Shown in pieces: positions 1 to 64,000 of a DNA stretch of 64,000 bases (position 1 is its first letter; each line of letters begins with the position of its first letter). Where the stretch lies: positions 96,001 through 160,000 of IMG/VR virus record IMGVR_UViG_3300010885_057925. One strand, written 5' to 3'. Below the pieces are notes generated by a model. That model saw only the letters and a program-made list of their open reading frames with translations. It did not search any database and was not told the origin of the DNA. Source of the stretch: a virus. A program made the position numbers and the translations under genes.

Positions 1-1
1 G

Positions 2-1264
2 GTAGTGCTGCGGAATGAGCTTCGTTATCAGGTTCGGATTATTAGCGTCGTATTCAGATCCTGAGGTGAGAAGCTCAGCGTTCAGCGATACTACATCAGG
101 ATGATCGGAGAATAGAACAACGTTGTACTTCTCGAGCTCGGTTGACAACGGAGTTGAGAGGTGCTTAACTCTCTGGGAAGCTTGATAATTCGATACGTTG
201 GTGTGTAGTCCATTTCCAGAGTGATCAATCGCTAGAGCGCTGTTGGAGTACGATCCCGTGGGCTCGTTGAACTTAAAATAGACTTTTAGATCGTCATTTC
301 TATAATCTGGAAATGAGATCGTCGGACCTAGCTCTTCAGCGCTAAAATTGCGATGATAGATTCTAAACTCGTCCAGAGAACCAGAGAATCTAGAGGCGGG
401 AGAGAAAGTAAAAGATCCCACCGTGTGATCGGTGCCTGAACCGATGAGAAGCGAACTAGCAGCAAAATCTATTTGTCCGAATCTAACTGAGTCACTTGAC
501 GTCGCTGCTAGTTCGCCGTTAACGTACAACTGGACCTTGTCAACCCCTGAGTCCCTGTTGTGTTGAGCTGCGAATGATATGAAGGATCCCTTGGGAATTG
601 AGACAGAGGCTGTCATGTAGTTCGATGAACCGGAGCTCACGAACATGCAGAGAGAGCAGCTTGTCGCCAAAGCGCTGGAGGAAAGTGCCACCGTGTAACC
701 AGCGGTGGACCCGTTGAGCTTTTGGGCTATGATTTGGTTACCATTCGCAATCTCCGGGACAAAGAGATACGAAAACACGGTGTAAGACGATAGCTCGGGG
801 TTCAAGACACTTTTACCAGTGGTATCGCGTGACATTTCTGGTATAGTGACACCCGCCCTGTCTTTCACCGCAAGATGATTGGTCAAATCGAAGTTGAGGT
901 ATCCGAGATACTTGGGCATCGAGTCATAAACGTATTTCTCGAAACCAGTGAGTTCATCGAGAAATTGCTCTATCTCCTCCCTGGTGCCGTCAAAAGGAAA
1001 TTCATTTATGACTTTCTCAAAAGCAACGTTTGTTTTAGCCTGCGCTGAATTGAAGAACGTATGATTCTCAAACTTTGACCAATCGAGCGGAAGCTGTTGG
1101 GTTGACTTAACACCCGTGCCTATCGCGTCGTATCTAAAAGACGAAGAAGAGCCCACGACATTGTTTATCACGCTTCCTAGCGTCTGATCTATGACAGACG
1201 CACTGTTTCCTCGAAGATTAGCTTGCGCTACATCTCCGTACGTGGGTCCGAATATTCCAGGCAT
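2..1264 (-). CDS. Virion structural protein with LamG/concanavalin A-like domain (3' end runs off the window)
   Basis: Not in the ORF track. ATG at 1264 overlaps the TGA of the upstream gene. Reads MPGIFGPTYGDVAQ...VQLYVNGELAATS...FSGSLDEFRIYHR...LKVYFKFNE...IDHSGNG, typical LamG motifs, and stays open to the window edge. Confidence 0.7.
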   Translation of the reverse strand, partial: MPGIFGPTYGDVAQANLRGNSASVIDQTLGSVINNVVGSSSSFRYDAIGTGVKSTQQLPLDWSKFENHTFFNSAQAKTNVAFEKVINEFPFDGTREEIEQFLDELTGFEKYVYDSMPKYLGYLNFDLTNHLAVKDRAGVTIPEMSRDTTGKSVLNPELSSYTVFSYLFVPEIANGNQIIAQKLNGSTAGYTVALSSSALATSCSLCMFVSSGSSNYMTASVSIPKGSFISFAAQHNRDSGVDKVQLYVNGELAATSSDSVRFGQIDFAASSLLIGSGTDHTVGSFTFSPASRFSGSLDEFRIYHRNFSAEELGPTISFPDYRNDDLKVYFKFNEPTGSYSNSALAIDHSGNGLHTNVSNYQASQRVKHLSTPLSTELEKYNVVLFSDHPDVVSLNAELLTSGSEYDANNPNLITKLIPQHY

Positions 1265-2763
1265 CAGCTCTCCTCTATCCTGAACTTGAATCCTTGATCT
1301 CTTACTATACGCTCCGTTCCTCTATCATTAACAAGATAGTCTACCGTGAAAAGCTTTCCAGACGGAAGCCCGTCTGTGCTCATATTGAAAAATAATCCCG
1401 TAGAATCTGAGGACAACTTGGTCCCTGAGTCGAAGGGAATATAAACATCATCAGTTCCATCGACTCTTACCCTGTATTTCACGTCATTCGGTATCACGCT
1501 TTTAACGGGTCTTTGAACTTTTGTTGCCGAAGGCTCGTAATCAGGATCATAAACAAAAACTTTAACTTTGTAAGTCTTACCTGAGTTGTAAGATGGAAAC
1601 GCGTTGGTAGCTTTGATGATCAAGTCACGTGATGATTCAATAAACGCGCTTCTAATCGGCAGAGAGCAGGTCACGAACGAGGAAAGGTACGTAACACTAC
1701 GATCTATGGAGCTCCACGTTTCGCTAAAGATAATGGAGCCAGATGATCTCAGGTGTTGAGACAGAGTGATGGTCCCACTTACGAAATTGCTGTTTTGAGC
1801 TGAGATGTACAGGTTGCCTGAGTAGAGACCAGCTGATCGTGCCGTTCCGATTGAAACTTGCGAAGCGCTAACGGTTGTTGACCAGCTTCCAGTCGAAATT
1901 GTCAGAAGCATGCAATTGCTTCCAGTCACTTCGATCGACCTGGAAAGAACGTTTGCAAGACCAGAACCCACGTAATTCCTCAGATATAAAGATCCTGTGG
2001 AGTCAAAGTAGAAATTCTCATGAGAATCGTTGATTGAATCGTCGAAAGATATCTCAAGCCTTGGTCTTAAAGCGTGCTCAATAACATGACGACTAGCGAA
2101 TCTCTTAACGAATCTCGTGACGTCATCAGTCTCCTGGCTTCCACTGAAGGAAAGACGAAATCCGTTGTTTTGAACAATCCCGCCGAGTGTGGCTGAGATA
2201 ACGTTTGTTACGTCTACGAAAAGATCTTCGTTTCCATTCTCAAAATACTGCGAATTTCCTAGGTTAACGAGACCAGCTCCTAGATTTCCAGATGCGTAGT
2301 AATCAACGTTATCTCCTATCGAACCTGACGCTTCAGCGCCAGACATAATCCACAAATTTTCAGCAGATGAACTAAGAAAATTTGCAGCCCCTATGTCTGA
2401 GTACGCAGCGACATCTCTTCCGTATCCTTCGGAAAATGATCTTGCTAGCGGAAATGTCGATACAGTGAAGTTGTATGGGACTGGCAGTCCGGAAGACACG
2501 GACTTTAGTCTTATTTTCGCCTTGAATGATGGATTGTTGGGATTCACCGACGATGACGTCAAAGAATTTAGCTTCGATAAGTCAAATTTTAGCAGAAGTC
2601 GTGACAGCTCGATTACGGGAGATGATCCGGAGACGGTCTCATCATAGAGCTTGAACAAATCTAGAGTCCCGGCGCGACCTACGTTAGAATTAATCGATCT
2701 GGAACCATCGACAATTTTGTTTGTTATGTATGTGTCTGCCGAGGCGGTCAATAGCATGTACAT
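1264..2763 (-). CDS. Putative baseplate-associated virion structural protein
   Basis: 499 aa, S/G/T-rich and beta-like, translationally coupled to the gp6-like gene. Confidence 0.55.
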   Translation of the reverse strand: MYMLLTASADTYITNKIVDGSRSINSNVGRAGTLDLFKLYDETVSGSSPVIELSRLLLKFDLSKLNSLTSSSVNPNNPSFKAKIRLKSVSSGLPVPYNFTVSTFPLARSFSEGYGRDVAAYSDIGAANFLSSSAENLWIMSGAEASGSIGDNVDYYASGNLGAGLVNLGNSQYFENGNEDLFVDVTNVISATLGGIVQNNGFRLSFSGSQETDDVTRFVKRFASRHVIEHALRPRLEISFDDSINDSHENFYFDSTGSLYLRNYVGSGLANVLSRSIEVTGSNCMLLTISTGSWSTTVSASQVSIGTARSAGLYSGNLYISAQNSNFVSGTITLSQHLRSSGSIIFSETWSSIDRSVTYLSSFVTCSLPIRSAFIESSRDLIIKATNAFPSYNSGKTYKVKVFVYDPDYEPSATKVQRPVKSVIPNDVKYRVRVDGTDDVYIPFDSGTKLSSDSTGLFFNMSTDGLPSGKLFTVDYLVNDRGTERIVRDQGFKFRIEES

Positions 2764-4601
2764 TAGAGAGCGCTCCCGATGATGTCGTAGTTCGGATACT
2801 TGAGTTCGAATATGCTACCAGGTGGTCCATAAACTGCTCCACGAACCGTGCTTTGTCCCACGTTCATAGAGTTGACCGAGTACGTACGACCTTGAGAGCT
2901 GACGGCGACATTCTCTATTTTCAGATCGACAAGAGAGAGAACTCCAGCGCTGTTTATGATCGCGCTCTGTATGTCAGAAATTAGTATCGGCTGATCAATC
3001 TGAAAGTTATCGACCGTCAGCATTCCGACCAAGCTGTTGATCACGTTTTGCAGTACGAGCGGTTTATTAGCATTCGGATTGACGATGATAGAAAATCTAA
3101 CTCTAAAGTTTATTACTTTGGTGTCCAGAATATCGATTGCATCATTGATCAGTCTGAATTCGTTCAAATAAGTCCTAAGATTCTTCTTAAGAGTATCTGT
3201 CGCTGTTGTAAGATATCCGCTCGCGTCTTTAGTACACACGTATAGTTGACTTGACAGCGGGTTGTTCGGATTCGGGCGAACACCTGCCCTATAAACTCTT
3301 CCCAACTTCGAGGGAAGCGTATAGACCCTGGCGATTAAATCTTCTCTTGTGACGATTCTGTCCTGCCTACTTCTAGCTGATGGTATTTGAGATCTCAATT
3401 GCTCAAGAGTCAATGCGTTATCTCCACCTCGAGCTGGAAAATCATTTCTTACATCTATAGACGCTCTAACGCTAGCAGCGACTGTTGAAGTAACAGCATC
3501 AGGGAATTGTATTCTGAGGATTTGAACCGCTCTAATGGTTCTAGAAGCGACATTGTGGCTCAAGCCTCCACCGTATCTGTATGTGACGCTTAGAGTCGTT
3601 GAGCTTGGTAAGATGCCCAATGTCTTCGTTTGAAGAAGAGAGTTGGGATCCAGGCTGAATCTGGAGAGAGTAGTTTTTCCGTATAGCGGAATTGCCAAGG
3701 TCTCAGGATCTGGAATTGCGTCGTCTTCTGTCGTTAACGCCGTGCCACCGCCGAACTGAAGGTTGGTGGTTCTAGTAGAAGGAGAAGAAACTGTGACAAA
3801 TCTTCTTGGGGCCGGTATCACGTCCATAGATCGTGGAACTTCTTCGGAATCAGAAGAAAGATTCGGAAATGTCTTGAATACAGTATCCTGACTTAGCGTT
3901 TGAACTTCGTAGTATTCATTTCCCTCTGCATCAACCACGCTCATAATTTCACTAACGTCTGTGTTGCTGAGAGTTATCGTGAAAAAAGGCGATGGTGAGT
4001 TACCGATAGTGAATGTTTCAGTCGAGACGTTGCCAGATGTGCAAACGACATCTCTTTTAAGAATAAAGCTTGTCGGGCTATTGCTGGCGTTGACGTCTCC
4101 TACCACGTAAGTCGCACGCAAATTTCCAAGTCTATCAATTTCTGCGAAGTCTACATCCTCAGTTGTCGTAAAAGATATGCCCGAGGATGATGCCAATGTC
4201 GTATTTTGGAGAACACGAGGCAGAGTGTCCGCGTCAGGTACGTAATTTCCATTTATTAATTTAGACGGAGCTTCTATGAAAATTGTCACAGTCACGCTGG
4301 CTGGTGAAGCTCCGGAAGATTTCACACCCGCTTCCTGAAGCATCCTGGAAATATTTTCGATTTCTATCGCAGTGCTCCACCCAAGCTCTCTGAATTGATG
4401 GTCCATGTAGAAAGACATAGAATCCGCCACTGTGGCAGCCATGTCCAGAAATAGACCCCCAACGCTAGCCTCAGAAAAATCTTGGATTTTATCCCCGAAA
4501 TAAGTTCTTGAATAACGCAACAGGTCGGCTCGAAATGAATCGAAGTCTCTAGCTAGGTAAGTTCTATTGCGTGCGTTTCTGAACTGCTGGTCTCCTGCCA
4601 T
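2763..4601 (-). CDS. Baseplate wedge subunit (T4 gp6 / baseplate J-like)
   Basis: RDFDSFRADL...QDFSEASVGGLFLDMAA N-terminus, GGDNALTLEQLR...RQDRIVTREDL motif, next to the gp25-like gene. Confidence 0.85.
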   Translation of the reverse strand: MAGDQQFRNARNRTYLARDFDSFRADLLRYSRTYFGDKIQDFSEASVGGLFLDMAATVADSMSFYMDHQFRELGWSTAIEIENISRMLQEAGVKSSGASPASVTVTIFIEAPSKLINGNYVPDADTLPRVLQNTTLASSSGISFTTTEDVDFAEIDRLGNLRATYVVGDVNASNSPTSFILKRDVVCTSGNVSTETFTIGNSPSPFFTITLSNTDVSEIMSVVDAEGNEYYEVQTLSQDTVFKTFPNLSSDSEEVPRSMDVIPAPRRFVTVSSPSTRTTNLQFGGGTALTTEDDAIPDPETLAIPLYGKTTLSRFSLDPNSLLQTKTLGILPSSTTLSVTYRYGGGLSHNVASRTIRAVQILRIQFPDAVTSTVAASVRASIDVRNDFPARGGDNALTLEQLRSQIPSARSRQDRIVTREDLIARVYTLPSKLGRVYRAGVRPNPNNPLSSQLYVCTKDASGYLTTATDTLKKNLRTYLNEFRLINDAIDILDTKVINFRVRFSIIVNPNANKPLVLQNVINSLVGMLTVDNFQIDQPILISDIQSAIINSAGVLSLVDLKIENVAVSSQGRTYSVNSMNVGQSTVRGAVYGPPGSIFELKYPNYDIIGSAL

Positions 4602-5084
4602 TTATCCTCCGAATCTCATTGTCAACAAGAGATTCTGATTTGCTATATTTGCGCTTGGGACGGAATACGTTATCAACATTTTTATCAAAGCTGTTGCGCT
4701 AGTATCCGAAATCTCGTTAGTAAGAGAAAAATCTTCCAGAGTTATAAAGGGCATGTACTTTTCTGTTGCAGCCTTTATTCGACGCATAGCCTCTTCATCA
4801 GCGTCCTCAGCCCCAAGCTCGAAAGCGAGCGGAGCAAGATTGGCTCCAAAATCTGGGAATGCCAGTCTCTCGTTCCTGTTGGTGAGTATTAAATTTCTCA
4901 GATTGTCTTTGATCTGATCGGCTAAAGATCGATGCATTTTAAGAAGACCGTCGTCCGTCGACCCGATCTCGATTGGCGTCTTTATCCCTATCGGGGGCGC
5001 GGTGATACGAGCTCTCGCTCTCGCGTTGTAATCGACCGTCTTTTCTCCGACGCTTTTGAAACTGTAAGATTTTGCCTCAGCCAT
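4602..5084 (-). CDS. Baseplate wedge protein, gp25/GPW family
   Basis: QIKDNLRNLILTNRNERLAFPDFGANL signature. Confidence 0.85.
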   Translation of the reverse strand: MAEAKSYSFKSVGEKTVDYNARARARITAPPIGIKTPIEIGSTDDGLLKMHRSLADQIKDNLRNLILTNRNERLAFPDFGANLAPLAFELGAEDADEEAMRRIKAATEKYMPFITLEDFSLTNEISDTSATALIKMLITYSVPSANIANQNLLLTMRFGG

Positions 5085-5124
5085 CTTTAAGCACTTCCGC
5101 TATTAAATAGCTCGAAGCTAAAAA

Positions 5125-6579
5125 TCACTCACCGTAGATGACAGTAGAAGCTAAAGTGTTGACGTTGAGACCATCAGACAGCTCGCCCTTAAATTGAATC
5201 GATGTAGCCGAGCGTTGCGTCAAATTAGCGATCTCTGTCGCAGCAGATGCTCCAAGAGCAGCGGCGGGAGGAACAAGCGTAGTTGCAGCAGCTCCGAAAG
5301 TTGACAGCGCTGATGACAGAGTGGAAACGGTGTTGACAAGAGATTGATGTTCGTCTATCATTCTATTGAGAAACGATGACAGCTTGTCAAGCCTGATGTA
5401 AGGCTGAAGATTAAAGCTTGATCCCTCTTGCGAGACGTAGGGAGTTAGAAAAATTTTAGGAGAAGCAATCTGAACAGACCCATTTTCGTCCATGATGATG
5501 GCCGCTCCGTCATCCGCAGTTGGCTCTTTCAATATTTTTATGCTCTTTCGTGATACCAATCTTAAATTGTCAGCTTTTGCGACAAAAAAAGATCCAACTT
5601 TCATGTCTTGGTTGTCTATAACGGCAGGACCAGTGATGTCTGCTGGTGGTTTTAATGACAGCAGCGCATCAGGACCTGTTAGGTCGTCAGAATCAGCAGT
5701 GATGTATATCCTCGCTGCATCATCAGCAAAATTAGCGTCTCCTTCGTTCACAGACTCATCGGGACTTATTCTTTTGTCTATTTCTGGATTTAGAAGCTCC
5801 ATCAGAACGGTCTTTGCTGTAGAAGTTATTTTTCTTCCAACAACAATGTCAATAGCGGGCTTTCCAACCAAAACCTCATCGTTAGATTCGCTTTTGTCAA
5901 TCTCGACCAATCCTGTGCGTCCCCTCTCCTCTCCTAGCATTATCAAAGAATTGTTAGATCCCTGCATGACAAAATCTCCAGGTCTTTTCGTGTACCTGGG
6001 AATTGCATCGAACCTGTGAACTTGCTTCGCGTATTCGATGAGATCAATCATCTCTGTAGGATTAGACGTCGGAGATTCGGTCGAGTCCAATTGCTTTGGA
6101 GAATCAGCTGCATCGCTTTGCGTCGAACCCGACTCGCGATCAGAAAACTTGTCGCTAGTTCTCTTCTTTACGACCGCGGAGCTCGTTGAAGTCTTGTAAG
6201 TTCTTCTATTGTACGCGTAATTCACGTCTTCAACGTGTCTCGGTCCGTGAATTCTAGATATCCAGTATCCGATCGCAGATCTTCCCGGTGGGTTGTATTC
6301 TTCGAACATGACCCAAACTTCTTCGCCAGGCTTCACTGGCATAGAAAAATGAGAAGAGAAAAACGGATAGCAAATTACCTCTCCATCGTCTCCACCGTTA
6401 GTTTTCGATTCACCATTAGAAAGAATCTTAACGACCACAGAGTTTCTGGGGAGATGTTTGAGATTCTCATCTCCAGCTACCCTCCCAGCGTATTCTGATA
6501 TCGTTTTTCTAGTGCTTCCCTTCTGCGCAGGGTTCGTCAAAATGTCGGTTACAATAGCACGAACAAATGCGGCTGGCAT
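5125..6579 (-). CDS. Putative baseplate hub/central spike protein (gp5 OB-fold-like N-terminus)
   Basis: CYPFFSSHFSMPVKPGEEVWVMF and PGDFVMQGSNNSLIMLG motifs, positioned upstream of gp25/gp6. Confidence 0.55.
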   Translation of the reverse strand: MPAAFVRAIVTDILTNPAQKGSTRKTISEYAGRVAGDENLKHLPRNSVVVKILSNGESKTNGGDDGEVICYPFFSSHFSMPVKPGEEVWVMFEEYNPPGRSAIGYWISRIHGPRHVEDVNYAYNRRTYKTSTSSAVVKKRTSDKFSDRESGSTQSDAADSPKQLDSTESPTSNPTEMIDLIEYAKQVHRFDAIPRYTKRPGDFVMQGSNNSLIMLGEERGRTGLVEIDKSESNDEVLVGKPAIDIVVGRKITSTAKTVLMELLNPEIDKRISPDESVNEGDANFADDAARIYITADSDDLTGPDALLSLKPPADITGPAVIDNQDMKVGSFFVAKADNLRLVSRKSIKILKEPTADDGAAIIMDENGSVQIASPKIFLTPYVSQEGSSFNLQPYIRLDKLSSFLNRMIDEHQSLVNTVSTLSSALSTFGAAATTLVPPAAALGASAATEIANLTQRSATSIQFKGELSDGLNVNTLASTVIYGE

Positions 6580-6582
6580 CTC

Positions 6583-6945
6583 TTACTTCTTTATCCTTTC
6601 AAAGATGTCGTCCTCTGATATTTGCTCAGTGCTTGTCTCAGAGTCAGCAATAAGCTTGGCCAAATTAAGCAACTGCTCATTGCTTTTTGACATTCTCTCG
6701 AGATATTTTGTCAGCGTTTGACCAAGCGTAGCGTGATCTGCCGACGATCCTCCCATGTTTGAGTATAGATCGGTGAAAAGTATGTGAGCGCTCGTTCGAT
6801 CAACGATCGCATTCTCGTATATCTCTTTCCATAGAAGCTTCTTCTTCTCAGAAGCGCTCTCTATTGAATCAAGAATATCAGAGAACTGCTCAACTTTCTT
6901 GTCGTTGTCTTTCAGCTTTTCCAATATCTTGTCGATCGATCCCAT
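6583..6945 (-). CDS. Hypothetical helical protein
   Basis: 120 aa ORF coupled to the sigma gene. Confidence 0.6.
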   Translation of the reverse strand: MGSIDKILEKLKDNDKKVEQFSDILDSIESASEKKKLLWKEIYENAIVDRTSAHILFTDLYSNMGGSSADHATLGQTLTKYLERMSKSNEQLLNLAKLIADSETSTEQISEDDIFERIKK

Positions 6946-7664
6946 CAGATGAAATCTCCATTTTTAGCTATTATTCTGTACTGCTTCCTGATTGAAGACA
7001 TTGCAGAGCCTAACTGCTTTTGATTGAGGTTGGAGATGTTCTTGACATATACAAATACGGCTCGCTTGTTCAAAAAATCAAGATCGTCTATCTGCGTGAA
7101 CACTGTTATAATAGCATCGATGCAAGATTGCTCATGAGGCTGATACAAATTTCGCTTTATCCTCTTCATCATGTCAAGAATAAGCTCTCTACGACCAGAC
7201 TCGATCATCTGCTCTTCTGGGTTCGGGCCGATTTGACTGCTGTTGTAGTACTCAGCTTCTCTCGAATTGCTGTCGCGAAGATCTTCGATCGATACGAATC
7301 TCTTGCCTTTCTTCTGACGATTCTTAGAATAGATGACAAGCCAATTTCTGGCTACAACGTTGAAGTATGAAAATGCTTTGCTACCGCGTGATGCATCGAA
7401 TTTATGAAGCGATTCGTACAAGAACGTAACGCAATCATTCTTAAGATGCTCGATCGGTTCATTCGGGGCAGCAAATCCGTAAATGAAGATGAGACTCTCA
7501 ACCAGCTTATCAAAAGCTGGCATGATCCTGCCAACGTAGATCTTATGCTTATCATCTATGACAGCAGCGGCTTGGAATTCTTCAATTGCCTTCTGCGTCT
7601 CAGCGTCGAAATACAGAGTGCCGGTACCGTTGCCCCGCTTAACTATCCTTTTTGCTGCTGCCAC
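6945..7664 (-). CDS. Phage RNA polymerase sigma factor (region 2, gp55-like late sigma)
   Basis: LKNDCVTFLYESLHKFDASRGSKAFSYFNVVARNWL resembles sigma region 2.2-2.4. No clear region-4 HTH. Confidence 0.7.
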   Translation of the reverse strand: MAAAKRIVKRGNGTGTLYFDAETQKAIEEFQAAAVIDDKHKIYVGRIMPAFDKLVESLIFIYGFAAPNEPIEHLKNDCVTFLYESLHKFDASRGSKAFSYFNVVARNWLVIYSKNRQKKGKRFVSIEDLRDSNSREAEYYNSSQIGPNPEEQMIESGRRELILDMMKRIKRNLYQPHEQSCIDAIITVFTQIDDLDFLNKRAVFVYVKNISNLNQKQLGSAMSSIRKQYRIIAKNGDFI

Positions 7665-7953
7665 TCTCTTCCTCTTCTTCTTGGATCGATGTTAGCTGTT
7701 TCGCTACGTAAAGTATCGTCTCTCTTGACTTCCTTATGTCTTCAACAGCGCGTTTAATCTCTGGTGAATCATAAAAGAGTGGTACTTTCAGTATCTTGGA
7801 AATTGAATTATATCTCTTATCCAAGGCGTCAAGTGATTCTTCGATCGCGTCTTGAACACGTAACATCGTAAGGCCAAGTTTGTAATTGTAATACAACGAG
7901 GCTATCAATGCTATTGTCTCTATTAAAAGAAGCACGATCATGAATATCATCAC
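7639..7953 (-). CDS. Hypothetical protein with N-terminal transmembrane helix
   Basis: Hydrophobic N-terminus followed by a coiled-coil-like segment. Confidence 0.55.
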   Translation of the reverse strand: MMIFMIVLLLIETIALIASLYYNYKLGLTMLRVQDAIEESLDALDKRYNSISKILKVPLFYDSPEIKRAVEDIRKSRETILYVAKQLTSIQEEEEESGSSKKDS

Positions 7954-9113
7954 TTTAAAATATCTCCGATTGTGCTCTCATAAAATTCATTGATCGCCAG
8001 CGGATTATGAGAATTAATCAAAATCTTAGATAAATCAGCGGCCCATTGTCTTGGATTTTCAGAAGAGTTCTTAAACTTTCTGACTTTCTTCTTGAAATCA
8101 GACTCTCTAACCTCGGCCCACTTTGTTCCAGCGATCCAGATATTATTGTCGACTCTGCTAGCATGTATTGGAGTCATATCGTATTCTAGCTTCACAAACT
8201 TTCCCTTGCCCATGAAGTCCATGTGGCCAGATTGCTCAGTTGCAATCACCGGTAGTCCGCTAGCTGCAGCCTCAAGAATTGGAAGACCAAATCCCTCGCC
8301 ACGAGTAGGAGCGACTAGAGCTTTAACGGTGCTGTGACGATAAAGACCAGCAATCTCAGAATTGGACATTATGCCATGAATGACGTGAACTCTCGGGAAT
8401 GGGCCACGACGAACCTCTTTCAGAGTATTTCTGAGAGCATTTTCAACTCCAGCCCAATCGAGTCTAGTTCCACGCCCGACGTTTGTCTTCACGATGATGC
8501 CTACGTCTGGATCGTTCGCGAACTCCTCACAAAGCCACTTTAGAGCAAAGAAGATATTCTTTCTATCGTTGAAAGGGTTGTTACCTGTCAACGTCCCGAC
8601 AAGAAGAAAATTGAACTTAGTCTCAAAATTAGCCTCAAATCTACAATTTTCATCCAAAATTTCTGGAATGAAGCTTTCGGGTATCACGACAATTGGAGTC
8701 GTTACGTCTCCCGTATCTCGAAGAGTCTTTTCACAAAAAGTCGATGGAACAACAACGGTATCCATCGAATTGCAGCACTTTATCCACTCTGGGTTGCATC
8801 TATCAGATTCTACTACAGCCGTCACTCCAACGTTCTTGTGAGCAAGCTCGGTAGACCACTCGTTCGGAAGTTGGATCTGAAACGAAACATCAAACTTCTC
8901 GCTGGGGTCTGCGCTTCGCTTCATGATTTCTCCTATTAATCCACCTTCTGCAGACGGATTAACGTGCCAGCTCGTAGAGCCCCATGGAAGTATTTGGACT
9001 TTGATATCATCGCTCTGATGCTTCGCCAGCAACCAACGAAATACCTGACGAGCGTGATTTCCATAACCAGACTCGCTGAGAAGTGGTCCTCTTACCAGTA
9101 TCTTCTTACTCAT
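7950..9113 (-). CDS. Glycosyltransferase, GT4 (GT-B) family
   Basis: SGYGNHAR and RGEGFGLPILEAAASGLPVIAT motifs. Start moved to ATG 9113 (ATGA overlap). Confidence 0.9.
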   Translation of the reverse strand: MSKKILVRGPLLSESGYGNHARQVFRWLLAKHQSDDIKVQILPWGSTSWHVNPSAEGGLIGEIMKRSADPSEKFDVSFQIQLPNEWSTELAHKNVGVTAVVESDRCNPEWIKCCNSMDTVVVPSTFCEKTLRDTGDVTTPIVVIPESFIPEILDENCRFEANFETKFNFLLVGTLTGNNPFNDRKNIFFALKWLCEEFANDPDVGIIVKTNVGRGTRLDWAGVENALRNTLKEVRRGPFPRVHVIHGIMSNSEIAGLYRHSTVKALVAPTRGEGFGLPILEAAASGLPVIATEQSGHMDFMGKGKFVKLEYDMTPIHASRVDNNIWIAGTKWAEVRESDFKKKVRKFKNSSENPRQWAADLSKILINSHNPLAINEFYESTIGDILK

Positions 9114-10351
9114 AACGTCACCTTCTTCCAGGCATTGTATCTTGTCTTCCAATTTTCTATCGTCTCTTTCAATGTTTCATCCCAACGATTTATGACATTG
9201 TCGTAGGAAAACTCTTCCTGCACGTAGCGACGTGCTTTCTCTCCCAACGCTTTTCTTTCATCAGGTGAAAGCCTGTAGAGCTTCTCTATCGCGTTGGCAG
9301 TAGTTTCATTCGAGACGTAATCTTCGTATATGTAAGGAACAACCTGCGATCCGACTAGCGTTCGATTCTCAATTGGAAGAGCGACCCCATTCTCAGATCC
9401 ATCACGATGATCAATCACCTGACGTGTCAATCCGCCAGTCGTTGCGGCGATAATTGGACGACCGCACTGCATAGCTTCAAGAGTCGCAAGACCGAAACCC
9501 TCTGCATACGAGATGTTGATGCATGCGTCAGATATGTTATGCAGAATGTTCATCTTCTCAAAATCAATCCGATCGGTTGAGAAAATTACGCTGTCTTGAA
9601 CTCCAAAAAACTTGACTACCTCATGAAGGTTTGGTCCCTCCTGGTCAAGAGGATCGGTGTGCATGATAAGGGACGCGTCCCGCTTTCCCTCTTGCTTGAT
9701 CTTCTTTGCAAAGATGGACCATGCCTCGATCACATCGCTGGGACGCTTTCGGCGAGCATTTCGATTGACCCAGAAAAGAACAAAGTTATCTTTCTTGGTT
9801 GGGCCAAGAATCTCAACCTTTCTAGCCAACCTCTGCTCGTCAGTTAGCGGATAGAAAATCTCTGGCGGTAGAGCGTGAGGTATGAAGTTTGACTTCTCAG
9901 GAAAATCCTGCTTGCAGATCTCATACGTAAGATACGAATGACAGTTGATCAGATCCGTAGAATCATAAAACGGAGCGTTAAAGGCAGGCTTCGGCCAATT
10001 GTCCCAGACATGCCACCAAGCGATTGGGCAAACCTGGTGGATCTCGTCTTCCATTTCAAAGAGCCATACGAAAAATCTAGGGTCAGTGAAAATGAGAATC
10101 AGATCTGGCTTCTCAGTTGCGAGCGTGACCCGAAGCATCTCTTTTGTGCCGAACCCGTCAATGGGCTTGATGATGAAATCATCATTCACTACGATAGTTC
10201 GGTAGTCAGAGTGCTTAATAGCGGCACCGAATTGCCTGAATGTCCACCCACCTTTCTTCAGCAGACCATTCACCAAGTGTCTTGTTTGCGTTCCAACTCC
10301 AGAGGTTGACAGAGCATGGTCAGACAGTATTAGAACCTTTTTCTTCTGCAA
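9110..10351 (-). CDS. Glycosyltransferase, GT4 (GT-B) family
   Basis: SYAEGFGLATLEAMQCGRPII and NRNARRKR motifs. Confidence 0.9.
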   Translation of the reverse strand: MQKKKVLILSDHALSTSGVGTQTRHLVNGLLKKGGWTFRQFGAAIKHSDYRTIVVNDDFIIKPIDGFGTKEMLRVTLATEKPDLILIFTDPRFFVWLFEMEDEIHQVCPIAWWHVWDNWPKPAFNAPFYDSTDLINCHSYLTYEICKQDFPEKSNFIPHALPPEIFYPLTDEQRLARKVEILGPTKKDNFVLFWVNRNARRKRPSDVIEAWSIFAKKIKQEGKRDASLIMHTDPLDQEGPNLHEVVKFFGVQDSVIFSTDRIDFEKMNILHNISDACINISYAEGFGLATLEAMQCGRPIIAATTGGLTRQVIDHRDGSENGVALPIENRTLVGSQVVPYIYEDYVSNETTANAIEKLYRLSPDERKALGEKARRYVQEEFSYDNVINRWDETLKETIENWKTRYNAWKKVTL

Positions 10352-10399
10352 GAAACTTTCCTCTTTCGAAAAATTAAGAAGAGAGAACCATAAGTAAAT

Positions 10400-11194
10400 T
10401 TAAGTACAGTGCTCTGTGTTGAGATAAGGGCAGTACTGGCAAGACTGTCGATTCTTAATCTTCGTTCCCTTTCTCATGCCTGCAATCGTGTTAGAAACAA
10501 GCTTGTTAGCTTTCTGCATCGCGACAGGACCGACCGAGACCGTGAAGAGCTCAACACACTTCCCGGCCTTAGCTCCCTTCTTAAGGAGCACGTAACCGCA
10601 CTTGATGTAACGAGCTCCATCGAAAAGTTCCCTGTGCTTATTCATGAGATACGACTTGTAGAGAGCAACCTGAGCCAGAGTCAGCGGGTCCTGCTTCTTC
10701 TCAACTCTCCAACCGCCTGCCCCGGCCGTCTTCCAGTCAAGAACCCAAAGATCGTAGCCGCCCTTCTCTCGTGGAACTTTGATTATGCAGTCAACGAAAC
10801 CCTTGAAGTATGCATCTCGATCTTCGATCGATTCGTAGAGCGCTTCCTCCGCAGACACCGTCTCCCAACCAGGGAAAGTCTCATCGAGCCATGCAGGAAC
10901 TTCTTCCAGCGCATTTTTTGCCCAAGTTGCCCACTTCTCAGCTTCTGGAAATCCCTTAGAGTCCCAGGCTGCAACAATATCCATGAGGCAGCGCTCGATG
11001 TCCATCACACGAGTCTTCAGGTATCCTTCACATGCTGAGTGAACTGCAGTTCCAAAATCTAAGTGCTCGCTTGGCTTGTCGAGGTTGATCTTCTTGATCT
11101 GCTGAAGGTAGTGACGGTACGGACACTCGTTCCAGCTTCTGACCTCAGAGTAAGAAACGTGAGCTTTTCCTGTCGGAAGAAGATTATCAGACAA
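10400..11194 (-). CDS. PD-(D/E)XK exonuclease, Cas4/AddB-like with Fe-S staple
   Basis: SYS...CPYRHY, FGTAVH, GFVD...DWKT, QVALY and CQYCPY...C. TTG start after GGAGGG. Confidence 0.85.
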   Translation of the reverse strand: MSDNLLPTGKAHVSYSEVRSWNECPYRHYLQQIKKINLDKPSEHLDFGTAVHSACEGYLKTRVMDIERCLMDIVAAWDSKGFPEAEKWATWAKNALEEVPAWLDETFPGWETVSAEEALYESIEDRDAYFKGFVDCIIKVPREKGGYDLWVLDWKTAGAGGWRVEKKQDPLTLAQVALYKSYLMNKHRELFDGARYIKCGYVLLKKGAKAGKCVELFTVSVGPVAMQKANKLVSNTIAGMRKGTKIKNRQSCQYCPYLNTEHCT

Positions 11195-12284
11195 GTTCCC
11201 TCCTTGACTTCTGCAGAGCAGATCCAACTACCTGATGCATATCGTAATACTTGTACTCAGCCAATCGACCTCCGAATAGAACGTTAGACTCAAGTTCTGC
11301 AACTTCTTTGTACTTTCGATAAATTTCAGTGTTCTTTTCATCACCGATCGGATAATACGGAGTTGCGCTACGATCCCAAGCGATTGGATACTCCTTGGTG
11401 TAGATCGTGCTCTTCAGCTTGTCCAACCGTTCTGGTGTGAAATGCTTATGTTCGGTGATTCTGGTGTAAGGGACTGATGCATCACCGTAGTTTACGATGG
11501 CATTTCCTTGAAAGTCTCCCTCTCTCTTCTCTTCCTCAAAGCGAAGAGATCGATACTCTAGATCACCGAACTTGTAATCGAAAAACTCATCAATCTTTCC
11601 AGTGTACACAACTCTCTTCGCCATCGAATTCCACTTCTCGCGATTGCTGAAGTAGTTTTCTCCCAGCGCGATTTCGCAACCATTCAACATATTGTTGAAG
11701 ATGTTTGTGTATCCTTCTTTTGGAATTCCCTGGTACGTATCGTTGAAGTAGTTATCATCGAATGTCATCCTGATGGGAAGACGTTTGATAATTGAAGCCG
11801 GCAAGTCTTTTGGATCACGCATCCACTGCTTGGTAGTGTATCCACGAATGAAAATATCGTAGATTTCAGGCCCGACTTGAGAAAGAATCCAGTCTTCTAG
11901 ATTACTTGGATTCTCGCGTGGAACTCGAACAGTCTCGAGCTTTCTCATAGCTTCGTCAGGAGTATTGACTCCCCATACCTGATGAAGCGTCATCAAATTA
12001 ATTGGGAATGAGTACATCCTGTTTCTATGCTTGACCTTGGGTCGAAGCACAAAATTGTTGAACTCGGTGAATTGATTCATAAACTTCCAAATTCTTTCAT
12101 CGGAAGTATGAAAGATGTGCGGGCCGTACTTATGAACGTCGATTCCATCACGACGCTCGCTATAGCAGTTTCCACCGATGTGCTCTCTTCTGTCGATTAG
12201 AAGAACGCTCTTACCCTTGCTTCGAGCTTCATGAGCAAATACACTGCCGAAAAGACCAGCACCAATAATGAGGTAGTCGTACAT
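11187..12284 (-). CDS. glf: UDP-galactopyranose mutase
   Basis: YDYLIIGAGLFG, HKYGPHIFHT, YQGIP, TRITEHKHF and GRLAEYKYYDMHQV motifs. Confidence 0.97.
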   Translation of the reverse strand: MYDYLIIGAGLFGSVFAHEARSKGKSVLLIDRREHIGGNCYSERRDGIDVHKYGPHIFHTSDERIWKFMNQFTEFNNFVLRPKVKHRNRMYSFPINLMTLHQVWGVNTPDEAMRKLETVRVPRENPSNLEDWILSQVGPEIYDIFIRGYTTKQWMRDPKDLPASIIKRLPIRMTFDDNYFNDTYQGIPKEGYTNIFNNMLNGCEIALGENYFSNREKWNSMAKRVVYTGKIDEFFDYKFGDLEYRSLRFEEEKREGDFQGNAIVNYGDASVPYTRITEHKHFTPERLDKLKSTIYTKEYPIAWDRSATPYYPIGDEKNTEIYRKYKEVAELESNVLFGGRLAEYKYYDMHQVVGSALQKSRRELV

Positions 12285-12289
12285 GGCTT

Positions 12290-12318
12290 ATATTAAACCA
12301 CGTACGACTACTTTTCAA
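12290..12318 (-). promoter_or_regulatory. Sigma70-like promoter upstream of glf
   Basis: TTGAAA-N17-TAATAT, 5 nt before the ATG. Confidence 0.5.
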
Positions 12319-12326
12319 TCTTAATT

Positions 12327-13211
12327 CTACTTGAAGCTGTTTAGATAATCCTCAAGCTTTACCTTCGGCTCCCAACCAAGCTCATTGAAAGCTCGATTAT
12401 TGTTTGCTAGAGTCTCTCTTGTCTCACCGACTCGCTCAGAAACGTAGAGGCGATCTCCACCGATCATAGCTGCAAGATCATTTATCGAGTAATTTTTACC
12501 AGTTCCGATGTTGACCGGTCCGACCACCCACGGCTTTTCAGCTGCGATTAAATTGGCCTTGACAGCATCACTTATATGTGTGAAATCTCTTCGCTGATTT
12601 CCGTCACCCACAATTGTCATGGTATCTCCAGCAGCTTTCTGTCTCATGAAAAGACCCATAACAGGAGCGTACTCACCCTTTAGCGGCTCGCGTGGACCGT
12701 AAACATTGAAGTAGCGAAGAGAGATGGTCGAAAGCCCGTACAGCTTCGTGTAGAGCTCACAAACTTCCTCACCCTGCCACTTAGAGAGCGAATAAGGAGT
12801 TGCGCAACCCTTCGGAGCACTTTCGATAAACGGAGGCTTGGACGCGTGACCGTAGTAAGAAGACGAAGCTGAGTAGACAACGCGCTTCACACCCGCTAGA
12901 CGACTGCAATCAAGAACTCTCTGCGTCCCTAGCACGTTGACAGAGAAGCACTCTGATGGGTTGTTAACCGTTGGCTGGATTCTGGACCTAGCAGCGAGAT
13001 GGAAAACAACGTCAACACCATCGTACAAGTCCTGGTGAAGGTTGCGAATATCAGCGTCTATGTTTGTTGCAGCATCGTTCCAGTAGAACTGGTCATTTTG
13101 TGGCGCCGACTTATCATCAACGCAGATGACTTCATCACCACGAGCAATCAGAGCATCAACAACATGGGAGCCGATGAACCCAGCACCGCCAGTCACAAGA
13201 TAACGCATCAA
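12327..13211 (-). CDS. NAD-dependent nucleotide-sugar epimerase/dehydratase
   Basis: TGGAGFIGSH, YSLSK, LRYFNVYGPR and GDGNQRRDFTH. Confidence 0.92.
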   Translation of the reverse strand: MMRYLVTGGAGFIGSHVVDALIARGDEVICVDDKSAPQNDQFYWNDAATNIDADIRNLHQDLYDGVDVVFHLAARSRIQPTVNNPSECFSVNVLGTQRVLDCSRLAGVKRVVYSASSSYYGHASKPPFIESAPKGCATPYSLSKWQGEEVCELYTKLYGLSTISLRYFNVYGPREPLKGEYAPVMGLFMRQKAAGDTMTIVGDGNQRRDFTHISDAVKANLIAAEKPWVVGPVNIGTGKNYSINDLAAMIGGDRLYVSERVGETRETLANNNRAFNELGWEPKVKLEDYLNSFK

Positions 13212-14179
13212 GAGCTCCTCTTGCTGACAGCGCGACCGATCTGCTTCTCCCAGTCTCTGTCGTTCGGGCTTCGAATCTCAAGATTCTTCGACCAAGCTGC
13301 TTGCATCACAGTCGGCTTGACGTCGTAATAACGAGCAACGCTCATGAGAGCGTTGATATCCTTAGGGAAGCAATGACCGCCGAAGCCACGCACATAACGA
13401 CCATCATGAGTTGGGACAGGACCTGGAACGGACCAGTGAGACTCACCCAAACGACGATCAAACTTAGCGTACTCAACAACCTTGTCGTAATCGATGTTGA
13501 GACCATCTGCGTCAAGAGCTTCACAAATCTGTGAGATCTCATTAGCAAACGATACCTTGACTGCCAGCATACAATTGGTCACGTACTTGACCATCTCGGC
13601 AGTTGTAGAGCTCGTCTTAACGATTGTAACTTTCGGGAAAGCTCGCTGGAATACGTTCTTGACAGTGTTGATATAGGGCCGTGGGCCACCCAGAACGATG
13701 CGATTCTGCTCTCGCATGTCATTCACAGCATTCGCTTCGGTCAGAAACTCTGGGTTGAAGACGACGTGGAGGCCTTTGTCGTTGAACTTCTTATTCCAGT
13801 TTTCTGTCGATCCGGGCGGAACAGTGGACTTCACCACAGCGACTCTCTCAGGAGAGTCAGAGGTGTAAGAAGAGTTAGCAATCTCTGCCAAAACCCCCTC
13901 AACAATCGAAGTATCTGCCGCTCCGTCCTCATACATCGGAGTTGGTACGCAAACAAAGAACACGCCAGAGAAACCAGAAGTTCCCTCACATTCTGTCACG
14001 AACTCTGCTACAGAGCCCGGGTAGATAACTTCGTCAGAGTTATTCCTTCGGAAGCCATTCATTCCACCGTTAGCCAGCTTTCCCGCCTTGTCATACACGA
14101 AGACTCTCTCGCCGCGTTCGGAAAATACCGTCGTGAGGCTGCCACCGACGAAACCTTGACCGATAACACCAATGCTCAT
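13208..14179 (-). CDS. UDP-glucose/GDP-mannose dehydrogenase family protein (lacks C-terminal domain)
   Basis: GQGFVG, CVPTP, KSTVPPG, FNPEFL, AEMVKY and GFGGHCFPKD. Start follows an AAGGAG SD. Confidence 0.9.
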   Translation of the reverse strand: MSIGVIGQGFVGGSLTTVFSERGERVFVYDKAGKLANGGMNGFRRNNSDEVIYPGSVAEFVTECEGTSGFSGVFFVCVPTPMYEDGAADTSIVEGVLAEIANSSYTSDSPERVAVVKSTVPPGSTENWNKKFNDKGLHVVFNPEFLTEANAVNDMREQNRIVLGGPRPYINTVKNVFQRAFPKVTIVKTSSTTAEMVKYVTNCMLAVKVSFANEISQICEALDADGLNIDYDKVVEYAKFDRRLGESHWSVPGPVPTHDGRYVRGFGGHCFPKDINALMSVARYYDVKPTVMQAAWSKNLEIRSPNDRDWEKQIGRAVSKRSS

Positions 14180-14212
14180 TTTCTCTCCTTGATTGATTAT
14201 CACATAAGAGAG

Positions 14213-14629
14213 TTACATTTTCAAATCTAAAATTGAACTGGCTATCTTTTTCTTTAGATCGGTGAGGTTGTAGTCGTGATTTCTGCTGCAGAAATAGACG
14301 GGTTTTCCGAGTTCATCGCCTGTGAATCTCTTATTGACATAATCGGAGCCAAGTATTCTGACATCGAAACTTACTCTCGCAAGCAATCTGCGAAGATCTT
14401 CTTCAGTGTTGTAATAGACGACTTCGTCAACATGCTTCAAGGCTCGAAGTATCTCGGCTCTTTCTTCCCAAGACTGAACTGGCTTACACTTACTTGGTCT
14501 ATCGATAGTTGGGTCATCCTGCAATGCTACGATCAGACTTTCGCAGATTGCTTTTGACTCCCGAAACATTCGAATGTATCCAGGGTGGATTAGGTCGAAT
14601 GACCCAGCGATTAGTCCCGATTTATACAA
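14213..14629 (-). CDS. Cytidylyltransferase (TagD/glycerol-3-phosphate CTase-like)
   Basis: [10 protein letters not shown] variant of HxGH, plus ERAEIL and LGSDY. Confidence 0.8.
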
Positions 14630-15594
14630 GACGACTCCAGCTGTCTGTAATCCTCTTCATACATAAGCCGGGCCAATTCTTTGAACGTAGTTCTTGGTGA
14701 CCATCCCAATTTTTCTCTTGCTTTAGAGAAATCTCCTTCGAGCCATGGAACTTCATGAGGACGCTTAAGACGATCATCTATCAAAAGATGCTTATCGACG
14801 TCAAGGCTGGCAATCTGGAAGACCTCGTCTAAGAATTCTCTGACCGTGTGAGTCTCACCTGTCGCAATGACGTAATCATCGGGCTTGTCCTGTTGAAGCA
14901 TCAACCACATCGCCTCAACGTAGTCTTTCGCGTAACCCCAGTCGCGGAGCGCGTCAAGATTGCCGAGAGCGATCTTGTCTTGGAGACCGAGCTTGATTCG
15001 TGCAGCTGCAAGCGTGATCTTGCGAGTGACAAATGTTTCACCACGACGAGGGCTCTCATGATTGAAAAGAATGCCTGAAGATGCGTGAATGCCGTAGCCC
15101 TCGCGGTAGTTGCGAGTGAGACCGTGAGCGAAGACCTTGGCGCAGGCGTACGGAGACGCTGGCATTAGACGTGTCTCCTCATTCTGAGGGTGCTCGGGAT
15201 TATCACCGTACATCTCAGACGAAGATGCTTGATAGAACCTGCAATCAGGTTGCATGGTCCTGATGCACTCAAGAAGTCGAAGAGGTCCCATCGCTACCGA
15301 GTCCACAGTTTCCTCAGGCACTTCAAACGAGACTCTAACATGCGACTGCGCCGCGAGGTTGTAGACCTCATCAAACTTCTGGTTTGCGAAGAGACGGTAG
15401 AATGCTCCAGCATCGTTCATAGAGCCGTAAACAAGCTGAAAGTTTTTGTGAGCAAGAAGATGATCGATTCTGTCAGTTGCGAGAAGAGAGGTTCTCCGCT
15501 TCATGCCAACGACTTTGTATCCCTTTTCTAGCAAAAGCTCGATGAGGTACGACCCGTCTTGGCCTGTGCATCCAGTCACAAGAGCTGTTTTCAT
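14611..15594 (-). CDS. gmd: GDP-mannose 4,6-dehydratase
   Basis: [42 protein letters not shown] and RDWGYA. Confidence 0.97.
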
Positions 15595-16532
15595 ATCTTA
15601 ATCTTAACCCCTCGAACGTCAGGGTATCTATCTACGAATGATTTTATTGTCTCTCTAAGGCCATCACGAAGCGGAGTGTACTCATCCGTCCAACCAAGAG
15701 ATCTAAGCTTCTTGTTGGATGATGGCTTCTCATACTGACCGTCAGGCTTTGAAGAGTCAAACTTCACATGTCCCTCAAATCCGATTTCCTCTCCGATCAT
15801 CAGAGAAAGATGTTCGATAGAGACCCAATCAGGATTTCCAATGTTGACGGGCTCATCACTGTCATAGTTTTCTGCTAGCCACAGGATGATCTTTGCTGCA
15901 TCTCTAGCAAAAGTGAACTCTCGAATTGGACGTCCAGATCCCCAAACAATGACCTCATTCCTGCCTTCAAGCATCGCCTCGTGGAACTTGCGAATGAGAG
16001 CTGGTATGACATGACCACTGTTGAGATCGTAGTTGTCATTGATGCCATAGAGATTGTTCGGAATGACTGAGATGAAGTTGCATCCGAACTGTTGACGGTA
16101 AGCTCTGCTCTGAACCTCAAGCATCCTCTTTGCGTATGCATACCCAAAATTCGAATGATGCGGTGGGCCCATGTGAAGCTGATCCTCGGTGAGCGGGTAC
16201 TTCACATAAGGGGCATCTGGGTAGATGCAAGTCGAAAGCACGGAGACAAGCTTCAGGTTATTCTCTCTGCAAGCGTCCAGCACATTCATGTTCATCTTGA
16301 CGTTGTCGTCAAAAAAGTCTGCGACATAGTCTGTGTTTGCCTTCACACCGCCGACCTTTGCCGCGCAGTGAATGACTGTGTCTACACGACCATCTTCAAG
16401 AGTGAGAATAGCGTGGTTTGACTCAGTCAGATCGCAATCCCTTGAATTGAGACCAATTGATCCTGTTGACAGAGCAAGAATCTCACTGCCCAAGAGCCCT
16501 GACACTCCAGTTATGAGATTCACGGGCTCCAT
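15591..16532 (-). CDS. fcl: GDP-L-fucose synthase
   Basis: [31 protein letters not shown] and [10 protein letters not shown], adjacent to gmd. Confidence 0.93.
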
Positions 16533-17341
16533 AGATGAAACTCATTCTTAGAAATTAGATCTGCAACCTCTTCGGAAATCGGGCAGTTTCCAGTTATCCC
16601 ACGCTCAATGTAGGCCGGCTGCTTGTAGACAACCTTGGGATAATGCCCCTTCTCTGGACCTCTGATTCCAAGCTCTGCTTTTATTCCCACCATGTGTAGC
16701 TTCATCTGTTCAAGAGCCATGAGGCACAAAGGCTCAGCCAGCCTGAAATTAAACCCGACGTGGACGTGATTGTACTTTCCGTCTTGACCCTGCTCGCAGA
16801 TAGATCGTATCTTCTTAGCGTCAAGTTTGGAGTTTTTTGGAGTGCAGATCATTCCACCTTCAAACGTTGAGATGTTCTTCGTCTTATAGAAAGAGAACGT
16901 TCCAACGTCCGACATCATTCCAGCGAATCTTCCGTGGTGATCTTGCGATGCAAATCCCTGAGCAGTGTCTTCTATAACAATGAGATCGTGCTTTCTAGCT
17001 ATCTCATTGATCTCATCCATCTGGCAGATTCTGCCGTAAAGATGCACTGGGATAATTGCGCGAGTCCTGGGAGTGATTGCTGCTTCAATCTTCTTCGGAT
17101 CAATTAAGAGCGTTTTCGGATCTATATCAACAAATACCGGAGTTCCACCTGCGATCAAGATTGCGTTGCTTGTCGCGATGAACGTGAACGGAGTGGTGAT
17201 GATCTCATCGCCAGGCTTCAAGTCAAGAGACCATGTACATGCGATCAATGCGCTTGTGCCGTTGTTGACCGCAACGCAATCCTGCAGATCAAATTCATTT
17301 CTAACGTAGTTCTCAAAAGCTTCTCTTACAAATGCAGGCAA
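16520..17341 (-). CDS. DegT/DnrJ/EryC1/StrS sugar aminotransferase (short C-terminus)
   Basis: NNGTSAL, TTPFTFIAT, IPVHLYG, IEDTAQ and FSFYKTKNISTFEGG. Confidence 0.9.
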   Translation of the reverse strand: MPAFVREAFENYVRNEFDLQDCVAVNNGTSALIACTWSLDLKPGDEIITTPFTFIATSNAILIAGGTPVFVDIDPKTLLIDPKKIEAAITPRTRAIIPVHLYGRICQMDEINEIARKHDLIVIEDTAQGFASQDHHGRFAGMMSDVGTFSFYKTKNISTFEGGMICTPKNSKLDAKKIRSICEQGQDGKYNHVHVGFNFRLAEPLCLMALEQMKLHMVGIKAELGIRGPEKGHYPKVVYKQPAYIERGITGNCPISEEVADLISKNEFHLWSP

Positions 17342-17355
17342 GTTCTCTCTCTTTT

Positions 17356-18087
17356 TTAGATTTTAGAAGAACTCGCGCTATTGTACAAAAACTTTTCGTA
17401 AATCTCTCTCAACCCCTGAGGGCATTCATCGATCGACGCGTTGCCGTTCTGACACTTTCTAAAAAAATCTAACACGATGCTTGAGCTGACGTTTATGAGA
17501 TCTTTGTTTCTCGAGAACCCTATCATATTAAATCCCGACTTGTCATCTTTTATGACGGTGAAAGGAAGAACGTCAGATCTGACGCTTGTACCCATTCCTA
17601 TCATAGAAAATCCGCCAATTTTGACGTTCTGATGAACGCAACTATTCATGCCAATATTTGCGAGCTTTCCAATGTAGCAATGACCTCCGATCTGAGCTCC
17701 ATTAGAGATGATGACAAAATCATCGAGAATGACGTCATGACCAACGTTTATGTGATTCATGATGTAGCAACCGTTTCCTATCTTAGTCTCTAGTCCAGTT
17801 GGCGAGTGGACGGTGCAATATTCTCTCAACGTGTTTTGCGAACCAATGATTACTTTTCCGTCTTTGTTTCGGCGAGATCTTGCATGCTGCGGCTCTTGAC
17901 CGATACAGACGCCATGAGAAATCACGTTGCCGTCTCCAATTACAACGTCATTCTCTATGATAACGTTTCTTCCGATTCTGTTGTTGGAACCGATTGTTAT
18001 GTTACCTTCAATGTAGCAATTTCCCTCTATGATACAATTTTCGCCCAACACTACGTTTTTTCCCACAAACGAAGTAGGGTGCGTCAT
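17356..18087 (-). CDS. LpxA-like hexapeptide-repeat acyltransferase
   Basis: Left-handed beta-helix repeats with IGQEPQ, REYCTVH, VGHD, GGH, VHQ and DVLPF, as in LpxA. Confidence 0.85.
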   Translation of the reverse strand: MTHPTSFVGKNVVLGENCIIEGNCYIEGNITIGSNNRIGRNVIIENDVVIGDGNVISHGVCIGQEPQHARSRRNKDGKVIIGSQNTLREYCTVHSPTGLETKIGNGCYIMNHINVGHDVILDDFVIISNGAQIGGHCYIGKLANIGMNSCVHQNVKIGGFSMIGMGTSVRSDVLPFTVIKDDKSGFNMIGFSRNKDLINVSSSIVLDFFRKCQNGNASIDECPQGLREIYEKFLYNSASSSKI

Positions 18088-18758
18088 ACTGTGAAACCGC
18101 CGTCAATCACGATGTCAGAGCCATTCATAAAATCAGACTTGTCAACCAAGAACTGAACAGCATCAACAACTTCATTGATCTCAGCGAGCCTCTTCATTGG
18201 AGTTCTTTCTGAAATCTTTGACTTCTGAACTTGAGACAGATCTTTTGACATTTCAGTCTCCATGTATCCGGGAGACACAACGTTCGCCCTTATCCCTCTT
18301 GATCCCATCTCGACAGCGATAGTTTTAGCAAAAGAATTTATGGATGACTTGCTCATAGAGTAAGCCGCCAATCCCTTAAAGTGCTTTTTTGCACAAATGG
18401 AAGATACAAAGATGACATGTCCTTTCTTCTTCTGGCGAAGTCTGTGTTGCATCCACAGTTTGGTCATCATTGCAGGAGCCAAAACGTTAACTTTGTGAAT
18501 TCTTAAATACGAATCGAGAGTCTCAACAATCGCTAGATTGCTGTTTGTTATGGCTGCGTTGTGTACCAGAACGTCAACATCAGAAAGCAGATCTCCCAAT
18601 TTGTCTATCGAACCGAGGTCTTCTAGGTCAAATGAAACATGTTCCCATGAAAATTCAGAAGAGCTTCTAGAAAGACCAACTACTTCGTGATCGATTTTAA
18701 GACGCTCGCAGATGCTATAGCCGAGACCCTTTGAGTCTCCAGTAATCAAAACTTTCAT
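18084..18758 (-). CDS. FabG-like SDR (3-oxoacyl-ACP reductase)
   Basis: TGDSKGLG, YSMSK, NVVSPGYMETEM, TPMKR and IDGG. Confidence 0.85.
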   Translation of the reverse strand: MKVLITGDSKGLGYSICERLKIDHEVVGLSRSSSEFSWEHVSFDLEDLGSIDKLGDLLSDVDVLVHNAAITNSNLAIVETLDSYLRIHKVNVLAPAMMTKLWMQHRLRQKKKGHVIFVSSICAKKHFKGLAAYSMSKSSINSFAKTIAVEMGSRGIRANVVSPGYMETEMSKDLSQVQKSKISERTPMKRLAEINEVVDAVQFLVDKSDFMNGSDIVIDGGFTV

Positions 18759-19654
18759 TATGACCTCTTTTTCTTTCCAGAATCAGACAATTTAATTTGT
18801 GTGACTTTCTCTATCAAGATTGGTCTCTGGTGCTTTGGAAAAGTATTTGCTATTATCTCTGAGAGGCGGACTTTCTCTATCGATCCCACATACTCAAGCT
18901 TGATAGAGTTTCCAATGACTGGGGCTTTTATAGAAATACAAGCGCAATCTTCGATGCCATCAATTTCGAGAATTTTTGCCTCTACTTCTTCTAGAGACAC
19001 AAGAGCGCCAGCAATGTTTAATTTTGCGTCGACTCTTCCCACGAACTTGTATCTGTCTCCATCAATCTTCCATGAATCTTTTAGAACAATTCCATTAGCT
19101 ACGAGAGAACCATCTTCTAAAAAAGAAAAATTTTTGAACTTTTCCCTTGGATATCCCTCGATACCGTCTGATGAGCTACAGATATCACCAGTTTCAGTAG
19201 AAGCGTAGACGTGAGTGATTCTAGCAGAAGAGAATAGCTTCTTACAGCAATCAAGAGAATACTGCGTCGCGTACTCTCCTCCTAAAGTTACTTGATTCAC
19301 ACCGTTAAATGATCTTCCAGACCTTAGAAGCTTTTGAGCCTGTGATGGAGTCATGCAAATATCGGTGCATTTCTCAACTTCGTCAAGATTTTCAAAACTT
19401 AAATGCTTTACTCTTACATTGCTTTTAATCGCATGAAGAATCACGCTAAGTGAAGCCCACGTTCCCAGAGAGTAAAAAAAACCTATTTGAGAGTTTGGGT
19501 GATAGTCTCTTTTCGTTTTCTTTTCGAGCTCGACAGTGACATCTTTCAGAACTGTTTTTCTTTCTCCGGTAGTTCCGGATGTCTGAATCGCAATCGATTT
19601 ATTTTCTTTTATGGATCTCTCTATGCTCTCATAGTACGATTCAAAATCATTCAT
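18758..19654 (-). CDS. AMP-dependent acyl ligase (compact adenylation enzyme)
   Basis: TSGTTGERK, YASTETG, GRVD and SDSGKKKR adenylation motifs. Confidence 0.85.
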   Translation of the reverse strand: MNDFESYYESIERSIKENKSIAIQTSGTTGERKTVLKDVTVELEKKTKRDYHPNSQIGFFYSLGTWASLSVILHAIKSNVRVKHLSFENLDEVEKCTDICMTPSQAQKLLRSGRSFNGVNQVTLGGEYATQYSLDCCKKLFSSARITHVYASTETGDICSSSDGIEGYPREKFKNFSFLEDGSLVANGIVLKDSWKIDGDRYKFVGRVDAKLNIAGALVSLEEVEAKILEIDGIEDCACISIKAPVIGNSIKLEYVGSIEKVRLSEIIANTFPKHQRPILIEKVTQIKLSDSGKKKRS

Positions 19655-19892
19655 TTGGCAACATCACGCCAACAAAGATATCCAGCAGATGCTGGACTGT
19701 CTTTATCTGATGCCACTGGATCGGTAAATCCAGAACGTTGATAGAGAACTTATGATCAACATCGATCACAATTTGCGCGTAATCGATGCTGTCAATTCCA
19801 ACTTCATCAAAAACTGTGTCAAGCTCAACTTGAATGCTCGGATTGACTCTTCGGATTGCCTCTACAATAGAATCAAAAACTTCTTCTTTCAT
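19647..19892 (-). CDS. Acyl carrier protein
   Basis: Small and acidic, with a GIDSID phosphopantetheine serine motif. Start moved to MKEEVF. Confidence 0.85.
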   Translation of the reverse strand: MKEEVFDSIVEAIRRVNPSIQVELDTVFDEVGIDSIDYAQIVIDVDHKFSINVLDLPIQWHQIKTVQHLLDIFVGVMLPNE

Positions 19893-19911
19893 GAGCTTAA
19901 CCTTTTCAGCA

Positions 19912-20763
19912 TTATAAATCGTGAATGCTCGAAAGTTCAATGATGCTGTCGTTCAAATGATACTGCTTGACTCTCTCGCTTGTTGACATGAATCTTTCAG
20001 TCAAACGATCTCCACGGCGAGGAGCGATAATCTCTTTTGCTCTGTCTGGATACAGATCATTTGCAACGTCTTCCATCAGACGAAGATGACCGCTGTTTAC
20101 TATGAATCGACCTGGCTCAGATCTAAGCATCGCAAAAATGATAAGTCCAGCCGACTCTTCGACCGAGATGAAGTGACGCTCGCAAGTCGGAGCAACTTTG
20201 ATAGGCTCGCTCTCTAGGACTTTGTCCCAGATCTCAAATACGTTGCCCTGCGTCTCGACGACATTAAAGAATCTTGCCACGGAACCACCGCTGTTCATGG
20301 TCATTCTCTCTGCGATCAGCTTGCTAGCTCCGTAAACGATCTCTGGGTTTGCAGACTTGCAAGTAGAAGTCAGAATCATCCTACAGCCATCCGGCTTATT
20401 GTCCAGTAAGTTCTTAGTTCCGATTGTGTTGATCGAAAGTGTCATCCAAGTCTCGTGTTCTCCGACAGGAGCATGCTTCGCTCCCGCGATATTCACGATG
20501 ATGGTTGGCTTGTAGTCGTTCAGAACTTGCTTCACTCTGTCAAAATCAGTTATGTCCATCTTGGTGTGATCACCCTCGATGTCAGTCGACAGAAAATTGA
20601 CATTATGGCGCTTGAACTTTTCTACCAGCACAGTGCCGATGCTGCCATTAGCTCCCGTGATCAGAACTCTCTCGTTCAAATTTTCTAATCTGTTCTCAAC
20701 GCTTACGAGCTGCTGAAGCTCTTTCCTGCCCAGAACTTTCTCGAGTGAATACTTGTCCATCAT
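19912..20763 (-). CDS. CapD/PglF/FlaA1-like nucleotide-sugar 4,6-dehydratase
   Basis: LGRKE, ITGANGSIG, AGAKHAP, YGASKLIAER, RFFNV and RRGDRL. Confidence 0.8.
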   Translation of the reverse strand: MMDKYSLEKVLGRKELQQLVSVENRLENLNERVLITGANGSIGTVLVEKFKRHNVNFLSTDIEGDHTKMDITDFDRVKQVLNDYKPTIIVNIAGAKHAPVGEHETWMTLSINTIGTKNLLDNKPDGCRMILTSTCKSANPEIVYGASKLIAERMTMNSGGSVARFFNVVETQGNVFEIWDKVLESEPIKVAPTCERHFISVEESAGLIIFAMLRSEPGRFIVNSGHLRLMEDVANDLYPDRAKEIIAPRRGDRLTERFMSTSERVKQYHLNDSIIELSSIHDL

Positions 20764-20819
20764 TTCTAGAACTCTCCTTTAATTTTTCTATCGAAAGTTT
20801 TCGTTCAAAAACCGTGATC

Positions 20820-21287
20820 TCAAGTTCGATCAAACGCTCTTTTCACCATGACAATATTATCATGACAGATTCCGTGAAAATTAGTTTTTTCGTACAACTT
20901 TTTCGACCAGAAAGCTGATGTATCTGAAGGCTGGTTCACTACGCCTCCTGAGACAAAAACTTCCGGGAAAGTCCAGGGAATAGACTTGGATGTCATAGTC
21001 AACTTATCGTTCTCATGCCAGAACCAGTTTAAACCAGATTGATTCAAAAAAGAGATGCACTCTAGATTCTTTGCATGAACCCACAGCTTGCTTGACCTCT
21101 CAAGGAGAAATCTCTCATCTATTCTATTCTCAGGAAAATCATGACCTAGCTTGAGAGATCCATCGCTTAACCAAAGATCTATCTCAACGTCGAAATCAAG
21201 AGACAGAGCTAGATCTATTTGATCAGGAAGGTTCTCACGTTCTTTCAGCTTGCCTTCTAAATTTCCTCTGTGAGATATGAATATCAC
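20820..21287 (-). CDS. PLC-like/GDPD-like phosphodiesterase fold protein
   Basis: ISHRGN, EN, DVEIDLW, LGHD and LWVHAKN. Confidence 0.7.
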   Translation of the reverse strand: MIFISHRGNLEGKLKERENLPDQIDLALSLDFDVEIDLWLSDGSLKLGHDFPENRIDERFLLERSSKLWVHAKNLECISFLNQSGLNWFWHENDKLTMTSKSIPWTFPEVFVSGGVVNQPSDTSAFWSKKLYEKTNFHGICHDNIVMVKRAFDRT

Positions 21288-21997
21288 TTTGCGATCCTGA
21301 GGTATCGCTGCAGATCTTCTGGGGTCCCTATCCCATGCATTTTATGAACGTAGAAAGGAATGACGCTCTTGCTGTCTCCTATCATTTCATTGTAGACGGG
21401 AGCAATGTAGAACTCGTTATTAGTTCTGATATTCTTTTCTATCATGTCTTTTGCAGATCTAACGAAATCGGATCCCTTTCTGTACCAGTAAATTCCGCAA
21501 GTAGCTACATCAGATATTGGATTTTTTTCAGCAACCTCTGACACAAAACCGTCATCCACTTTAACAAAAGACCACTTCGGATGAACCGCGTTAAACGTAA
21601 AAACGATTCCATCGACCGACGTCATCTTTTTTACTGTCATGAAATTTTCCCTGCTAAACTCGATTATTTGATCTGAGTTTGCGATCAAGAGGTCATCGTC
21701 GTTGTTAATAAACTCTTCTGCTAGAAGCGCCGTGCAGGCTGCACCCTCTGTAAGAGAATCTACCTGAACTATTCTGCAGTTGCCGTTAGTCACTCTCTTT
21801 AAGAGAGAATGAATTCCATCGAACTTAGCAAGATGCTCTTTTCTAACCAGAAATATGTACTCAGCGTCAAAACCTAGATTTTCAATGACAGCCTGTATCA
21901 TGGGTCTACCATCTACGTCTATCAGGGGCTTCGGAAACGTGTACCCTTCAATCGAAAACCTTGAACCCTCACCCGCCATCGGAATTAGAACTTTCAT
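21284..21997 (-). CDS. Sugar-phosphate nucleotidyltransferase
   Basis: IPMAGEGSRF...PKPLI, TEGAACT, VAEKNPIS and GTPEDL. Confidence 0.88.
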   Translation of the reverse strand: MKVLIPMAGEGSRFSIEGYTFPKPLIDVDGRPMIQAVIENLGFDAEYIFLVRKEHLAKFDGIHSLLKRVTNGNCRIVQVDSLTEGAACTALLAEEFINNDDDLLIANSDQIIEFSRENFMTVKKMTSVDGIVFTFNAVHPKWSFVKVDDGFVSEVAEKNPISDVATCGIYWYRKGSDFVRSAKDMIEKNIRTNNEFYIAPVYNEMIGDSKSVIPFYVHKMHGIGTPEDLQRYLRIAK

Positions 21998-22622
21998 CTA
22001 TAAACTCCAAGTAATTTCTAAGATTCACATCTTCGAACCCCTTAACTGCCCAGAGGTATCTGGCAAGAGATTTCTTTGCAGATTCTATTCCCTTGTCAGA
22101 ATCTTCTACACAAAGCGTCTGCTCTGGATCTGAGTTGAGCTCTTTGATTGCGTAATCATAACAATCCGGGAACGGCTTGTTTCTTTTGACGTCTTCGTTG
22201 GTAACGATTCTGTCAAAATACTCGATTTGACCAGTCGAGTTAAGCATCTTCTCTGCAGTTTGTCTGATCGAGTTGGTCACGCAAGCAATTTTTACTTTAT
22301 TTTCTTTTAGAAATTGAAGAAGTTCAATTTTCTTTGGGTCAATCTCTGCGTTTCTTTCGATTATGTCGATCGTGTAATCTTGCTTCAGCTTCCAAATCAT
22401 TTCTGATTTTTCTCGATCTACTCCAAGAATCTCAAGCTTAACTTTGGTAGGGAGTCCGTTGAATTTTGATTCGTGATCCTCTCTTGATATCGTTACTCCA
22501 GCAACTTCGTAGAGAGCTTGATTCAGTGATTTGTAATGCCACTCACACGCATCGACCAAAACTCCATCAAGATCAAATAAAACGCAAGACACGTGCTTGC
22601 CGCTTTTTCCAAAATTTCTCAA
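21969..22622 (-). CDS. HAD-family phosphatase
   Basis: FDLDGVLVD, VTNS, KPFPD and VEDS. Confidence 0.9.
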   Translation of the reverse strand: MRNFGKSGKHVSCVLFDLDGVLVDACEWHYKSLNQALYEVAGVTISREDHESKFNGLPTKVKLEILGVDREKSEMIWKLKQDYTIDIIERNAEIDPKKIELLQFLKENKVKIACVTNSIRQTAEKMLNSTGQIEYFDRIVTNEDVKRNKPFPDCYDYAIKELNSDPEQTLCVEDSDKGIESAKKSLARYLWAVKGFEDVNLRNYLEFIDESSNSDGG

Positions 22623-22663
22623 ACTTACCCCTCTTTTATCGTTAGAAGATTAGACTGTCGTTG

Positions 22664-23311
22664 CTATCTCAAAGTAAACACTTTGTCCTCGACCCATGGT
22701 TTATCAAACGTTCTTCTCAAAAGAACAGTGTAGTCGAATCTACTAACTTTTGATCTGAAACTTGACATATGGTATCGTAGCATCGTCTCAGGATGACAAG
22801 GAACTCCCGCCGCTGAGTACTCGTTTATCTTATCATAAAGAGCGCAGTAGTGATTCATATTCTCATATGACGAGAAACAAAGCATGTCAAAAAGACCGCC
22901 TCTCCAGTCTCCTCCCTGAGGTATCCAGAGAGAACTCGGATCGAATTCGTTGATCTTCAGCGGACTGCAATACTTCACGTCGAACCTAGTCTTTAGGACA
23001 ACATCGTAATCTCCTTCGATTATGTCAAAAGACTTTTTGATGTTCTTCCACATCGCAAACACTGCAGCGGGATCAGTCTCAGGCGGCTTATTGTAGAAGC
23101 AAGAGTCTGATATCTTGCTCACGTTCTGATCTTTTGAATCTATGATTGTCTTTTTTGGATTGAAAAGCTTCACTGCTTCAGCGACTCTCTCTTCTTCATA
23201 AGCATGAAAGAATATGTCGCAGTCGTTGTAATTTAGTATGTTGCTTTCTAGAGACGGATAGCATTCATCAAAATTTCTAACGTCCCCGCTCAGTATTATC
23301 GCAACTTTCAT
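22664..23311 (-). CDS. Putative glycosyltransferase-like protein
   Basis: VAIILSGDVRNF...YDVVLKTRFDV...HPE pattern seen in glycan loci, plus island context. Confidence 0.5.
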   Translation of the reverse strand: MKVAIILSGDVRNFDECYPSLESNILNYNDCDIFFHAYEEERVAEAVKLFNPKKTIIDSKDQNVSKISDSCFYNKPPETDPAAVFAMWKNIKKSFDIIEGDYDVVLKTRFDVKYCSPLKINEFDPSSLWIPQGGDWRGGLFDMLCFSSYENMNHYCALYDKINEYSAAGVPCHPETMLRYHMSSFRSKVSRFDYTVLLRRTFDKPWVEDKVFTLR

Positions 23312-24132
23312 AGCTTGTTCTCGAACTTAGGCATAAGATCAAAGAAAAGCTCCATGTTTTCATTAGCTTCAAACGGTCTAATGGAGTGATATTCGCTCAG
23401 CTCTCCAGATCTAACAGCTTGCATCAACTCATCGCACACTCTGATTCTGCCGATCGATCTGTCGATTCTTCTAGAACCCCATTCGTTGTGAAAGTTAGTG
23501 ACAAGTTCTATCTTAGCTCCGGGTTCATCTCTTAACTTTTTTCTAATCAAAGAGCTAGAATAAGCTTCGTCGATGCCCCAGAGACTCATACCTTCTCTAA
23601 AGTTTGGAAGATTGACTCTCCAATCGTAGATCTTATGAAGCTCATCAGACCAGTTTTCGTTGATTTCGTGAATTGACTTGAATTGAGAACCAAAACCCAC
23701 GTGATGTGAGGATGGAAAATCAGCCCCAGGATGATTATATCCGTCGGAGAAACCTACAACGTATTTTCCATCTCTCAAAAACGCCTTGATCATTTTAAAG
23801 AATCTATCACCCAAAGGTATCTGATCTATTCCCGAGATCATACATCTGTCATTTTCAAATCTAGAAGCACCGTAGTACGCGCCCCAAGTGCACGTCCAAT
23901 CTCTCTGCTCAATCAATATGTCTGGAGATCTTTCTAAAAGAAAGATTTCTCCATGGTCGTCCGATAGCTTCTTTAGTTTTCTGAGCTCGTCGAACTCTTC
24001 TTGATTACCAGAGAAAAATAGCGTTGGGACAGTGTTAAACTTCTCATGATATACTTTCGATACAAAATTCCAGAAGCCTAAGTAATCAGAATTGTTTGTC
24101 AACGAAAAGATGACTCTATCAACTATTCTCAT
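23308..24132 (-). CDS. Putative GT-A-like protein
   Basis: SGIDQIPL (variant DxD) and WGIDE motifs, plus island context. Confidence 0.4.
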   Translation of the reverse strand: MRIVDRVIFSLTNNSDYLGFWNFVSKVYHEKFNTVPTLFFSGNQEEFDELRKLKKLSDDHGEIFLLERSPDILIEQRDWTCTWGAYYGASRFENDRCMISGIDQIPLGDRFFKMIKAFLRDGKYVVGFSDGYNHPGADFPSSHHVGFGSQFKSIHEINENWSDELHKIYDWRVNLPNFREGMSLWGIDEAYSSSLIRKKLRDEPGAKIELVTNFHNEWGSRRIDRSIGRIRVCDELMQAVRSGELSEYHSIRPFEANENMELFFDLMPKFENKL

Positions 24133-24814
24133 TTTTATCTCGCAAAGAATGGATTCTTCTCATCATCTCTGGATTCATATAATGAAAAGTTATCTTTTCG
24201 TCGGTTCCGAATGAATCGATATTTCCAGTGCAAAACTTTTCTGTGTGAATGAACCTGCACTCTCCTGAGTTTCTGAACCAGAATCCTATCGATATGTCGC
24301 TGTTATAAGCTGTTGGGAAATCTTTGGTATCTAGAAGGTATTTCTTGATGGCAGTAAAACACTCTCTAGTCATCACAAACCCTGCTCCTCCGCTGGGATA
24401 TGTCACCGGTAAGCTGCAGTCTCTACCTCTCAAACTTTGAAGGGGCATTCCTTGCTCAAGAGCATGATTCTCAGAGTAGTCATAGAAAACGTGGCCAAGA
24501 CAAGCTTTTTCATTGGGAGAAATTTTAAGCGACTTGATCTCTGCTTTTAACGAGCTAATATCAACGTAGGTGTCATCATCGCTGATCATAATGAAATCAA
24601 AGTCATCAAAATTCTCTAGAGACATCACGAAATAAGCTAACTTAAAAGGAACATACACGTAACCGGTAGGAAGAGTAGAGAAAGAAACCATATCGTTTCC
24701 TTCGCTGTCACCCACGAAGATGTATGCATCAGAATTTTTAGCGTAAGTTTCTCTAATCGCATCTTGAAGTGATCTGTTCTTATCACATGTTATGATTGCA
24801 TTTAGAATCTTCAA
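24119..24814 (-). CDS. Fringe/GT31-like beta-1,3-glycosyltransferase
   Basis: SDDDTYV, YPSGGAGFVMT, DISIGFW and ITFHYM, the motif order of Fringe/core-1 GalT enzymes. Confidence 0.75.
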   Translation of the reverse strand: MKILNAIITCDKNRSLQDAIRETYAKNSDAYIFVGDSEGNDMVSFSTLPTGYVYVPFKLAYFVMSLENFDDFDFIMISDDDTYVDISSLKAEIKSLKISPNEKACLGHVFYDYSENHALEQGMPLQSLRGRDCSLPVTYPSGGAGFVMTRECFTAIKKYLLDTKDFPTAYNSDISIGFWFRNSGECRFIHTEKFCTGNIDSFGTDEKITFHYMNPEMMRRIHSLRDKNENS

Positions 24815-25683
24815 ATTGCACGTCCTTCCGTCAAGATGTATAAGAGATGCTTAGATCTTACATCATAGCTATGATAATTTTCAGACCTTGCGCGACCAAG
24901 ATGAGCTATTTTCTCTCTTTCAGCATCGTTTCTGGTGAAATGATCTATTAGAGCCATGAGCTCGTCTGCGTTATGATAGACGACAATCTCCTCATTAATC
25001 TTGAAGAGTCTTTCGATATTAGGCGTGTAATTTGTGAGCAGCATCGCTCCAGAACCTGTAGCCTCAAAAGTTCTGAAGTTCACGTCGTCAGCGATGTTTA
25101 TGTTGAAAGCTATCTTGTAGCTTGACAGAGCTCGCACCATATCGTTTCCAATCACGAATATGTCGCGCTTCAAATTAAACTTTGACGATATCAGATTAAG
25201 CCAATTCTCTCTGTTGCCGATGAGAGAGCCGCAAAACCCAACGTCAACGTTTCTTTCAACGCTAGAGTCAGGCTTTATCAAATCAGAAGGATACCCATTC
25301 GGAAACCAGACAGCTGAGCTGACCAAACCTCTGAAGTGATCGATGTGCTGTATGTTGGACATCAAGAGAATGTCGAACTTGTGCTTGAGGCAATGAGCTT
25401 GATGATTCTGAAGAGAGCAATGAGAATCGATGCTCCAGAACAATTTCTTTCCCTTGAACTTTGAGATGTCTGGATGCCACCCAGAGTCATAATTCTCAAG
25501 GCTTAGCAGGGCATCACAATCTCTGGATATCTCGTCGAAAGGGACGGAAAAATTATTGTAATTCAACCCCCAAACGACAGCTTCATGACCGGCTCGCTCA
25601 ATTCCTCGCTTAAGGCACAGAGCCTCTCTGAACTCTCTATTTCCTTCGTTTCTTCCGCGTTCCTGTATCAGTAAGATCTTCAT
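24811..25683 (-). CDS. CgeB-like glycosyltransferase (GT-B)
   Basis: VGFCGS, YKIAFN, NFRTFEATGSGAMLLT and HSYDVR. Confidence 0.82.
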   Translation of the reverse strand: MKILLIQERGRNEGNREFREALCLKRGIERAGHEAVVWGLNYNNFSVPFDEISRDCDALLSLENYDSGWHPDISKFKGKKLFWSIDSHCSLQNHQAHCLKHKFDILLMSNIQHIDHFRGLVSSAVWFPNGYPSDLIKPDSSVERNVDVGFCGSLIGNRENWLNLISSKFNLKRDIFVIGNDMVRALSSYKIAFNINIADDVNFRTFEATGSGAMLLTNYTPNIERLFKINEEIVVYHNADELMALIDHFTRNDAEREKIAHLGRARSENYHSYDVRSKHLLYILTEGRAI

Positions 25684-26330
25684 ATGACTGCTCTCAACGC
25701 TGCTTTTTGCTCTTCAACAGCCACATCATTTTCATCGAATGCTAGACCCACAAACTCATCGCTGACGCGTTTGGTCGGAAATTGAATCTTTTGAAAGAAC
25801 TCATCATGAACAATCGAGAACTGAGCGACCTTTGGATAGATAATTTCGCGCAAGAAATTTTGATCAACTTGCCAAAAATCTCCCTTCACGTACTCACGAA
25901 TTAGATCGCTCATGTTACTGAGAAGCGGAGCTCTAGCTCCCCACATTCCTCCTAAAATCTCTGTAGCGTGGTGAGGGTGATCACGCATGATATGAAACAT
26001 CGCGCTGCTTCCGAGCCACTGCTTCACTGCAGCTACTTCACGAGCAGTTATCCTGCTATCGCAGTCTCGACTGATCATCACGTCAACGTCAGGGTCTGAG
26101 GCTGCCTCGAATCTCCAGAACATGCCCGTCCAGTCGCCGGGCTTCTTCATATCGATTACGTGTGCTCCACGATCATGAAGACCGCTGATCGTTTCAGAAG
26201 GAGTATTAGTACCTACATAAAAGCGGGCCTGCCATCCAGGATATAGTTCACTCACAAGCTCAGCGTTCCTAAGAGCTCCGATGTTATACTTTGGGTTATC
26301 ACCCCATAAAGAGTAAGAAACTACTCTCAT
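25680..26330 (-). CDS. Putative glycosyltransferase (GT-A-like)
   Basis: SYSLWG, MFWRF, SRDCDSR (DxD), MRDHPHH, LGGMWG and DQNFL. Confidence 0.6.
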   Translation of the reverse strand: MRVVSYSLWGDNPKYNIGALRNAELVSELYPGWQARFYVGTNTPSETISGLHDRGAHVIDMKKPGDWTGMFWRFEAASDPDVDVMISRDCDSRITAREVAAVKQWLGSSAMFHIMRDHPHHATEILGGMWGARAPLLSNMSDLIREYVKGDFWQVDQNFLREIIYPKVAQFSIVHDEFFQKIQFPTKRVSDEFVGLAFDENDVAVEEQKAALRAVI

Positions 26331-27916
26331 CGATTCAACCCGAACATGTGCTGAGCTCTTTGAGCGAACATCATGTGATCTCTCATCACGTGCTGATTGT
26401 TGACTGCGTACGTCATGTCGATACCCTCCTTCGTATTATCAGGGTGCTCATGGCGGATGATTACATCGTCCACATATGTTTGCTTTCCAAAAGCGAAAGC
26501 CACCTGCATAAACTCGTTATCACAGTAGAACGAGACGTAATCGGGGTGGTAGAGATAGCCGAAACGATCGTAGTATCTCTTTCCTAAAACGATCAGAGTG
26601 TTGAGCTTCTGCTTCTGATAACCATCGGAGAACCAGATGACACCATCTAGATCAGGGTAGTTCACCTTCATCTGCCGAATTATCTCGAGATCGTAACCCT
26701 CTCTTTCTGGAATCATATCGTCAGATGCTAGCAGGCAGATATCAAAATCTCGACCAGACATGTCAGCGTTGACAGCTTGAATCTTTGTCTTACTGTTGCC
26801 GTAGCAGACCTCAACGTTTTCGTACGACTCGAATCTTTTTCTGACTTCCTCGTTGTTCATCGTAGAATCGTCAAGATCACATGATACTAAGAACTTGACA
26901 TTCTTAGATCTGCTAAGATTTCTGTAGCTCTCAAGAACTGAGAAAAATTTCTCTGGACGACCGCGGGTTGGAAACTTCACCAGAAGATTGGGCTCTAAGT
27001 TTTCACGACCCGATATGATATCCAGAGTCCTCTGCCAGAAAACTGCTCTTCTATTGTGGAGCCACCTGAGAATGTTGAGAGGTTCGTACTCAAGCCACGT
27101 CTCTCCAACGTGCTGAACATTCTCGTTAGATATCACCTGACATCCCAATAACTTAGACTCAGTTACCATTCTATTAGAAACATCAGCTCCGCGTGGTAGA
27201 CAGACATAACCTTCAGAGTTAGACATAGCTTCTAAAACTTGATCTGGGCTCATGCTCTTGATCAAGCTGAAGATCTTGTCATTTTCCAGTAACCACTTCT
27301 TAGCGTCATCAGTTCCCTTTATCCACGAGTCGGAGTCAAGAGTCAGCCACCCAGACTTTTTTCTATTTGGAAGAGACTGGATAAGAGGAATAATCTTTTT
27401 GAAGAACTCGTCTCCAAATACCGCTGAGAGAACAGAGCAGTTTGCATTTTTCAAGCTTGGGAATCTATCGAAGTACCTTTGCATATGCTTCTGAGAGCAA
27501 AACCAAACTTGCCGAGCATTGAGATAGAACTGCTCAATTAGCTTGCCCCAGGGCTCAGCCTCGCAGCGGCACTCCTCACCGCCCTCTGCCAGATGTCTCT
27601 CAACCGATCTCCATCTACAGAACTTATAGTCATGCTCAAACACGGAGTAGCTAATTTTAGATAACGAAAAAGCGCTTATAAGAGTTGGATTCAATTGAGA
27701 AAAATTACCAAAGACCCAGTGACAGTTTGGTTGACTCTCTACCATCTCTCTAGTCAGATGAGCTGAGTGAACAGTGGCGAACGGAACAGGAGCTGAGCTA
27801 TGCAGAGCGTCCATTGACAGCTCAGCCCCTCCGACCAGATCTGACAGAAAAAAATCTTGAACAAAGATGATCTTAAACTCAGGCTTCTTTTGCTCTGAAA
27901 ATGGACTGTTGAACAT
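26327..27916 (-). CDS. Two-domain glycosyltransferase (GT-B N-terminus fused to GT2-like C-terminus)
   Basis: GGAELS...RMVTESKLLGC followed by KFPTRGRP, ASDDMIP, FYCDNE and HEHP. Confidence 0.78.
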   Translation of the reverse strand: MFNSPFSEQKKPEFKIIFVQDFFLSDLVGGAELSMDALHSSAPVPFATVHSAHLTREMVESQPNCHWVFGNFSQLNPTLISAFSLSKISYSVFEHDYKFCRWRSVERHLAEGGEECRCEAEPWGKLIEQFYLNARQVWFCSQKHMQRYFDRFPSLKNANCSVLSAVFGDEFFKKIIPLIQSLPNRKKSGWLTLDSDSWIKGTDDAKKWLLENDKIFSLIKSMSPDQVLEAMSNSEGYVCLPRGADVSNRMVTESKLLGCQVISNENVQHVGETWLEYEPLNILRWLHNRRAVFWQRTLDIISGRENLEPNLLVKFPTRGRPEKFFSVLESYRNLSRSKNVKFLVSCDLDDSTMNNEEVRKRFESYENVEVCYGNSKTKIQAVNADMSGRDFDICLLASDDMIPEREGYDLEIIRQMKVNYPDLDGVIWFSDGYQKQKLNTLIVLGKRYYDRFGYLYHPDYVSFYCDNEFMQVAFAFGKQTYVDDVIIRHEHPDNTKEGIDMTYAVNNQHVMRDHMMFAQRAQHMFGLNR

Positions 27917-27959
27917 AGTACATTATAAGACCCATGAACAAAACGAAAATGCAGATACA

Positions 27960-27989
27960 AAAATGGTCGGCCCGAAGACCGACCATTTT
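27960..27989. terminator. Intrinsic terminator hairpin (potentially bidirectional)
   Basis: AAAATGGTCGG-cccgaaga-CCGACCATTTT, directly after the fibre gene and separating it from the glycan island. Confidence 0.75.
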
Positions 27990-28003
27990 CTCAACTCAGC
28001 TGA

Positions 28004-30571
28004 TCACTTTTCGTCGAGCTCAGGAACTCTCTCGAGGAGGAACTTGTAACGCTTTCCGTTCTTGTTGAAGCGGATAGACAGGAAGTCAGATTCCTCGATC
28101 AAGGTGTAGCTACCGCGCTCGTTTCGGAGGTGTAAGTCTCCAGTGTAGATGTTAGCCCATCTGATTGAAGGTCCGCCGAGATCGAATTGGCTGTCCGCGC
28201 CTGGAAAGAATCCTTGACGTCCACCAGAGGCTGTAACATGCGAAATCAGCGCTCCATCAAGGTTGAACCTGTGAGCGATTGTGGCCTGGTTATTGACCGT
28301 GCTACCGCTGAGGGTGAGAGTAGTTACGCCAGTTCCTGCAGCGAGAATAACGTTCTGGTCGGCAGATCCAGAAATTGTTGTTGTATTAGTTACAGCATTG
28401 ATGAGAAGCTCTGCAACCCCATCTCTCTGGAAGACGAATCCGCCTGTTCCAACGTTCGCAGTAACCGTGCTACCGCTTACCGTCATCCCACCAGAGCCGA
28501 CTGCTCCGATATTGACCTGCTGGTTGCTTGCTCCCTGGAAGTTAGCACTGTTTCCAGCCGTTGTCAGAGTAAGAACTGTCTGGGTCGCATTGTTGAACTT
28601 GATATCGTTACCGTCAGCACGGAGAACAAGGTCCGCAGCAGCTCTGAGCCTTGCATCGCTTCCATCACCCTCAACAACAAGATACGCCGGAGCTCCGGTG
28701 TCTTTGACAAACGTTGCACCGCTAGCTCCGTGCGTCAGGGTAATACCGTTCGTACCGCTGAGAGCTAGAGCCACACCCGTGAGTGTTCCGACCTGCAGAG
28801 TGTTAGAAGCGTAGCTGATCGTTCCTCTTCCAGTATCGTTAAACTTTAGATTGACACCCAGCGTATTCGCGCTGAGATCGATGCTTGAGCCTGTCAGGAC
28901 CAGGCTGGTCGCTCCGCCTGCGGCGTCCATCGCAGCAATCTTGAACTCGGTTCCCGAGGTGCCGATAAGCTGACCGACTCTTGAACCGCTCCTCGTGAAG
29001 TTTGTAGCATTGCTGGTGTCTAGAGTGACAGTCGTACCGCTGACAACAAGAGCCTTTCCAGCAGCCGCTCCGAACTGCACATTTGTGCTTGAATCCTTGA
29101 GTTCTGCGAACTGAACGCCTGCTATCTCGAACGAAGTTCCCTTGCCCGTCGCTCCGTTGAGGGTGACGCTACCGTTGTTGGACTGGACTGTTGCTGCATC
29201 GGTAGCAAAGACCGTAAGGGCTGTTCCATTCGAAGACGTAACGTAGGCACTGGTTCCGTTGACCTCGAGCTTGCTTGCTCTGATGGGCTGCAGCGCTGAG
29301 ACCGTGATAGTCACATCTTCCGGAGTTGACGTTGTTCTTGTCGCTACGAAAGCTGAGTTGGAATTTGACCAACCGAAAGCAACGTTGTTACCAGCTCCCG
29401 TGATTCCGCCAATGAAGCCTCGATCTCCTGCGCTAGTAGCGACTGAGCCTGACAGGAAGCCGAATCCGACAAGCGGATCCTCGATCACGAGGTTACTGGC
29501 CGATACGGTCATTGTCGTGCCCTGAACTTCAAGGTCACCAGCGACTACAACTTTCGAAGCAGCTCCACCGAGCGTTAACGTGGTGGTTGATGCGCCACCG
29601 ACGTTGAGGGATGTTGCGGCTGTAGCGATATTACCTGCAGCTGCAGCAAAGACGATATCGTTACCAGAAACTGTGAGATCACCCGCAACCGTTGTGTCAT
29701 TTCCAGCGAACGTCGTTCCCTCGACGACCACGCTGCCACCAGTTGAGGAGATCGTTAGATTACCGGTACCGCTGTGCGTGACTGTCTGAGCGTTCCCAGA
29801 GAGTGTGATATTACCCGCGATATCAGCTGTCGAGTCAACGTCGAGCGCGCCTCTGACGTTTAATGTGTTACCAGTTCCGCTCTGTCCAACGTTGACGGTC
29901 GCTGCAGTGTTTCCGAGGTTGATAGTTGTAGGAGCAGTCGCGGTGATTGTGGTACCACCAACCGTCAATGAGCCTGCAACGGTTGTCGTGTCAGAGGTGG
30001 AATCACCGAGGAAAGTGCTTCCGCTGACAATCGCGTTGCCTTGAACCGTGAGGTTTCCAAGTGCCTGAAGAGCAGAGCCGCTGATGACGCCAAGACCACT
30101 GATGCTTGCGACAGTGTTTCCGTTCGCAAGATCTTTCACAGCGAATGAACCAGAAGTTACGATCGGCCCTGAGAAGAGAGCTGTGTTAGAAGACGTGTTG
30201 CTGCCTGACACAGCGAAGAATACGTCGGAGCCCTTGGTCGAAGCGGCAGCGCCGAATCCGATCGCAATTGACGATGTGGTGAATGCTGCGGTCGCGCCTG
30301 ACTCGGTGAACACACCAGCGCCACCACCACCAGTTGAAGCTGTGATCTCCCACTGACCGAGCGAGTTGTAGTTCGCAGTGATGTTCGGCCCACCAACGAC
30401 AAAGTTATCTCCAGCCCCAGTCTTCTGGAGCGAGCCGGTGATGTTACTGGCATAAACGTTACGCCACTTGCTTGAAGTTGATCCAAGATCGAACGTTGCC
30501 GACCCTGGAATAAGAGATCCAGTTACTGCGATGGTTCCAATAGAACCAGAGAGACTACCTACCAAAGCCAT
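28004..30571 (-). CDS. Tail-fibre/whisker-like structural protein
   Basis: 855 aa, G/S/T/A-rich beta repeats. C-terminal DLG..RWANIYTGDLHLRNERG domain shared with 30613-31524. Confidence 0.7.
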   Translation of the reverse strand: MALVGSLSGSIGTIAVTGSLIPGSATFDLGSTSSKWRNVYASNITGSLQKTGAGDNFVVGGPNITANYNSLGQWEITASTGGGGAGVFTESGATAAFTTSSIAIGFGAAASTKGSDVFFAVSGSNTSSNTALFSGPIVTSGSFAVKDLANGNTVASISGLGVISGSALQALGNLTVQGNAIVSGSTFLGDSTSDTTTVAGSLTVGGTTITATAPTTINLGNTAATVNVGQSGTGNTLNVRGALDVDSTADIAGNITLSGNAQTVTHSGTGNLTISSTGGSVVVEGTTFAGNDTTVAGDLTVSGNDIVFAAAAGNIATAATSLNVGGASTTTLTLGGAASKVVVAGDLEVQGTTMTVSASNLVIEDPLVGFGFLSGSVATSAGDRGFIGGITGAGNNVAFGWSNSNSAFVATRTTSTPEDVTITVSALQPIRASKLEVNGTSAYVTSSNGTALTVFATDAATVQSNNGSVTLNGATGKGTSFEIAGVQFAELKDSSTNVQFGAAAGKALVVSGTTVTLDTSNATNFTRSGSRVGQLIGTSGTEFKIAAMDAAGGATSLVLTGSSIDLSANTLGVNLKFNDTGRGTISYASNTLQVGTLTGVALALSGTNGITLTHGASGATFVKDTGAPAYLVVEGDGSDARLRAAADLVLRADGNDIKFNNATQTVLTLTTAGNSANFQGASNQQVNIGAVGSGGMTVSGSTVTANVGTGGFVFQRDGVAELLINAVTNTTTISGSADQNVILAAGTGVTTLTLSGSTVNNQATIAHRFNLDGALISHVTASGGRQGFFPGADSQFDLGGPSIRWANIYTGDLHLRNERGSYTLIEESDFLSIRFNKNGKRYKFLLERVPELDEK

Positions 30572-30593
30572 GTTATTTCTCCAGAGTCAGCTT

Positions 30594-30600
30594 TAACTAT
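30594..30600 (-). promoter_or_regulatory. ATANTTA putative late promoter
   Basis: ATAGTTA in the gap upstream of the fibre gene. Confidence 0.45.
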
Positions 30601-30612
30601 TAACAACGAAAG

Positions 30613-31524
30613 TTAATCCTCGATCAACTGCATCATCATCTTGTAATTTTTACCTGTCTTGTTGTTTACGATCCTGAGGAAATCGTTCTCCTCAATCACA
30701 GTCCAGTCACCACGCTCGTTGCGAAGGTGAAGGTCACCAGTGTAGATGTGGGCCCAGCGGATGTCTGCAGTGCCGAGAGTGTAGGTGTTGTGAGCGTCAG
30801 GAATGATCGAACCTTTCATTCCAACGGAGCCGGTGATGTAAATCGATCCAGACATGAATATGTTGGAAGCTCCGGCAGTGTCCGTTGTTCCAATCTTAAT
30901 ATTCGTGGTTGATCCTGGATCTCCGCCCTGACCTATGTTAATATTCTTTGTGAGACCAGAAAGAGTCGCTCCCGTTGCGAGATTAAGACTGATAGATCCC
31001 GTTCTGCTTGCTGCAACGTTGAGAGTGAAACCGTTCGCGTTGCTTGAATTTCCGAGAGATATTGTGGAAGCTGCTCCACCTATTGCGACGGAGCTGACGC
31101 CGGTTCCGAATATTGTTGTTGAAGATTCAGTGCTGGTGATATCGCCACCGTTAACAGCAATATCTCCTGAGATCGTTAGGCTGTTTGACCCTGTAGCAAA
31201 GACAAGACCTGATGAAGCTCCGAGAAAACCGTTGTTGTTAAACTGTATCTGAGTGTTTGAACCAGCAGGAGGAGAAGAAAACTCGATTAGATCAGAATCA
31301 CCGACTCCATCACGATACCAGTATTTTTTTGATGATCCACTTACGATTAGTCGAACTTCCATCGACTTGAATCTAAGAGCTGATGGAATACCAGAGTTTG
31401 CTGCTGCAATAGAAGACGAGACGGTATCGAAAGAACCAGTGAAGGGTCCCGAATACGAGTCGACTGGAACCGCGTTGACAGGCTGAATTCCGTATGGTAG
31501 CTGAAGTCCGGGAGTTACTGGCAT
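30613..31524 (-). CDS. Fibre-like structural protein
   Basis: 303 aa with PAGSNTQIQFNN module and RWAHIYTGDLHLRNERG C-terminus. Confidence 0.65.
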   Translation of the reverse strand: MPVTPGLQLPYGIQPVNAVPVDSYSGPFTGSFDTVSSSIAAANSGIPSALRFKSMEVRLIVSGSSKKYWYRDGVGDSDLIEFSSPPAGSNTQIQFNNNGFLGASSGLVFATGSNSLTISGDIAVNGGDITSTESSTTIFGTGVSSVAIGGAASTISLGNSSNANGFTLNVAASRTGSISLNLATGATLSGLTKNINIGQGGDPGSTTNIKIGTTDTAGASNIFMSGSIYITGSVGMKGSIIPDAHNTYTLGTADIRWAHIYTGDLHLRNERGDWTVIEENDFLRIVNNKTGKNYKMMMQLIED

Positions 31525-31536
31525 GCTGCTCTCTAA

Positions 31537-34500
31537 TTATGCCCTTACGATCGAGTGGCGGTGACTCGAAGCGTACGGGGAAGCGATTGTCATGGTGTAG
31601 ACCTTGTACGAGACTGCAGTCCCACCACCATCATTCACGTTGAACGTGGAGAGCACGTAGCTCGACGTGATGTCGGCGTTCAGGGCGTCCAAATCGATTA
31701 CGGAGGAGATGGTGTCTGATGCCGCCACTGTGGTAGGCAGCGCCATGGTGAAGTTGATCTGTGTATTTCCAGTATCCAGCACCGTAGTTCCACCAGCACT
31801 CACCAGTGTCTTTGTTCCAAGAGATCTGACATCTGCCGAAGTTGTCGGAGCTGTTGCCGACGGTCCGTAGAAAATTCCGTACTGGAATGTGATTGTTGTG
31901 CTACTTGACGTTGAGGTTTGGTAAGCATCGACAACTTGAATTCTGTATAACAACGACGTAGATGTGTTGAGAGCAGCATTGTTGTGGCTTGTAGAAGGAA
32001 TTGAGATCGATGAAGGGTTACCAGTGACTGGCACTGCGCTTAATCCCGGAACGTCGGTCCATCCACCTGAGCCGTTGACTTGATACTGAACTGAGTAGCT
32101 CGAAATAGGAGCGTTGATCCTGTTCCTGGTGATTGTACCAGAGATTGTTGAACCAACGTTTCCACGCTCGCGAAGAGAATTTGTCTCGTTTGTGAATCCA
32201 CCACCAGTTGTGGTAGCTACGGTGAGAGACATTGTCGGAGCTGAGTACGCTTGCGGAGTGAGGTTAGCTGATCCCGTAGTAACAGCACCCGCGCTATCCG
32301 TTATGATATACTGGTAGTTGAGGACGGTCGTAAAGAATGAACCGACCGTGAACGTATGGTCGTAGTACAGCGGATTTGTTGTTGCGCTCGAAAGAGTTGT
32401 CCACGGACCAGTTGAGCCGCTTCTGAACTGAAGGTCTGCTGTCGCGACCGTGGCCCCCAGCGTGTTGATCGTGTAACTTCCAGTGACAGAAGTCGTTATC
32501 GATCCCGAGATTCCGAACGTAGAGGTGATTGGATTGGTGGGGGTGAGATTGACCGTCGGATTGATAGGCTCTGCAATAGCAAGGAGTATGACCTCGGCCG
32601 GCGTTTTACCAGTTGCTGGAATCGTAGCTCCCGTGGCGTACCTTCCGAAAGTCCTGCCTCCCGTTAGAGAGACAGTGAGATCGCTTGGGAAGACGTATGA
32701 ATTGACAGTAACGCGACCATTTGCTGAGCCAGAAGTGATCGATATACTTCCGGTTTGAGCCATATCGCTTGACGAGCTAGCGATAAGGTACGGAGTCCCA
32801 TCGGCTAGATTTGTAAGAGATCCGCTGAGACCACCGGTAGCTTTTATCGTGACGCCGGTCAGAGTATCAGTGTTTTTATTGTAAGTTAGCCCGCTGTCAC
32901 CACCGAAAGTTGATCCGCCATCGTTGAATTGAACATAGGTGTCAGATCCACCGGGAGTGCCTCCTCCGCCAGAAGACGTAAGCTCCCACTGCCCAGAAGA
33001 GTTGTAGTTGACAGTTACACCACTGCCCGTGATGAAGTCTAGGTTTCCGACCGTCTTTCTTAGAGACCCCGTTATGCTTTGGGCAATAAGAGATCCAGTT
33101 ACCTGAACGTTCGACCCGCTCAGTCTTGTGACTGAATCACTTGATAGTGTGAGGCTCTTGCCGGAAGCTGCGCTGAGAGATGCAATGTCACCTGATCCGC
33201 TGCTAAACGCTGCGAACGTGGCACCATGACGTTGAAAATTAATCTGAGCAGCGCCATGGTTAATGTTAACTGTCGAGCCGCTGAGCTGCGTTGATGAAGT
33301 TCCACCGAAGCTGATGTTACCAGTAGTTCCAGCAACTACAACGTCAGTAGATCCGTTATAAGCGACGTCAAGAAACTCAGTAGTGTTTCTCTTGAAAGTT
33401 GTGGTTCCGTTGTTGGACCCTATTGTTACTTTGGAGCCAGAAACGATGAGAGGCCACGCAGCTCCGGACGGAAGCTTTGCTCTCAATGCTGGATTCGCAG
33501 AATCTGACACATCGATAACAACTCTTTCGACGGTGTTCGAACCGAACCACGTCTGACCATCATAAGCATCAAAATGAACGTTCGAGCCCGAAACGTAGAT
33601 ACCCGGGTAGAACTGCTCTATTGATCTTATCTGGGCTGAGTAACCCCCACTTTTTGAAAACTCAATGTAACTCGAGCCGTCTTCTTTGAATGTCACGGGT
33701 GCTAAAGCACTTGAATCAAGCACCACGGAGGTGCCACTCATAGTCAGCGTGGTTCCGTTAGAAGAAGTAACTACTGCCGTTGAGCCGTTAACTTGAAAAG
33801 AGGAAGCCCTGACCGGTTGGAGACCGCTGACAACGACAGAAGTCGCGCCGGCTGTCGATGTTGTCTTTGTCGCGACAAATGAACCGCTGTTGTTTGACCA
33901 AGCAAAAGCAACGTTATTTCCAGCACCTGTGATCCCGCCGATGAAACCACGATCTCCAGCTGAACCTGCGACTGAGCCGGTCGTAAACCCAAGACCGATG
34001 AGCGGATCTTCAATTGTGATATTCGAAACGTCAACTGTGACAGCTGTTCCCAGAACTTCAAAATCACCGGGAATAACAACTTTGCCCGTGCTTGAACCAA
34101 GATTTAGGGTTGTAGCTGAAGCGGCGAGGTTAAACGTTGAGGCTGTGGTGGTGATGTCTCCACCGTTGACAGCAACATCTCCTGTGAACGCAGCGTTAGA
34201 TCCAGTTACATTGCCAACAATGAACTGTGAACCAGATACTACAATATCGCCACCGAAAACTGACTTTCTCGCAGACGCTCCCGTGACCCCTGACGTTCCG
34301 CTTACAAAGAAAAACACGTCAGCGCCGGCGCTTTGAGCTGCGTAGCTCGATCCCAACGCTCCGGCGATTGCTACTGATGCGGTCGAGTTAAGTCGAGGAG
34401 AGGGAGAAAGTTCATTCCAGTTGCTTGCTCCACCGCCGCCGCCTCCACCAGCTGAGTAAGCGGTGCCAGCAGAGTCGTAGATTGTTCCTGAAACAACGAC

Positions 34501-34728
34501 ATCACCCTTGAAAGTGACGACGCCCCTTGAGAGTGAATTTTTAGAACCAGCTGTTCCTGAAATGAAAAGCCAAGTGTCGGAACCAGTCGTGAAGTGAGAG
34601 GCTGTGAATCCGCCTGAATCATCTGTCACCGACCCCATACCGTAGATCAGGAGCGGAGAGGCAGCAGAGCTTCCAGAGTTTATGATCTGGTTAACTCTTA
34701 GCTGCCTTGTTCTAAAGTCTACCGACAT
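31537..34728 (-). CDS. Large fibre-like structural protein
   Basis: 1063 aa S/T/G-rich, sharing several modules with the 855 aa and 303 aa proteins. Confidence 0.68.
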   Translation of the reverse strand: MSVDFRTRQLRVNQIINSGSSAASPLLIYGMGSVTDDSGGFTASHFTTGSDTWLFISGTAGSKNSLSRGVVTFKGDVVVSGTIYDSAGTAYSAGGGGGGGASNWNELSPSPRLNSTASVAIAGALGSSYAAQSAGADVFFFVSGTSGVTGASARKSVFGGDIVVSGSQFIVGNVTGSNAAFTGDVAVNGGDITTTASTFNLAASATTLNLGSSTGKVVIPGDFEVLGTAVTVDVSNITIEDPLIGLGFTTGSVAGSAGDRGFIGGITGAGNNVAFAWSNNSGSFVATKTTSTAGATSVVVSGLQPVRASSFQVNGSTAVVTSSNGTTLTMSGTSVVLDSSALAPVTFKEDGSSYIEFSKSGGYSAQIRSIEQFYPGIYVSGSNVHFDAYDGQTWFGSNTVERVVIDVSDSANPALRAKLPSGAAWPLIVSGSKVTIGSNNGTTTFKRNTTEFLDVAYNGSTDVVVAGTTGNISFGGTSSTQLSGSTVNINHGAAQINFQRHGATFAAFSSGSGDIASLSAASGKSLTLSSDSVTRLSGSNVQVTGSLIAQSITGSLRKTVGNLDFITGSGVTVNYNSSGQWELTSSGGGGTPGGSDTYVQFNDGGSTFGGDSGLTYNKNTDTLTGVTIKATGGLSGSLTNLADGTPYLIASSSSDMAQTGSISITSGSANGRVTVNSYVFPSDLTVSLTGGRTFGRYATGATIPATGKTPAEVILLAIAEPINPTVNLTPTNPITSTFGISGSITTSVTGSYTINTLGATVATADLQFRSGSTGPWTTLSSATTNPLYYDHTFTVGSFFTTVLNYQYIITDSAGAVTTGSANLTPQAYSAPTMSLTVATTTGGGFTNETNSLRERGNVGSTISGTITRNRINAPISSYSVQYQVNGSGGWTDVPGLSAVPVTGNPSSISIPSTSHNNAALNTSTSLLYRIQVVDAYQTSTSSSTTITFQYGIFYGPSATAPTTSADVRSLGTKTLVSAGGTTVLDTGNTQINFTMALPTTVAASDTISSVIDLDALNADITSSYVLSTFNVNDGGGTAVSYKVYTMTIASPYASSHRHSIVRA

Positions 34729-35054
34729 TACGCTGTGACCTCAATCGCGTGAATATGAACACTGTCAGAGTTTGGAACAGAGGCTTTTATGATAAGCTGT
34801 GAGACACTGACGGAAACTATGAACACGTTAAAATTCGCAATTGAACCGATGGGAGTGAGTGTCACTTTCGGAGCGCTTGAGAATGTTTTCGTGAAATTGT
34901 AAGTTATCTGATCAGAACCGCCGAATGACGCAGTCGCTGCCTCTATAGTTGCTGACAAGGTTGGCTCCGATGTCGAAGTGAACAGTAGTCTGGGTTCGCG
35001 ACGCAGGAATGGGTACGTCTTTTTATATCGCTGTAGATCGATCTTTGTCGGCAC
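34728..35054 (-). CDS. Small structural protein, H-type lectin/gp53-like beta domain
   Basis: ITYNFTKTFSSAPKVTLT...VHIHAI pattern, GTG start after GGAGG. Confidence 0.5.
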   Translation of the reverse strand: MPTKIDLQRYKKTYPFLRREPRLLFTSTSEPTLSATIEAATASFGGSDQITYNFTKTFSSAPKVTLTPIGSIANFNVFIVSVSVSQLIIKASVPNSDSVHIHAIEVTA

Positions 35055-35070
35055 GAGACGCCTCCACCCC

Positions 35071-35077
35071 TAAGTAT
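35071..35077 (-). promoter_or_regulatory. ATANTTA putative late promoter
   Basis: ATACTTA at the head of the fibre operon. Confidence 0.45.
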
Positions 35078-35083
35078 TAAGAG

Positions 35084-36409
35084 CTAGAGCATCTGGCCTG
35101 CAAGAGTAGCAAGCTCTGAGCGCTCTCCGCGCTCCAAGGTTACATGACAAGTCAGATCGGAAGTCTTTAACTTCTCAACAGCGATGGTGAGACCGTTAGA
35201 GTAGCTATCAATGTAGGGAGTGTCGATCTGATCGATGTCTCCAAGCAGAACAATCTTGCTATTCTTACCAGTTCTCGTGATTATGGTCTTGAGCTCATGA
35301 ATAGTGGTGTTCTGTGCTTCGTCAACTATGATGAAAGCCTCGCTGAATGTTCTGCCTCTGATAAAAGCTAGCGGAGCAACGTCGATGTCTCCGCGAGTCC
35401 TCATCATCTCAAAATAAGTCGATTCACCGAAAGCCTGTCTAAAGTTGTCAACAATGGGAGAGAGCCAGGGCGCCATCTTGTCGTTGATATCTCCAGGCAA
35501 GAATCCAAGTTCCTTACCGACTGGTTCAATCGAGCGAGTGATGATGATTCTCTTGTAATTTTTTTCACTAAATCCCTGCATAGCAGCCGCTAGAGTGAGA
35601 AAAGTCTTACCACTTCCGGCTAGACCAGACAGAGATACAAGAGGAATCTCAGGGTCAAGCAACGCATGAAGCGCAAACTTCTGCTCTTTGCTTCTAGCAC
35701 TCACACTGTTACACTTGTAGTTGAGGGGCTTAAGCTTCCCGCTCTTGTGAATCGCTAGAAAAGACTTCTTGGGATCTAGGTCTGATGTCCCATACACGAA
35801 TTGGTTTGGCTGAAGCTCTGGCATCCAATCAGAAACTTCAAGTTCTTTTTGAGAATAGAAAGTGTCAACGTCACGATCAGAAAACTCAATCGCTTCCTGA
35901 CCCGAGAACATCTGACCGCCTTCCTTCACGCTCTTGACATGATCGCGGTAATAATCCTCCGCTACCAGTCCCAGAGCGTCGCACTTGACTCGAAGGTTGA
36001 TGTCCTTCGTCACGACCTTCACTGTGGCCCCTGGGTGACCTGTCTTGAGGCCCAGAGCCACAGCGATGAGTTGGTTATCGCCCTTCTTAAAATCGAGCCC
36101 TGAGGGAAGCTGGATGCCCAACGGACTCAACTCGTTTTCTATACGAACCGTCTGTTCGTTCCCAACATCAACGCCGTTGTGCAGATTACCGGTTGACCTT
36201 AATTGATCCAAGTATCGATTGACGTACCTAGCTGACGACCCAAGAAGATCTTGACGCTCTTTAAACCTGTCCAGCTCTTCTAGAACGACAAGAGGGAGAA
36301 CAACGTCATTACCAGGAAACGAGTGAATGCTCTGCATGTCATGTAAAAGAACCGATGTGTCTATTACAAGAATCTTTCTATTTCCGCGTTTGTCTTGACG
36401 AGGCTGCAA
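35084..36409 (-). CDS. phoH: PIN-PhoH family ATPase (PhoH2/YlaK-like)
   Basis: VIDTSVLLHD PIN motif, GLAGSGKT, RGRTF, DEAQN and LGDIDQID. Confidence 0.93.
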   Translation of the reverse strand: MQPRQDKRGNRKILVIDTSVLLHDMQSIHSFPGNDVVLPLVVLEELDRFKERQDLLGSSARYVNRYLDQLRSTGNLHNGVDVGNEQTVRIENELSPLGIQLPSGLDFKKGDNQLIAVALGLKTGHPGATVKVVTKDINLRVKCDALGLVAEDYYRDHVKSVKEGGQMFSGQEAIEFSDRDVDTFYSQKELEVSDWMPELQPNQFVYGTSDLDPKKSFLAIHKSGKLKPLNYKCNSVSARSKEQKFALHALLDPEIPLVSLSGLAGSGKTFLTLAAAMQGFSEKNYKRIIITRSIEPVGKELGFLPGDINDKMAPWLSPIVDNFRQAFGESTYFEMMRTRGDIDVAPLAFIRGRTFSEAFIIVDEAQNTTIHELKTIITRTGKNSKIVLLGDIDQIDTPYIDSYSNGLTIAVEKLKTSDLTCHVTLERGERSELATLAGQML

Positions 36410-36461
36410 AATGTCTCCTTTAGAGTAAAGATATCAACTAAGAGAAGAGAGTAATCTGAAT

Positions 36462-36722
36462 ATGCCGCAACAAGCAAACGAAAATGTAGCTATCAATACG
36501 ACATGTTTTTCTGAGCACGAAAAGCGAGGATTAACATGTGAAAAGAAATCCTGCCGCCTCTGGATGACGGCAGGAGAGTATTTAAATTGCGCGGCTGTAG
36601 CTGCGAACAAAAACGATGAAGGAATGACTCTCCAACAGATCGGTGATATATTCGGCGTCACTAGGATGAGAATATGCCAATTAGAGAAATCATCTCTTCA
36701 AAAAGCTCAATCGTCAGTTTGA
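36462..36722 (+). CDS. Stand-alone sigma70 region-4 HTH protein with Cys-rich N-terminus
   Basis: MTLQQIGDIFGVTRMRICQLEK matches sigma region 4.2 (TLEEVG..F.VTRERIRQIE). Four upstream Cys. Confidence 0.75.
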   Translation: MPQQANENVAINTTCFSEHEKRGLTCEKKSCRLWMTAGEYLNCAAVAANKNDEGMTLQQIGDIFGVTRMRICQLEKSSLQKAQSSV

Positions 36723-36723
36723 G

Positions 36724-37077
36724 TTACCGAGCTTTGGTGGCTGCAGTAAGAGCGTTGACAATCTCAGTCTTTGTGCTGACAGATGTAACTGAAAGATTCA
36801 TAGACTGAGCAACTGCTAGAAGCTGAGTTTTCGACCAGGACACGTCCCAATTTGGGAAATTGACCTCGACAGTTTCCTCGACCGCCTGCTCTTCCTGGGC
36901 GTCTACCTCATCAGCTTCAACGGTTGCAGGCTCAACTACAACTACCGGTGCTTCAACAACCTGAGCGTCGTTCTGATTCTGCAACTCGGAAACTGGAGCT
37001 TCTACGGCTACAGTCTCGATATCAGAGGCGTCGGAATGATGCTTACGATTAACAAGATTGTATAGGCTGGCAGGCAT
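36724..37077 (-). CDS. Hypothetical acidic protein with C-terminal Rho_N/HeH-like helix pair
   Basis: WSKTQLLAVAQSMNL...TKTEIVNAL. Confidence 0.5.
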   Translation of the reverse strand: MPASLYNLVNRKHHSDASDIETVAVEAPVSELQNQNDAQVVEAPVVVVEPATVEADEVDAQEEQAVEETVEVNFPNWDVSWSKTQLLAVAQSMNLSVTSVSTKTEIVNALTAATKAR

Positions 37078-37078
37078 A

Positions 37079-37291
37079 TTAAGCCTCGCCGTCAGACGTC
37101 TTGCGCTGCTTCTCGATATCGACCATCAGCTTCGTAAGAGTTGCGGACTCTTTCTTGAGAAGCCTGAGACCCCTGCGTGCTCTCACACCCGCCGAGACGT
37201 TCCCGCGCGCGTTCTTCTGAACGTCAAGCTCCGTTGACTCGACAAGAGCTTTGATCCTATTCCAGCACTCGTTAATTGCATCGTTAGACAT
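37079..37291 (-). CDS. Histone H1-like (Hc1 family) DNA-binding protein
   Basis: GNVSAGVRARRGL signature, 70 aa. Confidence 0.7.
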   Translation of the reverse strand: MSNDAINECWNRIKALVESTELDVQKNARGNVSAGVRARRGLRLLKKESATLTKLMVDIEKQRKTSDGEA

Positions 37292-37302
37292 TTTCTACTC
37301 CA

Positions 37303-37542
37303 TTAACCTGTTATGATGTTACTAGTTGGAAGTTGCGCTTCATCAAGCGCTTCTTTTGCGGCGTTAGAGATACGAACCAATGCAGCACGATCCTCTAACT
37401 CAAGTGACAAAAGACTTATGATTTGAAGCATCTGCTTTTGTTTAACGCCAAACTTAAGTATCTCATCGACAATTTGTCTGCTCTTGAGTGACTCAGCAGC
37501 CCAAATCTCTGTTTCAGTTTGTCCGAATTTCTTAGCTTCCAT
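37303..37542 (-). CDS. Hypothetical protein
   Basis: 79 aa coupled ORF. Confidence 0.6.
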   Translation of the reverse strand: MEAKKFGQTETEIWAAESLKSRQIVDEILKFGVKQKQMLQIISLLSLELEDRAALVRISNAAKEALDEAQLPTSNIITG

Positions 37543-37994
37543 TAGAATGCCTCAATTTTAAACCTTTCTTCACCAAGAAAAATAAGTCTTTTTCCATGAA
37601 GATCGCCGTCATCGTCCTCTTCTCTTGTCAAGATAATCCAAGAATCCCACGCTTTACTCAGATAGATCCATTCAGCATGTTCCCAGGTCGAGATGTCGCT
37701 TTGGTAAGAGTCTAAAACTTCTGAAAGAGATTTCGGGAGAGACAATCTGATGTCAGATATGCTAGGAAGAGTCTTTGACTCTTCCTTTGTCGTAAGCTCA
37801 GATCTGCAGACATCTACTACTTTGTGAATGATCCCACAGTTATTGCATTGCGCAAATTTCGGCTGAACAGTGTCAGACTCTTCTTCTAAAATTGAAAACA
37901 CTGCGAATTTATGAAAAACGGGATCACGACTCTCTTTGAATTGCGGAAGTATGCAATGACATTGAATCAGATGTTTTATTCCGCTTAGTGGCAT
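37542..37994 (-). CDS. Hypothetical protein, possible Zn-binding (CxC, CxxC)
   Basis: HLIQCHC and QCNNCGIIH. Confidence 0.6.
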   Translation of the reverse strand: MPLSGIKHLIQCHCILPQFKESRDPVFHKFAVFSILEEESDTVQPKFAQCNNCGIIHKVVDVCRSELTTKEESKTLPSISDIRLSLPKSLSEVLDSYQSDISTWEHAEWIYLSKAWDSWIILTREEDDDGDLHGKRLIFLGEERFKIEAF

Positions 37995-38279
37995 CTATCG
38001 TCCGAACAGACTCGTCTTCTTCACTGTCGCGTCAACTTCAATAGTTCCATGATTGCGATTAGCATTTACATGCTTGTTCGCGACAGACACGTATTGGTTA
38101 ACACCGTTGTACGCCACACCCTCTACAGTCATCGAAGCAACCGCAATGACTCTTCTGATCTGATCATCAGTCAGCTTTAGCTCGCTTCTAAGAACTGAAG
38201 TTAACGCAACTGCAAGATTGTCATTGATTGCGCCGACAACGTCGTTCGTAACTCTTCCCATGTCACTTTCTAAGCTCAA
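37995..38279 (-). CDS. Hypothetical protein
   Basis: TTG start with strong AGGAGG SD. Confidence 0.6.
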   Translation of the reverse strand: MSLESDMGRVTNDVVGAINDNLAVALTSVLRSELKLTDDQIRRVIAVASMTVEGVAYNGVNQYVSVANKHVNANRNHGTIEVDATVKKTSLFGR

Positions 38280-38326
38280 AATAACCTCCTTTTGAGATTT
38301 TCATTTTTACCATCAAAAAGTAAAAA

Positions 38327-38770
38327 TCAACGTGTGAATTTATCAGCTATTGTCGTAGACGCCCAGGCGTCAGGTTTGATAGTAGGCTCGTATCCCATTC
38401 CGCTGATGTATGATTTCGCTGCTTTGGCGAGTCTAGCAGATCTACTGTCAGGATCAGATGCAATGTCAGCGTGAATATTAACGTGGATATTCGGTCGTTG
38501 AGATTTGATTAGCTCTGCAGTCATAACAGATTCGTAAACTTCATGCATCAGTCTATCTTCTAAAGATTTGAAAGAAGAGCGGTTAAATTTATTCTTCTTG
38601 TAGAAGAACTTTCCCCCTCGACCCTCCCAATAAACGCAGATAGCTGTGGCCAGTTGCCACTGTCCAGCCACAAGCTGTGAATCTGTTCCAACAAAAACTT
38701 TTGATTCAACACTTATTTCGGAAATAACGTCATCTATGCTGTGATGTTTGCCGTCTGGGCTTATCCACAT
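38327..38770 (-). CDS. RNase H-like YkuK family protein
   Basis: VFVGTDSQ, RLMHEV..S, IHADI and KPDAWASTTIAD. Confidence 0.8.
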   Translation of the reverse strand: MWISPDGKHHSIDDVISEISVESKVFVGTDSQLVAGQWQLATAICVYWEGRGGKFFYKKNKFNRSSFKSLEDRLMHEVYESVMTAELIKSQRPNIHVNIHADIASDPDSRSARLAKAAKSYISGMGYEPTIKPDAWASTTIADKFTR

Positions 38771-39993
38771 AGTTTATCCTCTGTTAAGATAGCGCCGTTT
38801 TTAGATAGCACCTGCAAGAATGAATCACTAGCTTTTTTTCCAGCCTCAATAGATGAAAACGGATACACACCGTTGTGAAAGTTGCAAACTCCACTTTTCA
38901 AAGAAGCGACGCTGTACCTAATGCAATAGTCGATTCTGTCTCTTGACGTTCCGGCAAACGACTTGTTGTCTTTTCCTACTCTGATTGTAAGAGCGCCGGC
39001 TCCTAGAGAAGAAATTCTTTTTCTTAAGATTTCTTCCTCAGCAGAAGATGAGCTCTTTATTCTCTCAGAAAGATAAGAAACAACCTTGGACATATTGTTT
39101 TTCAAGCTTTCAAGTTCAACAAAGTTGACAAATGCTGTTGCTTTTTCAATCTTTGGACACTGCGACAAGTCTACGCTTGAAATCAGCTCTCCCTTTAAAG
39201 ATGAAACAACATCTGTCCCAAATCCAGTAGCAAGATCTACCAAAGCGTTGCAGCCAACTTCGTCGTACGGTACCTCAATAGGAATAACCTGAGCTGTGTT
39301 TCTTTGAAAATTAACTGCAGATGTTGTGACAACGTCGTTAGAGAATCCACGAGCAAAAATAAGATACGGAGTCAAATTTTCATTTGAATCTTGAAAAATT
39401 TTGTGACACTCAGAAACGCTCTCTATGATTCCGTCTATAAAAACTAGCTTGGGATAATTAACCGAGGCTTTACTCGACTTGAGAGATGAAAAAAAGTCAA
39501 TTGAAGGGTGCCATGAGCACTGCTGAGAACCAAAAACAATCTCAGTTTTTGTTGAGTCAGATTTGTCAAGAACGATTTTTCCGTCTCGGCCTGCTCGCTT
39601 GAGACTCTCTATTACAACTTTTGCCGATTTCTCGTCAGAAGCAGATGACATAGATTTTTCAAGCTCTAATAAAGAAAACCTTCTGTTTTTAATAGATTCT
39701 ATGAAAGAGTTCTTGTCTTTTAAGCTTAAAAATTTAAGCATGACAAACGAACCACCCGCAGACGTAGACTCGGCGTCCACCATACACCTCAGAAGCATAT
39801 TCTTAAGAGGCCCAGTACTTAAAACTTGCGATGCAATTCTAAGGCAGTCCGACTTCGAAGCAACGTAAGAAGAGTCATTCAGGTTAACAAACAACTTACC
39901 ATTCTCAAGATCGCTGACTAGCGTCGAGATTTCAGAAAAAAGCTGCGCGGCTTCACGTCGCGCAGCTTCTGATGTTTTAAGAGTTACCTTCAC
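38761..39993 (-). CDS. Divergent chaperonin (GroEL/Cpn60-like) protein
   Basis: AGRDGKI, apical-domain-like PKLVFIDGIIESV..PYLIFARGF..DLATGFG, LRKRISSLGAGALTIRVG and RDRIDY. No GDGTT motif. Confidence 0.65.
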   Translation of the reverse strand: MKVTLKTSEAARREAAQLFSEISTLVSDLENGKLFVNLNDSSYVASKSDCLRIASQVLSTGPLKNMLLRCMVDAESTSAGGSFVMLKFLSLKDKNSFIESIKNRRFSLLELEKSMSSASDEKSAKVVIESLKRAGRDGKIVLDKSDSTKTEIVFGSQQCSWHPSIDFFSSLKSSKASVNYPKLVFIDGIIESVSECHKIFQDSNENLTPYLIFARGFSNDVVTTSAVNFQRNTAQVIPIEVPYDEVGCNALVDLATGFGTDVVSSLKGELISSVDLSQCPKIEKATAFVNFVELESLKNNMSKVVSYLSERIKSSSSAEEEILRKRISSLGAGALTIRVGKDNKSFAGTSRDRIDYCIRYSVASLKSGVCNFHNGVYPFSSIEAGKKASDSFLQVLSKNGAILTEDKLCG

Positions 39994-40028
39994 GTTGAAT
40001 TTTTGTTATTTCTAACGAGAAGATAAAC

Positions 40029-40283
40029 TCAATTCTCAACAACTTCTTTCTTAATCCAATAAAGGCTGACGCCAGAATCAACCGGAGACCCGAGCACTTT
40101 AGAATTCTCTATGAGAACCGCCTGTAATGACTCTACTTTTCCACCGCCAAGATACGGAATAGGATCTAGCTCCGTCCCTTTAGCGACCATGTATCCAGTA
40201 GCGTCGAAGTCAGGATATAAAAATCCTTTTGCTCCAATCACAGATGGTTTCACGAGCGTAGAAATTCTAGACTTGGATTTCAA
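40029..40283 (-). CDS. Hypothetical protein
   Basis: 84 aa. The TTG start overlaps the TGA ending the extended PrkA frame. Confidence 0.5.
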   Translation of the reverse strand: MKSKSRISTLVKPSVIGAKGFLYPDFDATGYMVAKGTELDPIPYLGGGKVESLQAVLIENSKVLGSPVDSGVSLYWIKKEVVEN

Positions 40284-40342
40284 GAGTCTCTCCAGAGATT
40301 ATTAGAGGCAAACGTGATGATTTCCTCTGATGAATCTGGGGT

Positions 40343-42205
40343 TTAACCGTATTCTTTGACCATTGTTTCGACCATGTCTGAGTACTTCTTCTGCTGCTCA
40401 TTGTCACGGCTCTTAGATTTAGTGACAATACGCGCCATGTCCTTGACTGAAGCGATGAGATAACCCTCAATAGCTTCCTTGAGTGGCTCGTAAGACTTGT
40501 AGTCAACTTTCTGGCCGCGACGCATCTTGGCAAACATGAAAGCTGTCACATCAGCCCTGAAACCGTCACGCGCAGAGCCTGTGATTCCGATCTGCTCTTC
40601 GATAGACTGCAGGAACCTCTCGTCTGGGGCGCGATCTTCTGAGGTAACACGATCCTTCAACTTCTGCTTTGTCGTGTAAGCCTCAGCGTTGTCCATGTAG
40701 TTATCGAACAGTGACTGCGCTTGCTCTGAGTACGCCGTGACGAATGCCTTGGCAATCTCACCTTCGAGGATCTTGAGGTACTCCTCACGGATTGTCTTCT
40801 GGAGGATCTCGAGGTAGACTTTCTTCTTGTCTTCGTCAACAATCTGCTCTTTCACTTGCTTGATAAGAGCTTCAACAACTCGCATGGGCGTGATGAAGCT
40901 CTTATCAGAATCGGTTAGAGCTGAGTCGATCGCCTTGGTAATGAAACGAGTCGAGATGCCGTCCATCCCCTCATGACGTGCTTCCTCACGAAGGTCCTTA
41001 ATGTCAACTTTCTTAGTACGACCCTTCTCAACAACTTCTTGACCGTCGTAGATCTTCATCTTGGTAAGAAGGTCACACTTTTGAGACTGACGAAGGCGGC
41101 TCATGACAGAGAACATTGCTGCAACCTTGATGGTGTGGGGAGCAATGTGGGCCCTGAAGTCAGAGCGACGAAGCATCTTGTCATAGATCTTCATCTCCTG
41201 GGTGAGCTCAAGGACGTAAGGGACCTCAATCTTCACAACACGGTCAAGGATAGCCTCGTTGGTGTGCTCTGACTTGAAACGATTCCACTCGGACTCATTG
41301 CAGTGCGAGATGATAACACCATCGAAGTAGAGCATTGAGTTCTTGCCAGGCGTCGGGACCTGCTTCTCCTGTGTCGCTGTGAGGATCGTGTGTAGGAACT
41401 CGATCTCGTTCTTAAAGATCTCAACAAATTCCACCACGCCACGATTACCGACGTTAAAGGCACCGTTGAGATTGAGGACACGAGGGTCATCCTCGGAGAA
41501 CTTGTCGAGCTTCGAGATATCTTCAGAGCCAACGAGGGCGGAGACATCCTGAGAGTTTGCGTCCATCGGAGGAACAACGGCGATACCACGCCGGGCACGC
41601 TGAGAGAAGGAGGAGCGAACAACCGGGAATTTCTCATATTCACCGTTGAAGTCATTCATCAGCCTGAATCGACAGACTGGGCAAAGATCGCCCTCGATAT
41701 GAACCCCTAGAACTTCCTCAAACTGACCACGCAGAGACCTCGGCAGGAGGTGCAAAGGCTCCTCCCTGACCGGACACCCATCTAAATGATAGATGGGCTC
41801 TGCGGCCTTCTCAAGTGCCTTCTTGACACCGTCTGCGAGAGCACTCTTTCCAGATCCGACTGGTCCCATGAGAAGGAGAACCTGACGGCTCTCCTCTCCC
41901 TTCAAAGACGCAGACTTCAGGAATCGCATGAGCTTAGCGATAACTCTTTCGTGACCGTAGAAGTCATCTTTAAAGTAGTTGTAGGTACGAAGCTTATCAC
42001 TGTCGAAAAGCTTTCTGCAACGCGGGTCGTTGTCTTCGAGTGATTCAACACCGTATGATTCGATAGCGTCGACAAGACGACGAGCTGCAAGCTTGGTGAC
42101 CGCCGGGTTTGTCTCAACCAACTTCAGGTAATCGATAAACGTACCAGTCCAAGATTCTTTTGCCGACTCTTTACGCTGGTTCTTGATAATCTTAAGGAAA
42201 TCCAT
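40343..42205 (-). CDS. prkA: PrkA/YeaG family AAA+ ATPase / serine kinase (in-frame TAA 21 codons before the probable natural end at 40280)
   Basis: LMGPVGSGKS, CPVREEPL, GDLCPVC, DDPR, NRGVVEFVEIFK and GMDGISTRF. Confidence 0.95.
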   Translation of the reverse strand: MDFLKIIKNQRKESAKESWTGTFIDYLKLVETNPAVTKLAARRLVDAIESYGVESLEDNDPRCRKLFDSDKLRTYNYFKDDFYGHERVIAKLMRFLKSASLKGEESRQVLLLMGPVGSGKSALADGVKKALEKAAEPIYHLDGCPVREEPLHLLPRSLRGQFEEVLGVHIEGDLCPVCRFRLMNDFNGEYEKFPVVRSSFSQRARRGIAVVPPMDANSQDVSALVGSEDISKLDKFSEDDPRVLNLNGAFNVGNRGVVEFVEIFKNEIEFLHTILTATQEKQVPTPGKNSMLYFDGVIISHCNESEWNRFKSEHTNEAILDRVVKIEVPYVLELTQEMKIYDKMLRRSDFRAHIAPHTIKVAAMFSVMSRLRQSQKCDLLTKMKIYDGQEVVEKGRTKKVDIKDLREEARHEGMDGISTRFITKAIDSALTDSDKSFITPMRVVEALIKQVKEQIVDEDKKKVYLEILQKTIREEYLKILEGEIAKAFVTAYSEQAQSLFDNYMDNAEAYTTKQKLKDRVTSEDRAPDERFLQSIEEQIGITGSARDGFRADVTAFMFAKMRRGQKVDYKSYEPLKEAIEGYLIASVKDMARIVTKSKSRDNEQQKKYSDMVETMVKEYG

Positions 42206-42226
42206 CAGAAACTCTCCTGTATTAAA

Positions 42227-43540
42227 TTATGAGACTTCAAAGGGTTCGTCTTCGAGAATTGTGAACAATTGCACAGGACCCTTCCACAGTTCTTTTATTT
42301 TCTTGACGCAATTGTCAGCGTAATCAAGTTCAAGGTCACGTCCATCATGCTCATGACGTAGAATGAGCGTGTCTTTTTTGACTTCATCAACGTAGATCAC
42401 GGGTATTGAATTACCTCCGACACCGTTAATCAGAGTTCTCTTTACATTATCCCAACCGTCTTCGTCAGATATATCTCTGATTGTCCAGTCAGGATTTTTT
42501 CCTTTTTCGGGAGCGTATGTGAAAAGATTAAGCTCTTCGCCAAGCTCACGATCAAGATACTGCCATAGGAAATTTTCATCAGAGCATGCTTCTCTTGCGA
42601 TAAAGCACTCATCAATTCCCTTCTCTCTCTCTATCTTCTTGAAGACCTCAAACCCAAGGTGGTACGGGTTGATGCGACCGGGCCATGGTCTAAGAACAAG
42701 GTTGTGACTCTTAAGGAAGGGAATATGCATCGAGTCTGGAAGCTGGAGGTCATGAACTATCCTGTAGTGCCAGAATGATGCCCACCCCTCGTTCATCACT
42801 TTCGTCTTGATTTGAGGCCAGAAGTACTTCGCTTCATCTCTAATGACAGAGATGATATCGCGCTCCCAAGGCTCTAGATCTCTACAATTCTCAGCTATGA
42901 AGCCCAGAACATCGTATTCTATCTGCAAAGGTCTCTTGTCAGGATTCAGATTCGCGTACTTTTTAGGATCTTTCTTCTTGAGATCTAGAATTTCATTTCT
43001 AATTTCAAAGTCATCACGCTTGAATCTAGGCTTTCTATCAACCTGATACTGAAGAACGTGACAAGCGTCTATGACTCTTTCAACGTTTTCTACTCCGATA
43101 GAAGGGTCTTCAACGTATGACTGGAATCGCTTCTTGGCGTTTCTCAATCTCTGTATGATGTGATCGGGGTCAGTGTCTTTGAAAGTTATATTGTTCTTAA
43201 AGAAATCGCTGTGTCCAACACAGTGAGCCATGATGAGAACCTGCAGGTACAGCTGATTCTCCTGCATTAGATAAGCAATCGATGGGTTTGAGTTGATGAT
43301 CAGCTCGTACGGGAGCCCCTCAGCTCCAGCGTTATACATGAAATGAGTTCTCTCGAACGTCTTTCCGTACGACCAGTGACCGTAATGGCTCGGCATGCCG
43401 TGATAAGACATGTGTCCGATCATCTCTCGATAATCGCATGTCTCATACGAGATTGGGTACCAATCGAGACCGTGACCGCGAGCGATCTCGCAGATCTTTT
43501 CGTCCCACTGCTCTAGATCTTTGACGCTCCAATCGCTCAT
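42227..43540 (-). CDS. spoVR: SpoVR/YcgB family protein
   Basis: GMPSHYGHWSYGK, YELIINSNP, AHCVGHSDFFKNN, TKVMNEGWASFWH and NPYHLG. Confidence 0.95.
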   Translation of the reverse strand: MSDWSVKDLEQWDEKICEIARGHGLDWYPISYETCDYREMIGHMSYHGMPSHYGHWSYGKTFERTHFMYNAGAEGLPYELIINSNPSIAYLMQENQLYLQVLIMAHCVGHSDFFKNNITFKDTDPDHIIQRLRNAKKRFQSYVEDPSIGVENVERVIDACHVLQYQVDRKPRFKRDDFEIRNEILDLKKKDPKKYANLNPDKRPLQIEYDVLGFIAENCRDLEPWERDIISVIRDEAKYFWPQIKTKVMNEGWASFWHYRIVHDLQLPDSMHIPFLKSHNLVLRPWPGRINPYHLGFEVFKKIEREKGIDECFIAREACSDENFLWQYLDRELGEELNLFTYAPEKGKNPDWTIRDISDEDGWDNVKRTLINGVGGNSIPVIYVDEVKKDTLILRHEHDGRDLELDYADNCVKKIKELWKGPVQLFTILEDEPFEVS

Positions 43541-44724
43541 GTCTTACCTCCAAATAGCCTGTTGAATGTTGGCCAGATGTCCTGCGCCGACTTGAGCATA
43601 GCGACTCTGAATTTCTTTCCATCATCAATTTTAGAAACTGAGTTCCAAAATGACATAGAGCGATCAGCTTCCCACGCCATACGCTCAGAATCAGGACAAA
43701 CTTCGCAGTAGCATGTCATTTGAGAAATATCAGATAGCTCTCTGAACGCGTCGATCGCAGCGCTGTTGTCCTCCGACCAGTTGTCTCCGTCTGTGCAATG
43801 GAACGCGTAGATATTCCACGACGAAGGGTGGAAGCGCTTGTTGATGATTTCAAGAGCTAACTTCGGAGCTGAAGAAATATGAGTTCCGCCAGAAGCTCCG
43901 CGCTTGAAGAATGAATCCTCGTCAGTTTCAAAAGCTTCCGTTGTATGACCGATGAAGATTATTTGAATCGATTCGTACTTGTGACGAAGGAACTGGTACA
44001 AAAGGAAAAAGAAAGATCTAGCGATGAACTTGATGTTAGTCGTCATCGATCCCGAGACGTCCATCATGAAGAATATGACGGCGCTCGTTGCCTCTTTCGG
44101 CTTTTCTTTGATGTGATGAAAAGAAAGATCATCATCGTGAAATGGAAATACTTCCTCTCCCGTAATCGGATCAATCTCAATATCACCCGATCTCTTCGCT
44201 GCTGCCTTACGCTTTAGACGATTGATCGTCGATTCACGTTTGTCTAAGCGTGGCATGATTCCATGAGGACGATTACCATGTCTCTTTGTTTTGAACTCTT
44301 TGATCTCACGAAGCTTCTTTTTCTCAAGCTCCGGAAGACCCAAAGAGTCGAACAAGTATGACGCTAGCTCGTCAAGGCTAATCTCAACTTCGTAGAATTC
44401 TTCGCCCTTGTCTTTTCCGGCTTTATTTCCCTGACCCTGCTCTTGTTTTTGTCCTTTTTTCACGACCTGGCCATTCTGAATGTCAGTTCCAGGCGCTGAT
44501 CCCGCCTGTTTGTTATCAGCGTTAGGCCCATAGACAAACTGCCATTCTTTGATTCCGCGGACCGGAATCTTTACTTTCTTCTTTCCGTCCTGCCCGATGA
44601 TTGACTCTTCCGCGACAATGTTATGTACACCCTCACGAATTGCCTTTTCAATCTTCTGCTTATGACGAGAACGGTCAGACGCCGAACGATCTGCTGAAGC
44701 TTCGTGTTGTTTGAAAGTAGACAT
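43537..44724 (-). CDS. yeaH: YeaH/YhbH (DUF444) vWA-domain protein
   Basis: MMDVSGSM, SGGTHISSA and WNIYAFHCTDGDNW. Confidence 0.93.
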   Translation of the reverse strand: MSTFKQHEASADRSASDRSRHKQKIEKAIREGVHNIVAEESIIGQDGKKKVKIPVRGIKEWQFVYGPNADNKQAGSAPGTDIQNGQVVKKGQKQEQGQGNKAGKDKGEEFYEVEISLDELASYLFDSLGLPELEKKKLREIKEFKTKRHGNRPHGIMPRLDKRESTINRLKRKAAAKRSGDIEIDPITGEEVFPFHDDDLSFHHIKEKPKEATSAVIFFMMDVSGSMTTNIKFIARSFFFLLYQFLRHKYESIQIIFIGHTTEAFETDEDSFFKRGASGGTHISSAPKLALEIINKRFHPSSWNIYAFHCTDGDNWSEDNSAAIDAFRELSDISQMTCYCEVCPDSERMAWEADRSMSFWNSVSKIDDGKKFRVAMLKSAQDIWPTFNRLFGGKT

Positions 44725-44730
44725 CTGTTA

Positions 44731-45156
44731 CTAACTAGCACCTTCGACGCGGTCTTGCGCCCACTGAATAGCAGGTACGAGATACGGATAACAGCGTTGT
44801 TTCATGACGTCCCAAGTGAGCCAGTGAAAACCATCGTGTTCATATCGATTTGTTTCTGGATTGGGAAGTATAACAGGATCCTGGTCGGTAGAAGCCAGAA
44901 AGACTATCACATCTTTATGAGATCTTTCGAGAATCTTCGGAGCCTGGCCCCATTTCATGTCAGACGTAGCCACAGAGATTCCAGCTTCCTCTTTGCATTC
45001 TCTGAAAGCTCCGTCCAGGTCACTCTCACCAGGTTCAACATGACCCTTCGGTATGTCTATTTTCCCGTAGACTCTAAGCCCAAGAACTCTCCAACCATCC
45101 GCTTCTTTACGAACTATGATAAACCCGGCCGATCTTTCTTTCTTTTTCTTAGACAT
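44731..45156 (-). CDS. NUDIX hydrolase (Ap4A hydrolase-like)
   Basis: PKGHVEPGESDLDGAFRECKEEAG Nudix box. Confidence 0.9.
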   Translation of the reverse strand: MSKKKKERSAGFIIVRKEADGWRVLGLRVYGKIDIPKGHVEPGESDLDGAFRECKEEAGISVATSDMKWGQAPKILERSHKDVIVFLASTDQDPVILPNPETNRYEHDGFHWLTWDVMKQRCYPYLVPAIQWAQDRVEGAS

Positions 45157-45190
45157 ACGACTACTCTCTTTCTGTAATCGTAACTAAAAA

Positions 45191-45529
45191 TCAGCGGGAG
45201 TAATCGTCGGAAATTCTCACAACATCATCTAATTCTGGGGTTGAGACCTCGACGAGAATCACGTCATTTCCAGCGGCAGAGAACCTGTGAATGGTCTTGG
45301 GGGTGACATGATATACCTCTCCTGGGTCGAGATACATTTCAACTAAATCAGTCCCTGTTCCAAGCTCAAGAAGCAATCTACCGCTAAGAACTCTGATTGT
45401 CTCTTCTTTAATTTCGTGGTACTGCCTCGAAAGCCTGTGACCTTCAGTAATATACAGGTACTTACCCACGTATTTCGGGGTCTCTGCCCAGATCTCTTCT
45501 TTGCCCCAAGGCTTTTGAACTGTTCTCAT
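45191..45529 (-). CDS. Cupin (mannose-6-phosphate isomerase C-terminal-like)
   Basis: KPWG, LSRQYH..KEET, HRF and EVST..DDVVRISDDY. Confidence 0.8.
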   Translation of the reverse strand: MRTVQKPWGKEEIWAETPKYVGKYLYITEGHRLSRQYHEIKEETIRVLSGRLLLELGTGTDLVEMYLDPGEVYHVTPKTIHRFSAAGNDVILVEVSTPELDDVVRISDDYSR

Positions 45530-45551
45530 GTTCAAATTTTAAACTTCTGGG

Positions 45552-46034
45552 TCAACGATAAATCTCGTCTCTACCTTTTTTAGAAGCGTACAGGCTCAAC
45601 ATTGATCCGCCGAAAATGTTTGCGTCAAATTCGATCGGATTGAGATGATGCGGGGGCATTTTTCTTGGAATTAAGTCAACTTCGTGTTGCTTTAGATGAA
45701 AAGCTTCATGAGCAATTGATCTAAGAATGTCGGCCAGAGATCTTGAGGCGCAGTATATCCTGATATTTTTCTGAGGATACGAGCAAATCGCTGTCGTCAT
45801 GATTTTGGATTTTTTACGATCCAAAGCAAGATAACAGCGATATGTTTCATTTAGCTGCAAGACTTTCGCGCACTGGTCTAGAAAGTCTTTGACTATTTTA
45901 ATATCTCTCCGATTCATTTCACAGTCTCTGCTGATCATGAGCTTAAAAGAGCTTGAATCTAACTCTGACATTTCTTCATTGTCAAAGAGAGTCAGATTTT
46001 TCAAAACGTCATTAAGCAGCTCGGAGGATTTCAT
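45552..46034 (-). CDS. Putative zincin-like metallopeptidase
   Basis: LRSIAHEAFHLKQ...EFDAN (HExxH plus distal E). Confidence 0.55.
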   Translation of the reverse strand: MKSSELLNDVLKNLTLFDNEEMSELDSSSFKLMISRDCEMNRRDIKIVKDFLDQCAKVLQLNETYRCYLALDRKKSKIMTTAICSYPQKNIRIYCASRSLADILRSIAHEAFHLKQHEVDLIPRKMPPHHLNPIEFDANIFGGSMLSLYASKKGRDEIYR

Positions 46035-46037
46035 CTT

Positions 46038-46523
46038 TCACTTCTTTATTGCTTTAACTAGGTCGGACGAAGACTGAATCTTTCCTCCTCCAACACCAAA
46101 AATCACCTGAGTTCCCATAGATTCGCAAAGATCAAATTCGGGAACATTGCCGGCAGCATCTCGATCGCCGCCCTTCGTAAACGCGAACGGCTTTAGAATT
46201 TTTAACGCTTCTGTCACAGTCTGGCTTCCATCATCCCAAGGAACTACGTAATCGACCCCACGGACGCCAGCTATGATCTCCATTCTCTCAATTTCAGGCA
46301 TGAAAGCGTATCCCTTCTTGCGAAGCAAAAACCCGTCACCGTTCACAATCACGGCGAGACGGGTCTTTCCTCCGACTTTCTGGGTAAGATCGGCAGATTC
46401 AATTAAGCAACGAAGGTGTCCAACGTGCATCGGGTCAAAACCACCAGATGTGACAATCAAACGCTCGTTGTAGATGTCTGCATGAGCTCTAAGATCTTCA
46501 ACTGATTCAAAAATTTCTGCCAT
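46038..46523 (-). CDS. Cytidylyltransferase-family (HxGH) nucleotidyltransferase
   Basis: SGGFDPMHVGH, KGGDR and KIQSSS. Confidence 0.85.
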   Translation of the reverse strand: MAEIFESVEDLRAHADIYNERLIVTSGGFDPMHVGHLRCLIESADLTQKVGGKTRLAVIVNGDGFLLRKKGYAFMPEIERMEIIAGVRGVDYVVPWDDGSQTVTEALKILKPFAFTKGGDRDAAGNVPEFDLCESMGTQVIFGVGGGKIQSSSDLVKAIKK

Positions 46524-46531
46524 TTTAACTC

Positions 46532-48169
46532 CTACGTCTTGTGAATCGAATCGCGGAACGACTCTGGGAACATGTCCCGCTGCTGTCCGTAAAATCTATC
46601 CCAGTCGGAGTCCAAGATATAGGAAACGGCATGATCGTCTGCAGAGCGAATAGAGCGCCCGAGTGACTGGATGATGGTCTTTGCCGTCTGAAGTGGGTAC
46701 CACCAGCTCCACTTACGCATCCGCTTTTGAACCAGCTTGTCACCGAGATAAGGATACGGAACCTTACAGATGATCTGGAATCGGCTGAGGTTGCCCTTGA
46801 GGTCAACTCCCTCTGTCATTGACGGAGTCACTAGAACAGTGGGCTCTTTGCTGCTGATGTGCTGATTGAGAACGTCCTCGCGATCCTCAGATTTATGAGT
46901 GAGAAGTCTCTTGCTTCTGATGTTCTTCATAATGTAACTCGAGACCTTGTACGAGTGACAGTGAATGATCCCCTTCTCGTTTGGGTGCGCCGCGAGAATT
47001 TGACGAACAGCTTCCGCAAGCTTAGGAAGAGTGTTGTCAATTTCGGCGGCGCTCATCTTACCGATGGAGCTCACAAGAACTGGTCTATTTTCAACAGGGA
47101 ACGGAGAGGGCAAACTGATGAATGCTGCATCACCAAGCGGGATTCCGAGGCTCTCACAAAACGCTCTCTGGTTGAGAATAGTCGCCGAGAGCATCAAAAC
47201 TTTTTGACCAAACCTGAAAAGAGATTGTTCAGAATAAGGAGAGATGTCGATCGGCTTGAACTCGATCCTTCGAGTCTTCTTGTCCTCAGCCTCTGCGACG
47301 TTTAGCACCCAATTGTCTTCATCGAAAAGATCGATGAATCGATTTACCTTGCACATGTGCTTGTCAAGCATTTCAATCTGACGAGAGAGAGCATCAAACT
47401 CTTTCACTTTTTCGCGTAGACCGGCATGCTGCTCGAACATCGACTCAATATGTTTCAAGTGAGACGTGAGCTTCACAACGTAGACGTTCTTGATCCAGTC
47501 AAATGCTGCTCTCTCGCTGTTGAGAGTTTTGGGCATCTGAAGGTTAAGAACAGTCTGCGCAAACTTTTCAGAAACTGATACTTCGATGAACTTGCTGAGT
47601 TCAGAGTCAGAGTTGTGAGCTTCATCGATGACAAGAACATCTCGAGGTAGGAGCTTACCGGCGTATGTCGTTTCAGCCATGAAGTAGGAGAAGTTAGTAA
47701 TGGATTCCGGAGACTCCATGAACTTTCCCTTTGCTTCCTTGTAGTTGCAGCTGAAAGAGCACGTGCGGAAGAATTTGGAAGTCTTATCCTGCTCCAGCTT
47801 CAATAGTCGTTGAGATTCACCGCAAGATTGCTTCTTGTGATACTTACACTGGTAATTTGAGCTCGACTTGATCGACGTCATCGGACCCTTACACCCGCCG
47901 AAGTCGTCAAGGTACTGCTCCTGCAGAATCTTCTGCGTTGTGAGAAAATAAGAGCCTCGCTTGTAATCTTCGGTAGGGCTAAGCCAGCTCGATAGAGCTC
48001 GTGAAATGCAAACTCCGATTGCCGACTTTCCAACTCCAGTTCCAGCCTCGATGATAACAAATCTCTTTCCACTCTCAAACTCATTGAGAGCAAACTCGAT
48101 CGCTTCGCGTTGTTGATCTCGAATTTGACCGAACGGAAAATGACTTTCGTACTTGATCATTGGGCTCAC
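46532..48169 (-). CDS. DinG/Rad3/XPD-like SF2 helicase
   Basis: EAGTGVGKS, IDEAH, LSAT, EGVDL, KVPYP and QSLGRSIRS. Confidence 0.9.
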   Translation of the reverse strand: MSPMIKYESHFPFGQIRDQQREAIEFALNEFESGKRFVIIEAGTGVGKSAIGVCISRALSSWLSPTEDYKRGSYFLTTQKILQEQYLDDFGGCKGPMTSIKSSSNYQCKYHKKQSCGESQRLLKLEQDKTSKFFRTCSFSCNYKEAKGKFMESPESITNFSYFMAETTYAGKLLPRDVLVIDEAHNSDSELSKFIEVSVSEKFAQTVLNLQMPKTLNSERAAFDWIKNVYVVKLTSHLKHIESMFEQHAGLREKVKEFDALSRQIEMLDKHMCKVNRFIDLFDEDNWVLNVAEAEDKKTRRIEFKPIDISPYSEQSLFRFGQKVLMLSATILNQRAFCESLGIPLGDAAFISLPSPFPVENRPVLVSSIGKMSAAEIDNTLPKLAEAVRQILAAHPNEKGIIHCHSYKVSSYIMKNIRSKRLLTHKSEDREDVLNQHISSKEPTVLVTPSMTEGVDLKGNLSRFQIICKVPYPYLGDKLVQKRMRKWSWWYPLQTAKTIIQSLGRSIRSADDHAVSYILDSDWDRFYGQQRDMFPESFRDSIHKT

Positions 48170-48274
48170 TTTTAGTTTGAAGTTTGAGTTAAACTACCTT
48201 CTACATTTTAAGCTTCACGCTCAAGAAGAATAGATATAAATGGAATAATAATAACATAGAGAATGGAGGGCGCG

Positions 48275-48949
48275 ATGAAGATACTAGCTGTATTACTGAT
48301 GATGGTCGGATGCAATGAAGCGAGGCTCATCCCAAATCAGCAAAGCTTTGTCTACATACGAACTCAGTCGATTGAGGATGAAAAAGACTGCGAAGGTGAG
48401 GATTGCTCTCTTAAGATCATAACGAGCAGCGGATCCGGATCAGTGATTCGTCATCACAATCATAACACCTACGTCCTCACTGCTGGTCATGTATGTGAGA
48501 CCCCAGACCCGAGCGTAACGATCGCAATAGCCGTCGATAGCGCTGGAAACGCTCACGACATCGAAAGGTCAAGATACTCTAAAGATCCGGACCTGTGCAT
48601 CATGAAGTCTCTCGGTCTGTGGGGGATTCCATTGAAATTTTCAAACTCTTCAACGGGACTAAAGTACGGAGACAAAGTCGTCTCTATGTCAGCACCGAAC
48701 GGGATATTCTCAAAGAATATGGTCCCGTTATTCAGCGGAATGTACTCTGGTAACCTGCAAAATGGAGATAACGTGTACACACTCCCAGCGATGGCTGGAG
48801 CCAGCGGGTCGGCTGTACTGAATGATAAGCTTGAGATCATTTCGGTGATTCATTCTGCAGCGAAGGGATTTCAGCACATCGCTATCGGAACAAGCCCCCA
48901 ACGCCTCGATCAATTTATGAATAGCACAAGAGATTTCATCGAAGAATAG
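48275..48949 (+). CDS. Trypsin-like serine protease, lipoprotein
   Basis: Lipobox MVGC, with LTAGHVC, DLC and GASGSAV forming the catalytic triad. GGAGG SD before ATG 48275. Confidence 0.82.
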   Translation: MKILAVLLMMVGCNEARLIPNQQSFVYIRTQSIEDEKDCEGEDCSLKIITSSGSGSVIRHHNHNTYVLTAGHVCETPDPSVTIAIAVDSAGNAHDIERSRYSKDPDLCIMKSLGLWGIPLKFSNSSTGLKYGDKVVSMSAPNGIFSKNMVPLFSGMYSGNLQNGDNVYTLPAMAGASGSAVLNDKLEIISVIHSAAKGFQHIAIGTSPQRLDQFMNSTRDFIEE

Positions 48950-48955
48950 ATTCGA

Positions 48956-49243
48956 TTACTGTTGAGACTCGTCGTTCGCTAAAAGAGAACGATACGCTCT
49001 TTCAGCACGATCTCTAGCCCAGAAAGATGCATCACTCTCTGTCTTGAAACGTCTGCTAGGAGTGCTGAGGTCATCTCTGTCTTTCACTGTTACACTCGCG
49101 AAATAACAATCATTGACCGGGTCGGCAGTGACAACAACATGAACTCCCGGAAAGTCGCGCCAGTTCATGGTGTCAGGTCTGGGAGATTTTAGATCTCTAC
49201 CGATCTCTTCTCTAATTAGATTTCTCAGCAACGAGATCGTCAT
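48956..49243 (-). CDS. Hypothetical protein with N-terminal LLRNLIREEI motif
   Basis: 95 aa ORF. Confidence 0.6.
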   Translation of the reverse strand: MTISLLRNLIREEIGRDLKSPRPDTMNWRDFPGVHVVVTADPVNDCYFASVTVKDRDDLSTPSRRFKTESDASFWARDRAERAYRSLLANDESQQ

Positions 49244-49401
49244 AGCGATCTCTCAATCTCTTTGATATCTTTTATGCTGGACAGTATAATCCGCGCCGCT
49301 TCCGGATCGGTCTTGGCGAGCTTCCTGACTATCAATTCTAGATCTTTTATTGCTCTTCTAGAGAGATATCTCGATCGTGCTGACTGGTTCTCGGATTGCA
49401 A
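49240..49401 (-). CDS. Small hypothetical protein (53 aa, not in ORF track)
   Basis: TTG after GGGAG, reading MQSENQSARSRYLSRRAIKDLELIVRKLAKTDPEAARIILSSIKDIKEIERSL. Its stop forms an ATGA overlap with the next gene. Confidence 0.5.
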   Translation of the reverse strand: MQSENQSARSRYLSRRAIKDLELIVRKLAKTDPEAARIILSSIKDIKEIERSL

Positions 49402-49618
49402 TCAAATCTCCAGATTGATTTCTTCTTATAACTATCAAGCTCTCATGAGTCATCGGGCACTTTTCGAATTGAAGATCGAGCTCACCATCTAACGGAACTT
49501 TGTAGATGAAATCTTCATTTTCGTAGTTTAGAACTGGATCGTAAAAATCCACGTCAGACGTGAGCAGAAGAGTCGTGAAGAGAGCGATAAACATAACTAA
49601 AAATCTCCGTGAACGCAA
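49358..49618 (-). CDS. Hypothetical protein with N-terminal signal/TM segment
   Basis: Hydrophobic N-terminus, ATATTTA motif just upstream. Confidence 0.5.
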   Translation of the reverse strand: MRSRRFLVMFIALFTTLLLTSDVDFYDPVLNYENEDFIYKVPLDGELDLQFEKCPMTHESLIVIRRNQSGDLIAIREPVSTIEISL

Positions 49619-49624
49619 ATAAAT

Positions 49625-49659
49625 ATCGCAGCTTAGAGTCTAAATCTCTAAGCTGCGAT
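49625..49659. terminator. 14-bp hairpin, probable terminator
   Basis: ATCGCAGCTTAGAG-tctaaat-CTCTAAGCTGCGAT. Confidence 0.65.
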
Positions 49660-49685
49660 TAAATTTACATGCTACGTGTCATCTC

Positions 49686-50192
49686 TTAAGAATTTTTTTT
49701 CATAATTTCTTTCATGATTTTAACACGTTGCTTCGCTTTACGAAGCTTGTCTTTCGGTCGCTCGATCTCGGTGCAAAAAGCGATAGTGTGTTCAGCTGCT
49801 GACGCTTCCCGCTTCTCAAGAGACATTATCTTCTTACTCTTCTTTAAAGCGCCTATGATTCTGTCTATCGACTTCTTAGTATCTTTCATTTCGTGAGGCT
49901 TCATTTTTTTTCCAAGGCCTCGTGGGTTGATTTGAAAAATGCCAAGCTCTCCCGCGGATCCGACAGCGTCGGGATTTAATTTGCTTTCAGCGTAAGCATT
50001 AACAATAGCACCCATAATCAAGTTGTCAGAAAATCCATGAGACCGTAGCTTACGCTCGATTCCACGAGCGATATCAACCTGATCATCGTTCAAAACTAGA
50101 TTGTTCGCGACTGTGAACTCGTAGGGTTCGGGTTCGGCTCTCGAAATTTCACTTGGGTATAGGGCGATTGCGCTAATTGAAATAAAGCACAA
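49686..50192 (-). CDS. Lysozyme-like/lytic transglycosylase (phage tail lysozyme-type)
   Basis: GAIVNAYAESKLNPDAV...LGIFQ...ERP. Start uncertain (TTG 50192 chosen). Confidence 0.6.
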   Translation of the reverse strand: MCFISISAIALYPSEISRAEPEPYEFTVANNLVLNDDQVDIARGIERKLRSHGFSDNLIMGAIVNAYAESKLNPDAVGSAGELGIFQINPRGLGKKMKPHEMKDTKKSIDRIIGALKKSKKIMSLEKREASAAEHTIAFCTEIERPKDKLRKAKQRVKIMKEIMKKNS

Positions 50193-50469
50193 CCCATGTG
50201 CCAAGTGCGAGAGATGATGCATTAACGATTGCAAGCTCAAGTCTTTCTCCTTTTGACTTTGCGTCCAGGTAAAAAAACATGTTGAACGCATTGATGAGTG
50301 GCAGAACAAATCCGAGTGAGACCGCAATCAAGACTTCTTCGTGGGCTAGTGCTATTGAGAATCTCGTTGCAAAGACGTTTGTGCACATCGAAAGTGCAAA
50401 CGCAGCTAGGAGACGAACGATCCTCTGCTTTAGTATGCTCCGTGGGTCTTTTTCCATGCGATGTCTCAC
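50173..50469 (-). CDS. Hypothetical membrane protein
   Basis: Three hydrophobic segments, ATGA overlap. Confidence 0.55.
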   Translation of the reverse strand: MRHRMEKDPRSILKQRIVRLLAAFALSMCTNVFATRFSIALAHEEVLIAVSLGFVLPLINAFNMFFYLDAKSKGERLELAIVNASSLALGTWVVLYFN

Positions 50470-50786
50470 TCGTCGTTGTCTGCCAATTCGTAATTATGCT
50501 TCTTGCTGACTAGCTCCCAAGCACGCTGACGTACTTCCATCATTACGTGACCTCTCTTTGATCTATTCGACAGACGGTCAATCCTCTTTTTGCTGAGAAT
50601 ACCCCTAAGAATCTTTCGAAACTTCCTGCGACACCGAAGAGATTCATCTTTTGTCATCGATGCTAGAGCTTCATCGATGCTTCTCGGTCTCTCATCACGA
50701 AAGGCGCTAGCGATCGTAGGGTGAATAACCCCAAGATCAAGGGCGATCATATCACTGAAAATATCGATCTGCTTGTAAGCGCTCAT
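50466..50786 (-). CDS. Hypothetical basic protein
   Basis: 106 aa, AGGAG SD. Confidence 0.6.
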   Translation of the reverse strand: MSAYKQIDIFSDMIALDLGVIHPTIASAFRDERPRSIDEALASMTKDESLRCRRKFRKILRGILSKKRIDRLSNRSKRGHVMMEVRQRAWELVSKKHNYELADNDE

Positions 50787-50798
50787 GTTGTCTCCTAG

Positions 50799-50839
50799 AA
50801 AAAATGCCGGAGCATCAATAGGTTGATAGCTCCGGCATT
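50799..50839 (-). terminator. Intrinsic terminator
   Basis: AATGCCGGAGC...GCTCCGGCATT stem followed by a U-tract on the minus strand. Confidence 0.75.
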
Positions 50840-50844
50840 GAGTT

Positions 50845-51050
50845 TACTGACCACTAGCATCGTGTGGAATTTCAACTGGACACAAGCTTATCTGATCGCT
50901 GAAATCGATCGATGCGATACTCCATTTTTAGAACCGGAGAGGACGCGGTCCCAACGCTGGACATCTCAGACCCTACGTTGAATAATGATATTCCTCTCGG
51001 ACGCAAGACAACAAAGGAAGTGCGTCTACGCTATCACTAGAATGATAGCA
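50845..51050 (-). ncRNA. Candidate structured ncRNA downstream of tRNA-Glu
   Basis: Non-coding stretch with several nested inverted repeats between the tRNA and the terminator. No family recognised. Confidence 0.3.
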
Positions 51051-51052
51051 TC

Positions 51053-51127
51053 TGGTGATCCCACTGGGAGTTGAACCCAGCTTACGAGATTGAAAGTCTC
51101 GAGTCCTAACCGATAGACGATGGGATC
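51053..51127 (-). tRNA. tRNA-Glu(TTC)
   Basis: Cloverleaf with CGAGA-CT TTC AA-TCTCG, CCA encoded. Confidence 0.95.
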
Positions 51128-51131
51128 AATG

Positions 51132-51205
51132 TGGTTGGGGCGTAAGGATTCGAACCTTCATTCGCGGGGTCAAAGCCCGCTGTCCTACCGTTGAACGACG
51201 CCCCA
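51132..51205 (-). tRNA. tRNA-Gln(TTG)
   Basis: GCGGG-CT TTG AC-CCCGC, U1-A72, CCA. Confidence 0.95.
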
Positions 51206-51247
51206 TCATGGGTCCGTTTTTGCGGAACGGTTTCCTGAAACCTCAGG

Positions 51248-51323
51248 TGGTGGGCCCTGTGGGGGACGATCCCACAACCTTGTGATTAAAAGTCACTTGC
51301 TCTGCCAGTTGAGCTAAAGGCCC
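51248..51323 (-). tRNA. tRNA-Lys(TTT), atypical T-loop ATCGTCC
   Basis: GTGA-CT TTT AA-TCAC, CCA. Confidence 0.92.
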
Positions 51324-51399
51324 GCTTGATTTTGTTTGCGCGGTTTGTTTCCGCTCCTCACATATTGATAATAACATGAGTGCGGTAGCTTTGCACGAT

Positions 51400-51996
51400 T
51401 TATTTCGGCTTAACGCCACTTTTTAGCACAATCTCACAGATGTGTTCGAGACGCTCGATATGCTCAAAAGCTGACCACGGGTCCCCCGCGACGGCACAAA
51501 CTCCGTGATTTGCCTGCCCTACGACGTCGTGCTGGATCGAGCCGTCACCAGATACCCCCAGGTGGGCCCCAGTTGCGTCACCCAATTCACGTGATGTTGC
51601 CGGCAGGCAAGGTACATTAGGCCCAACACGGGTGTACCGGTTCACTTCTGGAAACTGTCTGGCAATCTCCTGCAGGTCCCAACCCGCGTACATGGCTGCA
51701 ACTATATGCGTCGCGTGAACATGCACAACGGCTCGGGTCTTTGAAGCACTCTTTTGGACTAACCAGTGCATGTGAAGCTCGCCAGAGGCGCTCTGCCCGC
51801 CGGGAACGATGACACCATCATCCGTGAGCTTACATTTCACGATATGCTCTGGGTGAATGATCGTCTTTCTCCAGCCAGAGGGCGTGATGTAGAGAGTCTT
51901 TGAATTTGTTCTACGAAGTGAGATGTTACCGTCTCGGGTGGTGATCCACCCACGCTCGTGGCACTCACGCATGATATCGCCAATTGCTGTCAGCAT
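51400..51996 (-). CDS. Class II aldolase/adducin family protein
   Basis: DGNISLR, ITPSG, SGELHMH, HVH and NHG. Confidence 0.88.
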   Translation of the reverse strand: MLTAIGDIMRECHERGWITTRDGNISLRRTNSKTLYITPSGWRKTIIHPEHIVKCKLTDDGVIVPGGQSASGELHMHWLVQKSASKTRAVVHVHATHIVAAMYAGWDLQEIARQFPEVNRYTRVGPNVPCLPATSRELGDATGAHLGVSGDGSIQHDVVGQANHGVCAVAGDPWSAFEHIERLEHICEIVLKSGVKPK

Positions 51997-51997
51997 G

Positions 51998-52375
51998 TCA
52001 ATCCTTTAGAAGTTCTTGATGCTTGGTTCCACCGTCATACGTGACTGCGAACCCTAGTTTAACAAGTTCATCGTTGCAGCACAGACCGTCTTTAGTGTGT
52101 ATCTTTCCGAGCCATCGACCGTACTTGTCCAGACCACCAGACTCAAGGTAGACGTCCTGGTCAAGGATTTTTGATCTAAGCCAATCACGAGCAGCGAGAC
52201 CCCTTTCCTTCAGCTGCTTGTCTTTGCTCTTAAGCTCAGCGGTATCGATTCCTGCTAGTCTAACCTTAAGACCCTTGAGAGTCATAGAAAACCCAAGATC
52301 AATGTCGACGGTGATCGTGTCACCATCGTACACTTTCTTGACGTTAGCGCGGTAGAAAAAGCAACGTGAGTCCAT
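51998..52375 (-). CDS. Thermonuclease (SNase-like) family protein
   Basis: KVYDGDTI, VRLAGIDTAE and DKYGRWLG. Confidence 0.88.
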   Translation of the reverse strand: MDSRCFFYRANVKKVYDGDTITVDIDLGFSMTLKGLKVRLAGIDTAELKSKDKQLKERGLAARDWLRSKILDQDVYLESGGLDKYGRWLGKIHTKDGLCCNDELVKLGFAVTYDGGTKHQELLKD

Positions 52376-52381
52376 GAGCTT

Positions 52382-52388
52382 TAAGTAT
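52382..52388 (-). promoter_or_regulatory. ATANTTA putative late promoter
   Basis: ATACTTA 6 nt before ATG 52375. Confidence 0.45.
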
Positions 52389-52391
52389 TTC

Positions 52392-52422
52392 AAAAACAGA
52401 AACGGCAGCCCGAAGGCTGCCG
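52392..52422 (-). terminator. Intrinsic terminator
   Basis: CGGCAGCC-TTCG-GGCTGCCG followed by TTTCTGTTTTT. Confidence 0.85.
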
Positions 52423-52442
52423 CTTGCTGCTATTTTAGAAGA

Positions 52443-52550
52443 TTACTTCGCTGCAGTGTCAGCAGAAGTATCAGCGGAGCTGTCATTCTTGTCGCCGGTG
52501 CAACCACCGAGGAAGATAGAGCTAAGAGCCGCGAGAATCATGAACTTCAT
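52443..52550 (-). CDS. Small lipoprotein (35 aa, not in ORF track)
   Basis: MKFMILAALSSIFLGGCTGDKNDSSADTSADTAAK, with AAGGAGA SD, lipobox LGGC and its own terminator. Confidence 0.75.
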   Translation of the reverse strand: MKFMILAALSSIFLGGCTGDKNDSSADTSADTAAK

Positions 52551-52603
52551 TACTTTCTCCTTGAGAGATTTTAATTATATGATACTTGGAAATCTTGTAA
52601 CAA

Positions 52604-52679
52604 TGGTGCCCCGAGCGGGATTCGAACCCGCCCTACAGAGATTTTAAGTCTCCTGACTCTGCCGCTGGTCTATCGGGGC
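52604..52679 (-). tRNA. tRNA-Leu(TAA), short variable region
   Basis: GGAGA-CT TAA AA-TCTCT, 76 nt, CCA. Confidence 0.9.
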
Positions 52680-52689
52680 TAGTGAATGA

Positions 52690-52718
52690 AATATAGCGAT
52701 GAGTTGATCTATTTACAA
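52690..52718 (-). promoter_or_regulatory. Sigma70-like promoter for tRNA-Leu(TAA)
   Basis: TTGTAA-N17-TATATT, 10 nt upstream of the tRNA. Confidence 0.5.
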
Positions 52719-52720
52719 GA

Positions 52721-52727
52721 ATATTTA
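52721..52727 (+). promoter_or_regulatory. ATANTTA putative late promoter
   Basis: ATATTTA 5 nt before the ATG of the + strand kinase gene. Confidence 0.5.
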
Positions 52728-52732
52728 GCGTC

Positions 52733-53767
52733 ATGGGCACTGACCTTAGAAAATTAATACGCCTAATGCTGGAGTCGGATGAGACAGTTCCGACCTCGAG
52801 AGATTTCGTTTCTTATGATCCGTTCTCTCATAGGCAGGCAACGATAGAGAGCGTTGCGAAAGACGTCGCAGAAGAGCTCGAACTTTCTAACTTGAGATAC
52901 CTTTCAAGATCGAAACGGCTTTACGGAGCTTACACGTTCGCAGCGATCGATGAAAGAAACGAGAACGTGGTGCTGAAAATTCAGCCCGTGAATGAGATCG
53001 AAGGTTACAAACGCGCGCAGCAGATGATCTCTCGTCTTCCCAATCATGTGTCACGCCATATGCCAGTCATCTATAAGATAAGGACCTTAGACGAGCTTGG
53101 CGTTCCTCTTCCAAGTGACGATTTTGGAAACTCTGAGAATCTCGGAATAATCGTCATGGAGCGTCTCGAGCAACTTCCCGGCAACATGTTCGATCTAATC
53201 ACCGAACCAGCGACAAGCTCGATGCAATCTCTGAGATCTCTTATCAGCGATCATCAAGCTTTCGGAGATATGGTCGACAATGTGATCGAAAAGAATGAGA
53301 GGACGATTTCGTCCGTTATTTCAAAATCTGATCGCAAAGTTGATAAGCTGCAAGAGCTCGAGAGATTGAGAAAGATGTTGAAATCGATTGCGTTCAGTCC
53401 TGAATCGGTTGTTGGCGACGAAAGCACGATGATAAGCGTAACAGACGGACTGAACGACACAGTTCAAGAGAAAGTAAGACTTTGGTGCCGCGCGCTAGGA
53501 ATTACAAAACCGGGTGCCATACAGACATTGACGAAAATGCTGATGAGCACAGTGTCAACGGTTCTGGGTAGACGAGCAGTACCCAAAGAGCCCACTCGCA
53601 CCAGCCCGGGAGCTCTCGGTCGTGTGAAGGGAATTCGAGAGTTGGTGAGAGCTCTAGAGGATCTTAAAAGATTGAATATCAATCCATCCGACGTTCATGG
53701 AAACAACATCATGCTACGTCCAGAAACTGGTGAGCTTGTCCTGGCTGACCTAGGTCACTTCAAGTAA
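52733..53767 (+). CDS. Protein-kinase-like fold enzyme (minimal Ser/Thr kinase)
   Basis: VVLKI, IIVMERL, DVHGNNIM and LADLG motifs. Confidence 0.75.
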   Translation: MGTDLRKLIRLMLESDETVPTSRDFVSYDPFSHRQATIESVAKDVAEELELSNLRYLSRSKRLYGAYTFAAIDERNENVVLKIQPVNEIEGYKRAQQMISRLPNHVSRHMPVIYKIRTLDELGVPLPSDDFGNSENLGIIVMERLEQLPGNMFDLITEPATSSMQSLRSLISDHQAFGDMVDNVIEKNERTISSVISKSDRKVDKLQELERLRKMLKSIAFSPESVVGDESTMISVTDGLNDTVQEKVRLWCRALGITKPGAIQTLTKMLMSTVSTVLGRRAVPKEPTRTSPGALGRVKGIRELVRALEDLKRLNINPSDVHGNNIMLRPETGELVLADLGHFK

Positions 53768-53988
53768 TCGATCTCGTCAAGTATTTCTTCGATCATTTCT
53801 CGAAGCTTCATCTGCTTGAAGTATTTCGCTATCTTTCGACGGACGTCTGGCTCGACCATGAGCCCTGGCTGGTCGAGCATGTCGGGCTCACTTCCATATG
53901 TCGGGTCATGAGGGGCTCTTGTTTTTGCTCGAGGCTCTGATAGTTTGTGTTTACCAGCGGGTGGATCGCCAGAAGTTCGCCAGCTCAT
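53755..53988 (-). CDS. Hypothetical protein
   Basis: 77 aa. ATATTTA 5 nt upstream, C-terminal KLREMIEEIL. Confidence 0.6.
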   Translation of the reverse strand: MSWRTSGDPPAGKHKLSEPRAKTRAPHDPTYGSEPDMLDQPGLMVEPDVRRKIAKYFKQMKLREMIEEILDEIDYLK

Positions 53989-53992
53989 GTGT

Positions 53993-54145
53993 CTAAATAT
54001 CCTTCCGAAATTTCCAGATAAGCCACGCGCTGAGAATCAGAAACGCTGCTGTGCCCCACCTGAATACCTCGCGACCGACAGGGTCGATAAGAGTCCACAT
54101 TAGAATGGAGAAAGCTCCGTCAAGAATCCACGAAATTACCTGCAT
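53993..54145 (-). CDS. Small membrane protein (50 aa, not in ORF track)
   Basis: MQVISWILDGAFSILMWTLIDPVGREVFRWGTAAFLILSAWLIWKFRKDI fills the gap exactly. Confidence 0.55.
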   Translation of the reverse strand: MQVISWILDGAFSILMWTLIDPVGREVFRWGTAAFLILSAWLIWKFRKDI

Positions 54146-55317
54146 GATCCGACCAAGCTGGTGGTCATCCCGCTGGGGACTTCAACTTCGACAAACGGCT
54201 CGTAGCAACCCTCAGAGTTAATGTTACGTGTGTCTGTCCAAATCAGACGAGAGGATAGATAGACGTTGACCGTAACGTCATTGGTTCCGCTGTAGACCGA
54301 TCCCGGATAGTCGTGTACATAGACTGTGTATGATCCACGTGCTGGAGAATCGATGTTGATGTTTTCAGGTCCTGTCCCCGGAATATCATCAAGGTCGAGG
54401 ATAGGGTCGTCAACAGTGCTCGCGCCACCCCAGTTGAGACCGCCCCACGTGCAGTTCGCAAAGTAGCAGTCGGAGCTGGTTGTCAGGATACCACCGTTGT
54501 CAAGGAGGTGAAGATCCATGTCATCCCCGGAATGGGCCCAGAACATCTCAACCCAGAGACCGTCGCCTGCTGTAGCGTTGAGAGTTGCGTAGCATGGCTC
54601 GGAAACCAATCCGTCGTCGTCTGTGACAATAAGCTCGCCGATGTACTCACCTGCGATGTCAGGGACGAAGCCACGTCGGTTCGCAGTTCCGCCGGGCATT
54701 GTCGAAGTTGCACCAGCTGGTGTGGAGTAGAGCGACCATGAGTAATCAGTGATAGAGCCGTCCGGATCGTAGGACGAATTACCGATCCAGTCAGCCGATT
54801 CATGGATTGCGAGCACCTCACCGGGATCAACGGAGCACACAGCTACGGGCTGCGACAAAGGTGGATCCGTATCAGCTGAATCGCCGGTGTCTACAACGAT
54901 CTCAGCACCTGCTAGCAGAGGCACACTAAGATAAGGGTTGCTAGGATCATTAGAAAGAATTTGAAGTTCACCTGTTGTCTCGCTTCCGTCAGAGGTGTAG
55001 GTTACTGTGATTTCTGCAAAAGAGTTAGGTTCGAAAGATCCAATGATCGGCTCAAGAAGAGTGAACGTCTCACGGCCACTACCGATCTGCATCGCGGTGA
55101 TGTTGAGCGTAGCATCTCCCAAAGATGAAAGAGTTGCAATCTGCGCCGATCTTTCTCCCGACGCGACAATACCAAAATCGATCGGAGACGGATCAACTTG
55201 GATTCGAGGAGTTCCCTCGGCGGGAGGATCCTTGATCGAGTGAATCTCGGTATCCATGCACCCACTCTCGAGCGGCAGTAGAAGAGTAAAAAGTAATAAG
55301 TACGGGACTCTGTTCAT
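54136..55317 (-). CDS. Lipoprotein with Ig-like (choice-of-anchor D), PKD-like and YfaP/DUF2135-like domains
   Basis: Lipobox-like ESGC, VDPSPIDFG..ILSNDP, SYDPDGSITDYSW, DMDLHL and LDLDDIPGTGPENI. Confidence 0.75.
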   Translation of the reverse strand: MNRVPYLLLFTLLLPLESGCMDTEIHSIKDPPAEGTPRIQVDPSPIDFGIVASGERSAQIATLSSLGDATLNITAMQIGSGRETFTLLEPIIGSFEPNSFAEITVTYTSDGSETTGELQILSNDPSNPYLSVPLLAGAEIVVDTGDSADTDPPLSQPVAVCSVDPGEVLAIHESADWIGNSSYDPDGSITDYSWSLYSTPAGATSTMPGGTANRRGFVPDIAGEYIGELIVTDDDGLVSEPCYATLNATAGDGLWVEMFWAHSGDDMDLHLLDNGGILTTSSDCYFANCTWGGLNWGGASTVDDPILDLDDIPGTGPENINIDSPARGSYTVYVHDYPGSVYSGTNDVTVNVYLSSRLIWTDTRNINSEGCYEPFVEVEVPSGMTTSLVGSCR

Positions 55318-55346
55318 TGTCGCTCCATTCCTAACTATAGGAGGAG

Positions 55347-55919
55347 TTAGGGGCGATTTAATGTCTCCGAAGGATCAACGATAATAATATCATCGAACCC
55401 TTCCTCGCGTGTCGGCATCTCGAATCGTGCCAGTGTATCCTCGATGATCTTTCTGCTCAGATGCTTGTCATCCAGCTCCGCAGCTCGTTTTTCGACAGAC
55501 TGCTGGACAAGTTCCTCCATCCCACGGTAGTCAAAGAACACTGCGATCTTTTCGTAATCGTCCTCACGACCCTGGATCGCTGCGAGAGCTCGACGTCTTG
55601 CTTTGGATCCCATGTTTGTCATATCAACAACGATGTCCTTACTGGAGGCGGAAGCCCCCTTGATATTGTCCTTGTGAAGCCTCTCTATCTCCTTACGATG
55701 AGCACCCGCTCTTGGACCAGCGATCTCATCGTATTTTAGTCCAAGAGGTTTCCTGACGATGTCGACCACTTTGTCGTAGCTGATGATGTAAGGGTCGGAA
55801 ACATTCTGCTCAACCCAATAGGATTTTCCGACTCCCTGCGGCCCAACAAGCACATAGATCTTGGGACGAGAGAGACTCTCGCGGATAATCTGGCGTAGAA
55901 GAGAGATAGACAAGCTCAT
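55347..55919 (-). CDS. P-loop kinase (AAA_33/polynucleotide kinase-like)
   Basis: LVGPQGVGKS, VVDMTN..RR and PTREEGFD. Start MSLSISLLRQIIRESL. Confidence 0.8.
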   Translation of the reverse strand: MSLSISLLRQIIRESLSRPKIYVLVGPQGVGKSYWVEQNVSDPYIISYDKVVDIVRKPLGLKYDEIAGPRAGAHRKEIERLHKDNIKGASASSKDIVVDMTNMGSKARRRALAAIQGREDDYEKIAVFFDYRGMEELVQQSVEKRAAELDDKHLSRKIIEDTLARFEMPTREEGFDDIIIVDPSETLNRP

Positions 55920-55936
55920 GCCCAATACATATGTTG

Positions 55937-55972
55937 AATCCCAGAGAGGATTCAATCTTCCTCTCTGGGATT
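55937..55972. terminator. 14-bp hairpin, probable terminator of acyl-CoA dehydrogenase
   Basis: AATCCCAGAGAGGA-ttcaatct-TCCTCTCTGGGATT. Confidence 0.65.
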
Positions 55973-55984
55973 GTTTACGCAGAC

Positions 55985-57874
55985 TCAGCTTTTGGCCGTG
56001 TAATCACTGCAGAACTTCCGCTCTAGTGCTGGAAGCTCCAAGTCGCCCAGCTGCGGGAGACTCTCGGCCCTCGCCATCACGGCATTTGCAGCCTCGGTTG
56101 CCTCGAGGTCAGCATTGTTCCAAACTTCAGAGAAGAGGCGATCCACCACTGCTCGACGCGACTTGAAGAAGTGCTCCATGACCGTCATGTTATGCGTGAA
56201 ATTCGCGTCCTTCCGATCCTTCTCGGTCTGGAGACGAGAGGCCACCAGGGCCATCACAGCGAGCTCAGCGCCGATGTCCACAAGTCGTGCAAGGATGAGC
56301 TGCCTCATCTCAAGCTTTGGTCCCCGGAGCAGCATCTGGTGGAAGAGAGTGAGAGCCAGTCGACGAGTGTTGCTCTCTGCCCAGCGAAGCTGTCGGGCGA
56401 TCTGATCGTCAAACTTGAAGAACTTGTCAAAAATAGAGCCCACAAAGTTCTTCAAGTACCACTTCGGGTAGATGAGAGAGCACTTTCCGACCGTCTTCAC
56501 CTTGTCCCACAGGGTAGCGCCCTTCTTGAAGAGTCCGCCGGCATTCCGGAGGTGACCGTCTAGAGCCTCACGAGCGATGAAGAGATGCATGACGTCGGTG
56601 GTTCCCTCAACGATCCGATTGATCCGAGTGTCACGGAGCACGCGCTCCATCGGGAATCCGACCTCACCACGGTCCGCCACCGACTTCTCGGTCTCGAAGC
56701 CGCGTCCACCGCGGAGCTGGAACGCGGTGTCAGCGACTTCCCAAGAACGCTCAGAGTTCCACATCTTGGCGGTTGCAGCCTCCATTCGAATGTCGACACT
56801 GTGACGGTCGCTGAGAGCTGCACCGTAGAGAGCCAGGGTCTCCATGGCGTAGGTCTGGCCTGCGATCTCAGCCAGCTTCTGCGCACCGGCCTCGTGATTG
56901 CCGACGGCCTTACCCCACTGGACGCGGCTCTTGGCCCACGAAGCGGAGAAGTCAAGGACATCTTTAGAGACAAATGCCGCCACCGCGGGAATTCCGAGTC
57001 GACCGTCATTGAGAGTGGTGAGCGCAAGCTTGAGACCCTTTCCCTCACCGAGGATGACGTTCTCAGCAGGAACCTTCACATTCCGGAATCTGATGAGACC
57101 GTTCTCGATTGCTCGAATTCCGAGGAAACGACAGCGATGGACAACCTCGAGACCTTCCGATCGACCCTCCACCACGAATGCGGTGATTCCCTTTCGACCG
57201 TCCTCCGAGGTTGTCCGAGCCATGACGACGTAGAGATCAGCCAGAGTTCCGTTGGTGCACCAGAGCTTCTCACCATTGATGACCCAGGAGCCATCGGCCT
57301 GCTTCACGGCCTCGGTGACCATGCTCGCCGGGTCGGAGCCTGCACCGGGCTCGGTGAGAGCGAAAGCTGAGAGCTCACCCTTTGCGATACGCGGAAGCCA
57401 CTTCTTCTTCTGCTCTTCGGTACCAAAAAGCTTCAGGGGTTGGGGGACACCGATCGACTGGTGAGCCGAGAGAGTGGCAGCAGTAGATCCGCAGTACTTC
57501 GCAACCGCTCCGAGGATCCGGACGTAGTTGGTCTGGGAGAGACCGAGACCGCCGTACTCCTTGGGAATCTTGATACCGAAGAGACCGAGCTCAGCGATAC
57601 CCTTCCAAACGTGAGGCGGGATCTCCTGGTTCTTGTCGATAGCGTCACCATCGAGGTTGCCCTTTGCCCAAGACTCGAATCTCGCGATTAGCTCATCTCC
57701 TGCCTCACGATCGACCACGCTCTGCTCAGGAAACGGGTAAGAGAGTTCGACATCCAGGTCGCCCATGAACATCGACCCCATAAAAGACTTGGACTTCCAG
57801 TCCAGCTCCCGGCTCTCCTCGGCGACCTGGATGGACTTTGCTTCTTCAGACGTACGATTCTTATTCTCGATCAT
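55985..57874 (-). CDS. Acyl-CoA dehydrogenase (VLCAD/ACAD9-like)
   Basis: AHQSIG, FALTEPGAGSD, NGEKLWCTNG, RVQWG, GGRGF and RDTRINRIVEGT. Confidence 0.95.
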   Translation of the reverse strand: MIENKNRTSEEAKSIQVAEESRELDWKSKSFMGSMFMGDLDVELSYPFPEQSVVDREAGDELIARFESWAKGNLDGDAIDKNQEIPPHVWKGIAELGLFGIKIPKEYGGLGLSQTNYVRILGAVAKYCGSTAATLSAHQSIGVPQPLKLFGTEEQKKKWLPRIAKGELSAFALTEPGAGSDPASMVTEAVKQADGSWVINGEKLWCTNGTLADLYVVMARTTSEDGRKGITAFVVEGRSEGLEVVHRCRFLGIRAIENGLIRFRNVKVPAENVILGEGKGLKLALTTLNDGRLGIPAVAAFVSKDVLDFSASWAKSRVQWGKAVGNHEAGAQKLAEIAGQTYAMETLALYGAALSDRHSVDIRMEAATAKMWNSERSWEVADTAFQLRGGRGFETEKSVADRGEVGFPMERVLRDTRINRIVEGTTDVMHLFIAREALDGHLRNAGGLFKKGATLWDKVKTVGKCSLIYPKWYLKNFVGSIFDKFFKFDDQIARQLRWAESNTRRLALTLFHQMLLRGPKLEMRQLILARLVDIGAELAVMALVASRLQTEKDRKDANFTHNMTVMEHFFKSRRAVVDRLFSEVWNNADLEATEAANAVMARAESLPQLGDLELPALERKFCSDYTAKS

Positions 57875-57891
57875 CTTTTCTCCTTTCGTGA

Positions 57892-57920
57892 AGTATAAAG
57901 CGAAATGAATGACTGTTCAA
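57892..57920 (-). promoter_or_regulatory. Sigma70-like promoter for acyl-CoA dehydrogenase
   Basis: TTGAAC-N17-TATACT, then an AAAGGAG SD. Confidence 0.55.
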
Positions 57921-57934
57921 CTTAAGTTGCAGAC

Positions 57935-57972
57935 AAAAGAAAAGCGGCTTTTGGAAATGCCTCCAGAGCCGC
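57935..57972 (-). terminator. Intrinsic terminator after the peroxidase gene
   Basis: GCGGCTCTGGA...TCCAAAAGCCGC followed by TTTTCTTTT. Confidence 0.65.
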
Positions 57973-58046
57973 GAACTGTGCCAACCTACGATTTGGACGG
58001 GATTGCTATCAGGATACCCGTGCTTTCGATCCCTGATCAGGGGATT

Positions 58047-59036
58047 TCAGAAGTTCTTCGGATTTCCCTTGGTCGAACCGAGGAACAACACGATATCGTT
58101 CACTTGCTCCGGTGTGAGCGCCTTCCCAAGCTGGTGCTTGCCCATCATGTAGACCGCCGCTCCCAAGCTCTCGGAGGATGCATCATGAAAGTACGGAGCA
58201 GTTTCAGTCGAGTTACGAAGCGAAGGAACCTTGAACACCATTCGATCGCTCTCCTGACCAGTCACTGCGAAGCGCCCCTGGTCGGCCTGGTTCGGCCACG
58301 GCTCCACAACTCCGAGCTTCATGAATGAGCCGCCACCGAGAAGCGTACCATTATGGCAGGCTGCGCAACCAGCTTCCATGAAGGTGTTGAGACCGCGCTT
58401 CTGATTATCATCAAGCGCAGAATCGTCGCCCTTCAAAAAATCATCCCACCTGGAATGGGCGACCAGAGTTCGCTCGTAAGCTCCGATCGCGACTCCGACA
58501 TTCTCGAAGCTGAGCGGATCCTTGACACCGGGGAAAGCCTGGGAGAACGCAACAACGTAGGTCGGATCATTCTTTAGGACCTCCACGACAGTCTCAGCGT
58601 CCGGCATCGCCATCTCACCTGCCGCGAGGATGGGACCAAGCGCCTGCTCCTCCACCGTCTTCGCTCGGCCATCCCAGAACTGGGCAACCTGACCTGCAGC
58701 GTTGAAGACAGTCGGAGAGTTACGACTTACAGGGACCATCTTGTGTCCGGGCGAGAAGCTGTGCTCATCCGCCCCATCCTTCGCCACGTTATGACAGGTA
58801 GAGCATGACATGTTGGCGTCAGCAGAGAGCTGGGTCTCGAAGAAGAGTCGACGTCCGAGCGCGATACGCTCTGCGGATGGCTCATTACCTGCGACAAAGA
58901 AATTTTCCAGGAGAGGCTGGAAAGCCCCAAGCTTCGTGCGATCGACCGTCACCGCGTCTGTGGTCTGTGGGTTGACGATCTCCTTGACCGGCTGATCGTT
59001 GTTGCATGCGATGAGAAAGGAGAGTAGGGCGATCAT
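58047..59036 (-). CDS. Di-haem cytochrome c peroxidase (CcpA/MauG family), lipoprotein
   Basis: Lipobox LIAC, haem motifs CSTCH and CAACH, RNSPTVFNA, QFWDGRA, FKVPSLRN and APYFHD. Confidence 0.95.
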   Translation of the reverse strand: MIALLSFLIACNNDQPVKEIVNPQTTDAVTVDRTKLGAFQPLLENFFVAGNEPSAERIALGRRLFFETQLSADANMSCSTCHNVAKDGADEHSFSPGHKMVPVSRNSPTVFNAAGQVAQFWDGRAKTVEEQALGPILAAGEMAMPDAETVVEVLKNDPTYVVAFSQAFPGVKDPLSFENVGVAIGAYERTLVAHSRWDDFLKGDDSALDDNQKRGLNTFMEAGCAACHNGTLLGGGSFMKLGVVEPWPNQADQGRFAVTGQESDRMVFKVPSLRNSTETAPYFHDASSESLGAAVYMMGKHQLGKALTPEQVNDIVLFLGSTKGNPKNF

Positions 59037-59073
59037 TTCGTGTCCTCTTTTGCTGTTGTTGATTGGCTTAAAA

Positions 59074-59103
59074 AGCCGGCATCTAAATTAATAGATGCCG
59101 GCT
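59074..59103 (-). terminator. Intrinsic terminator after tRNA-Thr
   Basis: AGCCGGCATCTA-N6-TAGATGCCGGCT followed by a T-tract on the minus strand. Confidence 0.75.
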
Positions 59104-59106
59104 CCG

Positions 59107-59180
59107 TGGTGCCCCCTGTCGGAATCGAACCAACAAAGCCTGATTACAAAACAGGTATTTTGCCATTAAATTAAGGGGGC
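59107..59180 (-). tRNA. tRNA-Thr(TGT)
   Basis: CCTG(T)-TT TGT AA-(T)CAGG with U31:U39 mismatch, CCA. Confidence 0.85.
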
Positions 59181-59184
59181 AAGA

Positions 59185-59276
59185 TGGCGGCGGGTGAGGG
59201 ACTCGAACCCCCGGACCCCTTTCGAGGCTCATCCGCTTTCAAGGCGGCGCCGTTATGACCACTTCGGTAACCCGCC
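59185..59276 (-). tRNA. tRNA-Ser(TGA)
   Basis: CCGC-CT TGA AA-GCGG, long variable arm, G73, CCA. Confidence 0.92.
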
Positions 59277-59963
59277 AGTTTCTAGATTGATTATATCAGA
59301 TTCGCGTAAGATTACAAGTTTATGTGGAAAGTTTTTCCATTTTGATTTGTCACGCTCAGTGACGTATCCCTTAACTTCAATAAACATGTTATTGATTTTG
59401 AAGTCTGGAATATAGTAATGAAATTCTCCGTGATGTTCATAAAGAAATTTATCTTTATTTCGTTCCCATTGAATGTTCATCGAATCCATGCAGCTAGCAA
59501 ACCTAAACTCAAGTGTTGAGTCAAGATACACTTTACCTGCGATGGGAGAATCATACCATCCTCCCTTTCCAACCCCAGAACCTCTGCGATACCCACCAGC
59601 TTGTGGGTTCTTTTTCATTTTCTCTGATATTTTACGACGTCTCTCATTTTCAATTTCTGAAGAATTCGCTTTCCACTTTCTTCCCTTGAGAGATTCGGAC
59701 AATTTTGCTTTTGTTTCTTCGCTTGATTTTTTTCCTTTATTCCACCCGCCTCTTCCACGTCCCGTAAACGTAGCTCTCTTGTGAGCCCCTGCTCCCATTC
59801 CGTCACATATTTCTACGTGACGCTCTCTTTGAGAATGAATGTGATGTCCGCATTTTGGACATGCCCAACGAGGCGGTGGGGTCGTTCCATCACAAGATTT
59901 TCTGTGATTTCCGTGACCAGCATTATTGACAAACTCACGATTACATTTACCGCATGTTACCAT
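59253..59963 (-). CDS. Free-standing homing-type endonuclease (Zn fingers + NUMOD3 + PD-(D/E)XK)
   Basis: Two CxxC...H...C fingers, WNKGKKSSEETKAKLSESLKG (NUMOD3) and YIPDF...IEVKG. Confidence 0.8.
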   Translation of the reverse strand: MVTCGKCNREFVNNAGHGNHRKSCDGTTPPPRWACPKCGHHIHSQRERHVEICDGMGAGAHKRATFTGRGRGGWNKGKKSSEETKAKLSESLKGRKWKANSSEIENERRRKISEKMKKNPQAGGYRRGSGVGKGGWYDSPIAGKVYLDSTLEFRFASCMDSMNIQWERNKDKFLYEHHGEFHYYIPDFKINNMFIEVKGYVTERDKSKWKNFPHKLVILRESDIINLETGGLPKWS

Positions 59964-59969
59964 GCTAGC

Positions 59970-59976
59970 TAAGTAT
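59970..59976 (-). promoter_or_regulatory. ATANTTA putative late promoter
   Basis: ATACTTA 6 nt before the endonuclease ATG. Confidence 0.5.
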
Positions 59977-60018
59977 GCGCCCAGCGGTTAATCGCGCTTG
60001 TCTTATTTATCTTAAAAT

Positions 60019-60105
60019 TGGTACCGGAAGCGGGACTCGAACCCGCACGTTCTCTATGAACGGAAGATTTTGAGTCTTCTGCGTCTACCGTTCCGCCATT
60101 CCGGT
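60019..60105 (-). tRNA. tRNA-Leu(CAA)
   Basis: GAAGA-CT CAA AA-TCTTC, long variable arm, CCA. Confidence 0.95.
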
Positions 60106-60112
60106 AATTGTA

Positions 60113-60466
60113 TCAGAGCTTCATGGTCTCCCAATCACCGTCCCAGTTTGTGTATCGGACTGCTTTCACGCCCTTGATTCTCAGGAAGTTCTGGCAGTGA
60201 ACGCACGGTTTTGCCATTGTGAGTGTTCCATCTTTGAAGCACCTCATAACGTGAATACGCTCTGGAATATCCTGAAGCTTAAGAATCAGGTCAACTTCGG
60301 CGTGGATACCGTAGTGTGTATCGGGACTGTTGGCGTAGCGCTTGCGAAACTTTGCAGTCTTACGCCGCTCAGAATTAACTCCGATGGTGCCTTTCTTGTT
60401 GACGTAGGCAGCAACGTGGAAGATCTCGTTGTTGTTAAGCGCCCTGTTCTTCGCTTCGTAGTACAC
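60113..60466 (-). CDS. Zn-dependent cytidine/dCMP deaminase-fold protein
   Basis: IHAEVD...AKPCVHC. Start moved to GTG 60466 because the longer ORF runs through tRNA-Gln. Confidence 0.8.
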   Translation of the reverse strand: MYYEAKNRALNNNEIFHVAAYVNKKGTIGVNSERRKTAKFRKRYANSPDTHYGIHAEVDLILKLQDIPERIHVMRCFKDGTLTMAKPCVHCQNFLRIKGVKAVRYTNWDGDWETMKL

Positions 60467-60540
60467 TAGACATAACGTCCATACCCTCCATACATCATGA
60501 TAATACCACATCACGGGTGGGTTTGCACAATTCAAGTGGG

Positions 60541-60616
60541 TGGTTGGGGAGGAAGGACTCGAACCTTCAACATACGGAGTCAGAGTCCGTTGTTCTACCA
60601 ATTGAACTACTCCCCA
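60541..60616 (-). tRNA. tRNA-Gln(CTG)
   Basis: ACGGA-CT CTG AC-TCCGT, CCA. Confidence 0.95.
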
Positions 60617-60705
60617 GCGGAGCACGTGCTCTCCGTGCGGTCACACCACTGGCTATGATCACTTGCCCCGCAGGTGGCGCGGATTCCATTGCGTGGAAGA
60701 AAGTA

Positions 60706-60792
60706 CGGAGACGGAGAGATTCGAACTCTCGGTTCCCTTTCGGAAACACACGCTTTCCAAGCGTGCACCATCGGCCACTCGGTCACGTCTCC
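60706..60792 (-). tRNA. tRNA-Ser(GGA), CCA not encoded
   Basis: CACGC-TT GGA AA-GCGTG, long variable arm. Confidence 0.93.
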
Positions 60793-60805
60793 CTTTACTT
60801 TTTAA

Positions 60806-60881
60806 TGGTGGAGGATATCGGGTTCGAACCGATGACCCTCGGCTTGCAAAGCCGATGCTCTCCCAACTGAGCTAATCCCCC
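60806..60881 (-). tRNA. tRNA-Ala(TGC)
   Basis: TCGGC-TT TGC AA-GCCGA, G3:U70, CCA. Confidence 0.96.
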
Positions 60882-61019
60882 GTTGTGATCTTAAATATGC
60901 AACTCTATCTTCTTCGATTAGCGAATCGAAAAATATTGTGAATGACTCTGATAATTTGATAAACCAGCGTGATCAGCCTCATGTACTTATGTTAATCTAC
61001 CGCTAGCAATTTTGCATGA

Positions 61020-63221
61020 TTATTTCAATTTTAGTAGCTTGATCAGCAGCGCCTCGTAGAGTGATGACTGCTCAACGCTCCTGTCATCGATGCTCGTGAG
61101 GTAGGCTGACATCTCTGACTGAAATTCTGAGACGGCAGCGCTTAGCTTCATGATCTGCGATTTTGCGAACTCGTACTTGATCCGCTTGGACTCGCGCGTA
61201 CGAGTCTCGTTAGAAGCATCCGACCTCTTAATTTCTCCAAGCTTATCATACAGCTCGCTCAACCCGACCTCAGAAGCATTAGAGATCGCTTTTTTGTATT
61301 TCCTGTTGATCGCTTCCATCTGCTGACGCTGCTCAGCTGGCACCGATGTCAACCATCCAGGAACGAAATCACTCTGAAAGAACGAGTCGAAATCGACGTC
61401 TAGATATCCATCGTTCTGCCTGAACACCTCAGGACTGTCACCGACCAAGTCCCTGTAGAGACCGATCTTTGACATCGCTCCGGACACGATATCTTGCAGC
61501 TGTTCGGAAAGATCTTCGACACCGCCGAGCTTTGCTTTTAGATCTTTGACGCGTGGCCGGTTTAGGTTCTTCTTGTCAAGGACCTTCAGCCGTTCAGCCC
61601 CAGCGCTCTCCCTCTCCTTCCTCTTTTCGACCGCGTATCTGAGACGTAGGACGTCGATCAGCCGCTTCTCACCGTGCTCAGGGTCTAGTATCGTGTAATC
61701 GCTGCCGAGCTCCTTTATCACAGGCACGACGAGCTGTGTGAAGCGTTCAAGCGGCACCGAGCTGTGAAGGAACGCTGAACCCGATAGCATCACGAGAAAT
61801 TTTGCTGCCTCGATGTCCTGCGACACGATGCTGCCCTTCACGCTGGCGAAGAATGATTCGCAGAGCTTGATCGCAAACTTTGCTGCGATCGGATCCGGAC
61901 CTGTGACGTAGAGCCTCCCGAGGAATCTCTCCATCCAGCTGAACTTACCACCTGAACTATTAACGAGAGCATCGATGATGGATTCATTGCCAGCGAGATC
62001 GTAGGTGACAGCGATCTTGTACGGAAGGACAGCGTCAATTTTACCGGAGCTGCTCACGAACCAGGACACAATCTCGGAGATATCATCACGCAACCCGAGC
62101 TTATCAATCGTACCCCTCAGTTTGCTTCCGAATATCCTGTGGTTACGACCGGCAATCTCTATGAGATCGAACGCCGTAGTCCTTTTATCCGGCGTCGTCT
62201 TGAATTTGCGGATCTTGATCCTGATGTCATCGACGGTGTCATTGATCTTGCTCTCAAGCTGTTGCTTGCTGTAAGTTGAATAGTTGGGTTGCTTCTGAAA
62301 GGCATTGTTGAACTGGCGCATCTCATCTATGATGGATGTGTCCATGACAGCGATCTGCTGGGGTTCATTACTGTGGACAAGACCCTCGCCCGCATCGTCA
62401 ACAAGCGCTTTGATTCCGACCATGATGAGGAGCCTTCTCCAAACAGAGATATCAGAGCTCTTCACTCGCGAGTCTGTGTCCGCTGCAGTGTCGAAATCTG
62501 CAGCAACTTTCATGCTTGAGAGCGCCCGTGAGAGCGTCCAGATGATCTGCAGTCTTCCGAGGTTAGATATCGAGCTTGAGTTCTTCGGTGACGTGTCATT
62601 GACACCGAAGACTTTATTGTGCCGTCCGGCCTGAACCAGCATCGACATGAATGATCTTTCTGGATTAACGTCCTTGCTGTTCTGCTTGAACCACCCAAGA
62701 AGCTTGTCGATGGCTGCCCTGTAGGTGGCGTCGTCCATTCCTGTCGATGTCTGGAACACGCCTGACATATCGTTGAAGCTGAAGAAGTTGATGTAAGGAG
62801 CTTCGGCAACGAACGGAAGCTGGTAAGTTACCTCGGCGTACGGGCTCAGTTGGTCCGCAATCTCAGGCATCTCGAGTCCCATCTGCATGTAGCGCCCTCT
62901 CGTGAGATGCATGATCATCTCCGGAGTGACAGGATACGCGTACAGGGCGAGCGGAGTATCGAACGGCGACGCTGGATTGATCCCGACCTTCTGGATCGAG
63001 GTCATGGTGAAGCCGTACCTCACCCGATCGCCGGCGCTCCTGCGAGCGAGATCGAGTCCGAACTGTGCGATCTGCTTCTCGGTGTCCTGCCGTCCTGATT
63101 TCGTGACGGGAGCGTCAGGTTCATCAGCAGCGCTGAGAGCAGCTCGCGTGGAAGCGCGGCGGGCACGGGACGACTCCTCGAGCTCTTGATGCACGATCTG
63201 CCTGATAAGTCTTCGATTCAT
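61020..63221 (-). CDS. Large hypothetical protein (possible ART-like N-terminal domain, putative internal virion protein)
   Basis: 733 aa. N-terminal RRLIRQIVHQELEE motif, ATAATTA 5 nt upstream. Confidence 0.6.
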   Translation of the reverse strand: MNRRLIRQIVHQELEESSRARRASTRAALSAADEPDAPVTKSGRQDTEKQIAQFGLDLARRSAGDRVRYGFTMTSIQKVGINPASPFDTPLALYAYPVTPEMIMHLTRGRYMQMGLEMPEIADQLSPYAEVTYQLPFVAEAPYINFFSFNDMSGVFQTSTGMDDATYRAAIDKLLGWFKQNSKDVNPERSFMSMLVQAGRHNKVFGVNDTSPKNSSSISNLGRLQIIWTLSRALSSMKVAADFDTAADTDSRVKSSDISVWRRLLIMVGIKALVDDAGEGLVHSNEPQQIAVMDTSIIDEMRQFNNAFQKQPNYSTYSKQQLESKINDTVDDIRIKIRKFKTTPDKRTTAFDLIEIAGRNHRIFGSKLRGTIDKLGLRDDISEIVSWFVSSSGKIDAVLPYKIAVTYDLAGNESIIDALVNSSGGKFSWMERFLGRLYVTGPDPIAAKFAIKLCESFFASVKGSIVSQDIEAAKFLVMLSGSAFLHSSVPLERFTQLVVPVIKELGSDYTILDPEHGEKRLIDVLRLRYAVEKRKERESAGAERLKVLDKKNLNRPRVKDLKAKLGGVEDLSEQLQDIVSGAMSKIGLYRDLVGDSPEVFRQNDGYLDVDFDSFFQSDFVPGWLTSVPAEQRQQMEAINRKYKKAISNASEVGLSELYDKLGEIKRSDASNETRTRESKRIKYEFAKSQIMKLSAAVSEFQSEMSAYLTSIDDRSVEQSSLYEALLIKLLKLK

Positions 63222-63226
63222 GATGG

Positions 63227-63233
63227 TAATTAT
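63227..63233 (-). promoter_or_regulatory. ATANTTA putative late promoter
   Basis: ATAATTA 5 nt before ATG 63221, directly after a terminator. Confidence 0.5.
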
Positions 63234-63240
63234 ACGAGAA

Positions 63241-63270
63241 AACGCCGTTAGGCGATTACCTAACGGCGTT
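63241..63270 (-). terminator. Intrinsic terminator after the tRNA block
   Basis: AACGCCGTTAGG-N6-CCTAACGGCGTT followed by TTCT. Confidence 0.75.
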
Positions 63271-63283
63271 CTTGTCTATCATC

Positions 63284-63359
63284 TGGTGGACCGGGTGGGG
63301 GACGATCCCACGACCTGCGGATTAAGAGTCCGACGCTCTACCAGCTGAGCTACCGGTCC
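63284..63359 (-). tRNA. tRNA-Lys(CTT), atypical T-loop ATCGTCC
   Basis: CGGA-CT CTT AA-TCCG, CCA. Confidence 0.92.
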
Positions 63360-63363
63360 AAGA

Positions 63364-63439
63364 TGGTGGCACTAACTTGATTCGAACAAGTGACCGAGCG
63401 TGTATGAAACGCTTGCTCTACCGACTGAGCTATAGTGCC
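63364..63439 (-). tRNA. tRNA with CAT anticodon (elongator Met or Ile2)
   Basis: AGCGT-TT CAT AC-ACGCT. G1-C72 is paired, so it is not an initiator. CCA. Confidence 0.88.
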
Positions 63440-63443
63440 GAAA

Positions 63444-63520
63444 TGGTAGGCTCGGTCGGAGTCGAACCGACGACCTCCTCCGTATCAGAGAGGCGCTCTA
63501 ACCAACTGAGCTACGAGCCT
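63444..63520 (-). tRNA. tRNA-Ile(GAT)
   Basis: CCTCT-CT GAT AC-GGAGG, CCA. Confidence 0.95.
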
Positions 63521-63533
63521 GTGCATTTATATA

Positions 63534-63609
63534 TGGTGGCTTCGGGCGGGATTGAACCGCCGACACACGGATTTTCAATCCGTTGCTCTACCAGCTGAGC
63601 TACAAAGCC
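63534..63609 (-). tRNA. tRNA-Phe(GAA)
   Basis: ACGGA-TT GAA AA-TCCGT, CCA. Confidence 0.96.
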
Positions 63610-63630
63610 GAAGTTCTTCTCAAGTAACTA

Positions 63631-63954
63631 TCAACCGGCTGAAGTGTCACCACTTCCGGTGTCGCCAGAAGTACCAGTGTCGGTTGCGCCCGTGTCGGTA
63701 CCGGTATCCACGGGAGTCGAGGTATCAGCACCGGTGTCAGACCCCGTATCCGTGCCAGTGTCCACAGGGAGAGAAGTGTCCGCGGTATCGCCGCCACTCG
63801 TATCGGCAGTGTCCGCAGGGTCGGTGCCGCCGGTATCAGCAGCCGTGTCCTGGGTCGAGGTGTCACCAGGGCACTCGGTGACCTTGTCATCCTTATCGTC
63901 GTCACCGCATGCTGCAAGAAAGAGGAGCGGAAGGGCGAGAAGTACGTTACGCAT
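63631..63954 (-). CDS. Lipoprotein with Asp-Thr-rich low-complexity tail
   Basis: Lipobox LAAC, about 16 DT repeats (DTG/DTA/DTS), AAAGGA SD. Confidence 0.8.
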   Translation of the reverse strand: MRNVLLALPLLFLAACGDDDKDDKVTECPGDTSTQDTAADTGGTDPADTADTSGGDTADTSLPVDTGTDTGSDTGADTSTPVDTGTDTGATDTGTSGDTGSGDTSAG

Positions 63955-64000
63955 TGATTTTCCTTTGTTGAAATGCCCCGTGTGGGCGTTGTTGGGAATG

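Follow-up and report, generated by a model that had tools for sequence, protein, structure and literature searches.

Aquatic T4-like phages are already known from the literature to carry clusters of glycosyltransferase (GT) and ‘LPS’ genes in their fibre regions, and a hypervariable region in which fibre genes occur together with genes for GTs and sugars was described for PMPs and CMPs (PMC7029224). P-SSM2 contains 24 ‘LPS’ genes (PMC1079782), S-SCSM2R carries a 22-gene cluster with 13 GTs (PMC12801897), and the host-recognition clusters of pelagimyophages combine fibres with GTs, Ugd and RfaE (PMC7029224); all of these, together with jumbo-phage clusters of this kind (PMC7824862), were read as host-surface modification. 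This uniform reading of similar clusters speaks against glycosylation of the virion itself.

Giant viruses (chlorovirus PBCV-1, Mimivirus) glycosylate capsids or fibrils using complete donor pathways and soluble GTs, with clade-specific cassettes. According to papers citing Freeman 2023 (PMC11256854, PMC12619734), soluble GTs of mycobacteriophages (Che8, Rita) attach glycans in the cytoplasm to proteins of capsid and tail, the acceptors being C-terminal tails of capsid and tail-tube subunits. Bacterial cytoplasmic O-glycosylation modifies Ser/Thr-rich fibrous proteins before their export or assembly (PMC7591256). Finally, phage DNA glycosylation is known from T4 (alpha- and beta-GT), RB69 and DLP3 (arabinosyl-5hoC) and RL38JI (Gal-Glc-Glc, with a phage Glf; PMC13326640).

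Here, we analyzed a window of 64,000 nucleotides (positions 96,001 to 160,000) of the IMG/VR record IMGVR_UViG_3300010885_057925, a T4-like phage fragment of 171.5 kb. A gp23 capsid family match (211 bits), gp6- and gp25-like baseplate genes and tail-sheath paralogues form its T4-like backbone; the source is a large uncultured T4-like aquatic phage, and the locus is phage-borne. Relatives measure 270–290 kb, and the contig, being ~51% complete, holds only about half a genome. Judged from its genes, the island at 7950–27916 is a locus for glycan assembly entirely in the cytoplasm, and it lies in the phage’s hypervariable fibre (‘host-recognition’) region. New compared to published clusters are a separate DNA-hypermodification module, a conserved gene triad shared with the phages immuto and Mel-JY01, and a 4–8-fold excess of the motif [S/T]-G-S in outer virion proteins of triad carriers.

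By gene content and placement, the island resembles the clusters of cyanomyophages and pelagimyophages (P-SSM2, S-SCSM1, S-SCSM2R, PMPs; PMC1079782, PMC12801897, PMC7029224, PMC7824862), which also belong to aquatic T4-like phages, comprise Gmd, epimerases, Ugd and RfaE-like enzymes plus many GTs, vary in content between related phages and often occur with tail-fibre genes. Unlike these, the island encodes Glf and an N-acyl amino-sugar route with a dedicated ACP, its fibre genes are immediately followed by a GT-B domain that is specific to the lineage and fused to GT-A or GT2, and it terminates in the conserved PD-(D/E)XK-GT4b-GT4a triad. Soluble phage GTs acting without lipid carrier or export are shared with the mycobacteriophages, which, in the accounts citing Freeman 2023, carry from two to a few GT genes close to the end of the genome and lack donor-sugar pathways. 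The likeness to giant viruses consists of complete donor pathways and soluble GTs, and the GT-A domain of the 529-aa protein as well as the 216-aa protein have homologues (35–48% identity) on a giant-virus MAG contig; however, giant viruses have eukaryotic hosts, other acceptors and no shared synteny. Serine-rich-repeat adhesin (GtfA/GtfB) and flagellin (FlmG, Maf; PMC7591256) systems likewise use soluble GTs, including GT4, with donor genes in the same locus, but no island protein reached the models of these known protein O-GT families, the GtfA model giving only 16 bits for GT4b, a point against virion glycosylation. In common with phage DNA glycosylation are GT-B (GT4-like) enzymes and the presence of a nucleotidyltransferase, a HAD phosphatase and Glf in phage genomes; such DNA clusters adjoin a ThyA-type hydroxylase or hydroxymethylase and a nucleotide kinase, a signature which in this lineage sits beside DnaE.

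Layout and enzymes of the island

All 24 ORFs of the island are located on the minus strand (Table 1). Of their 23 junctions, 17 overlap by 1–43 nt and six are gaps of 9–56 nt, which bears out the ~24 co-oriented, mostly coupled genes described before. Structural genes had been placed on both sides; fibre-like genes are indeed found directly upstream, but the gp25- and gp6-like baseplate genes follow only after three small genes and a protein of 484 aa. Among relatives, the 1063-aa fibre-like protein differs in length and sequence, and the fibre C-terminal module matches cyanophage proteins annotated as ‘virion structural protein’ and ‘tail fiber’. The start of the 855-aa fibre-like gene is preceded, at a distance of 28 nt, by an ATAGTTA motif. 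The preliminary description has to be corrected at the junction of fibres and island, as a terminator and a TATAAT box are interposed there between the fibre genes and the island, a layout also present in four related loci. Since a terminator and a separate promoter lie between them, the fibre transcript is uncoupled from the island. This separation from the late fibre genes speaks against a virion function.

Table 1. Features in and around the island, all on the minus strand; positions refer to the window.
Feature	Position	Remarks
Fibre-like protein, 1063 aa	31537–34728	S/T/G-rich (15/14/13%); 21 [ST]GS vs 5.8 expected
Fibre-like protein, 303 aa	30613–31524	C-terminal module common to 855-aa protein and cyanophage virion/tail-fibre proteins
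Fibre-like protein, 855 aa	28004–30571	13 [ST]GS motifs vs 3.3 expected
Intergenic region	27917–28003	Strong G+C-rich terminator hairpin, T-run, then TATAAT box 5 nt before ATG of first island gene
Bifunctional GT, 529 aa	26327–27916	N-terminal ~300 aa GT-B-like (‘N300’, without Pfam family); C-terminal GT-A (phrog_14945)
Probable virus-type GT-A, 216 aa	25680–26330	Look-alike Atlas clusters named hexosyltransferase/glycosyltransferase
Glyco_trans_1_2 (CgeB-like) GT-B	24811–25683	96.5 bits
GT31/Fringe-like GT-A	24119–24814	Profile match
Variable middle cassette	16520–24132	274-aa possible GT, DUF7796, HAD, nucleotidyltransferase, 155-aa ORF, dehydratase, ACP, adenylating enzyme, SDR, acyltransferase, DegT
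Possible GT, 274 aa	23308–24132	Atlas look-alikes
DUF7796 protein, possible GT	22664–23311	
HAD hydrolase	21969–22622	
Sugar-1-P nucleotidyltransferase	21284–21997	
Polysacc_synt_2 dehydratase (4,6-dehydratase)	19912–20763	
ACP	19647–19940	
Adenylating enzyme	18758–19654	
FabG-like SDR	18084–18758	
LpxA-like acyl-ACP acyltransferase	17356–18087	
Short DegT aminotransferase	16520–17341	Pfam/NCBIfam
Fcl-like reductase	15591–16532	GDP-L-fucose synthase model 251 bits, below cut-off of 500
Gmd	14611–15594	429 bits
Small cytidylyl/adenylyltransferase (RfaE domain II/TagD-like)	14213–14629	Pfam/NCBIfam
Short nucleotide-sugar dehydrogenase (Ugd-type), 331 aa	13208–14203	N-terminal and central domains only, without C-terminal domain
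SDR epimerase/decarboxylase-type enzyme	12327–13211	Pfam/NCBIfam
Glf, UDP-galactopyranose mutase	11187–12284	263 bits
PD-(D/E)XK nuclease	10400–11227	First triad member; profile match
GT4b	9110–10351	Firm GT, pair with GT4a
GT4a	7950–9152	Firm GT, pair with GT4b
Small protein, 104 aa	7639–7953	One N-terminal membrane helix; just outside island
gp25-like baseplate wedge gene	4602–5084	
gp6-like baseplate wedge gene	2763–4601	

Donor-sugar enzymes were assigned using profile searches in Pfam and NCBIfam. The matches confirm Glf, Gmd, the Fcl-like reductase, the short Ugd, an epimerase, a nucleotidyltransferase and an aminosugar route, as proposed in the preliminary description. Gmd and the Fcl-like reductase (14611–16532) constitute a GDP-6-deoxyhexose route, probably to GDP-L-fucose, and the middle cassette is predicted to encode an N-acyl amino-dideoxy-sugar route. 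The 331-aa dehydrogenase has the same length in the nearest relative (94% identity), and the short DegT is kept at 269–273 aa in four other contigs. According to these assignments, the donors encoded are UDP-Galf, a GDP-6-deoxyhexose, a uronic-acid-type UDP-sugar, an ACP-dependent N-acyl amino-dideoxy sugar and one or two further nucleotide-activated donors.

Six GT genes are firm and two or three are probable, giving ~8 altogether, the number stated before. In the AF2 model of the 529-aa GT, two GT folds are present in one polypeptide (N-domain pLDDT ~90). Its top Foldseek matches were the exostosins EXT1, EXT2 and EXTL3 (GT-B + GT-A; E ~5e-7) with a TM of 0.19–0.25 over the whole chain, and the likeness is one of architecture alone. 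The 216-aa probable GT is conserved together with the 529-aa GT gene. Conservation within the island is widest for the GT4b-GT4a pair (7950–10351). To actinophage GTs, GT4a has only weak tblastn matches (22–29% identity). The PD-(D/E)XK nuclease has to be added to the preliminary gene list; a nuclease within a protein-glycosylation locus lacks an explanation, which counts against a virion function.

Several GTs and nucleotide-sugar pathways are combined in one operon, as in surface-glycan loci, but the flippase, polymerase or ABC exporter and the initiating phosphoglycosyl transferase of Wzx/Wzy- or ABC-type loci are absent. None of the 24 island proteins contains a 19-residue window with a Kyte-Doolittle value of at least 1.6, and searches in Pfam and NCBIfam gave no match in the island to Wzx, Wzy, ABC or priming-transferase (WecA/WbaP type) families. 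Further, in 16 related loci, the 107 genes that follow the first island gene include none for a polytopic protein (>3 predicted helices). Hydropathy scan and family searches thus agree on the lack of export machinery, priming transferase and polytopic proteins claimed before, which extends to the 16 related loci. Nevertheless, the argument built on this absence holds only in part, as the enzymes could still act on host undecaprenyl-linked intermediates. The island does contain soluble phage GTs without lipid-carrier machinery, as is characteristic of virion glycosylation in mycobacteriophages.

Conservation and exchange among relatives

The preliminary description had called for a synteny comparison. 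Several independent IMG/VR metagenome contigs contain the same island, bordered by the same flanks; since these carry it at the same place, our contig is not a chimera. In 16 of 23 related loci, the fibre genes are immediately followed by the 529-aa GT, and the gene order PhoH, p108, fibre(s), N300-GT persists in relatives with PhoH identities as low as 48%. In relatives, N300 is either fused to differing GT-A or GT2 domains or stands alone. All 124 members of the N300 family originate from metagenome contigs (the longest listed 110–300 kb), and none of them from a cultured phage.

Near-identical phages (flanks 84–97% identical) differ by exchange of both the middle cassette and the neighbouring fibres, and in the nearest relative seven other genes take the place of the middle cassette. 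Thus, fibre genes and GT/sugar genes are united in a hypervariable region, as in host-recognition clusters. The triad of PD-(D/E)XK nuclease, GT4b and GT4a also occurs in the cultured phages immuto and Mel-JY01. There, triad and associated sugar genes belong to the replication/metabolism region and lie outside the structural genes, and this position speaks against a virion function.

Candidate acceptors of the glycan

We consider it plausible, albeit tentatively, that the island glycosylates the phage’s own virion proteins. The motif [ST]GS reaches 4–9 times the shuffled expectation (0/2000 shuffles) in ~11 large virion proteins of this phage, whereas its other 142 proteins contain 25 motifs vs 31 expected. 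The enriched set includes two tail-sheath paralogues, in which 9 of 12 motifs precede the stretch matching the sheath family phrog_23. Outer virion proteins show the excess in three carriers of the GT4b-GT4a pair, i.e., this phage, Mel-JY01 and immuto (4.2x); it is absent (1.3x) from ACG-2014i, S-CAM4 and T4, none of which appeared among the tblastn matches of GT4a or GT4b. This co-occurrence favours virion glycosylation, although the correlation is weak because the carriers are related phages. The three positive phages share related baseplate genes (~33% identity) and, therefore, [ST]GS could be a lineage-specific structural turn inherited with the GT pair.

If virion proteins are the acceptors, the island enzymes would assemble a multi-sugar O-glycan directly on Ser/Thr of outer virion proteins, before or during assembly. 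Fibres, baseplate-distal proteins and the outer domains of the two sheath paralogues would be modified, with [S/T]-G-S preceded by a hydrophobic residue as candidate attachment site. The conserved bifunctional GT-B/GT-A enzyme and the GT4b-GT4a pair might start or anchor the chain, and the swappable middle cassette might set the outer sugars, producing serotype-like variants of the particle surface. A more specific version, to which we commit only hesitantly, has a heteroglycan of fucose, Galf, uronic acid and ACP-derived N-acyl amino sugar at [S/T]-G-S turns of fibres, baseplate and sheath outer domains, with GT4b-GT4a as protein-priming enzymes and outer-sugar cassettes swapped together with the fibres. 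If true, this joint exchange would yield phage ‘serotypes’.

On the other hand, soluble GTs and donors may act at the inner membrane face on host undecaprenyl-linked O-antigen, capsule or S-layer-glycan intermediates. Host priming transferase, flippase and ligase would complete the job, and the altered surface of the infected cell would block superinfection or adsorption of progeny to debris. We regard such envelope remodelling as rather unlikely, although the comparable published clusters (P-SSM2, S-SCSM2R, pelagimyophages, jumbo phages) were all presumed to act in this way. The island enzymes are of O-antigen and capsule type, and GT4 enzymes are typically peripheral-membrane enzymes, which would suit this location. 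A sigma-70-like -10 box of its own behind the terminator may let the island be expressed independently of the late fibre genes, and the co-variation of cassette and fibres would also fit a phage altering the receptor glycan it uses. However, neither the island nor the 16 related ones encode a priming transferase, flippase, polymerase, ligase, ABC exporter or membrane acyltransferase; a complete heteroglycan would therefore need host exporters, which are often specific. Moreover, envelope remodelling leaves unexplained both the motif excess in virion proteins that tracks the GT pair and the conserved position of the bifunctional GT directly after the fibres.

Another cytoplasmic acceptor, be it host flagellin, pilin, S-layer protein or a soluble or secreted glycoconjugate made during infection, is improbable. 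Soluble enzymes without an exporter would agree with it, and the annotation of the immuto cluster includes a ‘pilin glycosylation protein’-type acetyltransferase, but nothing specific speaks for such an acceptor, and it accounts for neither the fibre adjacency nor the virion-restricted motif excess.

DNA had been named as a less likely target, and this assessment is strengthened by a dedicated module ~100 kb from the island in close relatives, comprising DnaE, a 351-aa GT, a P-loop kinase, a dCMP hydroxymethylase, an SDR and a cupin; our contig breaks off inside it. Kinase and hydroxymethylase both lie within ~7 kb of the 351-aa GT in 50 of 58 loci. T4 beta- and alpha-glucosyltransferases are among the best fold matches of the 351-aa GT model (pLDDT 92). 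The hydroxymethylase of close relatives has the CMP hydroxymethylase MilA as best solved-structure match (E 2e-44) and keeps the cytosine-specificity Asp. At the island, the adjacent ThyA-family hydroxymethylase or hydroxylase and nucleotide kinase of DNA-glycosylation clusters are missing, and no ThyA-type or Tet/JBP gene was found in or beside it (the Tet search had no positive control).

This separate hypermodification module makes it unlikely that the island acts on DNA, and an elongation of glycans on 5-hydroxymethylcytosine by part or all of the island (e.g., Glf, PD-(D/E)XK nuclease, GT4b, GT4a) is very improbable. In its favour, GT4-like enzymes are known to make phage DNA glycans with one to three sugars, and a phage Glf is used in RL38JI (PMC13326640; 10.1101/2023.12.21.572611). 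The cytosine-type, MilA-like hydroxymethylase is encoded in close relatives, a nuclease lies inside the island, and in a 96%-complete relative all GT1, GT2 and GT1_2 matches fall in the fibre-adjacent island. Nevertheless, eight GTs and at least five donors go far beyond any known DNA glycan, and the conserved DnaE-side module has its own T4-BGT-like GT. In virion DNA of immuto, which carries the triad and a >10 kb cluster, LC-UV-MS detected only dA, dC, dT and fdPreQ1 (10.1101/2023.04.13.536721), and thus no glycosylated nucleoside. DNA glycosylation in this phage would most likely be carried out by the dedicated DnaE-side module rather than by the island.

The source phage and the enzymes of the island

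The source record is a linear IMG/VR viral sequence of 171,517 bp with 50% G+C and approximately 51% completeness (CheckV); the window spans its bases 96001–160000. It stems from a T4-like phage, as its gp23-family capsid gene indicates, and also carries gp6- and gp25-like baseplate wedge genes, a helicase gene and two adjacent tail-sheath paralogues in which large regions precede the conserved sheath part. The closest cultured relatives are Microcystis phage Mel-JY01 and Flavobacterium phage immuto (gp6 identity about 33%). More distant metagenomic relatives have sizes of 270–290 kb, so that the lineage may fairly be called "jumbo", the term used in the preliminary description. The fibre region had no Megablast match in cultured phages. 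psbA is absent and a cyanobacterial host is, therefore, a candidate at most. PrkA-like, YhbH-like and SpoVR-like genes form an operon-like arrangement, and homologues of these are known from Thermus phages and huge uncultured phages.

Coordinates of the features discussed (positions in the window unless a genome or locus is named)
Feature	Coordinates	Remark
gp6- and gp25-like baseplate wedge genes	2763-5084	
Island	7950-27916	minus strand
GT4a	7950-9152	
GT4b	9110-10351	
PD-(D/E)XK nuclease	10400-11227	inside the island
Hairpin at glf	12273-12311	18-bp stem
Segment replaced in the nearest relative	16520-24132	
Low-G+C stretch over the variable middle cassette	18001-26000	
529-aa protein	26327-27916	first island gene
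Gap ahead of the island	27917-28003	87 nt
TATAAT-N5-7-ATG sites	27917-27930; 63222-63240	
Fibre-like protein, 855 aa	28004-30571	
Fibre-like protein, 303 aa	30613-31524	
Fibre-like protein, 1063 aa	31537-34728	
PIN-PhoH fusion protein	35084-36409	upstream of the fibre genes
PrkA-like serine kinase, YhbH-like, SpoVR-like	40343-44724	
ATA[G/T]TTA sites	30599; 5109	many more in contig 1-96000
Tail-sheath paralogues, 1000 and 1032 aa	G000:C1:44393-50527	source record, outside the window
DNA-hypermodification module	G000:C1:2-5258	source record (locus L046), outside the window
DNA-hypermodification module	L052:6717-12509	related locus
Ugd-like gene	L003, 18208-19818	related locus
Two GT-A copies	L006, 9995-12001	giant-virus MAG contig

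The island was confirmed as a run of about 24 co-oriented, mostly coupled genes: 24 minus-strand ORFs were counted, overlapping at 17 of the 23 junctions. Using Pfam and NCBIfam, the donor-sugar enzymes proposed from the sequence were all recovered, i.e., Glf, Gmd, an Fcl-like reductase, a short Ugd-like nucleotide-sugar dehydrogenase, an SDR epimerase, an RfaE-II/TagD-like nucleotidyltransferase and a coherent amino-sugar block (Polysacc_synt_2 dehydratase, short DegT, LpxA-like acyl-ACP acyltransferase, ACP, adenylating enzyme and FabG-like reductase); in addition, a sugar-1-P nucleotidyltransferase is accompanied by a HAD hydrolase. Since most scores fall below the equivalog cut-offs, we infer the exact substrates of these enzymes. 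The short DegT and Ugd were considered as pseudogenes or debris, which was rejected because other contigs share both lengths (269–273 aa for DegT). In one related locus, the Ugd-like gene consists of a 372-aa and a 98-aa ORF approximately 200 nt apart, possibly due to an insertion or a frameshift. A hairpin encloses the glf start codon and might control translation or mark a recombination junction at the cassette border.

Firm glycosyltransferases (GTs) are the 529-aa protein, a Glyco_trans_1_2 protein, a GT31/Fringe-like enzyme and two GT4s, while a 216-aa and a 274-aa protein look like virus-specific GT-A enzymes and are regarded as leads only. The N-terminal approximately 300 aa of the 529-aa protein (N300) have no Pfam family and no tblastn match in cultured phages; all 124 members of the N300 family come from metagenome contigs, the longest among those listed being 110–300 kb. 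N300 is fused to GT-A in the island phage and to GT2 in distant relatives, and is found elsewhere without a partner. AF2 models N300 as a compact GT-B, and in architecture the complete 529-aa protein resembles exostosins (GT-B plus GT-A). Two copies of its GT-A domain (44–48% identity) occur on a giant-virus MAG contig (IMGVR GVMAG-M-3300023184-50), on either side of a gene whose product is homologous to the 216-aa protein (35% identity). A PD-(D/E)XK nuclease, missing from the preliminary gene list, also lies inside the island. No island protein contains a hydrophobic segment, which bears out the reported absence of polytopic membrane proteins, and none of the latter was found among 107 genes of 16 related islands. 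We conclude that the island is real, phage-borne and cytoplasmic.

Conservation, flanks and expression signals

Relatives of the first island gene occupy the same setting in six IMG/VR loci, which rules out a chimeric contig, a condition under which the original proposal was to be abandoned. Throughout the lineage, the PIN-PhoH fusion gene is a stable anchor even where identity drops to 48%; it led to 23 loci, and 16 of these have the order PhoH, 108-aa gene, fibre(s) and a protein starting with N300. In the nearest relative, the flanks are 84–97% identical and both island ends are kept, but seven other genes, including a methyltransferase, an FAD oxidoreductase and a GT2/GT92-like GT, replace part of the interior, and the fibres differ as well. 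By these comparisons, the island is a mosaic and not a chimera. G+C is 40–43% over the variable middle cassette versus 45–54% in the flanks, consistent with recent acquisition. The most widely conserved part is the GT4b-GT4a pair with the nuclease, a triad present in two related genomes (G001, 96% complete, and G002), in Mel-JY01 and in immuto, where another sugar cluster, more than 10 kb long, follows.

The proposed position between baseplate and fibre genes holds on the upstream side, where three S/T/G-rich fibre-like proteins (1063, 303 and 855 aa) are encoded. Downstream, however, a small membrane protein, two small genes and a 484-aa protein come before the gp25- and gp6-like genes. The fibre-like proteins matched no solved structure; a C-terminal module common to two of them matches cyanophage "virion structural protein" or "tail fiber" genes only.

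The gap ahead of the island contains a strong terminator hairpin followed by a TATAAT box 5 nt before the ATG. As this layout recurs in four relatives, the island probably has its own start, perhaps a leaderless one. TATAAT boxes 5–7 nt before the start codon also precede several other contig genes, suggesting leaderless transcripts from −10-only promoters. Scans for sigma-70 promoters and terminators over 6500–26400 gave no excess over shuffled background. The window lacks TATAAATA, the late promoter of T4. A candidate late promoter differing from it is ATA[G/T]TTA, which is rare in the genome and enriched 10–35 nt upstream of many minus-strand genes, including fibre, gp25-like and sheath genes; none was found at island gene starts.

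The target of the sugars

The name "LPS genes", with its putative target, has for twenty years been attached to the large sugar-gene clusters of aquatic T4-like and jumbo phages. Such clusters are already published, and the island thus belongs to a known kind: P-SSM2 has 24 "LPS" genes, for which Sullivan et al. proposed a change of the host surface (PMC1079782); pelagimyophages and cyanomyophages have a host-recognition cluster of fibres with many GTs, Ugd and RfaE, for which Zaragoza-Solas et al. proposed O-chain modification (PMC7029224); clusters of jumbo phages were reviewed by Iyer et al. (PMC7824862); and S-SCSM2R encodes 13 GTs (PMC12801897). Glycosylation of the virion is an alternative to this published host-surface reading. 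Were the virion the target, phage particles of lakes and oceans would bear variable glycan coats, with consequences for adsorption, host range, grazing, aggregation and recognition by immune systems or lectins, and tallies of "auxiliary metabolic genes" would need re-reading. Three handles on the question are the GT pair common to immuto and Mel-JY01, a candidate attachment motif, and the distinction between the island and a DNA-glycosylation module that the same phage carries elsewhere.

The motif is [S/T]-G-S. In approximately 11 large contig proteins, it is 4–9 times more frequent than in composition-preserving shuffles (n = 2000), none of which reached the observed count, and the other 142 proteins show no enrichment (25 observed, 31 expected). 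The enriched proteins have different folds and comprise the three fibres, a 499-aa and a 1120-aa protein adjoining the baseplate, several large unassigned proteins and both sheath paralogues, where 9 of 12 motifs precede the stretch matching sheath family phrog_23. The preceding residue is usually V, L or I. Structural proteins of Mel-JY01 and of immuto (54 observed, 12.7 expected) also show the excess. Mel-JY01 was dropped as a GT-free control, having its own GT cluster, and ACG-2014i, S-CAM4 and T4 were taken instead; these are not among the tblastn matches of GT4b or GT4a, and the excess is absent (ratio 1.3 each). This tracking of the GT pair by the motif is the best evidence for a putative protein acceptor. 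Its weight is reduced by the kinship of the three positive phages and by the possibility that the motif is a structural turn.

Virion glycosylation is the best single reading of the island, although we hold it tentatively and at somewhat less than even chances; it leaves the triad nuclease and the island's own promoter unexplained. A serious rival, if a less likely one, is the remodeling of the host envelope via the lipid-carrier machinery of the host, in line with the earlier proposals. Other acceptors are improbable. DNA appears less probable still: there are examples of phage DNA glycans with one to three sugars, one of them using a phage Glf (PMC13326640; 10.1101/2023.12.21.572611), but virion DNA of the triad-positive immuto contained only dA, dC, dT and fdPreQ1 in LC-UV-MS (10.1101/2023.04.13.536721), and the island phage very probably has a dedicated GT/kinase/hydroxymethylase module for this purpose.

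At the contig start, a P-loop kinase gene truncated by the edge adjoins a 351-aa GT (weak Glyco_trans_1_2) and DnaE. The source contig encodes ThyX and no ThyA homolog, and a Tet/JBP search, run without a positive control, found nothing. Relatives with a DnaE of 94–95% identity encode DnaE, the 351-aa GT, the kinase, a ThyA homolog, an SDR, a cupin, thymidine kinase, a DHH protein and dCMP deaminase. Of 58 IMG/VR loci, 50 have both kinase and ThyA homolog no more than about 7 kb away from the GT. The ThyA homolog is closest to CMP/dCMP hydroxymethylases and retains the cytosine-specifying Asp, and the T4 beta- and alpha-glucosyltransferases are among the best fold matches of the GT model (pLDDT 92). 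Neighborhood and predicted fold together make it very probable that the phage produces glycosylated hmC by this module, approximately 100 kb from the island.
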